NCBI GenBank assembly: GCA_017499595.2
Contig: CM039003.1
Location: 3,224,001-3,288,000 of the forward strand
Origin: Psilocybe cubensis
Lineage: Eukaryota
Direction of reading: 5' to 3'
Length of the DNA stretch: 64,000 nt
In this document: in pieces, positions 1 to 64,000 of the stretch
How the letters are laid out: every line of letters begins with the position of its first letter
How positions within the stretch are numbered: position 1 is the stretch's first letter
Program-made: the position numbers and the translations under genes
The notes under the pieces: model-generated
The model's database searches: none
Seen by the model: the letters and a program-made list of their open reading frames with translations, nothing else
Told to the model about the DNA's origin: nothing

Positions 1-537
1 AGTGGGGGAAATATTCCCTGTAAATATAATTTCTTTATTTTTGAAGAGTGCATCAAGAATAAAACAAAATTTGTGTGCGGAAACATGTGTTTGGTGCGCA
101 GATTGCTTTCTGGGGTAGTTTGATGATTCCGTGAACACAATTGGCTGCGCGGAAACATATTTCAGACATAATTTGCAAGTGCGAGTACAATATTTCTGCC
201 CTAAATTATACTTAATGTGTAAATTGCATGCGCGTAAATACATTTTGTGCGCTGAACAAACCTTGTAATGCGCGGAAAACATTGTTAATTCTCGCCCAAA
301 GTGGCCAGCCGCAATTGCCGTGATTATGTAAATTGATCCATTATGGCACTTCGGCATAAGTTCAAAAATTATGTCTGAAATATGTTTCCGCGCAGCCAAT
401 TGTTTTCATAGAATCATCACACTACCCCAGAAAGCAATCTGCGCACCAAACAAATGTTTCCGCGCACAATTTTTTTTATTCTTGATGCACTTTACAAAAA
501 TAAGGAAATTATATTTACGGGGAATATTTCTCCACTT
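1..537. mobile_element. Foldback/MITE-like element with long imperfect inverted repeats (left arm probably extends outside the window)
   Basis: 1-175 (agtgggggaaatattccctgtaaatataat...catatttcagacataatt) is the imperfect reverse complement of ~368-537 (aattatgtctgaaatatg...atatttctccact). AT-rich, no credible CDS. Confidence 0.65.
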
Positions 538-1243
538 GGGCAGCCATATAACAGAGGCACATAATCTACAAACTAAATATCGATGGACGCCAGCAGTGGA
601 TCGAGGGATCGAGTACTGGATAAAAATAAATTCGGAAAATCCCGACGTGTGACAAAGATAATTGTTTCGGAAATTCGGCCATCAAGTCCGAGAACTGATA
701 ATCACGTGCGCTTTTTTGTTCGGTTGATGCTCCATCTCTGTTTCGTCGTGCCAGACAGCGGTCGCGGGTGGTGACCCATCCAATATCCTATTTATTCCTT
801 GACTTTTTATTATATCTCTCGCAACTTACTCTATCAGGTAGGTCCTTACATCTGGGCTGTACAAAATCGAGGTTGAAAGAAAATTAGGTCACTTCGAAAC
901 TCGATTTTGGCTAGGTCAGTCAAACTCTGAAAACGATACCAACAAACGAGAAAGCTGTTCCAGATGCACACGTATAACATTCAAAATGTGACATGTATCA
1001 ACGTAAAAACATTGGCAGTCGATTGAACCTTCGAGCTTTACATGTTACACCCAACTCCAAGCCATTCACCTTCCTTCAGGTACAGGTCAGCTGATGGATT
1101 ATCAACCCTGGTTATTTGCTTACACACAGAAACATATTAGGACATTCGTTTCTCGTCGTGGCGCTCAATTGTTACTCAGATCCAGACCTTGTCTCAAGCG
1201 CTCAACTAATTCGAAGACAACGCTCAGGAAGTTTGCATTAGCT

Positions 1244-1474
1244 ATGACAGTTCTTCATGGATGGCACCGTGGCGAACGTCTGGTGCGCCAGCACCTAGGA
1301 TTCGATAAAATCCCTGCTACCAACTATCTCTACTCCAACATCGCTGGAGAAATGCCTGATCAGCATTCGACGTTCTATTGTACCCGCCTTCACTTTCTTC
1401 CTGTTTGTGTTCTAGACGACGAACAACGTCCTTGGGGCTCTGTTCTGGTCGGAACAAATGGAACTCCAGGCTAT
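1244..1474 (+). pseudogene. 5' part of PNPOx-like/FAD-binding oxidoreductase gene, interrupted by the transposon
   Basis: MTVLHGWHRGE...FLPVCVLDDEQRPWGSVLVGTNGTPGY is the typical N-terminus of this fungal family. It ends exactly at the element's left CACTG. Confidence 0.9.
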
Positions 1475-1493
1475 CACTGCGGGCGCCGACCGC

Positions 1494-1868
1494 TGTAAGT
1501 TAAACATACAGCAGAAAACTTACATGTCTTATGTAAGTTTCGCTGTAAGTTCGACATACAGCACACGTGTATGAAAAACAAACAGTCGGCAAAGACATAT
1601 TGTGTTTGGTGGCTGTATGCCGACCAAACACAATTGCTGTAAGTAGACTGTAAATAGAATAAACACCGAGATTACACAATTTCTTTTTGTCCGGTGTTAG
1701 TATAATATACACAATTGCTGTAAGTCATACAAACAGCACTTGTGTAAGTAAAACATACACACAAAGAAAACAAATTGTGTATGTCATACTTACACAATTC
1801 CTGTAAGTAAGTGCTGTAAGTTAAACATACACCTGAACTTACAGTAATCGACTCGCTGAGCGAGTCGA
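1494..1868. repeat. Subterminal array of TGTAAGT(N)ACATACA motifs in both orientations plus a 21-bp palindrome
   Basis: About 8 forward TGTAAGT and about 3 reverse ACTTACA copies; tcgactcgct-g-agcgagtcga at 1848-1868. CACTA elements characteristically have subterminal protein-binding repeats. Confidence 0.8.
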
Positions 1869-2363
1869 CAAGCGCGCGAAGAATTCGCATTTTTGGCGCG
1901 ATGTCGACTCGCAGACGATGATAACACGATGGCATGCGTCGTTCTGGCGACTCGCTGCCCTTTGAAAAATCTCGCAGTCGTCAATGTGTAGTGCGCGATT
2001 CATTAATAAATATGATATATTTTCAGCGTTTTGCGCAATTCTATTTATTACACTCGTTGGGTACTTAATATAGCTGGCGCCCTACCTGGCGCGCCTACAC
2101 CCGACTCACCTGCAGACATTGAAAATTCTGAATCTTTGGCCTTCCCTAGTGTGAGTCTGCAGTGAGTACTTTAATCTGTTCGTTTGCCATCGTTTGTCAC
2201 CACCATCTATAAATTGATCCCACTTACACAACTTTCCCGCAGCCTTTCTTATCACCAACCACAACCACAACCACTCACTCCCTCGCTCACTCGCTCTTAC
2301 CGACTACCACCCACATCGATCTCCACACCCACCCGCTTATTCGTTAACCGCGAATCTCTTACC

Positions 2364-2925
2364 ATGGCTGCACTCATCTCTCAAGTCGTTTCGGCCATCG
2401 TAGGCTTCAAGTATGGGTTGAAGCACAGCATCGCGTCGGGATGTTGGATAACGGAGCGCGTATCCGCGTATGTGGGGTCGGTTTGTGGGGAGGTCTTTCG
2501 TTATATCGAAGAGCGTAGCGATACCCCGGTGATGGTCAGAGGTCGCAATCGTACGCATCGTTGAATTTTTTTTTTTTTTGAATCTGCTCATCCCAGTTTC
2601 GTTAGGCGCTCAAATCACGGATGTCGAAGCCCAGAATTTACGCACCACCGACGCTGACTGCAACGCCGACTTCGAGGAAATCGAGGACCTCCTTCGGATT
2701 CGTCAAGAAATAATGGATCTTCATACCCTTCTCGACAACAAACGCGCACTCACCCGGCCTATGACGCCCGAAGCGCACAATATCAACATCGACCGATTCG
2801 CTCTCGACCATAGGCACCGGCTGAACGACATCGCTATCGAGGCGCAGATTCGCGCCAAGTATCCGTCGAGGAACGAGTATCTCGCAATCTGCAAGAAATA
2901 CGAGGTTTCCCCCTTCCGCACCTAG
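2364..2925 (+). CDS. TIR-encoded two-exon hypothetical protein (~168 aa), left copy
   Basis: ATG 2364; a GT..AG intron at 2551-2605 joins MAALISQVV...VRGRN to RAQITDVEAQ...SPFRT in frame; TATAAA at ~2208. Confidence 0.65.
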
Positions 2926-3584
2926 CAGGCGTTCTCAGCGTCATTCCAGCGTCTTTATAACTTCTTGGGGGACTCACCCACTACCCTACTCCCCGTCATC
3001 TTTCTAATCGTTTTCTTGTTTTCTTGCTTTCGATTTTCAGTATTTGATCTGCTGTATATACACGCTCACTTTTGTATTCAACGATACCTCTAATGTGTAG
3101 TCTACTGTTTCATATTGTATTATACTGTCGCATATCCATTTTATTTCTCAGTCAAGTTCACTCCGGTTCATTCATAATTAATGAAATAAGTTGGCTCGCC
3201 GAGTGACCCGTTGATAATCGACTGCTCGTATGATGGGTGAGTCAGGGAGTTGTGGGTCAAGATGTCCTTTGCGGGGTGTAAACTCTGCGGGTGTTGCGAT
3301 AGAATTGCCAGTGCCGTATTCGTTCACAAATTCTCTACATCCTCGCAGAAGCTGCCGGTACAGCAGCAAAACGAACCTCTAAGCACAATCGAAGCTAAAA
3401 CTACATTTATCGGCACGATGAATTAACGCCTCCAACTAGACGTCACGATGTGTAACCTAAGACATGGTAATAACGCAGTACGTACCTGTTCATTAACCCG
3501 GTAATATTGAGCTTTGTGTAGGGAGAAAGGTCGTGCACATCCATGGTGAGATTAAAAAAATGTGGTTAGGATGAGATGAGTTTT

Positions 3585-4345
3585 ACCTGCATAACCACTC
3601 GTCGCTCAGCCTTTCCAGTCCTGATATCGTACAGCGTGAATGTCCCGTCGGATCCTATACTTGCGAGCACCGATGATTCGCTCATTAAATCGTACAGATG
3701 TGATAGTTTCGGTTGATGTTGGGAAAGTGAGAAGATGGATAGATTGATCCTCGCTTAAACGCAGCTTTCCCGGGAATACATTAAGAGGCTAAAGGGCAAC
3801 GGTTAAAGGATTAGAAATTGAGCTCAGTAAATAAAAGAAGCGCTGATGCGGACATGCAGCGCTGTCGTCCGAGGGTGTTGACTTACCACCTCCGTATTCA
3901 GGTTATCGTCTCCAACGGCCCATAGGCTTCACGTTACGATCGACACCGCAGCTAAGAAGCCTTTGACCATCCGGAGAGAAGCATAGCCCTGACGCTTTCC
4001 CTTGTGCGCCTGGGGAATTTTGGCGATCGGTTTTCGGGTTGCAAGATTGTGGAGGATTATTCCTGGTTTATTCCAATTCCATCATTTAGTGATTATCGCC
4101 TGCGTGATTAGAGAACCCACGCACACACCTCCATCCCAGCTTCCACTGGCCACACCTGTTAGGGAGCCAGGTCGCCTGTACAGGACCTCAACAGCATCGA
4201 TGTGCCCTTCCAGACTGTCCACAAGCGGCTTCGCGAACATCCTTTCCATTTTAACCGCATTCAAAGCACGGGTTCGTTCTCTCGCACGGGCAAAGGGTGC
4301 ATAAGGGGGTTTAAATTCCGAGATGTAGGCGTCGGGGGTCTCCAG
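3585..4345 (-). pseudogene. SOF1: Captured degenerate fragment of SOF1/DCAF13 (U3 snoRNP WD40 protein)
   Basis: RNLNPLMHPFARARERTRALNAVKMERMFAKPLVDSLEGHIDAV...ASGSWDGG and ...LASIGSDGTFTLYDIRTGKAERRVVMQ. Introns are retained; frameshifts and an internal deletion are present. Confidence 0.8.
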
Positions 4346-5265
4346 GCCGCATTGGCAGATGTGTGTAGACGGGTCATGTTGGAGTACTGAGATTTTCTAA
4401 GCTCTTGCCTGACTCTTCATCCTCCTCTTTCTCAGAGGGTGTCGACTGAGCCAGCGGCGTGGACGTACGGCCATCCTTCCAGCGTCCTCCAATCCCCCGC
4501 TATCGCCCTCGTGTCATTACCAGCCAATCGCACCTTGGGTTCGAGACGGCGGCGCTGCGATGAGAGTTCGCACCGCGGGAAAGATCTGGGACAACAGTGT
4601 CATGTGAGTGAGACTCTTCCTCTTTTTCTGCTCACTTACCTTCGCTTGTATACTAGTTGATGGCGGGGTGCGCGCTATGACAAGTCGCGTTGTCGTACAC
4701 GATGCGCCTTGTTAGGAATGTCCTGCCAAGGTGCGTCACCACCCTTTATCAGTCTTAATTACTGTACTAACCTTACCTGCCATTCCTTCTTTGAGATCGA
4801 CGATGACGACGACGACACAGGCGGGGTCAAGGGAGCAGAGTGACGAACTGCGAATACTTGTAAGTTACCTACGCAGCTGGAATTTCACGCTTGCTCACCT
4901 CTTGTCTTTTCAGCGTGTCTGTATCGGTGTTGTTGGCGTGCGACTGCGATAGGGAGTTGAGGGGTACTGCGACGGCAAGAGGTCAGTCATTGGAAAACTA
5001 TGTCATACTCTGATGCTCACTGTTGTTTTACCACTTCCAGTCACTTCAAATCACCATCGTTGGCCTCGTATCTTCTTATGGATCAAGGGTGTCGGGGGCT
5101 GTCATAGGAGATGATGGAAAGGACCTTTACTTACCCAAGAATGCCCGCCACAACAGCGTACGCACACCGGAGACCGACTGACACCGGGGTGCGTTGCGAT
5201 GAAAAGAAACCGCTGGCCAACGACGAGCGCGTTGCTGGAAAAGTGCGTCAATGCTGTAGGTATGG

Positions 5266-5918
5266 GTTATCAAGGTTTCTACTCACCGTTTTGTTCCCAC
5301 TCGCAACCGCGCCAGCATGTCCGTGTGTCTGTGCGTCAAGTCAAATTCCACATAGCATGCATTACGACGGACACTCACTATGGCATTGCGTTCCGAGTGC
5401 CCGCCACATCTGTGTACGCAGCAGGCTGTGAAGTGTAGTCGGTGAGGAGCGCCTCACTGGCAAGGTGCGTCAGCAATGTGTTTATAAACTGTCAGGTTTC
5501 TGCGTACTGTTTTGTTCCCTGTCGCAACCGCGCCCGCGTGTCCATGTGTCTGTGCGTCAAGTCAAACGCCGCGTAGCATGCATTGCAACGGACACTCGCT
5601 ATGGCATCGCGTTTTGGCGGCATGTTGTTGACGAGAGAGGCAGAGGGGATTGTCGAGGTGCGTCGTCGACGTTTGCAATAGGTTGGAACTGCAGCGATGG
5701 GCGGTGAGTCAGTACCAGGGCGCCGTTTAGGGGATGCTGCTCACCATACTACATCCTCAAGATTGTTCTGTCAAGCACACCGTCAGCGCCGTCGTTGAGA
5801 CTACATACTGCAATACACATACCTTGTAGAGGTGCGTCGTCGACGTTTGCAATCGGTTGGAACTGCAGCGATGGGCGGGGAGTCAATACCAGGGCGTCGT
5901 TTAGGGGATGCTGCTGTC
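5266..5918. repeat. Short diverged direct duplications in the left cargo zone
   Basis: ~5270-5392 resembles ~5492-5613; ~5655-5740 resembles ~5829-5915. Confidence 0.8.
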
Positions 5919-6019
5919 ACTTGGCGCAGCGGCGAGGATGTGGGAGGTAGATGTGAGAGGGGGACAGCATGCAGAAACACTGCAGCACATCGGTTGAGTA
6001 CACATCCAATCACAATACA

Positions 6020-7250
6020 CAAACTCTACTCACCTGGAGATATGAATCGCGCCTTCAAGGACCGCCGCTGAGTGCAACATTGACGCGTCCACTCCCATCT
6101 CGCTGCTCTGCCACTCTGGAATTTCGTTGTTGGTAGCAGTAGAGGTAAAAGCAGAGGACAGGAACAGGAACAGGGTCGGGGTCGGGTAACGAGCATAAAA
6201 AGACGAGTAGCTCGGCGTCGAGTTCGAGTGTTGCGACGCTTCGCAGGAAGGGATCGAGTGATACGATCCGTACGGTCAAGTCGTCTGGACTTTTGTCGGT
6301 CGTTTCGGGTGCTGCTTCTGCTTCGTCTGATAGAGATAAAGATAAGGAGAAGGATGTGACTGCTGGTGCTGGTGTTGTGGATGAAGGTAGGCCGCGCTCG
6401 AAGGAGATGCAACTGCAGGCAAAGGGGTTGCCGACTTCCCCACCGCTCCCGCCGCTCCCTCTCTCTGTCGACTCGCCGAAACTGAAGGCGTCGCCTTTGC
6501 TCCCGTCCTTGATGCCACTTGCTTCTTCACTCACACATCCACCATCCTCATCATCCCTTTCACATCCACCATCCTCTTCTTCCCCCTCCCCTTCCCCACA
6601 TGCACATGCCCATCCACATTCACATACACACTCGCCACCACCCCTACACCCAACTAAAAAATCATCAACGCTCACCAACACCACCACCGCCTCCATCAAC
6701 AAACCCCTCTCATCCATCGACTCCCTACTCGCATCCGACGTGCCCACGGGCGCTACACTTGAGATCGGCATCCCATGCTCATCTCGTCGAAGCGGAAGCG
6801 GCATCCCCCCCGCGAGCGAGAATGTCGTAGACGCAACAGCTGTCCCAAACTCTAAGTAAAGGTAATAATGTAAATAAAATAAAAATAAAGAAAATAATAA
6901 TACCCTCCTGTCGTTGATGGCGACGAGTACGACAGGTTGGAAAATTAGGTCTGCTCCCGCCTCCTGCACTGCTCATGAAGCCGCAGACTAATCTACTGCA
7001 TTCCACAAGTACGTAGGTAAAGTCGAGAGGAAATGCAGCGTTCTCGTTCATGCACTCCATGCACACGATACACTCGTGCTGAGCGTTGGCTGAGCGTTTT
7101 ACCAGCGTTTACGGATTTCGCCAGTCCGGGAGACATGAAGAGGTTTGAACGGGAGTTGGGTTTGCTTCTGCGCGAATTGGCGCGTTTGGTTAGATATTGT
7201 ATGAATTGCATCGTGTTTGTATGCGGATGAAAATGGGTTGCAACAACGAT
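6020..7250 (+). pseudogene. Probable captured host-gene fragment(s): Ser/Pro/His-rich, then helical segment; unidentified
   Basis: Coding-like stretch (ORF 6293..6859; ...FTDFASPGDMKRFERELGLLLRELARLV) with interruptions and no clear start. Confidence 0.4.
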
Positions 7251-8284
7251 AAGCACCTTTAAAAAAAGGGGGGAAGGGAAAGGAAACCTTGAATATTTTC
7301 ATGAACCCAGCAATATTGGGTTTTGTGCAGGGAACCAGGTTGTGCACGTCCGCGACGGGGATAGCAATCTCATCGAGACCACGGAAGCGCTCTTCAAGCC
7401 CGTGGAACTCGTCGGACTCTTCCTCTTCATCATGTTTGTAAGGGAGAATGTGTCCGAGCCAGCGTCGTGGGCGTACGGGTCGCAGAGCTGCGCCTTTATC
7501 TCAGCGTTGAGCTGTTTTGGGGAGGTGGATGGTTAATCTGCACGTCTGCACGTCTTTTTCCGCCTCGTATGTAGTCCTGTAGAACTTGGATGTTAGATGT
7601 CTTATGACGAAGACGAAGATTAAGGTTAGATATAGACAGTATGGAATCACGACGTACATTGAACGCAGAGCGTCATGGAAGGGTGGACAGGCCGAAGACG
7701 ATTCTACAGAACGATGGCATTGGTTGACAGGTCACGCAAGACAAGCTGGGGAAGGAAACACACCTGCGCGGGGCATCAACGGCGTCTTTCCTACAAGCTC
7801 AACTGACAGGCACACGGTGTGTTTCGACTATGATCGACGACTTTGACTGGGGAGACACTATGTAGGACATCGGAGAGCTAGGGGGATCAGGAACACAATC
7901 TAATCATGAGCATCAGTATATGATACTCAGATTCCGCGCGTCTAAGCGTCACCCTAGTCGCTGAAATCAACAGTGTCGTCTTTTTGGGTAAAAATGAACT
8001 GGCGCTGACGCTATGTGTAGACGGGGGCGTTGCAGTTGCGTTGGAGGTTCTGTCGCTGGCGTTGACGACGGCGATGCTGCGAAGAACATGAGAAAGGAGA
8101 GGCCTACAGGAAGGGTGCACGGGGTCATGGTGTAACGTCAGTGCTCGCAGGGAAGTTGGCGTACCCAGAAGAGGGGGAAAGAATAAGTTGTCCCAGTAAA
8201 GATTGCCGATTAAAGGAACTATTGAGGTCTGCGTATGTTGTGCGCAAATTTTAGACCTGAGAGACAGCGAGAAAGATGGGAAGC

Positions 8285-8757
8285 GCGTCAACATGTGCTC
8301 CTCCAATTGGCGCATACAGATCAACTTTCTCGGTATTAGTTATATTGACAGAAGCGAGTTAAGTCTTGAAGCTCGTCGGTGCATACGGTGTTCGAGGTAA
8401 CGTGCAGGAAACATGCACGATTAGGGTACATGGGTATAGTGGGAAGTACAACTCCAGGGCGCGCTGAGCGTGTTCGGATCCGGCCGGCCCGGAAGACGTG
8501 TGCCGCGGGAAGCACCTCAACACGTGCTCCTCCAATTGGCGCATACAGATCAACTTTCTCGGTATTTGCAGTTAGATTGACAGAAGCGAGTTAAGTCTTG
8601 CAGCTCGTCGGTGCATACAGTGTTCAAGGTGGCGTGCAGGAAACAGGCACGATTAGGGTACAAGGGTATAGTGGAAAGTACAACTCCTTCTGTTCAGGGC
8701 GTGCTGAGCGTGTTATGAGCGTGTTCGGATCCGGCCGGCCCGGAAGACGTGTACCGC
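8285..8757. repeat. ~230-bp tandem duplication, part of the left arm of the inner inverted repeat
   Basis: tgctcctccaattggcgcatacagatcaactttctcgg...cggcccggaagacgtgt occurs twice. Confidence 0.85.
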
Positions 8758-9434
8758 ATACAAAGAGCTTCACGCGCGTGCAGAGCGCATAACCTGCGCG
8801 TGGATATGACCGTTCCGGGGTATGAACGTGCTCCTTCCGTGAGCTGACCCGCCTCTCTGACTCGTCTACCAGCGCCATTTCCACCAGCTCCAATGTCACT
8901 TGTGCCGTTTCATCTTCCATCAGCACCGTATCTGTTGGAAGAAGACTTGAAGCCAGTGACTCACTACGCTCTCCGCTCCAATGCTATCTGATTCACGCAT
9001 GAATATGAGTGTGGGCTTGCCTGGTCGGCTGCCCGTGATATATTGAACAATTTAATAACGAATTAATCTAAATCAAATATATCAGATTCTTGCAAATCAG
9101 ATTTTGCGATACAGATCCGTCCAGAGATATACGTATTACAAACTTCAACTTACCTATGACGAAGTATGATTCAGGACCTGTATCGTGACCGGCTTAACCC
9201 CCGCAGATTGAGCAGCGACCAAATAACGTGCGTTTGAGTGGAAGATTATCGTGTTGCTCAGTTGTCGAGACCCTATCGTGTAGATTTCACCCCGACCTTG
9301 CCCTTCGACCGCAGATTCACCTGTTCATGGAAGTGAGCCGTGGGCACCGATGTCCTGGAATGATCAGAACGAAAATTTCTGCTTACCTCTCGTGAAAGGG
9401 ACGCATGCGACGGGCGACGGCTTTTAAACCAGCC

Positions 9435-11443
9435 TCATTGAACACGATGACCGGTAGCATAGAGCGTAGTTTGACTCGTCAAGTGCGCTGAGTGTGTAAC
9501 TCTGATTTCGCTGTCATTCTGGACTTTGCTTCGGAGTTCTAGCACCTAAAAAGGGGGTCAAAACCACAATAAGTTACGGTTTGAAGATCACTTAACCTCC
9601 TCGCAAATCCTCCTTGCTCACAACTCTATAATGGTATCATTTAAGTATGCCCTGTACCAAACACGCATTACCTTTGAGGTATTTCTAATGCCTGACTTTC
9701 AGACCTGATCCCACTAGCTACTCGCAGACATTAAAACCACGTAAAGTTATATACACATTATGAGTGCGCGTAACTACAAATGCTGGCTACAACTCTAAAT
9801 TTTCTAAATTTCCCTCATTTGCGTTGAGGAGCCCGTAATATTGCGCCTTCGAAGTCAAGAAAGCGAACAACTAAGGTAGACATTGCTATTAGATATAAAA
9901 GTTGAGGCCAGATGACGAATTCTTACAGCAAAAAGATATGGTGCCCAGTTAGCGTAAGTGCATGCCATGACAAAAGCAATGAAGGGACCATTGGTTCTGG
10001 CATAGTGAAGGAGCGTATTTGCAGGCTGTGTTTGAGTTTCACCGACGCCAACAAAGGGCTGGCTCCGCTTTTCCCACAGATAGATGAAGCCATTAGAAGA
10101 TGCTGCAATACAGACTTTGCGACTCTCCGCCATGGTTACTGCAATCGCCTGTGTCATGTGAGCCTCTGTGAACATGTTTGAGCGTCAGAAAGCATAAGAT
10201 ACGGCAAAAGATCAAACCTTTTGGACTTGAGGTAAGGGTCTGCAGAACGTAATTATTGGCTACGTCAAAGATATGTACCTTATTAGTGTGGCTACCGCAC
10301 ACCGACAGTTTCGTGCCTTCAATGAAACGGCACTGCTTTATGAAGTATTTGTGGGTGGTCACGGAGTCCCCAACGGCTAGGGTCTGGAGAGGAGACATAT
10401 CAGGAGTTTGGTAAACATCAAAATTGCCGTTGTTGAGATTGTTGACGATGATAACAGTCTGGTCGCTCGAAATCGCAGCAGATCCGCTACATGAGCTTAT
10501 CAGTCGAATATAAGGTAAAATATGTTAATATGCGTACATCCCACTGGCGAGTTTTTTGGTCCAGAGCACTTCGCCATTGGAAGCGTCCCGACAACAACTA
10601 GCAGAATTAAGAACAGTTAGAACAGTTGAACAGCGTGGTTAATTGATATTACGTTGATAAACATACACGTCACCATTCTCTAGTCCGAAGGACAGCAACT
10701 TTTCATTTGTTGACCCGAAGAAGAGGACCGACGTCGGAATACCAGGTCGGTTACTGGGAGCTTCCCAGACGAGATTCGCTGAGCCAGCTACAGGCAATAA
10801 ATAAATGGTACAGAAGAAACCAGGAATAACCCTTACCGACTGCATCAACAGAATACATCTTAACAGCTCCGGAATGACTGGAAGCAATCAGCCTGCCGTT
10901 TATCTTATCAAATACGAGGTTCTCCACGATGTCATTTGGGGTGAACAGCTGGATTACGGTTCCTCTCTCCGTGAAAGGCTACGAGAGAGAATTAGTGACT
11001 CGCTAGGATATCCTCTGATTGGCACACCTTAACAGAACGAGAGTCCATTAAAAACATGCTCATACCACCAAAAACATTCCCGACGCATAATACGGTTGAG
11101 GGCTCCCTCGAAGGTAATTCGGTATACGCCCACGCTAGGCAACTAACTTGCCCCCACTGCTTGTTCTCGAGGACTTGTTCAGTCCGGAAAGTTTCCGTGT
11201 TCCATATAAAAACCTTGTCGCGGTCACCTATTTTGTTGCATCAGATTCTCGTTCCAATAGTGAAAAGCAAAGAAATAGTATACCTGCAGCGACCAAAAAT
11301 TTTCCATTGCTCGAGAAGAGCAAGTGATCAACGTGTTCAATCCCTGGGTTCTTCAACTCCTTCGCAAGGACGAAAGAGCTATTCTGTTTCAACGGTTAAA
11401 GTAAATATTCTACATTTCAAATGTCACGACGTACCAAGTTCAT
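9435..11443 (-). CDS. Multi-exon WD40-repeat protein with C-terminal hydrophobic segment (element core)
   Basis: Spliced reading gives HLLFSSNGKFLVAAGDRDKVFIWNTET..WGQVSCLAW, ..VCGSHTNKVHIFDV.., ..IAASSNGFIYLWEK. The 3' end is uncertain. Confidence 0.7.
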
Positions 11444-12310
11444 GATGTATAAGTAGGTATAAGTAGACAGATAGGATAGCACTGTGGTGTACGGGCAAAT
11501 GTGGCAAAATGTTTGATTTGTGGGGTGAAGGTACTTTTATTCAAAGCCTGCCGTGTCTTGTCTTTAAGATTGAGTACGTCGTGTTGCCTTTCAGCTCACC
11601 GGAGATATGCCTAGCGCTGGATCCGCCTTTCGACACAAGCGGGTCATCAACGAGACGACAGCGTGTTTGTTTCGTTTATTCTCTCACCCGGGATCCCTTT
11701 CACTATCACTATACAATCCGAGCTTTGTTATTTTTCAGTTATGTTTGGGTGGGATGCTTTAGCAGACTTCAGTTTCTCTCACTCTACTAGAAGAAGTAAT
11801 CTAACTACAGGAGTCGCTGAAACTACGTATTTTTTACAGACTGTCGGGTCGTGGTGGAGGAAGAGCGAACCGTGCGAAAATGCTTGAACGAGAATATTAT
11901 AGTGCACAGATTTCCATGCCGCTTCGGCAACTCGCCGAAGCGGCATGGAAATCAACACGGTATATCAATGCTGGCGCGCGACCGGACCACCTTTCCGACC
12001 TTCTTTGTTCATCTCCTCGTCATGGGGAAACATCGTCTTCCTCGATGAAAGAGTTCTTTCTGTATAATTTGTAATTGTACCCTTTCTGAATCAATAGACC
12101 TAATAGATCAGTGTGAAAGCAATCAAGCAGTCCTCCGCAAAAGCCGTTTGACGCGTAAAACACGCCCACAGCGACTTGATAATGCCTGTGTGCTATCGAC
12201 TGTGCGTATATTTCAAGCCCCTCGCCATCCTACCCTTCTCATATTATCAATTCACCACCAACCTTTCTTAGACGCTCTTTTCTGCCTCCTTTCAACTTAC
12301 TCGTACGACC

Positions 12311-13232
12311 ATGGAGAACACTACTCGTCAAGCTTCGTCATCAGGTTCCCTGGTGGAACCTGTCCCCATGGCCGTCTCCGAACCCTATATCGGATTTCAC
12401 CACCCTATGGTAACATCGCATATCAACTTTACACCAGTCTCTCGTTCTGCTCCTCCTGTTCCCAAAACAGCCATGAGGATTAATTGGGAACCAAGGAGGT
12501 CTTCCGCTGATTTACCTGACGATAACGACGACCCCTCACTTGCCCCTGCACCTGCTAACCCTTCACAGTCAACTTCCTCGTCTGCCAACTCTCCGAACCC
12601 AGACCCTCCGAACCCTGCTGCGACGGCAGGGCCGTCGCAAACCACTTTACCCGCTCAAGGTGTCGCTACCGCAGGGCCCTCGTCTGCGCCAGTAGGCACT
12701 TCAAAAGTCATCATTATCCGGAAGCCCCCAGGTGAACCCGGTCGCCCAGGATCGGGTGGTTTTAATTTGGAAGATGTACTTGTGGGCGAGCACGACTGGG
12801 CCTTATCGGACGTTGAAACCCTGCAGGTAAGTTTATTTCGTTCGTCCTATATGTCTTTTCTTTACTCTATCACACAGGATTGGCTTCGCAGAGAGGCGAC
12901 CAAGACTCTCCGGCTCGATGCTAGTTATCGGTCGCAAAACCCGAGACTGATTGAGAGAATATGCAACAAGGTGTGTTCTGGTTTCAGTTCTGCTCAACTT
13001 ATCTCATGTTTTGCAGGCTATGCGTCCCGAGCACTGGCCTGTTTTGGCTAATTACGACAACTGTTGGCCTGTCAAGAGTGCCCTGAAATTGATCCTCAAA
13101 TACAAATCTGAAGCCTCGCGACGGGTAGAAGGGCGGAAAATGGCTGTGCGCGTTCGTAAAGCTATCAATAACCAAGAGGGCTCGCATGAATCGTCTAGCG
13201 AGGGCGGCAGTGGTAGCGATGAAGAGGCCTGA
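12311..13232 (+). CDS. Hypothetical protein with KPPGEPGRPGSGGFNL motif and C-terminal helical domain (element core)
   Basis: ORFs 12311..13051 and 12951..13232 are linked by GT-AG introns. Disordered N-terminus followed by a compact Trp-containing domain (..NYDNCWPVKSALKLILKY). Confidence 0.7.
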
Positions 13233-13861
13233 ATTCCCTCCCCCCAACTCTATACCATTGTGCCCTGGCTTGTTATACCTGTCCTTCCTTTATTTGTAAT
13301 GGTCTCTCCTCTCTACTCTTTTTTTCACGTTCATTTCCACATGCACTATTCATGTCCGACTCTAATCCACGTTCCTTTCCTCCTGCATCTGTTATTGCAT
13401 ACTATTCGGGTTTGAAACTCGTTGACATTGCTTTTCTTTACCCCGTCGCTCGTTTCCTGTACAACCTTTCTTCCCATACCATTATCAAATGTCTTAATGT
13501 GGAAATCCCTATGTCTCAATTTTAAAGTCATAGTCGCTCACTGTGAGGATGCACATCGTCTCCGAAAGTTTAATGGAAGTTTTCTGTCAGAAGACAAATT
13601 AGACATGAGCTATGATCCGCTTCCGAGCCCATTTTGACAAGTAAGTCTTGAACACATCGAAACCCAAGCTTGATTCTAACTTATCTAGACACGTTTGAAC
13701 ACGCCGGCCGAACTTCAATAACTTATTGTATCTGCCATAACGTTACACTGTGAGTACAACTGTTGTGGAGATAAGATTAGGTAACTACAAGGTAACTAAA
13801 CTATCCAGGGTCGCTCGAAAGTCACAGGATAAAAGTTGCGATTCTCCCTTCCCCACGACTT

Positions 13862-14416
13862 TTGTCGTCTGCTACCATCTACAAAACTATGGAATCGGGA
13901 GACGGATATTGCGCCAGAAACCACTATCACTTCCCGGACACACAGCGGCAGCAATTGCGGCAATTTCATGTCATCACATCACCCGCTCAATCTGTACCAA
14001 CCTATTCCCATCTACCTTTTCCAGACGGCGATGGGCACCCTAAATGCCCCAGTTGCACGAAGTCCATGAATAATGCAAATCGAAACCCCCCGTATAACCA
14101 ACGCTTTACTTATCGATCACACGTATCACTCGCAAATAATGCAAACCGAAGTCCTTTGCCATACAATCAGGTCTCACTCACTCGGCCACCTGAGCTACTC
14201 GACGTCACTCTTCCAAGTGATTATCTGAGTATTTTGGTCCGAGTTCAACATCCCACAATTGACCCCGGGGCTTCCTCCACTAATCGATCGAACTTCGAGC
14301 CTCATCCGTGCCCGTATATTTGCCAACTTTGTCCCTACCTTCAACAGATCATGTATCAAGAAGGCCCTCCCGAAGATATAGTCGGGATACAAGCAGTACG
14401 TTCAGCTTCCGTATAG
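13862..14416 (+). CDS. Possible small Cys/His-containing hypothetical protein
   Basis: 184-aa ORF with CPSC and CPYICQLC; no family recognised. Confidence 0.35.
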   Translation: MSSATIYKTMESGDGYCARNHYHFPDTQRQQLRQFHVITSPAQSVPTYSHLPFPDGDGHPKCPSCTKSMNNANRNPPYNQRFTYRSHVSLANNANRSPLPYNQVSLTRPPELLDVTLPSDYLSILVRVQHPTIDPGASSTNRSNFEPHPCPYICQLCPYLQQIMYQEGPPEDIVGIQAVRSASV

Positions 14417-14967
14417 TTCGCATTGCCTTGTACTTATCAAGAATTTCCCCACAGCGATCACCGATACCCCCTGAGAAAATATCTACCTATTCGGAATTGA
14501 CACCCCATCTCCAATATATGCAACAACATCAACGTCAACGATCGGAGGAAAGATAATCTCGAGCAAGGGTATTAAGTTCCTGCGCCATGCTTCCTGTTCT
14601 AATAATTCATGAGTTTGTAACAATGTCAGAGTCACTGGTTCTATTTAATTTTACCGCGACTTTCTATGAACGAATGCAACCATAAGGGTTTATGTGAAAA
14701 AGTCTCCCCATAAGTTGCACCTTCAACTGAAAATAATTCTGTATTGCAGGCAACTTACTTTATTTGAATGTCAGGTCGCGTAGAAGGCGCGTCAGGCCCG
14801 CATTAGGGTCACGGACTGTCTCGTGAAGATCTTAATGAATAGTTTAAAGTCCCGAACGTCTATCTCTTTGTTTCGTATGTCCTTTGTGTTTTAAACCTCG
14901 AAAGTGTTTAAATAGGCTAAGATCTAATGTGAAGCCAACTCCCACCTCGTTCCACCCATCCACCATC

Positions 14968-15539
14968 ATGGGCATTTTATGCTTCGCTGTCACAACGCTT
15001 GTCGTAGGCACCATGTTGGTCGGCATAGGCATTTTAACACACAATGGTTTATGGTTCTTTCTCGCGCTTTTTTCACCCATGACGTTGCTCGCTGTGTTCA
15101 CTTTTTACGATTATTACACGGTTGTCTACAACCCTTCTCCACACCTTTTAAACCTCAATAATTTGAGCTCACGCCCTGCCCCATTATTGCGCTCCGGACT
15201 GCGAAGCGAACGTCGTTATATCGTTTCCATGCCAGTATCTGTCAATACAGTCCGCAGCCTCCTCGACGGTTCTTTCGCTAATTCATATACGCCGACAACT
15301 GCCAATATTCTGGAAGCAATCGACCATATTTGGTCGCAAAACGACATAAACATCATGGAGGTATGCAGTTTTTTTACGGCGTGCTACCTTTGAATCTTAA
15401 AGTTCTTGCAGAGAATCCATGGACTTCAAAACCCTTGTCGATATCGCTTCCTCCATCGATCGGGCCAAAATATATATCTCGTTACAGACGTCGACCCGTA
15501 CGGTCCTTCCGCCGAGACCTCGCGATTGGGTCCTCGTGA
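14968..15539 (+). CDS. Small membrane protein, paralog A
   Basis: Hydrophobic N-terminus; ILEAIDHIWSQNDINIME, intron, then PWTSKPLSI..YISRYRRRP; paralogous to the gene at 31305. Confidence 0.55.
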
Positions 15540-16160
15540 ATTGGAATATTACTAGGACAGGACTCCAACCTGTTCGTATATTTTAACTGCTTGTTCACCG
15601 ATTCTGTTCTGATTACCTTGTAGTGCGGAATGTGCAAAGGCGTTCCAGCTTGGCAGTAGCATCTCGGTTATTCGTATATCTTCGCACCCAAGTTCCACTC
15701 ATGCTTCTATTTTTTTTCTTCTTTCCTCAGTCTCATCTCGATACTTAGTCCCGCAATAATGTTTTTCTTGTAAATCATATTTAGTTTTGGCTCTATGAAT
15801 ACTTAGTGCAATAATTTTCCGTTGTGTAAAGTTCACTGCATACGCAAATAGACATCCATTCCTAGGTCGGTTTAATTGTTTTTGCGCGCGACGGAACCCA
15901 TGGCCAACGCGCGCGATGTTTTGATGCCGATCAAGACTAGAAAGAGCGTTCAAACCTGGAGATGGCATGGAGATGGCCTGAGAAATAATGTTACTCGCTC
16001 AGTGACGAAAGAAAATACGCTCATAACAAGAATTAAAGGTAAATTGATCGGAAAACAAACTTTCAAGCTACTGATAACATGGACCACGAAACCGCTATAT
16101 TAGTCTAAGTAGAAGAATTTTGATATGTAACAATTATGAAAAGTTGCGCGCCACGAAATG

Positions 16161-19100
16161 TTAGGTATAGATTGCAGGATTCACCTCGTCGTCCTCCCCT
16201 GGAAATGGTTGAGCGGCCTGGGGGTCTAGCAATCGTAGTTCAAGGTCGGATAAAGTATTCAACCAGACCGGATTGTAGTAGTTTATGGGGAGTCTAGTTG
16301 GGGCAGGCCTCGTACTGTAATTTTGCCCTTGCCTTAACCGCTGACGGACATCAGGTTGACCTCCGGGGCGCCTACCACCATATGCAGTCGTGGCTGGCAA
16401 AGCATTATCGGCATCCGTCACGGTGTTCAGTAGCCGTGGATTTCGCCAATATAATATCCTAACGCTTCGGATTCCGCGCTCTTCAGAATCGCTCTCGTCG
16501 GAACTCATCCCATCATCTCCTAGCGTCACAATGGTCCGCGCATGATTTGGCATGTTCGCCTGTTGAGCACTATCAACACGGGTCTCATACAGCTGCAAAG
16601 TAAAGGCCGTTAGAGCAAGGAATTCGGACTAACTTGATAGCTTACTTTAGTCTGACGACGACGAACCCGCTTAAACCGGTCGCGTCCCTCTTTCTCCATC
16701 AACAGTCTATTTCCCGCATCCTGTTCAGTTTCATCCCCCCGTGGCATGGCGTTGGACATGTAATCCCTTAGAGTAGTGAGACGCCGAAGGAAACATTGTT
16801 CAATTTCTTCCTCTTGCCCCCGATATTCTGGATATTGTCGCACTAAAGAATCTGCAAAGAGGTTTGCCATGTGACGGTTCCATTGTGTGTTGACTCTGTC
16901 AAAATACAACTGGAAAGGTGTCATCGTCGGAGGATCTCGTCGTCGGCGCTCTAAACGATCCACTTCAACCTCGTCGGCGATGTGAATATTATCAAGATCG
17001 GAGTAGATTTGGCTGTCACGATGATCTGCAGGGAGATCGAGACATTTGCGCAGATGTAGGCGCACTGCTTGCTAAAAATTCTGGGCTTAAGTAAAGCATT
17101 GATATATAGGTAGTAAAAACTATACCGTCAACTGTGTGCGGTCAATTGTACGAGGCCTAGCTGGAGCCTTCTCTTTGAAGGGAGACTTGACTTTCGTAGG
17201 CGTCTGACGTACTCTGGGTCCTCTTCCGTTTGCCAAATCATCCCGCAAGCCGTTGACACTGGCAGTCATAGTTTGTATACATTCAATCAGCATGTTATCG
17301 GTATTGGGTCGTGGCGAAGGGTGCTGATCATCGTCTGAAGGCATATTGGGAGCCGTAACGGTCGAAGTCGGATGCCTTGGCGTGTTGGCCATCGGAGGAG
17401 CCGGCTGAGCAGTGGCAGGAGATTTTGCGCGCTGGGCACTGGCACCAGAGCGTTCTGCGTGCCGAGCTTGATAGGCAGCGAGTTGAGGATTTGTACTGGC
17501 ACCAGAGCGATTTGCATGACGCACTTGATAGGCAGCGAGTTGAGGATTTGCAGTTGAGGAGTTGGGAGGGACAGATGTGTTAGACGTTCGCACTTCGGAG
17601 GCCGAATGTCTTGGCGTGGTTGGCGTGGTAGGCATCGCTGGAACTGTACGATCAACGACAGGACTGACAGTAGGGCGGGTCGCATGACGAGCTTGATAGG
17701 CAGCACGGTAAGGATCATTCACCGCAGAGGTAGCAGAGGTAGGCGCTATGGTAGAGTTTGAAGCGGGAAGGCGCCCTAGCCGTTGCATAGCAGCGGCAAA
17801 GTATCGCTCTGTTGCTGACTGACCTGTAGGAGGGATAGGGGTCGCGCGGTTAGAATCCCTGCGTCTTTGAGATGGTGGAATTGTGGTATATCTTGTAGGA
17901 AAAAAACCCGGAATTATATATCGCCGAGGTGATGCTGATCTTGGAACAGGTCTTTGGTGTGTTGTCCCATCTTCCATATGTTCGTCGTCTGAGTCCAGCG
18001 GGGGTGACGAATTGGGAGCTCGAGGCGAATTCCGGAGCGGAGAACTATCTACCATTTCGTCATCTTCATCCCTCGAGGCTTCATTTTGAGGAGGATTTGA
18101 CGGTGGAACAGCTGATTGTCCGCGCTGGGCAATCTAAGATACCTCGTTAGGATCAACAAGATCACCACATACATTATTGCGTACTCGTGAATGTATAGAA
18201 AACCCGGCATTGCGCTTGTTGATCCCAATCTAGAAGACATCGAGGTAAATTATTAGGTACTACGTACGAATGGATTGTTTAACATACCAGCCTCCGCCGG
18301 GCATCCAACCTCCTAATTTCCGTTGGTTCATAATCATCCTCAGTATTGTGAGTTCTGTTCTTCATAACTGAATTAATGCGAGCCTGCAAAACCTTGGAGG
18401 TGTGATCAGAATCGAAGATTGACAAGGAGGGGAACAGATTTACTTCATTCTTAATTCGTTCGTTCTTTAATATGTCCTCCAACGCACTTGTCGTGTTACC
18501 GAATTCGGTATTGCTTGATTCCAGCTCGTTCAAGCGACCTTGATTTGCCTGACATTGTTGTGCCAGATTGGAAACTTGGAGACGCAGGCTGGACTAATAA
18601 TGATACCTTATCAGTCGGATTTGTTGAGGCATAGGCTAAACTAGAATCCTACCACCGTATCCTCGTAAGTGGCCTTCATTTGATTCATCTCGGCCTGTGC
18701 TCTGTATCAGCAACAATGCCATGATTAAAGATTGACAGACAAACCATTCGGTTAGTTTGCTCTGCTTTCAGAGCGTTCTCGGCGTCCGCTGATTTTTGTT
18801 GATGGAGATCCATTTGGGACTTGAGATCGCGTTCGAGCGCATGATACTGTTTCTGCGACTCCTCTCGCTGGTTTTGTAATTGTGCTGTAAGGCGGGTTAT
18901 CTCGTTTGACGCAACACGCAACCGTTCATTGAGGCCCGTGATAGTTTGTTGATCTTCCACACGTGTCGTGTTTGCGCGCTCTAGCTGTTGTTGGAGAGCA
19001 TTGATTTGGTCCTGTGCGTGTGCTGCACTTTGCGATGTGTTGAGATTTGCAATTGTCGAATTCGCGTCCCGGAGCTGTTGCTGAAGAGAGTTAATTTGTT

Positions 19101-21057
19101 CCTGTGCAAGGGCCGCCGTATTTTGTGAGGCACTTAAACTTTCAATCCTCGAATTTGCTGCCTGGAGCTGCTGCTGTAACGTTGCTGCTGCACGTTGCGA
19201 TGCGTTGAGATTTTCAATTGTCGAATTCGCGTCCCGGAGCTGTTGCTGAAGAGAGTTAATTTGTTCCTGTGCAAGGGCCGCCGTATTTTGTGAGGCACTT
19301 AAATCTTCAATCCTCGAATTTGCTTGCTGGAGCTGCTGCTGTAACGTTGCTGCTGCACGTTGCGATGCGTTGAGATTTTCAATTGTCGAATTCGCGTCCC
19401 GGAGCTGTTGCTGAAGAGAGCTAATTTGTTCCTGTGCAAGGGCCGCTGTATTTTGTGAGGCACTTAAATCTTCAATCCTCGAATTTGCTTGCTGGAGCTG
19501 CCGCTGTAACGTACTGACTTCGCTGGATTTCTCTTGCTGCAGACGAGCGATGTCGTTTTCTAAATCTGAGATTTGTGCGAAGAGTTGTTGACCTCGCGAA
19601 GCAACCGCAGCTTCGAGATCGGCATTCGTTTTCTCGTGACGCTCCTGAGCTTCAAGACGCTGGCGGTCGTATGCTTTAGATAAGGACTCTGCACGCCGAA
19701 GTTTGATCAACGCTGACGAGAGGTCGCCTTGTTGAGTTTTAACAGTTTCTTCAAGCCCTTTGGAGCTCTCCTTCTCCGTCCGCATTGCCTTCGACAGCTT
19801 GGTATACTGCGAACGTACAGCCTCTACCTCCTTTTTGCTCCTTTCTGCTTTCTTTTCAGCATTTTTGATGGCATTCTTCGACTTAGTTAGCTGTACGATG
19901 GTGGTAAATACGCAAATCTTGCAACATAGGAAATAAATTAACATACTTCCGCTCGTTCATCATCAATGATTTTCTTGAGCACCTCTTCCCTCTGCTTGAT
20001 CTAAAAAAGCAATGAATACATAAATGACAAGAAAAGTAGATTTTGGGTAACGTGCCTGTTGCTTGCTCAGCTCTGCGATGTCGACGTCTTTCTGTTCGAT
20101 GACTTGGACTTTGGTGGTATGGTCTTCCGGTGCAGCTCGTCGTTTCTTCGCCTTAGACTGGTTAGACTGGTTCGGATCACTTCTAGTGAAATTGAACAAA
20201 TTTCCAGACAAAACGGGTATAAAAAACCGTGGAAATGTAGAGGTGCTACTGGGATTTGACGACGTAGGTAGTGTAGGATCAATGTCCATAGACGTTTCAG
20301 GGTTCGGAGGAGGATTAGTGTTGGCGGAAGACTCGTTCTGTCGGAAATGTCCAGGAAAAAGCACGTCGGAAGACCCAATCCGTGGGATATGTCCAGCGGA
20401 TGGCCGAGAGACACTATTCGCAATGGAGGATCCTTGGGCACCCCGAACATCTGTAGCAAACCGGAAAGGCGCCTGATCGATCGAACTAGCGCCGTTGGTG
20501 GGCTGAGAAACAGAGGGAGCAACACGATCTGGGACGGAAGATCCTTGGGCTCCCTGGTCATCTGCAGCAAGCCGGGGTGGTAAGAGAGTAACCGCATTTA
20601 CAGGAGCTTGATTGGTCAAACTAGCGCCATTGCTGGGCTGAGAAACAGAGGGAGCAACACGATTTGGGACTGAAGATCCTTGGGCTCCCTGGTCATCTGC
20701 AGCAAGCCGGGGTGGTAAGAGAATAACCGCATTTACAGGAACCTGATTGGTCAAACTAGCGCCATTGGTGGGCTGAGAAACAGAGGGAGCAATGGAGGCT
20801 GTACGTGCACCGTGTTCATCTGCGGCAGGTCCGGGTGGAGGAATTGGAAAAGAAACCGCTACATTAGAAGGCGTAGCGTTGGACAAAGTAGCTCCAGCTC
20901 CTCCTTGTTCTACTTGTTCTAGACGTTCCGTCGGGTAATCAGGTGATGTGTCCATTGAGGAGGGTTCTTGATCAGTGGAAGATCCAGTTGCCGAAGGAGT
21001 AAGTAAGGCCACGATCCTCTCCTTGAGGGGCAACGTTTCCCGTCGGGTGGACGACAT
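16161..21057 (-). CDS. Large multi-exon protein: low-complexity N-terminus, repeat-expanded coiled coil, Pro-rich linker, C-terminal LGDDGMSSDES/YWRNP domain (element core)
   Basis: Successive minus-strand ORFs (19963..21129, 18685..19944, 18279..18533, 17120..18055, 16610..17065, 16161..16598) are separated by short GT-AG introns. Could be two genes. Confidence 0.7.
19037..19512 (-). repeat. 165-bp coding tandem repeat (55 aa, ~3 copies)
   Basis: aattgtcgaattcgcgtcccggagc recurs at 19051, 19216 and 19381. Confidence 0.95.
20485..20792 (-). repeat. 135-bp coding tandem repeat (45 aa, ~2.3 copies)
   Basis: ggctgagaaacagagggagc recurs at 20501, 20636 and 20771. Confidence 0.9.
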
Positions 21058-21261
21058 GGGTATGATACTGAGGATGCCTGCCTTCCCGAGGTCACCTTTT
21101 GTACACTCAGATGGGGGCTCTTTATTCAAAAACTCTTTGTGAATACCGGGAATAAGGAAACAAAGAGGGACTCACCTAAAAGATAGCAGCCAAACCGTAT
21201 TCGCGCCTCATACTTTCCTCCCTAATTACCGCCACATCCACCTCCATACTTTTTCGCCGAC

Positions 21262-21827
21262 ATGGTATCATCGTTGATGACCTTCCGGTCGACTACAAGG
21301 GTGAGATGAAATCGAAGTTTATATGAATAACGACTCACTTCGACCAAGGATCTCCATATGACCCTTAATGCCAGATATTATGCGGTCGATGCAAACCGTG
21401 CTGTAACGAAGAAAATACACACTCTTGCAAACGCGAGCGGGAGGAGTCCTAGACTGGACTTATTGATGGGCGGGAAATCGCTGCAGCCACACATACATGA
21501 CGGCGTGGTGTCGATCGTTAACAAAGGGCGGACTACACGCTTTCATATCTTCGTTAAGAATCACAAGTTTCTGCCTCGCAACAAATCTCTTAGACGCTGG
21601 GGAAATGCACGATGGAGAGGGGATGTCGTCGTGTTCCGCAAAGGTCTAAGTCTGGACCTCGTCAATTTCACCATACGGGATGGGAAGTTGGCTGACCACG
21701 CAGTGAAGAGGTGAGCTGGCGATACTGAGAGTATAGAAGAACGCTAACAGTACCTAGGTTTGTGGAAACTGTTCGCCAACAGCCAAGGTTCCGCATCCCA
21801 AAGGACCTCTCCTTCACAATGCCCTGA
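21262..21827 (+). CDS. Small basic hypothetical protein with WRGDVVVFR motif (element core)
   Basis: Three exons around ORF 21358..21714 with GT-AG introns, ending ..KDLSFTMP*. Confidence 0.65.
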
Positions 21828-22427
21828 GCGACTTCTGCTCTATCTGAGCGTCTTCTGCTCTGTTTCCTGTTTTTTCTGTTTCCTGTCTTATTTTGGCGGT
21901 TCTCCATCGTTCCGACTTTCGTTCGTTTGTAAACTAATTTGTACACATATTTACGATCTACTGTAAATATATTTACTACTACTTACGCACTGAGCGACAT
22001 GGTGTGTTATGGGTGGAAAGAGAACGAAACCGTGAGAAAATGCCGACCACGCCATGATGAACCCCCGGAATTTTCAAGCCGCGTTGCCGAGGAGAATACC
22101 GCACGCGATAATCGGCTTGAGCGGCTTGAAATTCCGAGGGGTACATATTGAGCTACTCAACATATTCTCACGCTTTCTCTTTTCCTCAACGTTAACGACA
22201 GCCTTGAGTAGCAGAACCATAGGTACGTTTTTAAACAATGTTGGTATGAAGTTAGCTAGAGGTGATGTACGTGAATAACAAAAAAAACAAAAATACATGA
22301 GTTGAACGAGTCTCCACCTACGAGCACAATAAGAAAATATGATGCGATCGTGTCTTAATAACGACCAGCTGATGACCACACAGCACAAGCAGTGTAGCGC
22401 AGACCAGAGTGTTTCGCGAAAATCGCA

Positions 22428-25149
22428 ATGAAGAAGGTATGTCATGATTCCTTGATATCTTAATCCGTTTAGGTTAGTAACATTATTACAGATAGATCCC
22501 AGAATCCGCCAGTTCCTGGACACCGAAGCTCAAGTTGACGACGAAATTTCTGAGGAAGACGAACAGACGGGATCCGGAGAAATAGATAGAGAAGGTGAAT
22601 ATTATACTTCAAACACATTTACCCTACTAATATAACCCTTGCCATTGAGATGGATTCATCGACGATGATACACCCCCGGATGTTGGGCATTCCGTTCTAC
22701 CGACCCAGTTATCAGTTCATAGGCATACCGAGGGAGCATTAGAGCGCTTGATTTCGCGCATCGAGTCCAGAATCAATGCCGCGGGAGATGGGGGATTCGC
22801 CATTCCTGAAGATCCAGACGATACACTCCATGACAATGGTTTGTTGTACATACCTAGGGCGGATGATTATCCACTGTGGCGGGTTGAATGTAGAGTGCGT
22901 ACCCTACCGTTATTGACACTGGGCGTTCTAAACTGAATGGATCTTCGCAGGTTGGTATTGAAGAACAGGCTGTGATGTCTCTGCTCAGCACAGTCTCGGA
23001 AGTACATCAGGTTCGTTCCGCATTCACTCGAGGATCAACACAGGGCAGTATCTATATCGAATGTAAAATGAACCAAGCCCTCGTCGACCTTCTTCTACGG
23101 ACACCAGGTGTACTGCGTAACGGCTTGGGTATCAAACGACAGCTCATCGACTCTTCAGAGTATAGTCAAGTGCTTGGGATGAGGGATGGTCCCGTGGACG
23201 TCGGTGCATGGGTAGTCATCAAGAAAGGCTTGTACAAGGGAGACGTTGGCGTGGTTTCACAAAAAAGTTTTCAACATGCCCGTATTCTCCTCATTCCTCG
23301 GCTACATACGACCCCACAGAACCCCCTCAAGCGAAAATCATCGACTGTTAAGCCGGCTGCTAAGCTCTTCGATCCGGATCACTTTCGACAGCTTTTCCCA
23401 ACCGACGTGCAGAGCCGTGGGCCTGATTGCTACTGCTTTCGCGATATGGACTTCGAACAAGGGCTTCTGGCCCAAAATTTGGACCACCGTTCATTCACAG
23501 TTAACGTCAAGGACATACCCCATGACTTCTACACCATGTTTAGAATGAGCCAACACCCAGCAGTTAATCGCTCGCATATGCCACGCCCGCGCGAATGGAC
23601 TTTGAAAGAAGGCGACGCGGTTCTCATTTGCAGCACCCCTTCAACCTCTACGTCGTTTTTTGCCCCAGCTATCTTGAAGGTTATGGATACCTACTATGCG
23701 GAAGTCCTCGAAATAGGGACACACGGTGTACCTCTAGCCGACAACCCAACAAAACGTGTGCCGTGGCAAGAAATCAGGAAGGATGTTAAAATCGGACAAC
23801 ATGTTTGTGTACGGGGTGGACATCATACTGGCAAGACAGGCTGGGTAGTTGCTCTCAAAGATGATCGAGTTCATTTTGTCAGCAAGAAGTTTGAAGGTGA
23901 AATACCTACTTATTTTAGGGATGGTGACGAGGTCATTGAAGTGAGGTCTCCATTTTGTTATTCGTTCTACTTTTGCAACTCTATTGGCTTACTTATCTCT
24001 TGACAGTCAACAGAGGTTTTTGTCAACTTTGTAGACATTGCAAAGGAGCCCGTCGTGCTGCACCACAAGCACGAGCCAGAACAAACTGCCATAATCCCTT
24101 ATGTGCGCCAGCCAGAATCTGGTCCCCTTCCCAAGACGCCTCCACATCCATGGTGTGGAGTAAAAGTGAAGATATCTAAGCAGCACCATCCTCGAAAAGG
24201 CGAATACGGAGTAATTCAGGATGTCAAGGAAAATCTCGATGACAATACTATAACGTTGCACATGCAGTTGACGCGATACGACCCGAATGCCCCATTTCAC
24301 AGAATATCAGTCCGTTACGACGACGTCGTTGAATTTGCGTAAGCGCATTCCATCTCACACAGGTCATGCAACACTCATTATTTTCAACGTAGATCTTCTC
24401 TTGAGCTCGTCCTGTTCCTTGATCCCGGTGAGGGTCATATTCGACCTACCCCAACGCAAACTTTGTCTACGCCGCAACCCGAGCAAGGTCATGATACATC
24501 CGCCCATCACCCTTATCTGATGGAGAGGCCGTCTGGTAGTGCAACGCCCCTTCCGACACCAGCACCAAATAATTTGTCTTCTCCACCTAGTCCAGCTTGG
24601 GACCCCTCTTCGAGAACTCCGTTATCTGATTCCGTGGCGTCTGATCCATTGTGGATGCCTCCAGCACCACCCCCACATGTCCTCTTGAACCCAAAACTCG
24701 TGGGAGTTAAACTGAATGCTGTAGTTGACGGCGGAGATTTTTCTAAGCAGCTAATTGCAGTGTCTATCGAGCTTCATGGCAACGAGGTTGTTCTCCGACA
24801 TAAAAAATATCACACATGGATTTCATTAGAACCCCGTTGGGTCACCCCTAAATACCCTCATCCAATTCACGACAACAACCTTCTCGTCGTCATAAAAGGA
24901 GATCACAGCGGCAAATACGTTCGTCGCATTCATCACCGACTAGATCAGCTAACCAAGAAAATCAACATTATTCTATCCGTTGTGGCCAGGACCGTCGGCT
25001 CGCCTGATTCCTTAACTGGCGAGCAATTGGAACTCGATCCGCAGTTTCTTTGTACTGTTCCCGAAACAAAGAAAGAAAGAGAATTGAACTGGCGTGTCAT
25101 GAATACAACGCGAGCTATGCATAATCGCGGACCTAGTCAAAATCAGTAG
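22428..25149 (+). CDS. Divergent Spt5/NusG-like transcription elongation factor paralog (acidic N-term, NGN, multiple KOW, short CTR-like segment)
   Basis: QFLDTEAQVDDEISEEDE (Spt5 N-term); LWRVECRVGIEEQAV..RSAFTRGSTQGSIYIEC (NGN); VGAWVVIKKGLYKGDVGVV..LLIPRL (KOW1); KIGQHVCVRGGHHTGKTGWVV (KOW); SGSATP..SPAWDPSSRTP; LVVIKGDHSGKY (C-terminal KOW). Confidence 0.85.
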
Positions 25150-25404
25150 TGCAATGTAACTAGTCCATCGTGTACCAACTTTTTGCGGATTTTATGTCTC
25201 TTAATTTGCGTACGTATTTCTTGGGTGTTTTTTCGGTGTTTTTTTTGTGTAGCGACATGTGCCAAATTTAATAAAGGCAAAGATGTTTATCATCAAGTAC
25301 ATGCGCAAAGGCCCAAATGGGCGTGTCGTTAAACAAAGGCAAGGTATATACATATAACACACGACGCGATACGGGCAGTTAGTTTTCCTCCACCAATTCT
25401 ACTC

Positions 25405-27126
25405 ATGTCGAACCGCAGGACAAGAAAAACAATCCACGATGCCTTGAGGAACAGGCAGAGTCGCACCACCAATATCAATCATCATCAAGATGCGTCACCT
25501 GCGCCAGGGCGTAATTCTGCAGAAACCTTGGACGTAAGTTTCGATTTGGTGCTTAGAGCGATGACTGACTGAGATTATCTCTCAGCTCGACGAGCTGCGG
25601 CCCTTTGGAAACGCGTTGACCCAAAGCGAGGTGGGTTACGGCTGCCTGTATATTTTCTGCATGATTTGGCAAGATGTTAACGCGAATGGCAGGATCTGAA
25701 TATCATTTCAATCCGCAATACTAATCGCCGAAGCCACAGAAATCTCCATTTACTCCCAGACAAAGCCAATCCTAGTCCCCGACGCCAAAGAAGCGTCCAT
25801 GTGATGCCAGACAGAGCCAGGACGCCCCAAATTGCTTTGGAGCACTCCGACATCAGCCTTGTATTTTAATTTCGATTGTCTTTCATACGGCAAAACCTGA
25901 CACGGTTCTTAGCCCGATGATGCACCTATGGATAGTATCAGACCAGTAAGCATACATTGTTGTTGTCCTTAAACGATCTCACATTTTTCGCGCCACAACC
26001 AGGATGTTCTTTCTGCTGTCGTCCCCGAGATGGTTAACCATACCCGCGAACCTGACGGAAATGTAAATCATGTCCGCATCCGTGAGCTGGAGGTAGAACT
26101 AGTAAAATGTCAAGAGCAGCTAGCGAGAGCTTCGGATCGAAACAATGAATTGGAATCAACGCTGATAGAAAATCAACGCACATTACAGAATCTTTCTGAC
26201 ACAATTACTGTAGTAAGTTGTATTTGTCCTAGTTCAACATCATACCTTCCTAACATCTGGGAACATTTGAAAGCATAAGAATAATGAAGATAACTTGCAA
26301 AAGCTGAATGACTCTTTGGGTGACAAACTGTCGGAACGGGAGAAAACAAACGGCGAACTTGAGTCGGTTCGTCATTATATTTAACATATTACCGTATAAA
26401 GTTGACCAAGTTGACGGACTACCTTTGCAGAGGAACAAAGTGTTAACGAGTAGGGCAGAACTATTGACTACAAGAGTAAAGGAATTCAAGAACGAAAACA
26501 CGCGTCTTCAAAAGGTAAGGTTTCCATCTTGTCATTCAGGCAGTGTGCTACTAATATCAAGACTGCAGTCAATCGATAACATGGAGGCGAAAGTCGAAGA
26601 ACGGGAATATCTTGACATTTATATAAAGGTGTGTTTGATTCTTAAATTCCAGTTGTATCCTTACACAAGCGTTCAAACTTTAGAATCTCCGCCATTGTTA
26701 TGAGAAATGTCAATCTGACTTGAAAAAATCGCATGCAGTGAGTCATGTCGAAATATTTTATGTGCTCTCTGAATGTTTCATAGGAGTCAGCCGAGCTGCA
26801 GCGTCAAGTTGAAGCACTTCGCAAGTTATGCGATGTCGTCGTCCAAAATACGACTTGCCCAATATGCACTTGCCACATAGATATGCCGGTAATGTATGTT
26901 TTTCCAGCGAATCATTGCAATACCGAAGATAATGCTCATTACTAATATCTAAAACAGGTTGACTTGCGGTCACTTTTTTTGTTCGAGCTGCCTTGAAGCA
27001 TGGGACAATAAGAAGGGATGGAAGGGGGGCTGCCCATATTGCCGCATGGACATTAGCCGAAGGATTACTGCACTGCCAGTTTTCAACCAAATTCTGGACG
27101 CGGTTCCAGTCGAATACCGATCTTAA
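25405..27126 (+). CDS. Multi-exon coiled-coil protein with C-terminal C3HC4 RING finger (putative E3 ligase)
   Basis: Spliced last exons read TCPICTCHIDMPVMLTCGHFFCSSCLEAW..GGCPYCR; preceded by heptad-rich exons (IRELEVELVKCQEQLARASDRNNELE). Confidence 0.8.
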
Positions 27127-27254
27127 CGATTTTTATATATTGTGAAATGGATATCATGCGTGCTTCTCCTTCCCGAGAAGCTATTTCTTAATACTCCCGA
27201 TCTCTGTGACTATAAAGTAGCATCAATTTTGGTACTAGACGTTATCATACCATC

Positions 27255-30200
27255 ATGCCCCCTGCAATAGGCGATCGACTCTGCATATGTAAAGTCCACG
27301 GGTGCTACGATAATGTGGACCCAGGAACTAATCGAAGGGGGAAATTACTTAAACCCAGGGACTTCAGAGCACATCAGCGACGCCAACAAGAAGAAGACCT
27401 AAAGCAACAGCAACGCGCCTTGGATGTACAATCAAAAACTCTCGCTAAGCATGATCAAGCCATTGAAGAAGCGTTGAGTCGTCTATCACTGTCGGACCCT
27501 CAATCAATTCCATCGTTCACATCCCAATTATCTGATTCCGATTCTCGCTTCGAAACGAAAAAGAGAGTGGCAGCTCAGCTTGGTGGCCTGTTGGATGAAA
27601 CAGACGTACACAAACGAGGGATAGAAGCTCTGCAAGTTAATCCCGGACCTCTCACCGACTCTGCATTACTTGGAGGACTGGATAAGTGCTCCTCAGCATA
27701 TGGATTCATCGAAAGATCTGCGACAGTGCTGGCCACAGCCAAACATTCGGCGATCCGAAAGGATCCTTCTATCAAAACACTCATCGATAATGCGCAAATG
27801 CAGCTCGGCCTACTTCAGCATGATCTCAAGCGAATCGAAACTCTCTATAGGAAGGAGTTTGGGAAACGCGAAACAGTTGCCGCCTCGACTCCTATGTACA
27901 ATTCAGGTAACCGAAAGTTCATTCGATATGGTTCTAGGCTAATATTTATGGAAAAGGACGACATTTTAAGCCCATCCTGGAATCCGCAACTACCATCTTG
28001 CAGTTGGTTGCATTCATGGTCGTGTCGGTCCAAGTTATTTTTGGCGTTCCTCGACGGGGTTGCCATTGGATTTTTCAAATTTCCGAATTTATCATTGAAC
28101 AAACAGCCTTCAGTGCCTTGGGCTCTTCCAGTCACTCTACCCTTCCGAACAAAATCAAACTTCTCCTCTCCAAATTCCCTCGCGACGTTCGTACGGCGAC
28201 GAGCTACTTCAATATCGATGCGGAAAGCACTGTTTATGCAGCATGCCCCAAGTGTCACGAAATTTATCCGCCAAAATTGGAGTCTGGCGTTCCCATATAC
28301 CCAGAGAAGTGTCGTGCACGTAGAAGGCCTCACAAGCAAGGTGGCCCTGTCAGGTCCTGCAGAGAATTGCTAGTTCGCCCAAAACAGTTTGGGAAAGCCA
28401 CCATTAACGCTCCAATAAAGCCATACATTGCCTTCAGCTTCCATGACTGGATGGCCAATCTCTTATCACGCCGCAATTATGAGAAGACGATGGATTCAGC
28501 ATGGGATAGAATGCAAGAAAACGAAGGCGATATCGAGGATATTTTCCAGGCGACATGCATCAAAAACTTCAAAGGACACGACAAAAGGACGCATTTCGGC
28601 AAAATCGGCGACAAGGACTCCGGGAGATACTTATTTTCTCTTGGATTCGATTTCTTCAACCCTCTGAGGAACTTGGCAGCTGGGAAAAAGGTGTCAATTG
28701 GCGTCATCGCGCTGATATGTCTCAATCTTCCTATCGATATCCGCTACAAACCTGAGAATATATTCCTAGCGGGTATTATCCCTGGCCCTTCTGAGCCAAG
28801 TCTGGACGCCCTTAACCCGTACTTGCGGCCTTTGGTCGACGCACTACTGCTATTCTGGGATGGAGTTCGCTTTTCAAAGACGGCTCTTTACGAGCTTGGG
28901 CGATGTATATATTGCGCTATCATTGCTATTATCGCCGATCTTCCTGCTGCTCGAAAAATCGGAGGTTTTTCCTCACATAGTCACGAATTCTTCTGTTCAG
29001 TTTGTACTTGCAGCAAAACCAAGAACACTTACAACGACATCGACTATACGACCTGGACATGGCGCACCAACGAGTCCTGTAGAAATCGTTCGGAAAAATA
29101 TCGCAATGCACAAACTCAGGACCTGGCGGATAGATCCTTTGACTTGTCAGGACTTCGCTCCTCGGAGTTGCTTCGTTTGCCGTACTACGACGCAACCAAG
29201 CATCTTCCCATAGATCCAATGCACAACCTATTTTTGGGTTTGGTAAAGGAACACTTCCAAAATATCTTGGGATGCAAGAAGATTCCGATGGGTGGTCTTC
29301 CCGAATCTGCGGCCCATGCAGGCCGTCTATTTGCTCACGATGCCAATAATTTGGACCCCGATCGCTTCAACGTCCAGCAAAAAGCGAGCATCAGACGCTT
29401 GGAAGGATGGCTTAAGGAGCCCTTTCTCCATGGATCGGACCTACAGTCAACGATTGACAAACATGCCAAACATTGGGCTGGGAAGGGATGCCACCTGGTC
29501 TCCTTGATCTACATTGGCAGAGGACTTGGATGCATCCCGAGCACTGTTACCGAGAACGGGAGGGATTCCCGTGATCCTGATAAGAGGTATCACAAGCCGG
29601 AGCTGGCAAAACTAATAGTGGAATGGGTTCGTTGCACGCCTTTTCTCAAGATCATAAATCTGATCAATTTTACCGTTGTCTTCGCTTTTTCCTTAGCGAT
29701 CAAGACAGCCAATAGTACTACCGGCCTCCGTCACCTCTCCTGGACTAGCCGGCAGGCAGGGATATATATTGACCTCGCAGGAAATGGACGAATTGCGACG
29801 AGATATCAGCGCGATAGTGCAACCATCATGGGCAACCACTATTCCTATATCAATCTCTTCCTCTGGACCGAAGTTAAAGTCGGATCAATGGCGAGCGGCG
29901 GGATCTGTTTACCTCCCAATTACTCTCATACGCTTATGGTCCTCAGATGGGACAGACACTACCAGCCAGGAACGTCGAGATCTCCTCAACATGACGATGG
30001 AGTTATTCCAAGCCGTCTCCGTCATCACTTCGCGGACAACCTCTGCTGCACATGAAAGGTTGTATCTTGGGCATATGCTCACGTACCGTCAAAATTTGGC
30101 ACGTTTATTTCCTGACTACAATTGCCATCCCAATCACCACATGGCAATGCATCTTGGGGAATTCCTTGCGGCGTATGGGCCTGTTCATGGATGGTGGACG

Positions 30201-31004
30201 TTCCCTTTCGAGCGTATGATTGGGACACTGCAACAAATACATACTAATTACCATCCTGGTAAGCCGTCAATCATAGAACTCTCATGCTCTACCTAACAAT
30301 ACGTGATAGGCGAGTATGAGGCTACGATTGGAGAATCGTGGCATAGAAGAAGCAATCTTAGGGCACTGTTTTCCAAGGTCACCTGCCCTCCTATCATTGC
30401 CAAGTGCGCTTCAATGTTCGAGAGCATCGTCCAACCTCAGAATCAAAATTTCCTTGCAAACTACGCTACGGACAAGGTGCAGGCGGTTGGAACCGACGAT
30501 CAAGATACAGATATCATCCTTGACAATAACCTGTATCGCGACAGACTGGAGGTTGAACTTCCCGACAACATTCTCAATGCATTTACAAACTTCTTCCAAG
30601 GCAGCGCTGAGCTGGTATCTACTCGTCATATTCGTGCAAACTTAATAAATCGATATACATCGGGCCGCATTTCATACACCAGTTCTTCCATCCATGAAGG
30701 AAACAGTCAGATTCTGACACCCTCGGGTCCGTATTGCATCCAGAACATTGTAGTGTTCCGCAAGCCACTTCTATACGACGATGTCTGGCTTGTCGCAAAA
30801 CCATTTCGCGCTGCAAAAATCAAGGTCGACCCCTATATGCGGTATCAACATCTTAGAGCAAAAATATGGAGCAACGAATTGGAGGAATTCATTGAGGTCA
30901 TTCCCTTGTCTATGGTTGATACTCATTTTTCCAAGTGCGTCATTCAATGGGAAGGGAAAGAAGTTGCCGTTTGTGTAAGTTTATCTCGAGTTGTATCCGT
31001 TTAA
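27255..31004 (+). CDS. CACTA/EnSpm Tnp2 (Transposase_21-like) DDE transposase, apparently intact
   Basis: Motifs FDFFNP, CLNLPIDIRYKPENIFLAGIIPGP, DLPAARK, FCSVC, IDPMHNLFLG, HHMAMHL, GPVHGWWTFPFERMIG. Three GT-AG introns join the four ORFs in frame. Confidence 0.93.
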
Positions 31005-31304
31005 TAGATTTGTATGTACGATTACGATTTTACGACCTTTACGTGAGATCAGATCTACCCATAACTTACACTGCAACAGCTCGCTTTAATTCACTCACTG
31101 GTCGCGTAGGAGGCGCGTCAGACTCGCATTTGAGTAACGGCCAGTTCCGTGGGGTACTGACCCGCTTAAACGGCCCGAATCGTTTACCTCTTTGTTTCTA
31201 ATGAATCGTGTTATTTAGGCCTTTGTTCTTTATGTTAAAAGCCTCAAAGACGCTTAAAAGGACCAACGCGAAGTCAACCTCCAACTCATTCCACCCCTAC
31301 CACC

Positions 31305-31802
31305 ATGCTTTCTCCCATGCTATTTCTCATAGTCAAGCTATACGACACTTTTATCTTTTTGATATCTGTCCTCGTTACTTTATTCTTGGTTCAACTTGTT
31401 CACGAGGAATATCATAAATGGTTCGACTATTCACCGGATTCCTCTCCAACCTTGCGTTCTGCACAACATGTCCAACGTCGATCCACAATCTCGAGGCACC
31501 TATCTATCCCTACCTTCCACATCCACCTCCGTATTGCTGTTCAGCCGGCAACAAGGAATATTTTAGAGGCACGGGACACTGTTATCTGGTCGCAGAATGA
31601 GCTGAATATCATGGGGGTGCGTACGTTGATTAAATGTGTATTATCATCTCTGAATCCTAGCTTATAGAGGGTTCATGGAGTTCGAAACCCCTATCGATAT
31701 ATCTTTGTTCACCGATCTGTCAGCGGCCGAATTATATATCTCTTTACCGGCGTCGACCCGAACAGCCCTTCTCCCCAGACCTCGGGCTCACATTACCTTG
31801 AA
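31305..31802 (+). CDS. Small membrane protein, paralog B
   Basis: Hydrophobic N-terminus; NILEARDTVIWSQNELNIMG, intron, then SWSSKPLSI..YISLYRRRP; matches paralog A. Confidence 0.55.
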
Positions 31803-32955
31803 ATTGAATTAAATCGCTAGGCAAGAGTCCAGCGGGTTCGTATTTCATAACTAATTATTCACTGATTTATTCTGACTACTGTGCCTTTGTAGTGCAGAAT
31901 GTGCAGAACGTTTACTCGATCCAGTGTAGCAGAAGCATCGTTCTGTTATTCGTTCATCTTCACGCCCATCCTCCACTCATGGTCTCTTTTAATATCTCTC
32001 CTTCTTGTTCTTTTGGTTCTCTTTATCTCGATTCTTAGAACCTCGATAATTTTTTTTTCGTATAATTCATGTTAACGCCAGTGATTTTAAGTTTTAATGC
32101 CATTTCCTATGCAAAACATACTAGTACGCAAATACTTGAGATTCATTCCCAAGTCGGTTTCATTGTTTATACCTGCAAGAGCATATTGAAACGATGAGCG
32201 CGCGATGATCATAGAAGGGACGATTTTCATGCCGCTCAAGCCGAGAAAGAGCGTGCAAATATGGATCAAAGACGGCAGCAAAAACACACCGGAAAGACAC
32301 TATGCCGTATTGAAAAACCGACGGCATGAAAATCCTTGTCACTTATCAAGTGCACTGAAGTGACTGTGACAACTTTCCGCTCTTAGCATGAACCCACACT
32401 CAGGCACGATGGTATCACCTAGGATGAAGTACGATACGTAGTGTAGAATGATTAATACAACACACCTTGCGCAGTATTATAGGACATTTGAACCTTTTAG
32501 AATGTAGTTAATGTCCAACAAATGAGTATATGAAGTAGAGCGCTCCCTTGTATTGTCAGCGTGTAGCATACGCTTTGGAGTTGGAAAACATGAAGAGTAC
32601 TACTGCACGAAAGTCAAGTGAGTGTAATTTTCCAAGCAGAAGCATTTTCCGTTTTAACCTATAGCTACGATAACCCAGCTACGACACCCCGAAGCAAAAG
32701 TTGGGGATGACAGGCCAGCAGTCTCTCAGAGACTGCTGGCCTGTGTTTCGTGTTTCGACAGCCGACCCTGTCTCCCTGTATCTCAACCTCTGCAAGCTGA
32801 GTAGCACTAGGCCACTTTGGTAAGCAATTTGTCTTTGGAAGCATTTCACTCTCAGGCTTATTAGAATGTTAGTGGCTCGATGTGTTGTCCAGCATGTCGA
32901 CTCTTCGACCGCCAAAGGTTTACAATTGTGGTAGGAACTCTCTGGGGAGAAGAAC

Positions 32956-33330
32956 ATGGATGACGTCGACGTGTCGCGAATCATGCACGAGGAGGCGAGG
33001 ATTGAAATTGCTCCTCCCATGCACCCCGGAGCAGCTCCTCTTTTCCCTCCCATCTACCACCAGGAACAGCTCAGACAGCTGGAGCAGCTCTACTTCTTCA
33101 GCAGGCGAGCAGCGTACTGTTTCATCCGTCCCTTTCACGAGTGTAAGCAAATAATTTTTGTTCTGATCACTACACATCAATTAACACCTAGTAACACAGT
33201 TTCCGGATATTGCTACCCACAGCCCAGTCCCATGGGCAGGTGAATCTGCGGTCGAAGGGCGAGGTCGTGTTCGAAGCCGCCTCGAACTACCTTAAGACAA
33301 CCATTGACGGGATGGACACGGGATGAGTGT
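32956..33330 (+). pseudogene. Hypothetical spliced gene or relic overlapping the right arm of the inner inverted repeat
   Basis: ORF 32956 with a GTAAGC donor near 33142; 33124-33268 has an inverted counterpart at ~9290-9410. Confidence 0.35.
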
Positions 33331-34260
33331 GTTACGGAACACATCGTCGACTCGACAGCTCGCGATGGTTCTGGGAGTGATAAGGTGGGTGTACAGAACA
33401 CTTCAACACTGGCATAGCATGGTCAAGTCCTTCTCTCCAATCAGAATTCAAGCGATTTATCATTGAGGCCAGCTTCGTTCGTGTTGTGGCCATACAAAAG
33501 TCGTACGAACATAACGACGAAATAACGATGCTGCCTCATTACGAGTATTGACCTTTTCTTGATGGCGATTCCAATGTACTAATTCTTCCTGGGTTCATGA
33601 CAGAAGCCAACGACGCTGGTGTTTTCAACCTATACACCGACACTATCTGCGCGCGCCCTGAAATTCCATATTACCGTGTAACACACACCTCGCACCATTG
33701 GTACCCGACAAAGAATCTACCTGAACATCCTCCAAGAAGTAAATAAGTTCAAAAGATCGAGACGAAGAGACGAAGATCGACACTTCTGATGACATGGAGG
33801 AACATGAAGGTCCCCAGTTTGACCTATCATCTATGGAATTCTGCTAGCATATCTCTCAGGTCTCAAGATAAGTCGTACTTCACACGTTCATCTGCGGTAC
33901 TGGGTTGTGACAAGACTAAGGGACAACTCTACAGGACCCAAGACCTACAGACGTCCATTCTCTGGCCTCGTTCGTATCTGGGCTGGCACGATCCACGCGC
34001 TGGGTGCTCCTGGTCTTCCGGGCCGGCTGGATCCGAACACGCTCATAACACGCTCAGCGTGCGCCGAACAGGAGACTTGTACCCTGATGCGCTCATCTGT
34101 ATTATCCGGCCTTATCCAGCGGGACTTTCACATATCCTACGTAGCCGCATTGGGACTGTTGCCTGAACGCCATTTCCAACACTGTCTGCACCGGTGAGCT
34201 GAAACACTATACTCGACGCTTGATGTCCCAGGAGACGCGCGAGTAGAAGAATGAAGAAGT

Positions 34261-34460
34261 CAGGTAGCCCTACCTACTACAATACACGTCCAAGCCACGC
34301 GACGAGCTGCTACCTCTTCTTCCGGCGTATGGGGTACAAGGTTGATCTCAACAACCACGTCAGGTAGCCCTACCTACTACAATACACGTCCAAGCCACGC
34401 GACGAGCTGCTACCTCTTCTTCCGGCGTATGGGGTACAAGGCTGATCTCAACAACCACGT
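34261..34460 (+). repeat. 100-bp near-perfect tandem duplication
   Basis: 34261-34360 matches 34361-34460 with one mismatch noted. Confidence 0.95.
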
Positions 34461-35304
34461 CGTGGCGCACATCCACAACCTCCCTCGCAACGCTCAAGGG
34501 GGATTTCACAGACACCATCGTCGGTGTATGCGAGGTGCGTGGTCTTTCCTGTTCGATATCATTAACACCATTGCTCATTTATGACTTGTTGGCTTCGCCT
34601 TTGCACTCGCACTTTCTTTTTTGATAGATGAGAGGTAGAATATCAAGACTGTCGACGCTGTGCAAGTGCTTCCCTGCGGTGGTTCGCCGGTGCGACGTCG
34701 AGAGGTTCTTGAATATCGGAAGATTGTACCCTGAAATTGATCCCCCGGAGAAACGCATCGATATGCACATTGACTTGTTAAGGCGCGGTGAGTTTAGGGA
34801 TATGGAGTGTGTTAATGACATCGTCAAGTATGTTTAAGATGTCATCACCATATGAACCTCATTACTGATCATTGAATTTCATTTCTTTATTTAGGATAGA
34901 AGCGCAATCTGATCAGCTTGCAGAGACGTACTTTGATGGATTCGATACTGACCTTGCGCGCAAGTTGGTATATGTGACCGCGTTTGACCACAACTTGGAC
35001 AGACGGTTTTGACTGTTAATGTCGAAGCTAAATGGACGGTGTCGTCGTTCAGCGACGAGATACAAGGTCTCGCGCGGACAATACGTACGAAAGACCAAAT
35101 GATCCAGTAGTCGACAGTAAAGATCGAGCTGATGGAGCGGTGGCTGGAGCGGTGAAGAAGCAGGCGGACAATTGGCCAGTCGAGGAAGCAGGAGCTAGCG
35201 TATGAGGAGGCGATGGCGATGGAGCAGTTACAGGCGGACTTTGACACGCTGGAGCAGGATAATGCCAAGTTAAAGACGATGGCGGCTGGGCAGGAGAGGA
35301 AATG
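34261..35304 (+). pseudogene. DCTN1: Captured, internally deleted fragments of dynactin p150Glued
   Basis: CYLFFRRMGYKADL..HNLP; RCDVERFLNIGRLYPEIDPPEKRIDMHIDLLRRGEFRDMECVNDIVK; MEQLQADFDTLEQDNAKLK. Introns retained; frameshifts. Confidence 0.75.
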
Positions 35305-36204
35305 TGAGTGTTTGGAATGATTGTATGCGCGTTTTATTGATAAAGAAATTTTAGCTGTTAGGTGTGCCTGTTGAGGGTGGTTCGTATGTTCCGTATATCG
35401 TGATATAACAGTCACCGGACACTCCCTGCGCATCGTTCGTGTCTGGATGACTTCCTGTGCACGCTGACTGCGCCTCGTACACTCCATCGCGCAGGTCTGC
35501 AACTGCCCGCCTATACACAATAACTGTGCCCCCCGTATACCCCTGCCTCCGCCGTCGATCCGCTGACTGTTTTGGTGTTGTGCATAACATCCTGAGGGTG
35601 TGAGACGGGCGTCACAGCTTACGGTGCCGCAGGATGCATAGAAGGAGGCAAGAGAGCCAGCATATTGTCTGTAGATATTGTGAATGTTTGGTGGGATGTG
35701 CAACCCGATGGGTCACTCACCATCTGGTTTCCATCGTACATAGCTTCCTACGACGCGACGCACGCGACTCGTAGAGTGCCGGAAGCACGCAGTTCACCGC
35801 GCGCTCGGTGTCTCCCATCTCGCCTGACCTCTCCTTCGGTAATGGTGCGCTGAGGAATTTCAACTCTTTGTCTCCTTATGCGGCGCATAGTCTGGAAAGT
35901 CGTTTCTCCTTGAACAGGCGCGTTTTTTTTGTGTGTGTTAGTTTTGCAGCGCTGACATATGCGTATAGATCGAGGCCAGACTCGGAGGAGCTCCCACCGG
36001 CACCGACGGTGCTATCGCTATCCACGGTGATGAAGCGTATGTACCGGGACCCGATGATGTACTCGTCTGCGCCGAGGGTGGTGGACCTGTTTGCTCTGAA
36101 TGCGAAGCGGGCGGCGTAAAATGGAGTCCGAAACGGACGACGACGACGACGACGCTGCAACCATCATAAACTCGCTCAAGACTCTCACATTCGGTGTCTC
36201 CCGC

Positions 36205-36392
36205 GGGACAGGAAATCATCCAACACTGCTTCCACCGACAATTATTTTCCGTCTTCATCCCCGCCCTCGAAGACCCTGAGCCGCGGGTTCACGCTCACAC
36301 AGCATCGGCGCTCATCAATTTCTGCAAAGGCGTCGAGCGCGATATGCCCCTGCCCTATTTGGACCCGATTGTCGAGTGGCTTCTGAAGTTGT
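36205..36392 (+). pseudogene. Captured single-exon fragment of importin-5/Pse1(Kap121)-like karyopherin
   Basis: EIIQHCFHRQLFSVFIPALEDPEPRVHAHTASALINFCKGVERDMPLPYLDPIVEWLLKL resembles the HEAT repeat PRVxxHAAxALxNFxE. Confidence 0.75.
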
Positions 36393-36565
36393 CGAAGCAC
36401 TTCAAGTTCGACTTAGGGGTTGTCGAAGCACTTCAAGTTCGACTTAGGGGTACTACTTACCAAGATACCGAAGATAAGATTAGATAAATTGGTGCATGCA
36501 CGTGACGACACCGTACCAAGTCCACCACGGAGCCCCCAGCCACTTCTGCTATTGGCAGCGACTGG

Positions 36566-38640
36566 GTGCAGTTCTCAGCCTCAGGTTTCCTCGACTCAAC
36601 GCCTGCAATGGCCCCGCTCGTGTCGACGCTATTCGACACGGATATGGAGAAGACTACTCCAGTCACCACGACGCTTTCGAGGAAGTCGAGCAAGCGCAGC
36701 AAAGCCGTTTCGAGGAAGACCGTCGACTTTTCGGCTGAACCTGTACCACCCGTCTCACCCCCGCGGCTTGCAGACCCTGTCAAGAAGGAGACGACTGCCA
36801 TTGTCCGCGCTACCAAGCTCGAAGTCATCGAGCTTGACGAAGCGTTCATCGATTTCTGGAGCGACTCGCTGCTCGATCCTATCACAGCGACATGGCCGAC
36901 CTTTATCATCTGCAAGTTTAAATCCACAGTTGTTCCTCAACTTCTGTACGGCCCCGTTCAAGAGGGCGGCAAGCAGAAGACGCTCAAATGGCTTGTTCTC
37001 GAGCAGGCGTTCACTGTGCGGCCCGCGCCACCACCATCGCTGTCAGCTGTCCCTCGTCCGGAATCGGCGCGCCCGGTCTCCCCTGCGCTCTCGACGTCGG
37101 GCAGGAACCGCTTCAGCTTCTGGAGTATGTCGCGCACTGCATCGAGCTCGTCGCAGTCGTCGCAGAAGGGCAAGAAGAAGGAAAGAGCGCTGAATGTTGG
37201 CGAGATGGGAGAGATTATCGAGGAGCCCGCCGAGCAGGCTAAGCAGGAGGTTGTGCAGCTGAAGGCGGCGCCGTCCAAGTCCAAGTCATCCAAGGCGGAG
37301 AAGGCGCAGATGCCTATCGAGAAACCTGTCGAGGCCGTGAAGCAGCTTGCTGATACATCCGACACGCCAGACCTCGAGACGGCTGCTATTGTGACTGGAG
37401 CCGCAATTACAGACGCAATCGCTGGAGCTGCTGCTGCTGCCCCTGCCGCTAAGATTCCAGAGCCAGCTGTCGAAATTCAGGCAGAGGCACCAGCGCCAGC
37501 TGTTGAGGAGCCTGCCACCGTCAGCGAGACTCCTGCTGCTGTTGTTGCAGAATCCGTAGCACCAGCTGCAGAAGTCTCTCCTCCTGTCACTGAGGCTCTT
37601 GTTATCTCTGAACCCGAAGTTTTGCAACGGAAGTCGAGGCCCCTGTTCTTGATGCACCCGTTGAAGCTGAACGTGAAGCTGCAGTTGAAGAGATCCAAGT
37701 CCAAGCACCCGTCTCCGAACCGCAGCCTTCAACGGATGCGCCCTCAGTTGTCGAGGCCCAGGAAACCGCTGTGGAACCATAAATAACTTCTATCGAACCT
37801 CGTGCCCCCGTTGTCGAAGCAGTGGTTACATAGGATGCATCGACTGACGATGACGCAGCTCCTGTTGAAGCTTCAGTCTCGGAATCTCAAGTCGCAGTAC
37901 CTGAAGCTCCGTCGGCGTCGTTTGTTGCTGAAGTGGACGAATCTGCACCGGAACCCAAAGCTCCAACAGCTGAAGCTATTGCTCCTGCTGTAGACGCCCG
38001 AAGCTCGAGATGAACCCGCTGTCGTTGAGCCCGAACCACCAGTCGTCACAAGCGTGGAAACAGAAGCAAAGATCCAGTGCTCAAACAAGTCTCTGAAGAG
38101 CGTGCAAGTGCAATCGTCGCGGAAGCTCAAGAGCCAGTCGTTGAGTCTGTGCCGCCGCTTGCTACTGCGGCCAAAGAACCTCTCGTCGCAGCTCCTGCCG
38201 AGGTTGCAGAGGTTTTGGTTGAGTCAAATCGCCCGCCGCTGTTGACGACATACCGTCTACAACAACGAAAACCGCCGCCGTCGCCGACGAAGTCTCAACT
38301 TCGAATGTCGAAAAATCTGCGCCTGTTCTGGCAGCAGATCTTACCGAGGCACCAACTTCGATTACCGAAACTCCCTCAGTTGATGTTGACGCCGCGCAGG
38401 AGAGCATTGAGGAAGAACCACGGGTTATGGACAACCCCAGTCGCCGAAGTTTCGGGTGCTTCTCAACCTGAAAACCTGTCCCAGGTTCTAGTTTCTGATG
38501 TTCCAGTTGCAGTTGAATTACAACCCTTCAAAGCGGATTACCAGGCTCCTATCGTCGAGGCTCCAGCCGCGGAACCTCAGGTACAACTTTCAACGGGTCA
38601 ACGATACCCTCGCGCGCCATGTCGACGTACTCGGTTGTAG
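36566..38640 (+). pseudogene. Captured 3' fragment of a host gene with DEAFIDFWSDSLLDP motif and Ala/Glu/Pro/Val-rich tail (possibly Msb1/Mug8-related)
   Basis: 406-aa ORF with host-like codon usage, no 5' portion, and several frameshifts in the low-complexity tail. Confidence 0.5.
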
Positions 38641-38760
38641 CCCCAGGAGAATTTGTCCGCGCTGCCGTAGCCAGTTGGGCCTGCAAGCGACGTTAGATGG
38701 TGCAAGAAGTACATTGTGAACTGTATCAGTTCTGTAATGGCTTGAAAATCATTGAATTTA

Positions 38761-40414
38761 CGACAGTATAGCATGTACAATATGAAACAGTAGACTACGT
38801 ATTAGGTACATTGTGGGGTATGAAATTGATTGCGTATATACAGCAGACCGAAAATCGAAAGCAAGACAACAAGAAAACAATTAGAAAAGCTGACGGGGAG
38901 TAGGGTAGTGGGTGAGTCCCCCAAGAAGTTATAAAGACGCTGGAATGACGCTGAGAACGCCTGCTAGGTGCGGAAGGGGGAAACCTCGTATTTCTTGCAG
39001 ATTGCGAGATACTCGTTCCTCGACGGATACTTGGCGCGAATCTGCGCCTCGATAGCGATGTCGTTCAGCCGGTGCCTATGGTCGAGAGCGAATCGGTCGA
39101 TGTTGATATTGTGCGCTTCGGGCGTCATAGGCCGGGTGAGTGCGCGTTTGTTGTCGAGAAGGGTATGAAGATCCATTATTTCTTGACGAATCCGAAGGAG
39201 GTCCTCGATTTCCTCGAAGTCGGCGTTGCAGTCAGCGTCGGTGGTGCGTAAATTCTGGGCTTCGACATCCGTGATTTGAGCGCCTAACGAAACTGGGATG
39301 AGCAGATTCAAAAAAAAAAAAAATTCAACGATGCGTACGATTGCGACCTCTGACCATCACCGGGGTATCGCTACGCTCTTCGATATAACGAAAGACCTCC
39401 CCACAAACCGACCCCACATACGCGGATACGCGCTCCGTTATCCAACATCCCGACGCGATGCTGTGCTTCAACCCATACTTGAAGCCTACGATGGCCGAAA
39501 CGACTTGAGAGATGAGTGCAGCCATGGTAAGAGATTCGCGGTTAACGAATAAGCGGGTGGGTGTGGAGATCGATGTGGGTGGTAGTCGGTAAGAGCGAGT
39601 GAGCGAGGGAGTGAGTGGTTGTGGTTGTGGTTGGTGATAAGAAAGGCTGCGGGAAAGTTGTGTAAGTGGGATCAATTTATAGATGGTGGTGACAAACGAT
39701 GGCAAACGAACAGATTAAAGTACTCACTGCAGACTCACACTAGGGAAGGCCAAAGATTCAGAATTTTCAATGTCTGCAGGTGAGTCGGGTGTAGGCGCGC
39801 CAGGTAGGGCGCCAGCTATATTAAGTACCCAACGAGTGTAATAAATAGAATTGCGCAAAACGCTGAAAATATATCATATTTATTAATGAATCGCGCACTA
39901 CACATTGACGACTGCGAGATTTTTCAAAGGGCAGCGAGTCGCCAGAACGACGCATGCCATCGTGTTATCATCGTCTGCGAGTCGACATCGCGCCAAAAAT
40001 GCGAATTCTTCGCGCGCTTGTCGACTCGCTCAGCGAGTCGATTACTGTAAGTTCAGGTGTATGTTTAACTTACAGCACTTACTTACAGGAATTGTGTAAG
40101 TATGACATACACAATTTGTTTTCTTTGTGTGTATGTTTTACTTACACAAGTGCTGTTTGTATGACTTACAGCAATTGTGTATATTATACTAACACCGGAC
40201 AAAAAGAAATTGTGTAATCTCGGTGTTTATTCTATTTACAGTCTACTTACAGCAATTGTGTTTGGTCGGCATACAGCCACCAAACACAATATGTCTTTGC
40301 CGACTGTTTGTTTTTCATACACGTGTGCTGTATGTCGAACTTACAGCGAAACTTACATAAGACATGTAAGTTTTCTGCTGTATGTTTAACTTACAGCGGT
40401 CGGCGCCCGCAGTG
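38761..40414 (-). repeat. Right terminal inverted repeat
   Basis: Reverse complement of 1475-3130; near-identical from ~38891 to 40414. Confidence 0.95.
38964..39525 (-). CDS. TIR-encoded two-exon hypothetical protein, right copy
   Basis: Mirror image of 2364..2925 with identical translations in the ORF track. Confidence 0.65.
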
Positions 40415-40417
40415 TAT

Positions 40418-42286
40418 ATACGTAACCCAAAGTACGATACCCTCAGTATTGAAGCAACCCTGTGGAATGGAGACCCTTTTTTCCGGTATATGAAGGCAGT
40501 TAACGATCAGAAGAACACACCTCTTATTGCTGGAATTGGGGTTGAAGTTGCAACGCGACGGAGGAATAAATTTGCCGGGTTTATCAAGAACATTGAAATT
40601 AAGGAGCAGGACAAGGGTGTCATTAATATAGACGTGACAGTCAACCAAGCATTAGGGTGCGAGGGTTCATTTTAAGACATACATCTATTTGAATTCACAT
40701 TGCTTCCATGCATAGGAATTGTCCGAAGTATATTGTACTTCGTGAGCTCGAGCCCCGGCCAACGACCTCTCCTGTGATCCAACACGACCATTCTCATCTC
40801 TCCCCAGAGGAAAGGCTCTCTGATGAAGCCATTGCTCTCATCCTTGCATCAGATACTGTCTTTTTTGGCACTACGTACTCTGCTGAAGCTTCAGAACAGT
40901 CAATGTATCCTTCGCATCTTGGAATGAATCATCGTGGTGGACGACCCGGATTCATTCGTGTGAAGCCATCCGACGGACGCACAGTCGTACTCCCAGACTT
41001 TTCTGGTTAGGAATTCATTCGCTTACTTTCGTTCGTGTGATTTTTCATCTGATATTAAAATATATCTTTTCAATCTAGGTAATCGATTCATGACATCCCT
41101 GGGCAATGTGGAGGCGACACCGTTCGCGTCGCTCACTTTCATTGATTTCAAATCTGGCAACATCCTATATCTCACCGGCAAGGCTAAGAATGTATATGGC
41201 GCAGATGCTCGTGCAGTCATGCCCTTTCAAGATCTACTCACGGAAATACACGTGACGGGGTATACTTACGTGGTCGATGCTCTTCCCGTTCGCGTTGCAG
41301 CAGGGTATGTCGACCAACTCAGTCCATACAGCCCGCCCATCCGGCTTCTCTCTGAAGAAGTTCCTGATACCAAACTCTTCGAGAAGGAAAACCAACCGAA
41401 GGCACGATTGGCCAAGATTTCTACGCTCAGCCCTTCCATCGCAATATTTGAATGGGAAGCGTCTGAGCCGCTTTCTGTGAAGCCAGGACAAGCTATCATC
41501 TTAGACTTCAGTCCTCTCCTCGGTTCGCGTCAATATCAGCATATGTCACCTGGAAAACCCAGCCTCGTAAACGATGACTTCATCCGTACCTGGACGATCT
41601 CAAATACGTTACCACAAGGTTCCAATTCTCGGTTATTTGCTCTCACCATGCGCGAGAAAACTGGAGGAGTAGTCACAGGCGCCCTATTCAATATATTGAG
41701 GAAGTTAACAGAATACAAGCACGCAGCACTGGAGGATGCTAGAGTACTATCTTTAGACGTGAACATTGTCGGCATCAATGGCGACTTTATTCTTCCTCCT
41801 TTTCATCCTCCTTCTCTTGGAGCTGAAGGTCTCTCGGCCTTCATTACTTCGGGAAAGAGACACCTTTATTGGTTCGCAGGTGGAATCGGCATAACCCCAT
41901 TTCTCTCAATGCTTGCTGCTCTCTCCCAAGTTCCTGATGCCGAGTTGCCTCGATGGGAAATCACTCTAATCGTTTCTACCCGCGAACCCGACGTCTCTCT
42001 TTCTCTAATATCGCGCGCCATTGGAGGAACAGTATGCCCAGCCTATTTGAAGGTCCATATCTTTACGAATGCTCAGGTGCCTGATATTGAACCCGAGTTC
42101 CGCGTCACTACTCACACTGGGCGTATTGATTCTGCGTTCCTGGAAGCACAGCAGGAACAGTTGCGGAAGGATAGTGCCGAGGTGTTTATTTGTGGACCAG
42201 AATCTTTCGAAAAGTCTGTTCTAGAATTTGTCGGCAAAGTTGGCGCTGACATTGGAAGAGTGCGTCGAGAAGGTTTCGCTTACTGA
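40418..42286 (+). pseudogene. 3' part of the interrupted PNPOx-like/FAD-NAD-binding oxidoreductase
   Basis: IAGIGVEVATRRRNKFAG, GNCPKY, MNHRGGRPGF, PDFSGNRFMTSLGN, AGGIGITPF, FICGP, RREGFAY*. Exons look undecayed. Confidence 0.9.
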
Positions 42287-43051
42287 GGAAGACACCGACA
42301 GTGCTATTTACGTGCTACGCTGCGTCGTATAGCACATGTGTACGATTGCCCTGACTCTCAATGCGAATGTGTTTTGAACATTAAACAGAACTGGGGATAT
42401 CTTCCAAAGCACAATACTGCTACCGACCATCCGCTGGTTTGTTCATGAAATGATCCGCAGTGACCTTATTTTCTAACTTATTCTTGGAATGAAAGTTTGT
42501 GCCACAGGGTGCGGCATATCTGCCATCTTCAACACTCAATTTCGTTTCCCGTCTATGTCTGCGCCAAGCCAATTTTTCGTATCTGCGCAGTTGTAAAACG
42601 TTGGAGTCTTATTCATGTGCGAAGACATTTCCAAATTTGCGACGTTGTAGAGTGCCCATGACCTTGTAGGACACCGTTCTCTCCCAGGAAAAGGTACGCA
42701 TGTGGCCGCAGAACAAGGCTCAGGCATTTGTACGGTCATCCATGACTTCAATGTACTCACGGAGTATACGTACAGATGTTCGCTGATTGGTGTCACCCAT
42801 GCAATTTACTGTCATTCCACCTGTTCTGTATGATACAGAAGCCGGCCCGCCTAATCAGTCCTCATTCACGTCCAATGAAAATTTCCAAAAATTTCAGAGA
42901 AGTCTGGGAATGATTATTCCAACGTCACAATTCAGTAATCTGTTGGTTCTGCTTTCGTATGTTGCACTCACCTCTTGTCAACTTCTATAAAATGAGAAGT
43001 CTAATCCGTGGATGATATCTTGCCTTCGTTTGAGGTTTCCTCCCAAAGACA

Positions 43052-45182
43052 ATGCGACAACGTCTATCACAAGTTCTTGCTGTGGCTGGTGCAGCGTACG
43101 GTGCAGCTGTCGGTCCCCAGTGGGAATTCGTCCAAAATGGAACGAGTGGTATTTTGGCGTTGGAAGCTATCGTCGTTTCCCCTACATTAGCCATTTTTTT
43201 TGACCGAGCATCCAACGACCCTCTCCAAGTTAATGGTCACCCAGCATGGGGTGCTCTTTGGAACTTCCGCACCAATACTGCGAGCCCTCTGGATTTGGTC
43301 AGTGACAGCTTCTGTGCGTCGGGCGGGTTCCTCAGCAATGGTACAATGGCGAGTATTCTATTGTTTACCTTTGTGAGACGTATCTAAATCGAGGTACCTT
43401 ATAATTTTAGGTCAGCGTTGGGGGAAATATCCCAGCCATTACGGCTGCGCAGGATGGCCGTATGGGTCTTCGACTCTTTGAACCATGCGACGATCCAAAC
43501 GGCGAAGGATGCACTCTCTTTGAAGATCCCGAGAATTTACATTTGGTTGAAAATCGTTGGTATACCTCTGCACTCCGACTTCACGATGGGTCATTGGTAT
43601 GTAATTCGTCCGTAATAATCCATAATATTTTTGAGTTTACGCTACTTGCAGATTGTTGTGGGAGGTATGCATGAGGACACGCCGTTCTATAATACCGATC
43701 CTGCAAATACTATTGAATTTTTCCCGCCTAAGGATAACGGCGCTGCTCGACCATCGCCTTTCCTCGAACGAACGGTCCCTGGAAATCTGTTCCCAAGGTC
43801 AAATTTGGTTTCAGTGAATTTTGACGTCGAATATACTAATATCCAATTACAGGCTCTTCTCCTTACCCGATGGCAGAGTGCTCATGATAGCCAATAACCA
43901 AACTATCATTTATGACGTGGAGACCGATACGGAGGAAATCCTTCCAGAAATTCCCAACGGCGTGCGCGTCACCAACCCGTTCGACGGGACAGCAGCATTG
44001 CTACCTCTATCGCCCCCCGACTTCACCCCCGAGGTTCTGGTTTGCGGAGGAAGCGCCACAGATGATCGCATCCCCAGTGAAAATTTGTCTTCACAAACGC
44101 CAGCCTCCGACCAATGCAGTCGTCTCGTTGTAACTCCAGAGGGCATCAAGAAAGGGTGGCAAGTTGAACATCTGCTGGAGCCCAGGATGATGCCCGAGAT
44201 GATACTCATGCCAAACGGTCAAGTCCTTATCGTCAATGGTGCCATGAGCGGATACGCCGCTATAGCTGCTGTGGCTGATCCCGTCAATGGCTCCAATGCT
44301 GACCATCCAGCGTAAGTCAATTTCACAAGTAACATTTTTTGCCAATCAATTCCTCACGTTCCCCCGTAGACTAACTCCCTCTCTATACAATCCTAACGCG
44401 CCACTTGGCAAGCGTATCAGTAATGCTGGTCTACCTACCACCAACATTCCAAGAATGTATCACTCGGTCGCTTCCTTGACACCGTCAGGGTGATTATTTG
44501 ATTCTTTTCTCACTTTAATTTTTTACTGATTATGATTTCAGAAACGTCCTCCTTGCAGGATCCAATCCTAACGCTGAGGTTGTGAATGACACTGTGAAGT
44601 TCCCTACGTATGTCACGTATAATGCCTCATTTTCATTTTACATTTACCGTGATACCCTTCAGAGAATTCCGTGTACAGTACTTGAATCCTCCGTTCATGT
44701 CGGTGGCTCGGCCTACGTTGAGCAATGTGCCCACCAAAATCGGGTTTAACGAGAAATTTACAGTCGATATCTCAATTCCCAAAAACCTCAAAGCCACAAA
44801 TATTCAAGGTGAAAAATTATACTGCGTTTCCTTCCGGTTTCGATGCTGAAGGTGGCTTGTTTTTTCAGTCGCGTTAATGGACCTAGGCTTTTCTTCACAC
44901 GCATTCCATGTCGGGCAAAAGCTTGTATTCATGGACGCAACTCTTTCCAAAAACAAGAAGTCGTTGACTATTACCAGCCCTCCCAACAATAGGATATTCT
45001 CTCCTGGCCCAGGTACGGATCGTTTTCAAGTTGAATATCTGCTTGGTATGTACTCATGGTGCACACTTCTATTTTAAGGATTTATTTTTGTCACCATCGA
45101 CGATGTTACTAGCGAAGGCTCACGTCTCATGGTGGGCAATGGACTACCACCACCGGTCCAAGACCAGGGTATCAGAATTTAA
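43052..45182 (+). CDS. Glyoxal oxidase / copper radical oxidase (AA5_1), secreted
   Basis: Signal peptide; [42 protein letters not shown] motifs across exons. Confidence 0.9.
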
Positions 45183-45428
45183 CACTAACCATCTGTATAC
45201 CCAGCTTCTTACTGAACCAGCTGGAATTGTTTTGTACTGTATCATACAACCTTCTGAACTATCCAAATCCGACCATATACAGTATGGCTTGAATGTCTAT
45301 TTTGTAAACTTTCAACCTCGCGAGAAAACCTGCAACGTTAGGAGAGAGAAAACCAAGCAAAAATGACAGATTTCTATGCTCTATTCGGAATATTGTTTGA
45401 CTCAAGACTCTCTTTGAGTCTCATGATA

Positions 45429-46820
45429 TCATGCCTTTCCCTTTTCCATCCTTTCATTGGACTTCTCTTTGGCTTTAGCTATCTCCTTTTCCAGCGAGCT
45501 TCCACGGCCCAGCAGTAATCCTGGATGTGCAAAGTTCATGCTGTACATTGTCAACACTATCATGGCTCCGTCCAGAACATCTATTAAAAATGATCGATCA
45601 GCGTTCTTTCCATCACATCTTGATTTTTGTACGAAATCAACATACTGAATAGGACCTGTGTGCTGATTATTCTGCCATTCCATCCGTTACTTAATTCGAC
45701 TGTACGATATACCGCTCTGCTCTCCATTAACAAAGATCCACGCTCTTGAGTAGTATGTAAGCGTATATAAGCTCACCTAATGAAGAGGAATGTGGTGCTG
45801 AACAACAGTGCGACACTCATAAGGGTAAGCTTCTCGCTTATTGGTTCTCTCACAAAATTAGCGTCTTGTGAACCATCACGCAGTATGGGCCAGTTTTGCG
45901 TGTAGCGAAGATAGAATTCGATGGCAAGAAATGCGTAGATCGATATCGTCACTAAGAAGAAAATAAATATGATAAACTTAAAACTTGTACAAGAAGAATC
46001 AGGGAACTTACAAAGCTGAAACGCAATACCCCCAAGCATTATGTGCCCTCCCTGGATTGGGAGCTTAGTTTCCCATTCCTTGCTATAAGCAGAGCACTTA
46101 CAGGGGTAGGGTCTAAGCCATTTCCGGACGCAACGGCGGCCTTTCCTCCTCCTACCGCTTGAACGACAAGGGAGATGACATCCTGTATACATATTCAGCA
46201 TTATGGGAGCTGACGTTCCACCATTATGACCCTTACGCAAGTACAAAACAGAATGGTATCTTGTAAAAAGAACATAAGTTAGCAAATTGTTTCTTTCATC
46301 ATGCGGGTGCTTACACCACTTTGGACTCAGCCGGCTGTATTGTGTCCCTAAACGCTGAATTATGATCCCAAATGCTACAAAATTTGCTGCTAGAAACGGC
46401 GTTGGTCCCAGGATAGTGCATGTAATTCTGGAAAAAGGAAGTTGAAATTAACAATACGTTTCGTGTTTCATTCAAAGTCAAATCTGACGCACTGCATTTC
46501 AAAGGGAGGAGAAAAGGGTGGGTTGAAGCTGGACCATAGCCTCGCTGACCATCCAAGAACCTCCAGCAGACCACAAAGGCAGACCGTCGGCAGCAACCAC
46601 CACATGCGATAGTAAACGCCCTGACATATGTGGATAACTGTTTCCAATGCCCATTAAAACTGTTCAGAGATCAGAAAAACGTAACCCACTGGTAGAGAGT
46701 CCAAATAGCACGATGAAAGTTATTGCCACGCCTTCCGTTGGAACATAGTGGTAAGGCGACCCTCTGAAGATATGTCGTGCAACTAAATCAGGATCTGTAC
46801 GACAATTATCAGAGGATATC
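45429..46820 (-). CDS. RTA1-like membrane protein
   Basis: SPYHYVPT, WWLLPTVCLCGLLEVLGWSARLWS, IMLGGIAFQL, FLFIR, VLDGAMIVL..NFAHPG. Start uncertain. Confidence 0.85.
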
Positions 46821-47549
46821 TAGATTTTCCAGCATTATTTGAAGCACCTATCTCCATTCCAAAGCTTTTGTATGCTGTAGGAGTACTTGTAGAACGATGA
46901 ATGGCTCGTGCTGTAGATGGAACGAGGGAGAGTCGAGGAAAGCAGCAACACGGTGCATACGGAATGCAGTGCTATATTTAACGGTCTATTTTCACTTCGT
47001 GGTAGTGATAATTTGGTAGGCCGTATTACCGAATTGAAGCAAACTTTACATTTCAGAAGATAGTACAGGGGTGGTGGCAAGACAGCGGCTGAAAATGCAT
47101 GAATAACCGAATCGTTACCTCGGTTTTTAGTACAGAACCCTGCTGAATGAGCTGTTTTGGTATGGAAATAGTGATTCCTAACAAATATTTCCTGTGCAAA
47201 ACTACCACATACGGAAAAATCGGATATAATTTATTCTCCGAGCTCACCGTACTTTGCTCTCGCGCCTGCTGCGGCCATTTGATTGATTTGGTTGACAGTG
47301 TGATAGTCAGAGTAATCAGTCTGATGCACCGGAAGTCAACAAGGACTGACAGCATTTCAGCAGCAGTAGCAGCTCATCACCAGTGGCGAGTTTGTTGACT
47401 CCAAAGATAAGAAAGCAGCAGAACTGACAAGTGCATTGAAGTGACGTAAATGACGCATGAGTACAATGGAATCTCCCAACTAGAATCCTACTATCTAGCG
47501 CCTTCACTCTTAGCATCTTCCTACCATCCTTGTTAAACCCCAAGTATAC

Positions 47550-49594
47550 TTATCTACCCGTGTAATAGATTTCAAGCCAACGAAGTGGGGGATATGTAAT
47601 TGCAGAGAACCCAAACGCGAGCTGGTTATACCGTTATAGGGAGGTTACTAAATCAGTGGACGTAGATAGCGCTCGTTTCGTACCTCAAAGCCTAGATCGG
47701 CCCCAAACTCTGATCCGGCCATTTTCCCAATGGGACCCGTATACCACACCTAGTTAATATGTTCTCAAGTCTTCATGCTTACTAGATTGGTGATACATAC
47801 CTCCGACATACCTACTACCGCACCAGCGGCGCCAAAACCCGCAGCTAGAAGACCTGCCACTCCAATGGGTAGACTGGCATGGTTGATTGAGGTCAATGCG
47901 ATGCATATCAAAGAAGACAGATACAAACCGAGAAGGCGTGTCGTAATCATCCAGGTTGTATCCTCCTAAGCGCCCGCCTTTGCGTCTGAAAATGAAATGC
48001 TCTTCCATGACGATAACAATGAACCAGGCTGTCCAATATCCAAGAATACTTAAAAAGTTTGAAAGAATGGCAGAAAAGTGTTCTCGACCGGTCACTCCTG
48101 CTACGGTATAAGCGACGAACGCCACAAGAGTCCAAAAAAACCGTGGTACAATGGCGAAAGGTCGTCCTAGAGCTTGTATGGATAGACCTGCTGAATAGGT
48201 ATTGATAATATTGTTCATTCTACCTATAAATTAGACCCCTTTTGTCTGTTCTAGTAAACAAAGTGCTCACAAAACCGATAAAGCCAGCAACACCAAAATG
48301 AATTTCCCTCCTCCTTTCCAAGGCGATAGGACCTGCGCCACAAGTCCACCGGTGCTACCGCTGGCAAGTGCATCTGCATATGCAGGATCGGTAATGGAAG
48401 TCAAGGCTGCTCCGAGGAGCTCAACAAAACAGATTGGCAGGTACAAGCCAATGAACGTCATTACGAAGATCTTTCTTGATGAAGTCTCTGCGGGAATTCG
48501 GCAGTTATAGTCAGCTGCAACAGGGGCCCACTGAAGCAAATGAGAAATATAAATTACGTTGAAAAAAGCATAGACTGACCCCGGTGAAACCAGCAAAAAC
48601 GATTCCGCCAAAGCTCAGTATGTCGGATGATAACGAGCGACCGCTGTCTTCGTGGCCTGTTTCCGATGATATGTTGAATCCAGCTCGTGCTCCAAGTCCC
48701 CAAAGCATAAGCATGACAATGGTAAGTGGGAGCCAAGCGTAGCGTTCGCAAACATGAATCATGTCATAACCTATAAAGCATGGTATAACGCTCAGAACGC
48801 CAATGATGACAATACCGGCGACAAGAGGGAGAGTTCCGGGATTTATTGAAGCCAGCGTTTGGCCACCTACGATCACACATATCACTGAGAACCCCAATCT
48901 AAAATTCGATTAGCAATAACACAGAAAAGGAAATAATGCTGTAGCCATACTGTGTGAGTATGTTTAATATCGAGTACACAATCCCTCCAATGTATCCAGA
49001 ACTAAATCGGGTAATAATCATGGTCCGCAAACCGGTTTTCGGGCCTAATGTTGCAATGAAAGACGTAAGCGCTGTTCCTATGGCTCCGAAGCAAAGTATA
49101 GTGGCGGCAGCGTGACTTTCAGAGTGAAATAAGGATAATGAAGATTAAAAAATCTCCTTCGACTCACGCTAGGGTGAGAGTAAAGAGTTGTTGAGCGAGT
49201 ATGCCGATTGAGATAGTAGTCAAGACCATGTTGACAGACCTGAGAGAGATAAGCTGTTTAGCTACATTTTTATATGTAAAAAAACTAGATACAGACCACC
49301 ACATGAAGATACTGAGATTTAATTGCGAATGAGTAACTCGATAAGACTTGATCTCCAGAGGTTGAGTTCTTACTTATTCCAAACGTGAGTTTCATCCCGC
49401 ATATCCTCTGGGATACGCTCTACACCACGTGCCTCGATTCCTAGCTCAAATAGCTTGGATATAAAAGGTCCCAGAGCTCCGAATCTAGCGACGATAGCAC
49501 GACCCAGCTCGCTATCGTGCCCATGGGACCCCGATTGGCTTTCCACGGAATTCTTTTCGGTCTGGCCAGAGTGAGTGAATGAGCTATTTGCCAT
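47550..49594 (-). CDS. Purine-cytosine permease (NCS1/FCY2-like)
   Basis: GIEARGVERIPE, GPKTGLRTM, WAPVAADY, NNIINTYSAGLSIQ, NFLSILGYW, EEHFIFR, YPPLRWLE. Confidence 0.9.
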
Positions 49595-52288
49595 CGTACG
49601 TGTAGCCAAGTACACCCTAATGAAAAGCTACGTAGAGATGGAGTGAGGAAAACAGAAGAGGTTTACCACACGAGCCAGATACACACCGTTCTCTCTGAAA
49701 ATAGAATACTTTACCATGTGCATTGCTGCCAAAAATATCCCACTTATTCGAGTACGTATGGCACCTATTTCAGAGCTGTAAAACAGCAACACATCACTAT
49801 CAGTCATGGTATGAGATTAAATAATCAGTAAAGAAATATGCACAAATTAAAGGACGGTATTGGTCCCATATTGTGTGCTGGGGGGCGTCTTTCATGTGTT
49901 CGTAAATATACTCGTTTTGATACTCGTCCAAAATTACATTGAGCATCCGACAGATGATTGTCAATTATTGAGCCATTATTCAAAAGCTGACAAGCTTGAG
50001 TTGAAAATTGATGCCTCTGTATAACGTACCTGAATACTATATGGCCCAACGGATCCCGTTCCGCGCAGATACTAGTATGCTAGATGCATATCGGAAGTGA
50101 TTCAGATTATTAGAGGATTGAAACCATTGCGAGAATCTCAAGGGGTAATTTATATCTGATCAAAATTATTCTCAGAGTCTTCTTGTGCCTTGACAGTTCT
50201 GGGGACATCTCTTGACGTCGTGCATCACCGGGCGTACCAAGGCGTACACTTAAGGGAAATTCGGGCGGAGAACAAAGCTTCTGCCAAATTAGGTGCTTAA
50301 GTGTTTATGACAAATCGATTTTCGAAGTCCGAAACGCTATAGGCCCCAGGGCCTAGGCTCGTACTGCATTTAGAGGTCCGATCATAGTGCTCTTTGCCAT
50401 CCAAACACGACCACAACAATGTGCAAACAACGTAGAATCTAGCTAACGCCTAAGGTTGGCTAACAGTCGATCTTGGTTGATAATGTTGAAGATCAGGCTA
50501 GGGGGATGGGTATGAAAAGTTACACCGCTTGAAAAGAACGTGCGTGATTATGGTTTATTGATTATTTCATCTTCCTCATCCTTACCAATCGCACACTCTT
50601 CGCCTCAACGTCATCGCTGCGCTTTCAACTCTCGCAATATATACTGGACTTCGCTGACGCCTTGAGATTAATTTCTTGAGGTCAAGTGTTTTTTATTCTG
50701 AACATAGACGATTTTCATGAAAACAATTCTGGGATATTAAACACAAGGCCAAATTATTGAGCAAATCAAAGCCTCGTTCTCTGAGGTGGAACATCGATAT
50801 TCTACAAATACAAGTAACTGGGAGTTAAGATAGAAGCCTGGGTATCGTTCCTCAGACGCCTCTACTGAGACCTTTCCAGGGTATGTGCTGCTAAACGGAT
50901 TACACAAATAAACAAAGCCAATGTATATCATGAGTGCGCATTTCATTTTGTACTTCTACCGGATTCAGGCGAAACCCGGAGTATTGAATGGAATTGCTGA
51001 CGTCGTCTTTACCTTGCTTTGGTTCAAAACAAGCCGCCAAATTGATTTTCCAGGCAGTTAAAATTCTTTTGAGTCCAAAAACTGAACACTGTTTCCGTAG
51101 TTTGACCGTATCATTATCATTCCGATGTCTCTAAATTATTCTCAATCTTTGCCTCTATACATTTTTCCGCATAGGTCATGAGTTGGTGGTGCTCAAGCAG
51201 TGACGTTTGAGCGGCCTATCCTTCAAGGGTAACAGGATTACGAATATCGGACAATTAATTCTGTACAGACAACCCCTAGTTGATGTAAATCCAAACTTCA
51301 CTGAAACAATGATTCTAAAAGTCTGCTGATGTACTTGAATTAACTTGACGTTACTACAGGTTTGACGGGTATTCTTCGCAGTTAGAAACTTTGACCCTCA
51401 GCTATCTATTAATAGACATGCCATACCATCCACCGTCAAGGGGTCAGCTAATATAGCGACATCTCGAGAGAACAGCAACGGCTTGTACATAGGAACTTGG
51501 ATATTTTCGAATTGAACTTTGGCACATTTGAGCATCAGATTAAGTACTGTCCAGCTCACATTGAAAACCTTTGAACAGATAACCAGAACGGGCAAGTATG
51601 CGGTATAAGTGGAATGCGGTGATACGGACCGATATATCTTGGATGGAGAGCAAAACGGAAATTTCTCGCACTGACCACCATCAACAGAGTGCCAGCGTGC
51701 AGAAGCGAATGTCAACCTGCCTGCACGCTCGGTCAAACTATACCTATTAATAGATCATCGAGCCCGCTAAGCTACTATTGTGCTGATCGCAAACTTTCCG
51801 AGTACCAAAAACGTTACATGCACCACTCTAGCAACATGTTGCACTGATAGAAAGTGAAATAGAAGGAAACTTTGCCTAGATCCTGGAACTGTGTATTTAC
51901 TTGAGTGGATACAAACTCAAGTGTCTAGGCTCATGGATTTACAGGATGTATTGACCGACACTGGTCCTTGAGAAAATGACAGAGCGTTAGCCATGTGTGC
52001 GACTATATTGGCGTTTATTTTTAGACAAGGTCTAAACTGAGTAGGTTACTTCTATTCCGCTTCCTTAGTCTTGGTAGTATCTAACAAGCGCATCAAGATG
52101 GACGTCAGTAGCCATCGGAGAAGAAAACACGGAAGCTGTGCAACGCTCTTAATTTTCCGCAACGCCATGACTTCCTTTCGCGTGATATACCACGCGTCAA
52201 AGTCCTTGACCGGGCTTTTACCGCAAGAGTTGTATAAAAGATGAAAAATGAACGCCAATATCGTCAGGTCAAAAAGTACGATCCTCCT

Positions 52289-53252
<964 letters not shown>

Positions 53253-53788
53253 AGAAGCTTGAGAAATATTCCAAAACAAAGTCTAGTCTCGATGTATATG
53301 CAGTTATGAAATCAAATTGTGTTCGAAGTTTCATGTTCAAGATATTCCTGACGACTCAATCACACGCCAATTGATCTAAACTGTGAGGTCAACCCATGTA
53401 CAAGTAGCCCACCCATTAAGACTAACGATATATATGCGATATTGGTCGTCCTATACCGTTGTGATCACAATGTCCATAGGCCGGCCTAGTTAGTATTTGT
53501 GGGTATCTGAACACCAGAATCTCTCAATGACTTGCATATGCATACCTAGAAACAGGTTTTCGTTTGGATCATTCTGACTTGTTTCGAAGGCGAGGTTGAG
53601 AATGACACGCCTTCGTAGCAGAACGGTAGAGAACGGTACGCTGATCCGTTGATAGTATATCAAAGAAAATCATTAAACCCATCAGCGAATCCGTAACGAT
53701 TAGGAACACCGCTTGCGGAATTTCCTTCTACTCTATTCTTGTATGTGAGTGATCATAATTAATTTCTGGAAGTTATTTTCCCTCATAT

Positions 53789-55128
53789 TTAGCATGGTTG
53801 GCTCCCCCATAATACCTTCTCCTCTCCCTCTGTAGGCATGCTCGATGGTTCACGATTTGTAAAAACGGAAGAGCTAAAATGCGAACTTATGATTTCAACT
53901 CCGTGAATAGCTTCATCAGCGTTCGCAGAGTGGTGAAAATTTAACCCGGACACTTGTGTGATTGGAGGTGACTGAGCGGCGGGTTTCTCGTTCATTAAGG
54001 CTAATCTGGTAACCATGATAGTCGGCGCCATTCCCTAAAACATTCGTAAGCCTCACTTCCAGAGTAAAAGCAAGTGCCACATACAGCGACGATGCTCAAT
54101 AATGTGGTAATATAATAGTCAAACTCCACCAGTGGACTCGTTTCTAGGCTGAATGTAGGATCTACGAAAGACACTGCATCGAGGAGGAGCACGACAGAGT
54201 ATATTGCTGCCGATTCAATTATAAGAATCAGAACCCTGATGAAGGGTCCTTTGGAAGATGGCCCCCCTATGCGTAGTGTCGAATGTACTCTGTACCATAT
54301 AAGGCACGTACAGGTTACTGTAGTCCCCAGCGATATAAAATCCAGCGCGCTTGTGATATTGTTGGCTAATTTGACGTCGGCGTCAATGTTTATTACTTCG
54401 CCAAATATTGAATCAAGGACGATAGATGTTATCGTGAGACCTTATGGGATATAATTGTGAGTGACTCCAGGAACAATGATTTTGACACTAATTTCACCCA
54501 CAGATCTCCGTTATCAGAAATGCACACGGGAGCAGCACTACCCGTAAAGACTGACCCCAGACTTGATAACATCGCCAAACCTTTGACGATAACATTAGAA
54601 TACCACCCAAGCGGTTTATCGGCAATCACAAACTCACTAGCAGGCCATCAGCAACGGCCAATGTGAAGTTAAGGATGGCTACTGAAACTTGCCAGATCCA
54701 TTGCGGATTAACCAGCGAAGTGGCAAAGAAGATGGAATCCCGGGTTTCTCCATTTGATACGAAGGTTGAGTTTAGCAGATACCATTGAAGAAGGAATGAT
54801 AAAAATGAGAGTAGGTAAAGCACTGAAATAGCCCACAAAACTGTACGTGTGTGCGTCAGGCTAGATTTTTTGGACACTAATGAATAGTAAATCCATTTAG
54901 AGAGGGTATGACGTCATCGGAACCTAAAAATGACTAACCGTAAAGATAAATTGTTCCCCCATATATCATTGTATATATGCCTATATGATGTCGTATCAGT
55001 GCAAGCGCTACGAATGGTGTATAGCAGAAGGGGGTACCCATGGCTAAATTGTATAGCATACTAGAGTTTAAGGTGGCACTGATTATCCGATTTTCAAAAG
55101 TAGTTGGAATTGAATCACCGGCAGACAT
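53789..55128 (-). CDS. Multi-pass membrane protein (Agaricomycete GPCR-like family), copy 1
   Basis: GIYTMIYGGTIYLY, ADGLL..W, LILIIESAAIYS, GMAPTIMVTRLA. Confidence 0.75.
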
Positions 55129-56305
55129 AATCGAACCTCAGGCTGAACACTATGTTGGTACGGATGAATTTCACTCTTCGAACAGTTTATATGTCTCCCA
55201 TATTTTTAAAATAGAATTTCATTCATATACAGTCGGTAATCGACCTCCATGGTAAAAAAACATTGAATCATTCCACAAAAGTGACATGGTTCTACAGACG
55301 TCAATGTCATATATGTGTGATACTAACACTCACGAAGCATAGAATGAAACAACATAACTCTGAAACATGAAGTTTGGGTAAAGAGGTTTAACATAAGTAT
55401 TTGCAAGAAAAGCCACTGTGTGCAATTTTCTCGAAATTGAAAAGCGATTGTTATAATCGATTTAGGCGGAACCCAGAATCTGCATGGGCGTAATTTACTC
55501 CTCGTTGCTGAGAGGTAGACTATCAGGTGAAAGTGAGTAATCAAAGGATAGTGTAGCTATTATACGTCAAATCCAGGGATCATACATTTGATCGCATTTA
55601 TCTGGTGGGACTGCATCTACTGTCAATGAAGTACATGCCGTCAGAGCGGATAAGGAAATATCACGCCGAGAAAAGAATCATATAACTTTTCAGCGTAGTG
55701 GAGTACAGTGGAGAAACTCCGAATTGATATTCTCTCACGCAAATCATATCTAAACTGATGTGTAACATGTCCTTGACGTCCCTATTCTTGACGGGATGTC
55801 TGATGAGGTGGATCAGCGCGGATTAGATATGCCTAAATCCGTTGATATGATTCCCATGGGCGCCAATCTTTTTAATGTTTGCCAACACGTGCCTTTAATT
55901 ACGTTGCATGAGCCGTATTCTGAGCTGGACCGCGGGCTAAGCATTATGCACACCGACACCGATACGCATTGAGGTTGTAGTAATAATGATGTCGTGTGAG
56001 TTCTGGGACGTGGCTTCTACCGCTTCTATAGACGATTGATTTTATGGACTAACCGTTGATCAACCTCTTTGAGAGAGTATTTGTTCAAATAACCCACTAT
56101 GAAGTTCAGAAACGTCAGAGTATGAATAAGACTGGAAAGAAAAATAATTGAATGAAAGATCGTGAAGATAAAGCGGTGAACAAAGTAAATTGGTGTGTCA
56201 TTGATTCGTCAGGAATATCTAGAACATTAAACTTCGAACACTTTTTGATTTCATAACTACATATACAACAGGAATAGACTTTGTTTAGGAATATCTGAAA
56301 TTTCT

Positions 56306-57269
<964 letters not shown>

Positions 57270-58465
57270 AGGAGGATCGTCCTTTTTTTCTACCTGACAA
57301 TGTTGGCGTTCATTTTTCATCTTTTATACGACTCTTGCGGTAAAAGCCCGGTCAAGCATTTTGACGCGTAATATATCACGCGAAAAGAAGTCATAGATTT
57401 GCGGAGAATTATCAGCGCCTCGTAGCTCCCGTGTGATTTTTTTTCTGTGGTCACTGTCATTTTACATGCGCTTATCACTGGCTACCAGAACCTTGGAAAT
57501 GGAATAGACGTATAATTCTCCTTTTGGGAGTTGTCGCAGTACACACCTGTTTTCAAAGCTCTTTTGGAGTTTGAAACCTGTAGCAACCCGCGTATTTTGA
57601 CCAATTACATCCTGAGCAAACATTTCACCTCAGAATCGTGTGCGAATAGATACTCAACACGCGTAGAGGGCGACCTATTCTCCTGTTTGGTTTGATAAAC
57701 TTTTAACATTCCTACGTAGTAGTTCCAAAGGTCAAGAAATACCTCGATCACTGATATCAACAGGATTTCTCAAATGGCGAAGCCTTTAAAACAGTATGTT
57801 CACAAATTAGTTTGCAGACCGATCTATTAATAGCTACAGTTTGACCGAGCGTACAGAACGCGCTACATTTCTGGCTATGCATGCTGGCACTGAATAGACG
57901 GTCAGTGCGAAAAAAATCCGTCCTACACAAGGCATCCCCACGGTGGTTTGGAATATCTAATTTGCCTAACCACCGTATCATTCCATCGCCGAATCAGTCA
58001 CGTCAACTTCCTATCATTGACGCCTGATTTATATATATGTTTCAATTTTCTGACAGTTGTTTCGTCATCGCCGAAAGAATCTCAATGTATTTTTGACTCT
58101 GGCTTCTGACGCCTTAGATGCGCCAACCGATGGGGAAACACCTCAAGGAAATGTATCACATTCGCTCTGTTCACTGCTCCACACGACTCAAGTCTGTTAT
58201 TGATTCGCACAACTCGGCTGAACATCGTTGAGGTATCTTAGCACGCTATGCTACTAACGCCGCCAACGTGGGTGTTGCCTGACCTGATTCTTTCGATGTA
58301 ACACTTCTAAATTTCCACTCTAAACTGTACCACGACGATTTAAGCGATTTTGAATCATGATATCAAACTTTTTACAATATAGGGAAGGCGTGAAAAATCT
58401 GGCAATCGAATGCATATACTTGCATATAATTTGTAAATTCAAACTAAGTTAACTCTGCTTCCCAA

Positions 58466-59763
58466 TCAACATACTTGATCTGCCCAATTCTCCCTGCTTC
58501 CCGTAGCTGAAGAGACAGACTTTGGTTCTGTATCTGCAACTCCAGCAGCACTTCCGGCTGTATCCGAAGAGTGATGAAAATTCAAGTTGGAAACATGGGT
58601 GATCGGAAGTGAGCGAGTGTCGGGTTTCTGGTTCATAAAAGCTAATCTGGCAACCATGATAGTCGGAGCTATTCCCTAAACACTGATGAGCCTGATTTAT
58701 CGAGTTTAAGTATTCGCGACGTACAGCGGCCATGTTCAACAATATCGTTATATAATAGCCAAATTCGAACAGTGGGCTCTCTTCTTTGCTAAACGCAGGA
58801 ACCACAAAGGAGACGGCATCGAGCAAAAGCACAGCAGAGTATAGTGCGGCGGATTCGACGATTAAAATCAGAGCCCTGATTATCGGTCCTTTGGCAGAAG
58901 GACCGCCTAAGCGTAGTGTCGAGTGTATTCTGTACCATATGAGACATGTACAAGTGACTGTGGTCCCGAGAGAAATGAAATCCAAAGCACATGTAATATT
59001 GTTGGCCAACTTGGTTTCGGCCTCATTGTACGTTATCTCCCCGAATATCGAATTGAGGACGGCAGATGTGACCGTGAGACCTTGGATAAATCATGGAACA
59101 CAACTCGTAAGTTGCTCGATATCCAGTTTCATGTAGTATCACTCACCTATTTCCGCTAGAAATAGCATCGAAGGGACTAGCGCGACTTTTAAAGACTGGC
59201 CCCAGACATGATAGCATCGCCACACCTAGTATTGATCGACGACATCAGTATGAATAATTCTTGCACAACGATAAACCTACAAGAAGTCCATCGGCAACTG
59301 CCAACGTAAAATTTAATAAGATCACTGAGGCTTGCCACATCCATTGGGGATTTACAAGTGAAATTGCGAAGAAGATAGAATCTCGGGTTTCTCCATTGAG
59401 TACAAAGGCTGAATTGAGCTGGTACCATTGCATGATGAACACCAAGAGGGTGAAAAAATAAAGCGCTGAGATTGCCCATAGGACCGTACGGCGACCTGCA
59501 TGGGCAGTCTTCCGGGATACTGTGTTGTCATTTTGGAAAATGAGTGAATTGGCGCCAGCGGGACAATAAGACTGACCATAAAGATAGAACGTTCCTCCAT
59601 ATAGCATGGTATACATGCCTACGAGATAACGTGTCAATACAATAACTCCGAGCATGAAGAATTAAGAGCTACCCATGGCTAGATTATACAGCATGCTAGA
59701 GTTCAAGCTGGCACTGATTATTTGTTCTGCGAAGTTAGTTGGAATAGAGTTATCTGAAGACAT
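58466..59763 (-). CDS. Multi-pass membrane protein (GPCR-like), copy 2
   Basis: GMYTMLYGGTFYLY, NGETRDSIFFA, ADGLL, LIVESAALYS, IAPTIMVARLA; paralog of 53789..55128. Confidence 0.75.
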
Positions 59764-61332
59764 GGTGGAAGCTGAACGATGTGTTCTAACTGACGAATGG
59801 TATTCTTTTAACTTTTATACATTTTCCATTATACACAATAGGACTGGACATCGCTTACGCATATGCGCACGCAGTCGGTAATGTGAGGCGCGATAAGAAA
59901 ATTATTGAAAGACGTTGACATGATCCTACAGGCGTAAATGGCATGGTCACTGAGTTGATGCCAAATAATTGCACTGACAGCACAAAGTAAGAATAAATGC
60001 ATATTCAGATTTTACATAATTATCTGGAGAAGTTGCTCCTCCCTTGAAGTTGCTTCGAGATGAAGCATAACTTTATATTGAAAGCATATACAGAATTTTT
60101 GTATGTTACAAAGCGCTTTTTGGCTGCCACCTATCGACCAATTAAAGGTACAGGGTAGAATCAGGTAAGTCAGCCGTAGATTGCATTGTCTCTCATACGT
60201 CTCATCCAGGGATCACACATTTGATTGCATTGATGTGGTGGGATCCCATCCACTTCGACATTTTGTAGATGAAGTTTTTGATATTTAATTTAGTGCAGAA
60301 TGATCAATGATCCATCGCTGTAACTGAAGCCGCTTATGAATTTTAATTTACTGACGTACGTCGAACACAGCGCAAAACAAGACTACAGGTACCTCTTCCG
60401 ACTATGACATGTACAACTTCTCTCTCACACAGATCATATCTGAATTGATAGGCAGCAAGCCTTTGATGCCCCTGTCCTTGTCAGAGTATTTGATGAATTT
60501 GGTATATGACGTTCAACGTGATGTGCTGTAGCATAATATCCATGGATCAGCGCGGGACATGTCCTCTAGATGGCACTCATGGGCGTCAATCTATCGAATA
60601 TCTCCTTCCAAGCACTGCGTGGCTGCACTATAGATGATGCAATAGACCAAATTGGAAGTAATTCTATATGTAGAAATTCTAAACTTTAGAAAGGCCAGGT
60701 CCATCACAACGTCCAAAATCATTCGACCCTTCTTGGGGACTTGTTAATAGCGTTTTTTTGTGATAACGCAGCCTTGCATGGCTTTTGAGTTTACATTAAG
60801 CTAGGCACGTTTTCGAAAACAACAGCGGCTTGGCGTTCATAGAAAGGCCATTATACCCCAACTCATTCGCCAAACTTCCAGACGGTAAGCTTCGTTGCGA
60901 GACAATAAGAACCTCGTACGTTAAATAAAAGTCGTGTGGTGTCAGTTGACATCCTTCCTGACGGCATGCGAGGCCTTTGGCAATGAGGAAAGCGCGAGGC
61001 CCCTAAACCCGGACCGAATAAAACAAGATGCCGAGTCTTTGACCGCCGCCGGATCCTACATATTGACGACCACATTCATTCAGAGCCCCTCCTTCTCTTT
61101 TCCATTTTACTCATCGTATCATTGCTGTTCGTTTCTTTACAGAGCCGACTAAAGCGTTGGAAATTGGATAACACCCGGGTTAGGATTGGAGATAACGATT
61201 AGCTGAGCCTGTAAGCATGGAAGCGACCAGTTATCGTATAAATACGCGGCTGATTGGTATCCTATGCATCTAGCACACACCCCACCTTGCTCGGATACCC
61301 ATATTCGATACAACTCGCCCCACTCTGACACT

Positions 61333-63345
61333 ATGCCAGTCTCGGATGCCATATTGACGCAGATTCTGGCCCAGTTGGAGGCAATGCAAGTCTCCCAGCA
61401 GACTATGCAGGCAAAAGTACGTTACCTGACTTCACTGCTCCACGATGTTGTTAATAAAGCCTCGATTTCAGCTCGATGCATTGTCACAACATAAACCCTC
61501 TTCTCCTCTGGAACCTAAATCCATGAAGGGCCTCCCAAATCTCGCTACACCAAGCACCCCGCCTAGGGAAGGTACATCAACTTCGACGCAGACGGACGAT
61601 GCCAAGGAGAGCGTAGTATCAGTGCAGGCGCAATCCACAAGGGCCGCCCTTTCCAGCGCACCTCCCTCACTTGGACCCGCCGCAGCGAGCCTTACAGACA
61701 AAGAGCGCGAGAAGCTGCTTTATCCCGGACGGGTCAACCTGACCAGTACGTCACATATCTCTTCTGATGTAAACGCCGAACTAAGCTCTTTGGCAGCGTA
61801 CCCCGACCAGCACGGAATTTCTCCACACCCTCTGCGCTGGGGTGCCCCCACCCCCGCCGAACGAGGCCCGATTATCTGCTCGCGCCTGCCCTCGTCTATC
61901 AAGCATCGAAATGCCATTGGTGCGCATTCTGGGTCTTATTCCATCTACCGCGCGTTATCCATCGCAATGGGTTCTCTGTCGCCGACACACAAGCCGGATT
62001 ATAGCCTCACAGAACCCCCAGTCGATATTCCACCAAACCCAACATGGTATGACCCATCGAAGATTGTGTCGTTCGATCCATGGGGACACGTCGTGCCGCA
62101 GGTGTTTCAGAAAGAGATTGAGGAACAAGGGCTCGATGTGAGACCCAGCATCGCCGTGACCAAGGCCCATTTGAAGATGAGCGAGTTGGATGATGCAGCG
62201 AGGAAGGGTGATATTAAGATCGATGGGTCGATTGTGCTGAAAAGCCATCCCGTGAGGAATGTCGACGGAAGCGAGAACACTAGCGTCGATCCCGGCGTGG
62301 AAGTGACAGTGAGCAAGGCGGCAGTTGAGCCAGTTTGGTATCTTCCTGGAGTAGCCGAGCGATTTGGAATGTGCGTCATTTGTTCTACTTGCAGAAATTT
62401 CAACTGACGTGCTTCAGCTCGGAGACTCTGTTGAGGAGAGCTCTTTTTGAGGATACTGGAGGAATGTATCCAGAACTTATCACGCGTCCAGATATCAAGG
62501 TCTTCCTGCCTCCTATTGGAAACTTAACGGTTTATATCTGTATGTTGTTCCCTTCACGTTTTTACGCGATCCAGATAACCATATCTTCAATGTGGATAGT
62601 TGGTAATCCGGCGTTTATGTCCGACGAGAGCAAAGAGTTAACGTTGCGTGTACACGACGAATGTGCGTTCTTTTTTTCGCAGTTGCACTGTCCATTAACC
62701 TTTTTGGTTCAGGTAACGGTTCTGACGTCTTTGGCTCTGACATTTGTACCTGCAAACCCTATCTGACCTACGCCATCGAGGAGTGCATTCGGGGAGCACA
62801 ACGCGGAGGTGTCGGTGTTGTGGTTTATTTCAGAAAGGAAGGCAGGGCTCTAGGCGAAGTCACCAAGTTCGTTCTATTCTTTCATTTGTATTTATGTCGT
62901 AATTCATTCCAAATCCAGATACCTGGTTTACAATCTTCGTAAACGCGGTGGCGACTCTGCAGATCGGTACTTCAAGTCCACCGAACTTATTGCTGGCGTG
63001 AAAGATATGCGTTTCCAAGCGCTCATGCCCGACGTCTTGCACTGGCTCGGCATCAAGAAGGTCGACCGGATGGTGAGCATGAGTGACATGAAGTACGATG
63101 CGATTGTGAAGAGCGGGATCAGCATCTGGAATCGATATGATATCCCTGGTGAGTTTTGAAGCTATCCCTTCAAATGTCGTCAAGAATCAGGCTGACCGGG
63201 ATATTTAGACCACCTTATTCCCCCTGACTCACGAGTGGAGATCGACGCTAAGATCGCGGCTGGCTATTTCTCGAGTGGCAAGCAGGTCACGGAAGCTGAT
63301 CTAGTTAAGACTGTTGGAAGAACATGGGAAGAGACTGAACACTGA
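61333..63345 (+). CDS. GTP cyclohydrolase II-like protein with N-terminal extension (urg1-like)
   Basis: RNAIGAHSGSYSIYRAL, KIVSFDPWG, AVEPVWYLPGVAERF, RVHDECNGSDVFGSDICTC, YFRKEGRALGEVTK, DMRFQALMPDVLHWLG, VEIDAKIAAGY. Confidence 0.9.
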
Positions 63346-64000
63346 AACATCATGAACGGCGCTGAGTGCGGAGCTTTGATTCCATTTACTGACCAGGGTT
63401 TGTATATCCCTGATATCACTTTTCTTGCCGACCCATTTCCTACTCAAATACCTGTAGTTACATTGATAATTACATTTAGTTGCTGTACATATCGATATCT
63501 TCTCTTGCTTGTAATGCTGTATATCGTTGTTGTCGCTTGATCGCTTCTGTCGGCCTATTTTGGGAGTATCAATCTTAGGGGTGTCGACGCGTTTTAGGCT
63601 CACGTGACGTGAAAGACCAAGGACCATCTTATTGTGGACCTCTTTCTTACTCCTCTTTCCTGACTCTTTCATTCGCCTTTTGTCTGCTTTGACCTTTCAT
63701 AAATTTGGAGGAGATAAAATTCTTTCAATAATCTACAGGGAGAGATACTCTTGTGCTTCAAGTTAATGTCCCCCTGAGTACACGACTGGGCCACGCGATG
63801 GCCCCATTTTCTGAAATTCAATATTCTTTGCGGCTAAGCAGTGGCCCTTAGGTATGCAATACATTGTTGTCATTTCTGTTATAACGCAGCGCCGTGACAT
63901 AGGAATGTCTGATATAAAGACTATCTCAAAGTCAATTGGTTCCAAGTTCTCCCAGAACTTTGTTTCCACTAGCACTGGTGAAGTTGACGTACGTCGTTCA

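Follow-up and report, generated by a model that had tools for sequence, protein, structure and literature searches.

Positions 1475-40414 of the 64-kb stretch of Psilocybe cubensis DNA analysed here (the window) are very probably one autonomous CACTA/EnSpm DNA transposon that moved by cut-and-paste into the first exon of a gene for a PNPOx/FAD-NAD oxidoreductase. The element is 38,940 bp long, and the conserved host gene is knocked out by it. It is active now, its place and number differing between strains.

Ends and insertion site

The element begins with CACTG at 1475 and closes with CAGTG at 40414, the CACT(A/G) ends and complement that mark CACTA/EnSpm transposons. Its arms (1475-3003 and 38886-40414) are 100% complementary over 1,529 nt, and in BLASTN the inverted repeat extends to 1475-3138 on the forward and 38753-40414 on the reverse strand (1,669 alignment columns, 97.8%), with identity falling off gradually beyond the exact part. 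Perfect arms of 1.5 kb are atypical of CACTA elements. The left flank ends in ggctat and the right flank starts with tatatacg, so that TAT stands on both sides (1472-1474 and 40415-40417); the empty site has a single TAT, and the triplet is one codon common to all three orthologues tested, which is the 3-bp target-site duplication (TSD) of CACTA/EnSpm elements. These termini, the duplication and arms of about 1.5 kb had been proposed in a preliminary description of the DNA, and all were found again by sequence comparison and BLASTN.

In the subterminal regions of CACTA/EnSpm elements a short motif is repeated at close intervals in both orientations, and the arms show this too. The left array (1475-1850, forward strand) holds six direct copies and one inverted copy of the GCTGTAAGT-type motif and is mirrored at about 40040-40414; all 15 occurrences of the 8-mer CTGTAAGT/ACTTACAG in the 64-kb window fall within about 370 nt of one end of the element or the other. 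Only the two ends matched when the first 30 nt of the element were scanned across the window with up to eight mismatches allowed. Another large inverted repeat in the window, at 52047-57512, was considered as a second transposon and rejected, being two inverted GH11-CBM1 xylanase genes.

The host gene lies on the forward strand, its first 77 codons at 1244-1474, as placed by orthologue alignment, and the rest at 40415-42286, with introns at 40656-40714 and 41005-41077 supported by orthologue alignment and a spliced RNA contig. The orthologues (P0003, P0004 and P0005) all read straight across the insertion site: residues 1-77 match 1244-1474 and residues 77-156 match 40415-40657, with residue 77 (Tyr or Phe) used at both sides. 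The empty site, which the preliminary description had suggested seeking in other strains, is present there as an exact join of the flanks. In run X14, 31 reads place the left flank directly before 40415 with an agreement of 0.99, about the depth of the flank (30.3 in the adjoining bin). A spliced contig of X10, a run taken as RNA, likewise joins the flanks exactly with one TAT; X10 covers the host gene and only three short bits of the element. The filled junction is seen in the window and in gene model P0001, apparently of the same assembly. The public model JR316_0007512 is a chimeric host model that starts inside the right arm, and public gene models in and beside the element are probably mis-annotated.

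Genes between the arms

The transposase gene (27255-31004, forward strand) encodes a Tnp2/Transposase_21 DDE enzyme in four exons and 1,192 codons, with a terminal stop only and three GT-AG introns (27907-27956, 29627-29696 and 30259-30309). The Pfam match to Transposase_21 (PF02992; E 1.5e-12, 47.6 bits against a cut-off of 28.6) identifies it as a CACTA/EnSpm transposase, and it is colinear with homologues of 1,194-1,228 aa. It has all 63 invariant columns of a 28-homologue alignment, columns that include the query by construction. PF18759, present in some homologues, is unmatched by the window's transposase ORF. The earlier call of an intact Tnp2-type enzyme thus holds.

Four further genes accompany related transposases elsewhere. 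The set for comparison comprised 67 metagenome loci whose transposase is 36-62% identical in its best segment. At least one of the four is present at 21 of these loci, and at 13 of the 15 that are 8 kb or longer; two or more kinds occur at 11 of the 67. A WD40-like gene (9858-11240, reverse strand), itself with weak database matches, has homologues at 12 loci, and a gene we call G6 (12272-13229, forward), divergent from the WD40-like gene as in locus L001, has them at five. The C-terminal exons of ORF2 (16164-21057, reverse; 1,495 aa, JR316_0007505), which combines repeats, a coiled coil and a conserved helical C-terminal domain, recur at 14, and a short ORF at 21331-21711 (forward) at six. 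Locus L001 holds all companions but one inside 8.4 kb, and the transposase and companions in the interior of the P. cubensis element stand in arrangements that relatives also have. The companions match no TnpA-type Pfam family. An AF2 model of the ORF2 C-terminal domain reached a pLDDT of 93; Foldseek found nothing similar to it in the PDB at E <= 0.001 (best E 1.8). Such recurrence of the four genes with related transposases in other fungi argues that they are the family's own genes and not cargo. A search for CACT(A/G) inverted ends with matching TSDs in the related loci of at least 5 kb found two short pairs only, neither enclosing a transposase nor having a TSD. Repeat searches in 11 long loci turned up a single candidate enclosing pair, in L017 (1611-1990 and 14351-14605), and it is without CACTG ends.

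An Spt5-like gene (22894-25149, forward; three exons, open frame of 711 codons) with NGN and KOW domains is intact and is colinear with the NGN-KOW regions of Spt5 (E 3e-19 to 1e-8). None of the 67 related loci has one, which points to a later acquisition; it may be either cargo or one of the transposon's own genes.

Pieces of unrelated host genes, as expected of a transduplicating transposon, lie further out. A captured 5' part of a Sof1/DCAF13 gene (3500-4396, reverse; 7mq8_LU, E 1.4e-14, residues 2-97) contains stops and frame changes, with further WD pieces in other frames. A fragment of importin-5/importin beta-3 (36170-36484, forward; 6xte_A, E 4.2e-06, chain residues 434-489) retains about 60-80 of some 1,100 residues and ends 22 nt short of the ORF holding the next piece. 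This is a 5'-truncated copy of a conserved Agaricales gene, JR316_0007510 (36518-38667, forward), with which homologues of 604-694 aa align only from residue 106-161 on. The arms bear an ORF pair (2364-2925, forward, and its copy at 38964-39525, reverse) that has no Pfam match and is present at none of the 67 related loci.

Across the 147 ORFs of at least 75 aa, Pfam matched 16 families: transposase families, Spt5/KOW, coiled-coil models and weak matches, with no enzyme, transporter or recombinase family other than transposase. The preliminary count of 8-10 other spliced genes was about right in number; it mixed three kinds, namely companions, the intact Spt5-like gene and truncated host pieces. 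We therefore conclude that most of the extra genes belong to the transposon itself or are transduplicated fragments, rather than adaptive cargo.

Copies, movement and alternative readings

Reads cover the terminal ~110 nt at a depth of about 530-640, against about 15 for the interior, with many different flanks; the terminal ~110-270 nt are common to many places in the genome, unlike the remainder of the arm. The right half of the element has a mean depth of 15.4 in X14 and 13.8 in X15, where the flanks stand at 33.6 and 28.8. The right arm is at twice the interior depth (29.6 in X14) in X14 and X15, both raw reads, and in X7, an independent contig set, and the right half is single-copy in all three. 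At each of the four flank positions listed as differing from the window, X14 and X15 are fixed for the difference. In both strains the right half is present at half the depth of the flank, so the family has moved recently, as the preliminary description had proposed and as the empty sites and uninterrupted orthologues bear out.

In the public proteome, near-identical ORF2 proteins are annotated at five loci (JR316_0007505, 0011727, 0011756, 0012021 and 0013504). An identical 618-aa protein of the JR316_0007510 type has three NCBI accessions, offset by 5, 5 and 6 gene models from ORF2; this three-copy gene order is accession and locus-tag arithmetic, and the multi-copy state comes from the annotation of one assembly. 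The locus tags from JR316_0007505 (ORF2) to JR316_0007512 span the right half of the element only. Together with the high-depth termini and their many flanks, these loci agree with the earlier suggestion of a family.

The element would be a genuine carrier of cargo, the DDE-driven counterpart of a Starship, if the Spt5-like, WD40-like and ORF2 genes were host-type genes moved to benefit the host or the element's spread between genomes. Its 39 kb, its many intact spliced genes, among them the Spt5-like gene with its NGN-KOW colinearity, and its varying place and number between strains all favor such a carrier. We consider it very unlikely, however. Four of the extra genes keep company with related transposases in other fungi, every host gene that can be recognized is incomplete, and the few Pfam families include no tyrosine recombinase. 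The "cargo ship" comparison of the preliminary description is not sustained for the same reasons. Also very unlikely, in our judgment, is a composite macrotransposon, in which two inverted small CACTA copies mobilize whatever lies between them and the interior is former host or other-transposon DNA. Each arm is indeed a 1.5-kb unit with its own ORFs, only its outermost part is common to many places, host-gene pieces sit just inside both arms, and weak inner inverted patches occur at 8355-9407 and 33123-34215. Yet the interior carries the family transposase and conserved companions, arranged as in relatives, and the host pieces are incomplete and lie side by side as an unbroken stretch of host DNA would not. 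Moreover, in three runs each element has just two copies of the inner arm parts, so that no free-standing small element with this arm is seen, and several loci keep the same spacing from ORF2 to the right end.

Perfect identity of the arms, and a filled junction documented in one assembly only, could also arise from a fold-back or chimeric join during assembly. The doubled arm depth in two raw-read runs and one independent contig set, the gradual decay of identity past the exact arms, and break points that match both the doubling of one codon in a conserved host gene and the precise sequence of the empty site in other strains make such an artefact exceedingly improbable. The junctions, arms and empty sites agree in marking one unit with exact ends, as first described.

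In the autonomous CACTA/EnSpm transposon that we favor, the transposase, probably aided by one conserved companion protein, would bind the subterminal repeats, cut at the CACTG ends and insert through a 3-bp staggered cut. It is reasonable to suppose that the element reached its 39 kb from a compact ancestor of perhaps 10-15 kb, a size taken from gene spacing only. Growth may have involved an inverted duplication of about 1.6 kb at the ends, the addition of a long repeat and coiled-coil N-terminus to ORF2, and the gain of the Spt5-like gene and of host-gene pieces of the Sof1, importin-5 and JR316_0007510 type.

Relation to known transposons and significance

Multi-gene EnSpm/Plavaka elements of 16-20 kb and the capture of gene fragments by CACTA transposons are already known. 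Maize En/Spm and plant CACTA elements, as far as the available account describes them, share with the P. cubensis element the CACT(A/G) ends, 3-bp duplication, subterminal short-motif arrays in both orientations, Tnp2-type (TnpD-like) transposase with further ORFs, and host-gene fragment capture (PMC8978399). In contrast, their arms measure tens of bases rather than 1.5 kb, a complete element described there is 9.5 kb rather than 39 kb (PMC8978399), and they have two genes where ours has at least five conserved ones and no TnpA similarity by Pfam. The fungal EnSpm families of Kojima 2025 share CAC..GTG termini, the 3-bp TSD and an EnSpm/Plavaka-related transposase; compared by the description available, they differ in carrying a TET/JBP dioxygenase, none of which Pfam matched in our 147 ORFs, though a related Agaricales family may be among them (PMC12730594). 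Plavaka itself is rejected by the CACTG..CAGTG ends with a 3-bp TSD and by the unmatched PF18759, Plavaka A having TGT..ACA with a 2-bp TSD and Plavaka B CATCA..TGATG with a 2-3-bp TSD in the same partial account (PMC12730594). CNIRT6 of Cryptococcus neoformans, another CACTA-type element of a basidiomycete, also has CACTG ends and has been shown to move, but the accessible portion of its description gives one gene annotation of ~6.9 kb and no long arms or companion set (PMC12810828).

Similar in their enlargement and conserved accessory-gene cassette are the giant EnSpm/Plavaka elements of the red algae Chondrus and Bostrychia, which in the available parts of two reports measure 16-20 kb with 4-5 ORFs and 17.4-19.1 kb with three accessory genes (PMC6431247, bioRxiv 10.1101/2025.02.11.637652). 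The P. cubensis element is about twice as long and has recent mobility, and its accessory genes are WD40-like, ORF2, G6 and Spt5-like where those described for the algae are methylase/SET and ParB-oxygenase. Starships of Pezizomycotina are similarly large and multi-gene and vary in presence and place between strains. They are driven by a tyrosine-recombinase (DUF3435) captain, absent from the Pfam matches here, whereas a DDE transposase, CACTG ends and a 3-bp TSD distinguish the P. cubensis element; its host-type sequences are truncated, with the Spt5-like gene as possible cargo or transposon gene. The preliminary description had doubted that its architecture had a precedent, and fairly so: the literature searched yielded no description of a 39-kb fungal CACTA element.

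It is tempting to speculate, though we hold this as doubtful, that P. cubensis harbors an active lineage of ~39-kb DDE transposons that are the largest autonomous CACTA elements described. Such a lineage would have a conserved core of five genes, an acquired Spt5 paralogue and duplicated pieces of essential host genes, with five or more near-identical copies in one strain and single copies in others. It would give Basidiomycota a DDE-based route of their own to large-scale gene mobilization, with the transposon-borne Spt5 paralogue aiding transcription or escape from silencing.

Beyond this, the element defines a multi-gene CACTA lineage of Agaricomycetes, whose companions are the WD40-like gene, ORF2, G6 and the ORF at 21331-21711, and offers a natural example of host-gene fragment capture in fungi. 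Its intact Spt5 paralogue is a candidate for a part in transcription or silencing. The element further indicates that a DDE cut-and-paste enzyme can move about 39 kb of DNA in a mushroom-forming fungus, and it might serve as a large-cargo vector in fungi.

Ends, arms and insertion site

The element begins with CACTG at window position 1475 and ends with CAGTG at 40414, a length of 38,940 bp. By BLASTN its inverted repeat spans 1475-3138 / 38753-40414 at 97.8%, and identity drops gradually past the exact part (repeat pair I11, 93%; I6, 75%). That exact part, the two arms at 1475-3003 and 38886-40414 (1,529 nt each, 100% complementary), bears out the preliminary description, which had claimed CACTG...CAGTG ends, a TAT duplication and ~1.5-kb terminal inverted repeats. 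The flanking letters, ggctat before CACTG and tatatacg after CAGTG, give the TAT target-site duplication. Termini, arms and duplication together cannot be due to chance. The subterminal repeats of the element are of the GCTGTAAGT type. CTGTAAGT/ACTTACAG occurs 15 times in the 64-kb window, each time within ~370 nt of one of the element's ends. This confinement to the arm ends matches the closely spaced subterminal repeats given as the CACTA pattern in the part of PMC8978399 that treats them. An ORF pair within each arm (2364-2925 / 38964-39525) had no match anywhere in Pfam or in 67 related metagenome loci.

Other repeats and genes lie outside the element. An inverted repeat at 52047-57512 has 1.3-kb arms of 92% identity, each encoding a CBM1-bearing GH11 xylanase (E 3.6e-66), and is therefore an inverted gene duplication; we rejected it as a transposon, as its ends lack CACTG and its arms hold the GH11-CBM1 genes. 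A smaller inverted repeat at the window start (5-533, with ~170-nt arms of 92% identity at 5-174 / 366-533) may be a miniature element. A 1.2-kb direct repeat of 70% identity (53924-55128 / 58565-59763) carries ORFs without a Pfam match, and the neighbouring host genes at 43818-48230 and 61430-62404 comprise a glyoxal-oxidase-like piece, an RTA1-like protein and a protein with a GTP cyclohydrolase N-terminal domain.

Downstream of the element, an ORF of the PNPOx/FAD-NAD oxidoreductase family is a 100% match to Psilocybe cubensis JR316_0007512 (P0001). The model of this protein (39999-40657), apparently made on the same assembly as the window, opens with 16 residues from the right arm before entering the host gene, and is therefore a chimeric prediction of a disrupted gene. 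Orthologues from Agrocybe (P0004), Galerina (P0003) and Gymnopilus (P0005) place residues 1-77 on 1244-1474 and residues 77-156 on 40415-40657. As residue 77 is used at both flanks in all three alignments, taking out the element together with one TAT restores an unbroken host frame.

The corresponding empty site, where the joined flanks are expected to read ...ccaggctatatacgt..., is found in other strains. In the X14 run of raw reads, left-flank sequence stands directly before 40415 in 31 reads (agreement 0.99), compared with a mean depth of 30.3 in the adjoining bin, and one contig of X10, a set guessed to be RNA, makes the same join. Another X10 contig lacks 40656-40714 and 41005-41077, both GT..AG, and is therefore spliced RNA of the intact host gene. 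In X7, an independent contig set, a 3,624-nt contig fits only rightwards from 40415 despite at least 719 further letters each side, which suggests that X7 also has the empty site. Insertion inside a host gene, as first claimed from the sequence, is upheld by the orthologues, the X14 reads and the X10 contig that read across the site, and the search for an empty site that had been called for was answered by the same reads and contig.

Transposase and companion genes

Pfam identifies Transposase_21 in the ORF at 27938-30055 (E 1.5e-12; 47.6 bits, cut-off 28.6) and, weakly, DUF4218 in the ORF after it. The stretch 27276-30965 aligns colinearly with full-length homologues, which are 1,194-1,228 aa long. 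With three introns removed, at 27907-27956 (GTAACC..AG), 29627-29696 (GTTCGT..AG) and 30259-30309 (GTAAGC..AG), the model has 1,192 codons and a terminal stop only; the Tnp2-type transposase had been called intact, and it is. According to the classification section of PMC12730594, EnSpm elements have CAC..GTG ends and a 3-bp duplication, which assigns the present element to EnSpm. Plavaka A (TGT..ACA, 2 bp) and Plavaka B (CATCA..TGATG), as set out there, were rejected, since CAC..GTG ends with a 3-bp duplication fit neither.

All 147 stop-to-stop ORFs of at least 75 aa in 3000-38900 were scanned against Pfam. The scan matched 16 families only: transposase families, Spt5 NGN/KOW, coiled-coil models and weak others, these last being one beta-propeller and a few more. 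None of the ORFs matched a recombinase, a reverse transcriptase, TET/JBP or a metabolic enzyme. Every element ORF of at least 60 aa was also searched in 67 metagenome loci with a related transposase (36-62% identity, best segment). Homologues were found for the ORF2 C-terminal exons (16164-17071) in 14 of the 67, for the WD40-like gene (9858-11240) in 12, for the ORF at 21331-21711 in six and for G6 (12272-13229) in five. Of the 67 loci, 21 have at least one of these four companions and 11 have at least two kinds; among the 15 that are at least 8 kb long, 13 have one or more (all except L017 and L026). One locus, L001, holds the transposase, the ORF2 C-terminus, the WD40-like gene and G6 inside 8.4 kb, with the WD40-like gene and G6 divergent there as in the window. 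Judged by homology, the four companions are conserved genes of the family.

ORF2 corresponds to JR316_0007505 (P0357), a protein of 1,495 aa, and the window reproduces its exon blocks without a difference. Its 153-aa C-terminal exon (16613-17071, minus strand) has 83 representative relatives at E <= 0.001 and is predicted to form a six-helix domain (pLDDT 93); Foldseek of this model against the PDB gave no match (best E 1.8). The modelled fold may represent a transposon-protein domain that has yet to be described.

Several repeats lie inside the element. Tandem repeats within ORF2 (165 nt at 19021-19512, 135 nt at 20467-20792; 93-97%) encode repeated coiled-coil and Pro/Ala-rich units. Short, colinear inverted patches deep in the element (8355-9407 / 33123-34215, 73-97%) hold similar short ORFs on opposite strands, and may be the remnant of an older arm pair or a duplicated gene. 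Two small hydrophobic ORFs (14848-15393 and 31239-31667) have similar C-terminal ends, and the 115-nt stretches ahead of them (14758-14874 / 31084-31198) agree at 73%; a small gene seems to have been duplicated within the element.

The Spt5-like gene, host-gene pieces and known elements

The Spt5-like gene at 22894-25149 is intact: its three exons form a 711-codon open frame, which aligns colinearly with Spt5 structures across their NGN-KOW region (E 3e-19 to 1e-8). Its nearest Atlas clusters, which we give as a lead, are Basidiomycota 'hypothetical proteins' with KOW1_SPT5/NGN, of 50-168 members each. A homologue was found in none of the 67 related metagenome loci, so the gene is specific to this element's lineage. 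The host-gene pieces are truncated. A 5' part of Sof1/DCAF13 lies at 3500-4396 (match 7mq8_LU, E 1.4e-14, residues 2-97), with more WD pieces nearby in other frames and stops in between. An importin-5/beta-3 piece of ~60-80 residues (36170-36484) is followed 22 nt later by a piece of JR316_0007510; homologues of the latter from other Agaricales, which are 604-694 aa long with 44-59% identity, do not begin to align until their residue 106-161, so this piece is 5'-truncated. Two X7 contigs cover 36646-37587, one of them the same as the window and the other with 19 differences, and X14 and the second raw-read run, X15, show minority variants there. Together these variants indicate a parent gene at another locus.

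In plants, some families of CACTA elements reach nearly 30 kb. Plant CACTA elements capture gene fragments, as noted in passages of PMC8978399, and portions of PMC6431247 and bioRxiv 10.1101/2025.02.11.637652 describe multi-gene EnSpm/Plavaka elements of 16-20 kb in red algae. CNIRT6 of Cryptococcus is reported as active and CACTG-ended in the text available from PMC12810828. The fungal EnSpm elements covered in that of PMC12730594 carry TET/JBP, whereas TET/JBP was not matched in our element's 147 ORFs. Starships, in the accounts excerpted from PMC11162782 and PMC13066641, use tyrosine recombinases and are rare in Basidiomycota; our element, in contrast, has a DDE transposase and no matched recombinase family. 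Its conserved family genes, its truncated host pieces and the lack of a matched metabolic enzyme or recombinase do not sustain the Starship-like 'cargo ship' of the preliminary description. As far as the evidence goes, the element does not carry useful host genes in the manner of a Starship. In the full-text literature we came across no report of a fungal CACTA element of ~39 kb, this set of companion genes or an Spt5 paralogue carried by a transposon; most subscription journals, supplements and Repbase lay outside this scope, so an earlier description is possible.

Copy number, mobility and a proposed mechanism

Mean depths of the bins listed for X14 and X15, respectively, are 33.6 and 28.8 in the host flank, 15.4 and 13.8 in the right half of the interior (22500-38435), 29.6 and 24.1 in the inner arm (39100-39763), and 213.6 and 203.3 in the terminal bin of the element, X14 reaching 531 at 40304 and 637 at 40336. 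In both strains, these depths amount to a single body for every two copies of the genome, two arms for each element and ~35-40 occurrences of the terminal ~110 nt. X14 reads leaving 40414 continue in many different ways (469 reads, agreement 0.37), and thus what other family members have in common with this element is only the tips. X14 and X15 are fixed for all four of the listed differences between their flanks and the window, and in X14 the number of empty-site reads matches flank depth; the element is probably located elsewhere in both strains. In X7, k-mer depth is 13.5 in the interior against 11.5 in the flank, and a single 12.6-kb contig covers 22500-33268 with four differences.

Variant family tips also occur in X14 and X15 reads at 40146-40414, one form lacking 40300-40384 (18 and 17 reads). 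Opposite-strand joints between 40146 and 40414 appear as well, as expected of short two-tip derivatives.

In the annotated strain's public proteome, ORF2 stands at five loci. JR316_0007505 and JR316_0011756 are identical, JR316_0011727 differs by one residue, and JR316_0012021 and JR316_0013504 are different gene models of the same sequence. An identical 618-aa JR316_0007510 protein appears under three accessions, with numbering offsets from ORF2 of 5, 5 and 6. Read from accession numbering, these entries are consistent with five or more nearly identical copies, of which three or more would share one gene order, in contrast to the lower copy state of X14, X15 and X7.

We propose a model where the Tnp2 transposase would cut and paste at the CACTG ends with a 3-bp stagger. 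TnpA of En/Spm recognises subterminal repeats, and by analogy one conserved companion protein may do so here. Copies could be gained by transposition during replication or by gap repair. It is tempting to speculate that the Spt5-like protein aids transcription of the 39-kb element or counters silencing. The ends, the duplication, the intact DDE gene and the empty site are observed directly, as are variable place and number, a different site in X14 and X15 being only probable.

The element had been proposed as one recently mobilised unit and as the representative of a family. Its exact ends and the empty site in other strains substantiate the former; the depth of its tips with many flanks and the five annotated ORF2 loci, the latter. 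It is confirmed as real, single, recently mobile and a family member, and is a giant multi-gene form of a known superfamily, CACTA/EnSpm; its near-identical copies would be a recent burst in the annotated strain.

Follow-up and report, generated by a model that had tools for sequence, protein, structure and literature searches.

A giant CACTA/EnSpm-type transposon of Psilocybe cubensis with a recurring set of accessory genes that includes a Spt5-like gene

Do the genes packed around a Tnp2 transposase in Psilocybe cubensis belong to one mobile element, and does that element retain them, or were they captured at random? The window analysed is a stretch of 64,000 nt (assembly GCA_017499595.2, contig CM039003.1, positions 3,224,001 to 3,288,000, forward strand), and all coordinates are window positions. 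The genes between 9435 and 31802 had been read, in the original prediction, as a selected, virus-like accessory module for host-defence suppression or transpososome assembly. For a eukaryotic cut-and-paste transposon, a transposase is usually considered enough, perhaps with one helper.

Ends and family placement of the element

The ends were read directly from the DNA and delimit one complete CACTA/EnSpm-type element of 38,940 bp, with 9435-31802 as its coding core. The structural features and the transposase are as follows.

1475..40414, no strand: whole CACTA/EnSpm-type element, flanked by TAT at 1472-1474 and 40415-40417
1475..3138, + strand: left terminal inverted repeat, with a cluster of a 17-nt motif at 1493-1830
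8590..9407, no strand: left inner inverted-repeat blocks (A, 8590-8748; B, 9290-9407)
27255..31004, + strand: Tnp2/Transposase_21 transposase, about 1192 aa, from Pfam and homolog alignments; predicted exons 27255-27906, 27957-29626, 29697-30258 and 30310-31004
33123..34215, no strand: right inner inverted-repeat blocks (B, 33123-33270; A, 34013-34215)
38753..40414, - strand: right terminal inverted repeat, with the motif cluster at 40059-40396

The element starts with CACTG and ends with CAGTG, in agreement with the CACT(A/G)...(C/T)AGTG form of CACTA/EnSpm termini, and TAT on both flanks is the 3-bp target duplication of this type (a 3-nt match arises by chance in 1 of 64 cases). The arms of the 1.66-kb inverted ends are 100% complementary over 1529 nt and 97.8% over 1669 nt. 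The 17-nt motif was matched 14 times in the whole window (0.10 expected), always in the two arms and at most 360 nt from the ends, and so forms the subterminal clusters of a CACTA/EnSpm element. A small two-exon ORF is contained in the left arm (about 2361-2925). Outer ORFs gave no Pfam match in the profile search of the window ORFs.

Transposase_21 (PF02992), the CACTA/EnSpm transposase domain, scored 48.2 bits (cut-off 28.6). Joining the two transposase frames takes one weak, non-consensus predicted intron (27907-27956, GTAACC..AAG), with which the homolog alignments agree (606 transposase homologs). A DUF4218 match on the protein was weak.

Maize En/Spm encodes TnpD (Tnp2/Transposase_21) and TnpA, and has CACTA ends, a 3-bp duplication and subterminal repeats. 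The window element resembles it in its Tnp2 protein, CACT(A/G) ends, 3-bp duplication, subterminal clusters and a second protein gene beside the transposase. It differs in its length (39 kb), its total of about eleven genes, its long inverted ends (1529 nt 100% identical) and an accessory set without similarity to TnpA; no TnpA family was found by Pfam.

Assignment to Plavaka was rejected, both by profile (PF18759 at 13.9 bits on the window transposase, below the 26.3 cut-off) and by the outer termini, which are CACTG..CAGTG and not TGT..ACA or CATCA..TGATG with a 2-3 bp duplication. The latter two are given as the ends of Plavaka A and B in the text of Kojima (2025; PMC12730594), which places fungal EnSpm and Plavaka together in the CMCT clade. 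There is a likeness to Plavaka in that some close transposase relatives carry its Pfam domain, weakly matched on the window transposase. A single CATCA is found beside inner block A (34221-34225), with no partner on the left.

Inside the element, a direct repeat (14758-15772 vs 31084-32062, 68-73% identity) was found in addition to the inner inverted repeats, and the two show that the element is rearranged or composite. Both would also fit a transposon island or nest, in which the accessory genes come from separately mobile elements or trapped host genes and their linkage to Tnp2 reflects pile-up. Against such an origin, one pair of CACTG ends and one TAT duplication surround everything.

Gene content of the core

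The remaining genes are listed below.

9787..11443, - strand: WD40 beta-propeller gene, about 394 aa, from mapping of P0318 and Pfam
12311..13232, + strand: gene '12311' (gene model), about 291 aa, without a known family and head-to-head with the WD40 gene
13889..14556, + strand: ORF of no known family, weak model, no relatives found
14968..15759, + strand: small gene with a hydrophobic N-terminus, paralog of the fifth co-oriented gene
16161..18055, - strand: gene 'MSSDES', about 570 aa, no known family, motif GDDGMSSDESD...WRNP (model)
18279..21057, - strand: coiled-coil gene, about 852 aa; contains tandem repeats of 135 nt and 165 nt
21262..21714, + strand: small basic protein, 134 aa in P0274
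22394..25149, + strand: Spt5-like gene (acidic N-terminus, NGN, KOWs, one TPAWDPSSRTP-type motif), start uncertain
25405..27126, + strand: RING gene (coiled coil and C-terminal C3HC4 RING), about 402 aa, 10 predicted exons
31305..32038, + strand: fifth co-oriented small gene, weak model

The layout described in the original prediction was reproduced in most points. Gaps of 255 bp (Spt5-like stop at 25149 to RING ATG at 25405) and 128 bp (RING stop at 27126 to transposase ATG at 27255) were measured, and divergent starts were found for the WD40 (ATG 11443, -) and '12311' (ATG 12311, +) genes and for the coiled-coil (ATG 21057, -) and small basic (ATG 21262, +) genes. The core genes are free of frameshifts as claimed: all could be read on predicted introns, and three agree with public gene models. 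Five co-oriented genes do run on the + strand from 21262; the weak model of the fifth would put their end at about 32038 rather than 31802. The domain calls were returned by Pfam as Transposase_21, NGN and KOW, RING and beta-propeller.

The public protein models P0318 and P0274 start at MNLNSS and MVSSLM, the same ATGs as in the window genes. Of six aligned pieces of P0318, five match the WD40 gene at 98-100%, and the other spans an intron and a stretch omitted by the public model. Identification as WD40 is based on ANAPC4_WD40 (27.6 bits, cut-off 22.9) and many propeller profiles below their own cut-offs. The last exon of the RING gene was matched by zf-C3HC4_3 (29.5 bits, cut-off 27) and zf-C3HC4 (27.5 bits, cut-off 21), as for a C3HC4 RING; the first Cys pair falls in the exon before it. 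The protein of 14968..15759 matches that of the fifth gene at E 2e-10. The small basic and Spt5-like genes are fused in one public model (P0273) and apart in others (P0271 and P0274).

In P0121, Spt5-NGN (28.3 bits, cut-off 22.4) is followed by KOW (24.9 bits, cut-off 22.3), the order of Spt5/NusG proteins. The best PDB matches of the AF2 model of the Spt5-like protein (pLDDT 86.6) are chains of Spt5 from Pol II elongation complexes (E 5.5e-16), and its TM with 4ytk, a KOW1-L1 entry, is 0.82. Identity to solved Spt5 is about 22%, the protein has a single TPAW-type motif, and no Spt5_N region was matched at E 0.001. A TPAWDPSS-type motif is present in 10 of the 22 long Spt5-like family members. 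The canonical host Spt5 (a single essential gene with Spt5_N, at least five KOWs and a CTR array) was rejected as its identity on these grounds and because identical sequence is found at five accessions; a second Spt5-like family, 44% identical and present at five loci, also counts against a canonical single gene. A literature search found no paper that links Spt5 paralogs to CACTA/EnSpm-type transposons.

Copies in Psilocybe cubensis and accessory genes in diverged relatives

The five P. cubensis accessions with identical Spt5-like protein models are KAH9476447, KAH9474229, KAH9476183, KAH9476157 and KAH9480904. Essentially identical WD40 models (KAH9476187, KAH9476154 and KAH9480901) are found 3-4 accession steps from three of them. 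No transposase model identical to that of the window was present in the public annotation searched, and transposase copy number was inferred from contig continuity alone. Single unbranched contigs from two runs span 9400-19079 and 20693-29399, and unbranched contigs of uniform depth run across 8723-34288. Word depth relative to paralog-like contigs was 61.5 vs about 16 (run X1) and about 42 vs 21.6 (run X9), which is a hint only, as depth is not copy number. A multi-copy, nearly identical element within one species, and hence recent movement, is thus supported indirectly.

In X9, a run from another strain, C>T or G>A accounts for 44 of the 57 differences, and CpG sites make up 23 of the 30 such differences listed (24% background). 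This excess indicates CpG-to-TpG (methylation) pressure on the element in that strain.

Relatives were taken from 80 metagenome loci with a related transposase, 29 of which have at least 4 kb of flank. Homologs were found for the WD40 gene at eight loci, '12311' at seven, MSSDES at five, the Spt5-like gene at two and the small basic protein at one (L005; 43-45% identical, E 1e-27). At least one accessory gene is present in 7 of the 29 flanked loci, all with a transposase 35-50% identical (7 of 11 at 35% or above; no accessory gene was seen in the other four); below 35% the count is 0 of 18. One public gene model (P0292) fuses a Tnp2 transposase with a '12311' homolog. Two arrangements recur, the divergent WD40/'12311' pair and MSSDES directly upstream of Tnp2 (L001, L005, L006 and L007). 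Outside P. cubensis, linkage of the Spt5-like gene was seen in one lineage only (L005 and L006, 80% identical to each other), where the matches came from other family members and from Pfam, not from the window's own sequence. Element ends of the related loci were searched for and not found, and a position inside the element is shown for the window only.

At least five accessory families (WD40, '12311', MSSDES, small basic and Spt5-like) therefore travel with the transposase beyond one copy, and in other fungi, next to transposases of 35-50% identity, local gene pairs are retained with overall order rearranged. The original claim of a selected, Tnp2-linked set is supported for three of the genes that it named, the WD40 gene, the Spt5-like gene and the gene of the small basic protein, which recur next to Tnp2 and in several copies. 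It found no support for the RING gene (0 of 80 loci) or for the coiled-coil gene, which has a positional analogue and no sequence relative in the 80 loci. Two genes that it had not named, '12311' and MSSDES, also belong to the recurring set.

The WD40/'12311' pair forms a discrete 4.4-kb block in L006, with 436 bp in its place in L005, and its side of and distance from the transposase vary among loci. This is again what an island would give. Against it stand the contigs across 8723-34288, the equal accession spacing in three copies, and the recurrence of the same families beside transposases of 35-50% identity and at none of the 18 more distant loci; pile-up is considered quite unlikely.

Selection was estimated within the relatives. 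In the comparison of L005 with L006, the Spt5-like NGN exon gave a dN/dS of 0.24, and the KOW exon and the transposase core each gave 0.27; the WD40 values were 0.17-0.22 (L017, L020 and L021). Purifying selection on the Spt5-like and WD40 genes is as strong as on the transposase. These values bear on a second alternative, that the genes are host-captured passengers which do not serve the element and are intact through youth or a host function. Capture of host genes is known both from CACTA elements and from DNA transposons of fungi (the TET/JBP case is described in the text of PMC12730594), the RING gene and ORF 13889 have no counterpart among the relatives searched, and the within-species copies, being identical, carry no selection signal. 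A passenger role is nevertheless unlikely in view of retention down to 35% transposase identity, dN/dS equal to that of the transposase, and gene pairs conserved despite rearrangement. A CACTA element thus keeps a multi-gene set over deep divergence, including a diverged Spt5 copy under purifying selection.

Possible roles of the accessory set

The best overall explanation, which we regard as probable, is a CACTA element with a retained accessory set, present in several copies. Roles can be proposed, with much less confidence, for the Spt5-like, WD40, RING and MSSDES proteins. The Spt5-like protein may derive by capture and divergence from the host's RNA polymerase II elongation factor; an NGN-KOW1-KOW2 architecture and a CTR-like motif are still present. 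It would ride on Pol II and keep a long element, targeted by CpG methylation, transcribed; alternatively, it could couple transposition to transcription. A host factor might be the target of the WD40 protein and, in this lineage, the RING protein, working as a pair in substrate recognition and ubiquitin ligation. MSSDES, whose usual place is just upstream of the transposase, is the strongest candidate for a DNA-binding helper that would read the subterminal repeats, like maize TnpA. Taken jointly, these roles are possible but doubtful.

Horizontally acquired operons of bacteria have specialised NusG paralogs of the RfaH type, and plants have SPT5L, a specialised Spt5 paralog. The window protein resembles these as a second elongation-factor copy, with the same NGN-KOW fold, that would serve a subset of transcription units, and differs in being eukaryotic, transposon-borne and multi-copy. 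Plant paralogs of this kind (SPT5L/KTF1) are specialised for silencing. The Spt5-like protein could likewise bring small-RNA or methylation machinery to element transcripts, either to restrain the element itself or as a defence co-opted by the host, and the CpG-to-TpG pressure in the other strain would suit such a function. This is judged very unlikely, with one or two TPAW motifs and no obvious GW/WG-rich Argonaute hook in the Spt5-like sequences examined, and with a multi-copy gene borne by the element, not one settled at a host locus.

A transcription-promoting role would have a parallel in the TET/JBP dioxygenases carried by fungal Kyakuja, Zisupton, EnSpm and Plavaka elements, which are proposed, in the text of Kojima (2025; PMC12730594), to aid escape from methylation silencing. 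Like the window element, those transposons are cut-and-paste elements of Agaricomycetes with a retained chromatin or transcription gene of host origin. The cargo differs: here it is a Spt5 paralog with several other genes, and no TET/JBP domain was found in the element. Spt5, KOW, RING and WD40 have 0 occurrences in the main text of PMC12730594.

A helper set that includes its own version of an elongation factor suggests that the element affects its own reading by the host. More speculatively, and with rather little confidence, a giant CACTA lineage of gilled mushrooms can be envisaged in which a Pol II elongation-factor paralog, a WD40 protein (with RING in Psilocybe) and helpers make up a virus-like host-manipulation kit that would sustain the transcription and mobility of a 39-kb element targeted by methylation, as a eukaryotic counterpart of the NusG paralogs borne by bacterial mobile elements. 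Should the Spt5 paralog work on Pol II to the element's advantage, this would be a new transposon route against silencing and, if true, a natural tool for studying the specialisation of Spt5 function. In public records, the element-borne genes are labelled 'Transcription elongation factor SPT5', which inflates host gene counts.

Structure of the element and its genes

The gene core sits within one complete transposon of 38,940 bp (1475-40414), which contains the following repeats.

1475-3138 and 38753-40414, terminal inverted arms of 1.66 kb each, 100% identical over 1529 nt
8590-8748 with 34013-34215 (inner block A), and 9290-9407 with 33123-33270, inner inverted blocks that bracket the gene core, with unrelated sequence between
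14758-15772 and 31084-32062, diverged direct repeat of about 1 kb, 68-73% identical, which duplicates a small gene

The ends read CACTG at the start and CAGTG at the finish, and TAT flanks the element on both sides. A 17-nt motif is clustered at the start of each arm in both orientations (14 matches against 0.10 expected), and all 14 matches lie within 360 nt of the element ends. Arms, ends, TAT flanks and subterminal motif together are the defining features of CACTA/EnSpm. Identity as a Plavaka element was rejected on a Plavaka profile score under its cut-off and on ends that differ from the Plavaka ends given in PMC12730594; a CATCA sequence of the Plavaka end type, next to inner block A, was also set aside, as it has no partner on the left.

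The inner inverted blocks and the 1-kb direct repeat show past rearrangement of the element, and the blocks may have been left by an inversion or by an older, nested element. On the left side, inner block A is present as a tandem duplication (8278-8757). The small gene in the direct repeat encodes a protein with a hydrophobic N-terminus, and its copies share the motif ILEA.D.IWSQN..NIM. Just outside inner block A, two 100-nt tandem units (34259-34461) are 99% identical, and public contigs end there. Each arm also carries a small two-exon ORF (MAALISQVV...), at 2361-2925 and in mirror position at about 38964-39528, as identical inverted copies for which no Pfam match was found.

The analysis drew on the window, protein databases, public reads and metagenome contigs. 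Genes were modelled by a splice-aware search and then compared with homologs; introns are predicted. Nothing from run X13, a public run guessed to be RNA, was placed on 9400-29399. The spacing described in the original prediction was recovered exactly: the Spt5-like stop (25149) is followed after 255 bp by the ATG of the RING gene (25405), the RING stop (27126) is followed after 128 bp by the transposase ATG (27255), and the divergent starts fall at 11443(-)/12311(+) and 21057(-)/21262(+). The absence of frameshifts, also claimed there, is predicted for the transposase, which reads as four exons encoding about 1192 aa. When transposase homologs (1194-1364 aa) are aligned, the match passes from one frame to the other between 27920 and 27962; a predicted 50-nt intron (27907-27956, GTAACC..AAG), which has a CTAAT branch-like site, would connect these frames, so that no frameshift would be required. 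For the fifth co-oriented gene, a weakly supported model runs from 31305 to about 32038.

Searches of stop-to-stop ORFs against Pfam gave Transposase_21 with DUF4218, Spt5-NGN with KOW, a beta-propeller and coiled coils, and C3HC4 RING and ANAPC4_WD40 exceeded their cut-offs with exons or public models. Three genes were fixed by public protein models, namely WD40 (P0318), the small basic protein (P0274) and the Spt5-like protein (P0271/P0273); P0274 and P0271/P0273 are 100% identical to the window exons.

Accessory genes beside related transposases

Metagenome contigs were scanned with a transposase alignment, which gave 80 loci, and accessory genes were sought with window ORFs and Spt5-like family members as queries and by iterating on the hits. 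Those found were WD40 (8), '12311' (7; a gene of no known family), MSSDES (5; likewise of no known family, at 16161-18055(-) in the window), Spt5-like (2) and the small protein (1). Most of the loci were short; 29 had at least 4 kb on one side, and 7 of these carried at least one accessory gene. When these 29 loci were divided by transposase identity to the window, accessory genes were present in 7 of 11 at 35% or more, against 0 of 18 below 35%. The gene orders were as follows.

L001: MSSDES, Tnp2, WD40(-) facing '12311'(+)
L006: repeat-rich ORF set, MSSDES, Tnp2, '12311'(-) facing WD40(+), Spt5-like
L005: small(-) facing repeat-rich ORF set(+), MSSDES, Tnp2, Spt5-like
L017, L020 and L021: '12311'(-) facing WD40(+), several kb upstream of Tnp2

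On comparison of these sequences, it is the set of genes that is conserved and not their order, and the stable units are the two divergent pairs and the adjacency of MSSDES and then Tnp2. In the window, the small/coiled-coil/MSSDES block is inverted relative to the transposase. Gymnopilus gene model P0292, a Tnp2 transposase fused to a '12311' homolog, is the only model joining two window genes, and other WD40 relatives came from two Psilocybe species only.

The Spt5-like genes of L005 and L006 have Pfam KOW and a weak NGN; the window's Spt5-like ORF gave no match to them as query, and they were linked to the family via other members (E about 1e-15). The two loci are 80% identical, differing by a 4.4-kb block with the WD40/'12311' pair, and were therefore counted as one lineage. 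Linkage of Spt5-like genes to Tnp2 was seen in two lineages only. A metagenome scan with the single Spt5-like exon returned 41 pattern matches, none of which was confirmed.

The core (9435..31802) had been proposed to be a compact, selected, element-encoded module. As a shared selected set, this was supported for WD40, '12311', MSSDES, the small protein and the Spt5-like gene, all of which occur beside related Tnp2 genes, but not for RING, whose motif was found in 0 of the 80 metagenome loci, nor for the coiled-coil gene: in sequence, the repeat-rich ORFs at L005 and L006 do not resemble it and are thus positional analogues at most.

Values of dN/dS were calculated by the Nei-Gojobori method for L005 against L006 on stop-to-stop ORFs, which may include intron ends and so push the values upward. 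For the transposase they were 0.27 (core), 0.26 (N-terminus) and 0.40 (C-terminus), and for the Spt5-like gene 0.24 (NGN exon), 0.27 (KOW), 0.33 (N-terminal part) and 0.41 (C-terminal part). MSSDES gave 0.26 in one ORF and 0.91 in the other (0.51 with the two hit ORFs pooled), with 0.50 in an upstream ORF, and the repeat-rich gene gave 0.63. Among L017, L020 and L021, the WD40 values were 0.22, 0.17 and 0.22.

The ends of the related elements at L001, L005, L006 and L017 were not found, and the window's subterminal motif was present in 0 of the 80 loci. At L017, an 84%-identical inverted repeat (6734-6996 and 12719-12974) flanks the transposase gene, its right arm overlapping the coding end.

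The Spt5-like protein and other accessory proteins

Relatives of the Spt5-like exon numbered 622 at E ≤0.001, 223 of them at ≤1e-10, in a library clustered at 50% identity. NGN was present in 20 of 25 long relatives, and a transposase domain in none of the 25; named relatives are Agaricales (Flammula, Pholiota, Panaeolus, Collybiopsis and Dendrothele). A second Spt5-like family in P. cubensis (44% identity) occupies five loci, each on a contig of its own. An AF2 model of the Spt5-like protein (pLDDT 86.6) matched Spt5 chains in Pol II elongation complexes at about 22% identity over more than 310 aligned columns (E 5.5e-16), as well as KOW1-linker and KOW2-3 crystal structures. Of 22 long members, 10 contain one or two copies of the motif TPAWDPSS(R/T)TP, which resembles the C-terminal repeat of fission-yeast Spt5. 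Together, the matches of the predicted structure and this motif argue that the Spt5-like protein is a diverged, element-borne Spt5 paralog rather than the host factor. Public annotation gives the name 'Transcription elongation factor SPT5' to element-borne paralogs P0121, P0271, P0273, P0122 and P0280-P0284; at least 10 records so named in one species, from two families, are element-borne paralogs.

No Pfam, PDB-sequence or named protein-atlas match was found for the small basic protein, MSSDES or '12311', and the MSSDES and '12311' exons gave 0 matches to PDB sequences at E 1. In the protein atlas, only unnamed Basidiomycota clusters were matched, by the small protein (0.91) and by the C-terminus of MSSDES (0.98), with DUF8263 on 10% of one MSSDES cluster. 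For the small basic protein, the AF2 model was unusable, with a pLDDT of 44.8, and the prediction of its complex with the NGN part scored 0.00, with no call for or against contact. A membrane anchor at the C-terminus of the WD40 protein was rejected, the hydrophobicity peak being just 1.37.

CACTA elements are already known, and fungal transposons are known to capture epigenetic genes; PMC12730594 describes elements with captured TET/JBP genes. In the literature, fungi and Agaricomycetes included, none of the papers listed joined Spt5 with CACTA/EnSpm, Tnp2, Plavaka or Kyakuja transposons; papers matching Spt5-like proteins and fungal transposons dealt, by title, with plant epigenetics or brown-alga microRNAs. 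Tentatively, and with some doubt, we suggest that the Spt5 paralog could take the place of host Spt5 on Pol II at the element, or compete with it, its activity keeping the long element genes expressed despite silencing. MSSDES may be a TnpA-like reader of the subterminal repeats, because its position directly upstream of the transposase is kept, and the WD40 protein, with RING in the window's lineage, may target a host protein.

Copies in Psilocybe cubensis and surroundings of the element

The Spt5-like protein is found letter for letter under five P. cubensis GenBank protein accessions, which vary in model length alone (691, 811 and 942 aa), and the WD40 protein, essentially identical, under three, each 3-4 accession steps from an Spt5-like record. 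A single number range, belonging to a 3.05-Mb contig, takes in three of these five Spt5-like records and two of these three WD40 records. No public model of an identical (100%) transposase was found at the 'near' and 'longer' lengths searched.

Of the 14 listed sequencing runs, 9 contained half or more of the words sampled from 21250-31249. In two runs, single unbranched contigs span 9400-19079 and 20693-29399, extending to about 8723 and to 34288, with breaks only at tandem or local repeats. Word depth was 61.5 in run X1 and about 42 in run X9, against about 16 and 21.6, respectively, for contigs matching only small parts at 80-86%, which hints that this whole stretch is amplified as one unit, word depth not being copy number. 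A contig of word depth 475 in run X10 (organism D), about 83% identical to the transposase core (28634-28788), suggests that a different organism has an abundant relative of this element; the same run has low-depth pieces of the window element at 99-100% identity.

Run X9, from another strain, differed from the window at 57 places in 9400-29399, 44 of which were C>T or G>A, and among 30 such differences listed, 23 were at CpG, against a background of 24%. CpG is not depleted in the copy in the window, where observed/expected is 1.0. By the 5-methylcytosine-decay signature in run X9, CpG methylation decay acts on the element in at least one strain other than that of the window.

No tRNA genes were found in the 64-kb window. 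Its right third holds ordinary genes, encoding a ferric reductase, a glyoxal oxidase, RTA1, a GTP cyclohydrolase N-terminal domain and two GH11 xylanases with CBM1. These two xylanase genes, host genes outside the element, form a 92%-identical inverted duplication, beside which lies a further direct repeat of 70% identity (52047-53372 and 56188-57512; also 53924-55128 and 58565-59763).

Follow-up and report, generated by a model that had tools for sequence, protein, structure and literature searches.

The window analysed here, a 64,000-nucleotide stretch of the Psilocybe cubensis genome, contains an Spt5-like gene upstream of a transposase gene. This arrangement raises the question of whether the gene encodes a housekeeping elongation factor, belongs to a set of specialised host paralogs, or is a component of a transposon. 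The first-pass annotation had favoured the last possibility and described the gene as an apparently intact, divergent Spt5 paralog.

The coding region begins with an ATG at 22428 and ends with a stop codon at 25147-25149. It is divided into six exons by five introns of about 50-60 nt each, which have been retained and are spliceable. The claim of an intact gene was confirmed by the six-exon match to an annotated protein of 811 aa (P0165), with no internal stop: residues 4-811 match the window letter for letter in five blocks, and exon 1 supplies residues 1-3 (MKK) and is followed by gtatgt.

22428-25149, plus strand: Spt5-like gene
22428-22436, 22492-22594, 22647-22898, 22952-23941, 24005-24340 and 24392-25149, plus strand: exons of the Spt5-like gene, approximate
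22492-22593, 22649-22897, 22954-23940, 24007-24339 and 24394-25146, plus strand: coding blocks matched to P0165

The protein encoded by this gene is organized as follows.

Residues 11-20: FLDTEAQVDD of the acidic N-terminus
Residues ~110-195: NGN domain, from Pfam and the AlphaFold2 model
Residues 200-330: KOW1 plus linker
Residues 340-460: KOW2-4
Residues 500-560: KOW5-like domain
Residues 582-650: disordered stretch with a single PAWDPSSRTP motif
Residues 660-805: two C-terminal beta-barrels

Every element of the Spt5 domain order read from the DNA in the first-pass annotation, namely FLDTEAQVDD, NGN, KOWs, a single PAW motif and a terminal KOW (C-terminal KOW-like segment LLVVIKGDHSGKYVRRIHH), is present. 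The NGN profile PF03439 scored 28.6 bits on spliced P0165 against a gathering score of 22.4, so the case of a protein without NGN did not arise, and the KOW profile PF00467 reached 24.5 bits on the main exon against 22.3. Among 25 family members, 20 matched the NGN and 20 the KOW family. The proposed Spt5_N domain fared less well, since PF11942 gave 17.3 bits, under its gathering score of 24.2, but the FLDxEAxVD start of P0165 was aligned to S. pombe Spt5 by phmmer. Aspartate or glutamate accounts for 18 of the first 60 residues. The CTR is represented in P0165 by one PAWD motif (residue 627) and no array; nine family members checked had 0-2 such motifs, with two in subfamily 2. GW/WG dipeptides were equally scarce, with one in P0165 and 0-2 per protein among the nine members checked. 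The glutamate of the IY(I/V)E motif, which presumably contacts Spt4, is kept in 18 of 25 family members.

The similarity of P0165 to S. pombe Spt5 is weak (99.5 bits over 442 residues), in agreement with the earlier description of a divergent paralog lacking the long CTR repeat. Nevertheless, a phmmer search of PDB with P0165 recovered S. pombe Spt5 (E 1.1e-27, aligned along residues 7-448), and each of the 12 chains that reached E≤1e-8 was an Spt5. A profile built from seven family sequences found its best Spt5 match in PDB at E 3.6e-42 and also matched the Arabidopsis RDM3/KTF1 chain 8hyj_W (E 2.2e-24). The AlphaFold2 model of P0165 had a mean pLDDT of 73.3, with residues 110-195 confidently folded into an alpha/beta domain. 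In a Foldseek search with this model the top 24 matches were Spt5 chains (best E 1.4e-24). The model matched the Spt5 KOW1-linker (4ytk) with TM 0.82 and KOW2-3 (4ytl) with TM 0.78; archaeal Spt5 and bacterial NusG were also among the matches. Such similarity is well above what chance would give. P0165 is a true Spt5 homolog, with the Spt5 fold over its whole length and a CTR that has shrunk from an array to one motif.

The gene, of which many copies exist, is not the sole SPT5-like gene of this genome: the annotation of P. cubensis includes 11 or more such loci, forming three subfamilies, which contradicts the alternative that the gene is the only SPT5. The exact P0165 protein is given by five P. 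cubensis accessions. Subfamily 2 comprises five loci on five contigs that are 98.9-99.9% identical, and subfamily 3 has one locus. A profile search yielded 2498 family representatives with the cutoff set at E≤1e-3; tightening it to E≤1e-30 left 310. The best 150 of them all scored at least 172 bits, versus 147.6 bits for the best solved Spt5 when PDB was searched separately with this profile. Named members came from 16 mushroom species, and 55 loci were obtained from metagenomes. Members as far apart as 24-57% identity retain the full-length architecture along with motifs specific to the family. The family is a large, fast-evolving, mushroom-specific set of Spt5 paralogs and is apparently undescribed. 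In the literature on fungi covered by our survey, which included PMC12730594, PMC5751038, PMC10799480 and PMC12062965, no transposon-linked Spt5, KOW or NGN gene was found. The study of Iyer et al. 2014 (PNAS) reportedly deals with KDZ and Plavaka transposons and may list other genes linked to them.

The surroundings of the Spt5-like gene in the window contain the following features.

14774-15960, plus strand: diverged right-end fragment of a related element, a direct copy collinear with 31100-32265
21262-21711, plus strand: small upstream gene P0168 (134 aa), matching no Pfam family
25973-26703, plus strand: two short ORFs located after the Spt5-like gene and before the transposase, with sub-threshold coiled-coil Pfam matches only
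27216-31004, plus strand: Tnp2/EnSpm (CACTA-type) transposase gene, apparently intact, with PF02992 and DUF4218
27276-27920, 27938-29630, 29754-30257 and 30311-31004, plus strand: coding blocks of the transposase, approximate
31100-32265, plus strand: right sub-terminal region, including ORF 31239-31667

The downstream transposase noted in the first pass is real: ORF 27938-30055 matched PF02992 with E 1.5e-12, and the sole in-frame stop falls within a GT...CTAAC...AG intron at 30258-30310. The gene lies 2 kb downstream of the Spt5-like gene on the same strand. Its relatives numbered 596 at E≤1e-20, and no annotated P. cubensis protein was among the best 120 of them. On the right side, ORF 31239-31667 is similar to the extension at the N-terminus of P0008, a P. 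cubensis paralog, and ORF 14848-15393 is 63-64% identical to residues 17-91 of the same paralog. According to the annotation, other P. cubensis loci, as well as P. cyanescens, have a P0168-type gene that adjoins or is fused to the Spt5-like gene. The extra parts of fused models such as P0016, P0093, P0104 and P0131 matched no Pfam family and nothing else in the window, including any transposase ORF. The 55 metagenome loci contained no counterparts of the P0168-type gene, the in-between ORFs, the minus-strand ORFs (16161-21171) or ORF 31239-31667. A third gene in conserved synteny was also considered and dropped, because the P. cyanescens homolog has a coiled-coil tail with no significant similarity to the ORFs at 25973-26703; the best match of this tail in the window (E 1.4) lay outside them.

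Restricting the 55 metagenome loci to non-redundant ones flanked by 3.5 kb or more left 20, which were searched for transposases within 6 kb. A Tnp2, Plavaka or KDZ transposase was present in 8 of the 20, a count given without a random-gene baseline, and no transposase was nearby in the other 12. The orientation is constant within each class. Tnp2 is downstream on the same strand in all three locus groups (L028, L035 and L054), which have the same arrangement as the window, while Plavaka (3/3) and KDZ (2/2) are upstream on the opposite strand. The linkage to transposases proposed in the first-pass annotation is recurrent, but its restriction to Tnp2 did not hold, all three classes being involved. 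Two LTR retroelements were also observed near related Spt5-like loci.

Both the Spt5-like gene and the transposase are deeply diverged within a transposase class: identities are 42% and 35%, respectively, between L016 and L039, and 36% and 32% between the window and L028. The Spt5-like genes of L035 and L041 share 79% of amino acids and adjoin transposases of different kinds (Tnp2 and KDZ). The homology common to related copies is often confined to the 2.7-3.1-kb gene, with differing flanks. Transposase labels did not cluster on the gene tree (4 changes; 102 of 200 shuffles as low). A single clade of Tnp2-linked genes, a group named after the tree was seen, was rejected with p-AU 1.2e-6.

Candidate ends of the window element were sought among its repeats.

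22026-22177, no strand assigned: palindrome (arms of 57 nt) whose centre is ~327 bp upstream of the ATG
22100-22134, plus strand: left copy of a ~35-nt imperfect inverted repeat (GCACGC...TCGGCTTGAGCGGCTTGAAA), candidate inner terminal repeat
32222-32257, minus strand: right copy of this repeat, ~10.1 kb from the left copy

The palindrome folds at -69.6 kcal/mol (z -8.5), and none of 200 shuffles was as good. Equivalent, longer palindromes were found 330-450 bp upstream of the Spt5-like genes in L016, L041 and L047. On the more tentative reading given below, the palindrome and the inverted, truncated copies of the 5' region that related loci have upstream of their Spt5-like genes would belong either to the element's ends or to a hairpin-RNA counter-measure of the host. 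The possible termini of the window element are 5'-CACGC at 22102 and ...GCGTG-3' at 32255; they stay candidates because a 3-bp target-site duplication is lacking, the flanking triplets being CCG and CAA. More extensive boundaries were seen in the metagenome loci L027/L028, in which the Spt5-like gene body and Tnp2 lie within inverted repeats ≥963 nt long (94.6% identity; the length is a lower bound, as the outer ends run off the contig). In L041, inverted repeats of ~84-97 nt (99%) bracket a ~3.5-kb unit holding just the Spt5-like gene, and no target duplication was seen at this unit. Inverted blocks at 8354-9422 and 33108-34227 outline a candidate larger element of ~26 kb, for which no termini were found in the window.

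Between lineages, the family is under purifying selection: dN/dS among members had a median of 0.34 and a range of 0.24-0.57 in 161 pairs, never near 1, and the core ORF was free of stops in 45 of the 55 loci. The behaviour of the window copy within the species is different. By read depth and contigs, its 20-kb stretch is single copy in three other isolates, whose contigs show no break at the proposed element ends; the single-copy depth conflicts with the five annotated loci encoding an identical protein. In a further read set, presumed to be RNA (X13), the contigs matched at 32872-33015 only and not at the Spt5-like gene or the transposase, which is uninformative as to expression. One isolate has a premature stop at R265 of the Spt5-like gene, at full contig depth, and the gene is therefore dispensable. 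Seven of the eight within-species changes in the gene are nonsynonymous. Among 40 listed strain differences 29 are C>T or G>A, 26 of which are in CpG, and these CpG-deamination changes of the window copy in other isolates are consistent with neutral decay. Thus, neutral evolution without linkage to transposases, named in the first-pass annotation as the finding that would count against it, was not borne out between lineages (dN/dS 0.34, 8 of 20 loci linked), while the changes of the window copy do fit neutral decay. Most likely, the window copy is an insertion subject to methylation and silencing; this genome still has it intact, and in other genomes it is degrading.

We consider it probable that the Spt5-like gene is an accessory gene of cut-and-paste DNA transposons, here of an EnSpm/CACTA-type element with an intact Tnp2, and that its protein, when the element is active, would act on Pol II. 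The NCBI name 'Transcription elongation factor SPT5' suggests an ordinary housekeeping SPT5 that has merely diverged. The chance of this is negligible in view of the 11 or more annotated loci in three subfamilies, the lone CTR motif, the weak similarity to solved Spt5 (99.5 bits over 442 residues for S. pombe) and the R265 stop carried at full contig depth by one isolate. It is also unlikely, though far less so, that ordinary duplication has produced a host family of specialised Spt5 paralogs in transposon-rich methylated regions, with the transposases as bystanders. Such a family might have a host role in non-coding transcription or transposon silencing, by analogy with SPT5L/KTF1 and Paramecium Spt5m. 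It would agree with the copies usually sharing the gene alone, the proximity of two LTR retroelements besides transposases of three unrelated kinds, the unclustered transposase labels (102 of 200 shuffles as low), the single-copy window locus common to three isolates, and the profile match to RDM3/KTF1 (8hyj_W, E 2.2e-24). Bystander transposases, however, would not be expected in a fixed orientation per class (3/3, 3/3 and 2/2, plus the window), nor would the ≥963-nt inverted repeats around the gene and Tnp2 in L027/L028 or five copies of 98.9-99.9% identity on five contigs. Moreover, a host factor would be expected to show tighter constraint than a dN/dS of 0.34, the premature stop and the 7/8 nonsynonymous changes within the species do not suit one, and the GW/WG Argonaute hook is absent (0-2 dipeptides per protein).

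Quite unlikely, in our estimate, is a host SPT5 that was passively captured or transduplicated, either as useless cargo or as a small non-autonomous unit moved in trans. The L041 inverted repeats bracketing a ~3.5-kb unit with the gene alone, the recurrence of a ~3-kb unit in varied contexts and the decay of the window copy within the species at a rate consistent with neutrality all agree with passive carriage. What it does not account for is the conservation of architecture and motifs across 24-57% identity, the intact core in 45 of 55 loci, the dN/dS of 0.24-0.57 in all 161 pairs, and the retention of spliceable introns.

If the gene is an accessory gene of the transposon, its product in an active element would bind the Pol II clamp via NGN, as Spt5 does, and the KOW domains would ride the elongation complex. 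Lacking the phospho-regulated CTR platform, the protein could change recruitment to Pol II on element transcripts, and the altered recruitment may promote expression of the element itself or dampen co-transcriptional silencing. The first-pass annotation had named Pol II processivity, anti-silencing and action as a decoy of host Spt5 as possible roles. Such action would parallel that of the TET/JBP genes of the same kinds of fungal transposons. More tentatively, at least three kinds of cut-and-paste element in gilled mushrooms (EnSpm/Tnp2, Plavaka and KDZ) may encode an Spt5 paralog that occupies the Spt5 site of Pol II and, being CTR-less, shields the element from silencing or secures full-length transcripts. 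This possibility, in which we have limited confidence, would make it the first NusG/Spt5 protein of a eukaryotic mobile element and the equivalent of ActX/PrfaH on plasmids and of TET/JBP on transposons.

To our knowledge, Spt5/NusG is the sole transcription factor common to all cellular life. Specialised paralogs of it give particular DNA privileged transcription, and bacterial ones occur on plasmids. The eukaryotic Spt5 paralogs known to us are host genes that help silence transposons. If the accessory role is true, mushrooms would present the reverse arrangement, mobile DNA with its own polymerase-riding factor, and TET/JBP would be joined by another class of cargo directed at chromatin in fungal DNA transposons, the second of its kind. 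The effect of a CTR-less Spt5 on pausing, on capping-factor or PAF/Rtf1 recruitment, on heterochromatin formation and on transposase targeting could then be tested. Dozens of mushroom 'SPT5' annotations are probably transposon genes and not the housekeeping factor.

Compared with canonical Spt5, the large subunit of DSIF, the mushroom proteins have the same domain order and fold, and their TPAW motif is like the S. pombe nonapeptide; however, the family is multi-copy, fast-evolving and transposase-linked, with 1-2 CTR motifs instead of an array. RfaH-type paralogs are two-domain proteins recruited by the ops DNA element, and the KOW domain of RfaH is capable of fold-switching. The mushroom protein differs from this type in being full-length, multi-KOW and Spt5-like. 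RfaH and ActX/PrfaH nevertheless resemble the mushroom family as NusG/Spt5 paralogs on, or acting on, horizontally moving DNA: PMC7819879 places ActX within pilus operons on resistance plasmids, and PMC11880322 describes activation of IncX conjugation by PrfaH through an ops-like site. Plant SPT5L/KTF1 and Paramecium Spt5m are presented in PMC3111484 and PMC5416832 as lineage-specific Spt5 paralogs involved in transposon or non-coding transcription. They are single host genes serving silencing, whereas the mushroom genes are multi-copy, stand beside transposases and are devoid of the GW/WG hook. Closest in genomic setting are the TET/JBP genes, which, as reported in PMC12730594, reside inside Kyakuja, Zisupton, Plavaka, EnSpm and other Agaricomycete transposons, moved repeatedly between transposon lineages and were proposed to aid escape from methylation silencing. 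TET/JBP carriers and Spt5-like genes have the same kinds of transposases as neighbours, but the target of TET/JBP is 5mC oxidation, while that of the Spt5-like proteins is presumably Pol II elongation.

The Spt5-like gene at 22428-25149 lies on the plus strand and contains five short introns and zero internal stops. Residues 4-811 of its 811-aa product, P0165, match the window letter for letter in five coding blocks, which confirms the apparently intact gene of the first-pass annotation.

Coding features of the Spt5-like gene
22428-22436, plus strand: residues 1-3 of P0165 (ATGAAGAAG), followed by gtatgt
22492-22593, plus strand: coding block, exact match to P0165
22649-22897, plus strand: coding block, exact match to P0165
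22954-23940, plus strand: coding block, exact match to P0165
24007-24339, plus strand: coding block, exact match to P0165
24394-25146, plus strand: coding block, exact match to P0165
25147-25149, plus strand: stop codon

P0165 is a genuine Spt5 homolog along its entire length. The NGN search proposed in the first-pass annotation gave a Pfam match in the spliced protein (28.6 bits; gathering score 22.4), and KOW was matched in the main exon (24.5 bits; gathering score 22.3); Spt5_N (17.3 bits) and KOW5_SPT5 (20.9-23.5 bits) stayed under their cut-offs of 24.2 and 27, respectively. Every one of the 12 chains that a phmmer search against PDB sequences gave at E ≤ 1e-8 was Spt5. The top match, S. 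pombe 8qsz_Y (E 1.1e-27), aligned P0165 residues 7-448 with its residues 274-703, spanning the acidic start, NGN, KOW1, the KRK...LF linker, and KOW2-4. A seven-member family profile reached E 3.6e-42 against PDB, and its TPAWDPSSRTP segment aligned with the pombe CTR nonapeptides. The AlphaFold2 model of P0165, built from an alignment of 25 members, had a mean pLDDT of 73.3, with disordered residues 1-108 and 582-650 and confident domains at about 110-195, 200-330, 340-460, 500-560, and 660-805. Foldseek ranked 24 Spt5 chains, all from Pol II elongation complexes, above every other hit to this model (best E 1.4e-24); at the domain level, KOW1-linker matched 4ytk (TM 0.82) and KOW2-3 matched 4ytl (TM 0.78). 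The Spt5 domain order read earlier from the sequence is thus upheld by Pfam, PDB, and fold matches, as is the single TP/PAW CTR-like remnant, since P0165 contains one PAWD motif (residue 627); a GW/WG dipeptide also occurs once.

Over the 25 members, conservation was strongest in FLD.EA.V, PLWRV.C, SAF...G.IY.E, G.WV...G.YKGD.G of KOW1, KRK...P..KLF, and PRP.EW. The KOW4 and KOW5 glycines and the C-terminal LLVVIKGEH.GK.VRRI.H were also among the best-kept positions, and PAWDPSSRTP was strongly kept, its W being present in 24 of 25 members.

The gene is one of a large family and not the housekeeping SPT5. A family profile search of 1.84 billion representative proteins gave 2498 matches at E ≤ 1e-3, 1419 at E ≤ 1e-10, and 310 at E ≤ 1e-30. 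The 150 matches listed all reached 172 bits or more, whereas no solved Spt5 exceeded 147.6 bits when this profile was run separately against PDB. Named members were looked up in 16 species, all of which we take to be Agaricales: Psilocybe (2 species), Flammula, Pholiota (2), Panaeolus (2), Lentinula, Armillaria, Desarmillaria, Hymenopellis, Marasmius, Collybiopsis, Stygiomarasmius, Tetrapyrgos, and Dendrothele. Members were frequently several per genome and frequently on short contigs. An exact-sequence look-up in P. cubensis found this protein under five accessions (two each for P0165 and P0167, one for P0004). It also found a second subfamily with five loci, each on its own large contig, and a third, represented by P0008, at one locus. 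The five proteins of the second subfamily differ by 1-10 residues (98.9%-99.9% identity) and are therefore distinct recent copies. The divergence from housekeeping SPT5 reported earlier is borne out by this large multi-copy family and by the single CTR motif of P0165, and the several P. cubensis subfamilies and loci contradict the possibility that the gene is the only SPT5 of the genome. The nearest database entry (100% identity) is 'Transcription elongation factor SPT5, partial [Psilocybe cubensis]', which marks the window as fungal DNA. Public records (NCBI/UniRef) give many members from P. cubensis and other Agaricales the name 'Transcription/Chromatin elongation factor SPT5', which probably mislabels paralogs linked to transposons as housekeeping SPT5.

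A Tnp2/EnSpm transposase gene (PF02992, E 1.5e-12) is located on the same strand, 2 kb downstream of the Spt5-like gene. Its relatives align in three or four coding blocks without frameshift, and its single in-frame stop falls within a canonical GT...CTAAC...AG intron; therefore, judged from sequence, the gene looks intact. A search recovered 596 relatives of it at E ≤ 1e-20, the top ones with 52%-53% identity, and no P. cubensis protein was among the best 120 of them.

Candidate element features
22100-22134 and 32222-32257: imperfect inverted repeat of ~35 nt, 10.1 kb apart, candidate ends
31100-32265: right-hand 1.2 kb of the candidate element, with a diverged direct copy at 14774-15960
327 bp upstream of the Spt5-like ATG: palindrome with 57-nt arms

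Between the two copies of the ~35-nt repeat lie the Spt5-like gene, the transposase, two small ORFs, and an ORF at 31239-31667. The candidate ends read CACGC...GCGTG and are flanked by CCG and CAA, so there is no target duplication. The palindrome folds far better than shuffled sequence (z -8.5). In P. cyanescens and at other loci, the small gene at 21262-21711, encoding the 134-aa P0168, is annotated beside the Spt5-like gene or as part of a fusion with it, which would place the left border further left.

Several other repeats were observed in the window. Hairpin pairs of GCGGCATGAAAATC and its complement occur at 11909-11953, ~15919-15982, 22026-22177, and 32222-32334, with two gaps of ~10.2 kb, and may be junctions of adjacent related elements or transposase-binding sites. 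Two blocks at 8354-9422, where a tandem 230-bp duplication is found (8278-8757), are mirrored at 33108-34227 in inverted order and orientation; they could be the ends of a ~26-kb larger unit holding the Spt5-like gene and Tnp2, and no termini of such a unit were found at these blocks. A 1.66-kb inverted repeat (1475-3138 and 38753-40414; 97.8% identity), whose ORFs had no Pfam match, flanks 35.6 kb. A minus-strand chain of long ORFs at 16161-21171, with low-complexity and tandem coiled-coil repeats (19021-19512 repeated) and no Pfam match reaching its cut-off, is oriented divergently to the small gene at 21262, ~200 bp away, and may belong to the host or be element cargo. GH11 xylanase genes with CBM1 are present in two inverted copies with 92% identity (52047-53372 and 56188-57512), near a second, diverged duplicate pair (53924-55128 and 58565-59763).

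A metagenome scan yielded 55 loci encoding family members. After merging of near-identical loci (L001=L002, L008=L009, L024=L025, L027=L028=L030, L033/34/36=L035, L040/42/43=L041, L046=L047), 20 had at least 3.5 kb of flank on one side, and these flanks were surveyed by Pfam searches of 133 ORFs and by tblastn with transposase ORFs.

Transposons near related loci
Tnp2, downstream, same strand: L028, L035, L054
Plavaka, upstream, opposite strand: L016, L018, L039
KDZ with CxC2, upstream, opposite strand: L041, L047
LTR retroelements: L024, L045

Neither method found a transposase in the remaining ten. KDZ and Plavaka were reportedly defined by Iyer et al. in 2014. A cut-and-paste transposase was thus within 6 kb in 8 of 20 loci, a raw frequency. 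The link to Tnp2 proposed earlier holds for the window, L028, L035, and L054, but Plavaka and KDZ also occur, and 12 of the 20 loci showed none of the three. Orientation was uniform within every transposase class, and both genes are deeply diverged (Spt5-like and transposase identities of 42% and 35% for L016-L039, 39% and 31% for L041-L047, and 26% and 31% for the window and L054), which fits a long-standing linkage. At L027/L028, inverted repeats of at least 963 nt (94.6% identity) lie on both sides of the Spt5-like gene body and Tnp2; they include the Spt5-like promoter and acidic first exons, and their outer ends are beyond the contig edge. At 330-450 bp upstream of the Spt5-like gene, L016 (~890-nt arms), L041 (~250 nt), L047, and the window have palindromes or truncated inverted 5' copies, and the motif CACTTTCGCACGCYTTYCCT is common to palindrome arms of two distant clades.

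Against linkage, the sequence common to copies is frequently only the 2.7-3.1-kb gene, and the Spt5-like genes of L035 (Tnp2) and L041 (KDZ) are 79% identical. Transposase labels did not cluster on a gene tree of 55 rows (34 loci and 21 named proteins; 21 further loci, duplicated or too short, were left out). This leaves two alternatives: an ancestral link of the family to Tnp2, or transfer of the gene from one transposon kind to another, which TET/JBP genes reportedly underwent. A single group of the four Tnp2-linked rows, chosen after the tree was seen, was rejected (p-AU 1.2e-6).

Truncated inverted copies of the Spt5-like promoter and acidic first exons (L016 8648-10444, L041 4287-4795, and L027/L028) sit head-to-head with the gene or beyond the transposase. 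Transcription running through them would yield hairpin RNA against the Spt5-like gene; maize Mu killer is a precedent for hairpin RNA from inverted copies. A DUF6698 ORF downstream on the same strand in three locus groups (L002 4499-4888, L008 3250-3666, L016 13598-13993) may also travel with the Spt5-like gene.

The core ORF (NGN to KOW3) is stop-free in 45 of 55 loci. For 26 stop-free copies of the three best-sampled clades, Nei-Gojobori dN/dS had a median of 0.34 (range 0.24-0.57; 161 of 325 pairs with 0.03<dS<1), and the lineages are constrained, but loosely. Within the coding blocks, isolates X8 and X9 of P. cubensis carry at least 8 differences (the strain comparison has 26 further differences beyond those listed). 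Seven of the eight listed are nonsynonymous; among them are E15K, which falls within FLDTEA, and, supported by full contig depth in X9, R265stop. This proportion is compatible with neutral CpG transitions (62% nonsynonymous expected; P=0.13) and incompatible with dN/dS of 0.34 (P=0.004). Neutral evolution, raised earlier as a possible objection, is thus contradicted between lineages but fits the window copy within P. cubensis, and the data agree with selection on lineages that still move, not on this insertion.

Raw reads of one isolate covered 14500-34499 evenly (10-22x, 30 of 30 bins), and in two further isolates single contigs ran from 20763 or 24876 through 34288 with word depth equal to the flanks. 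No coverage or contig break was seen at the proposed element ends in the three isolates, each of which therefore has one copy of the stretch. The five annotated loci of identical protein disagree with this and represent either recent amplification in the reference strain or redundant assembly. Among 40 listed strain differences, 29 were C>T or G>A, 26 of them in CpG, which holds just 24% of C and G bases. This excess extends over 14.9-27.8 kb and suggests the mark of methylated, silenced DNA, with 14900-27900, and the minus-strand gene at 16161-21171 within it, wholly methylated. Of the molecules from the isolate with raw reads, 5 of 12 stop at 15961, precisely where the similarity to the element's right end ceases, and 5 of 7 start at 16097; these ends may reflect a heterozygous structural difference.

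In Spt5, NGN is the domain that binds Spt4 and the Rpb1 clamp, the KOW domains grip DNA and RNA, and the CTR is a phospho-regulated platform for capping, PAF/Rtf1, and other factors. The observed features are a full Spt5 body, a CTR array cut to one conserved motif, and adjoining transposases. Given these roles, a protein with such a body and one CTR motif should fit the Spt5 site of Pol II, which it would occupy while recruiting little via the CTR. The most likely benefit to the transposon would be one of three: the protein could secure or alter element transcription; it could disturb co-transcriptional silencing, heterochromatin in fission yeast being affected by Spt5 CTR state according to PMC10659198; or, less likely, it could tether the transposase to transcribed DNA.

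ActX (PMC7819879) and PrfaH (PMC11880322) are described as NusG paralogs encoded on bacterial mobile DNA, and KTF1/SPT5L and Paramecium Spt5m (PMC3111484, PMC5416832) as eukaryotic Spt5 paralogs that are host genes, whereas members of the family described here adjoin transposases. No description of fungal transposon-linked Spt5 genes was found in the full-text literature searched. TET/JBP genes are carried by fungal EnSpm, Plavaka, and KDZ transposons, the same kinds as near the Spt5-like genes, according to PMC12730594, in which a term look-up found no Spt5, KOW, or NGN. The Spt5-like gene would combine two known things, a specialised NusG/Spt5 paralog and a transposon accessory gene.
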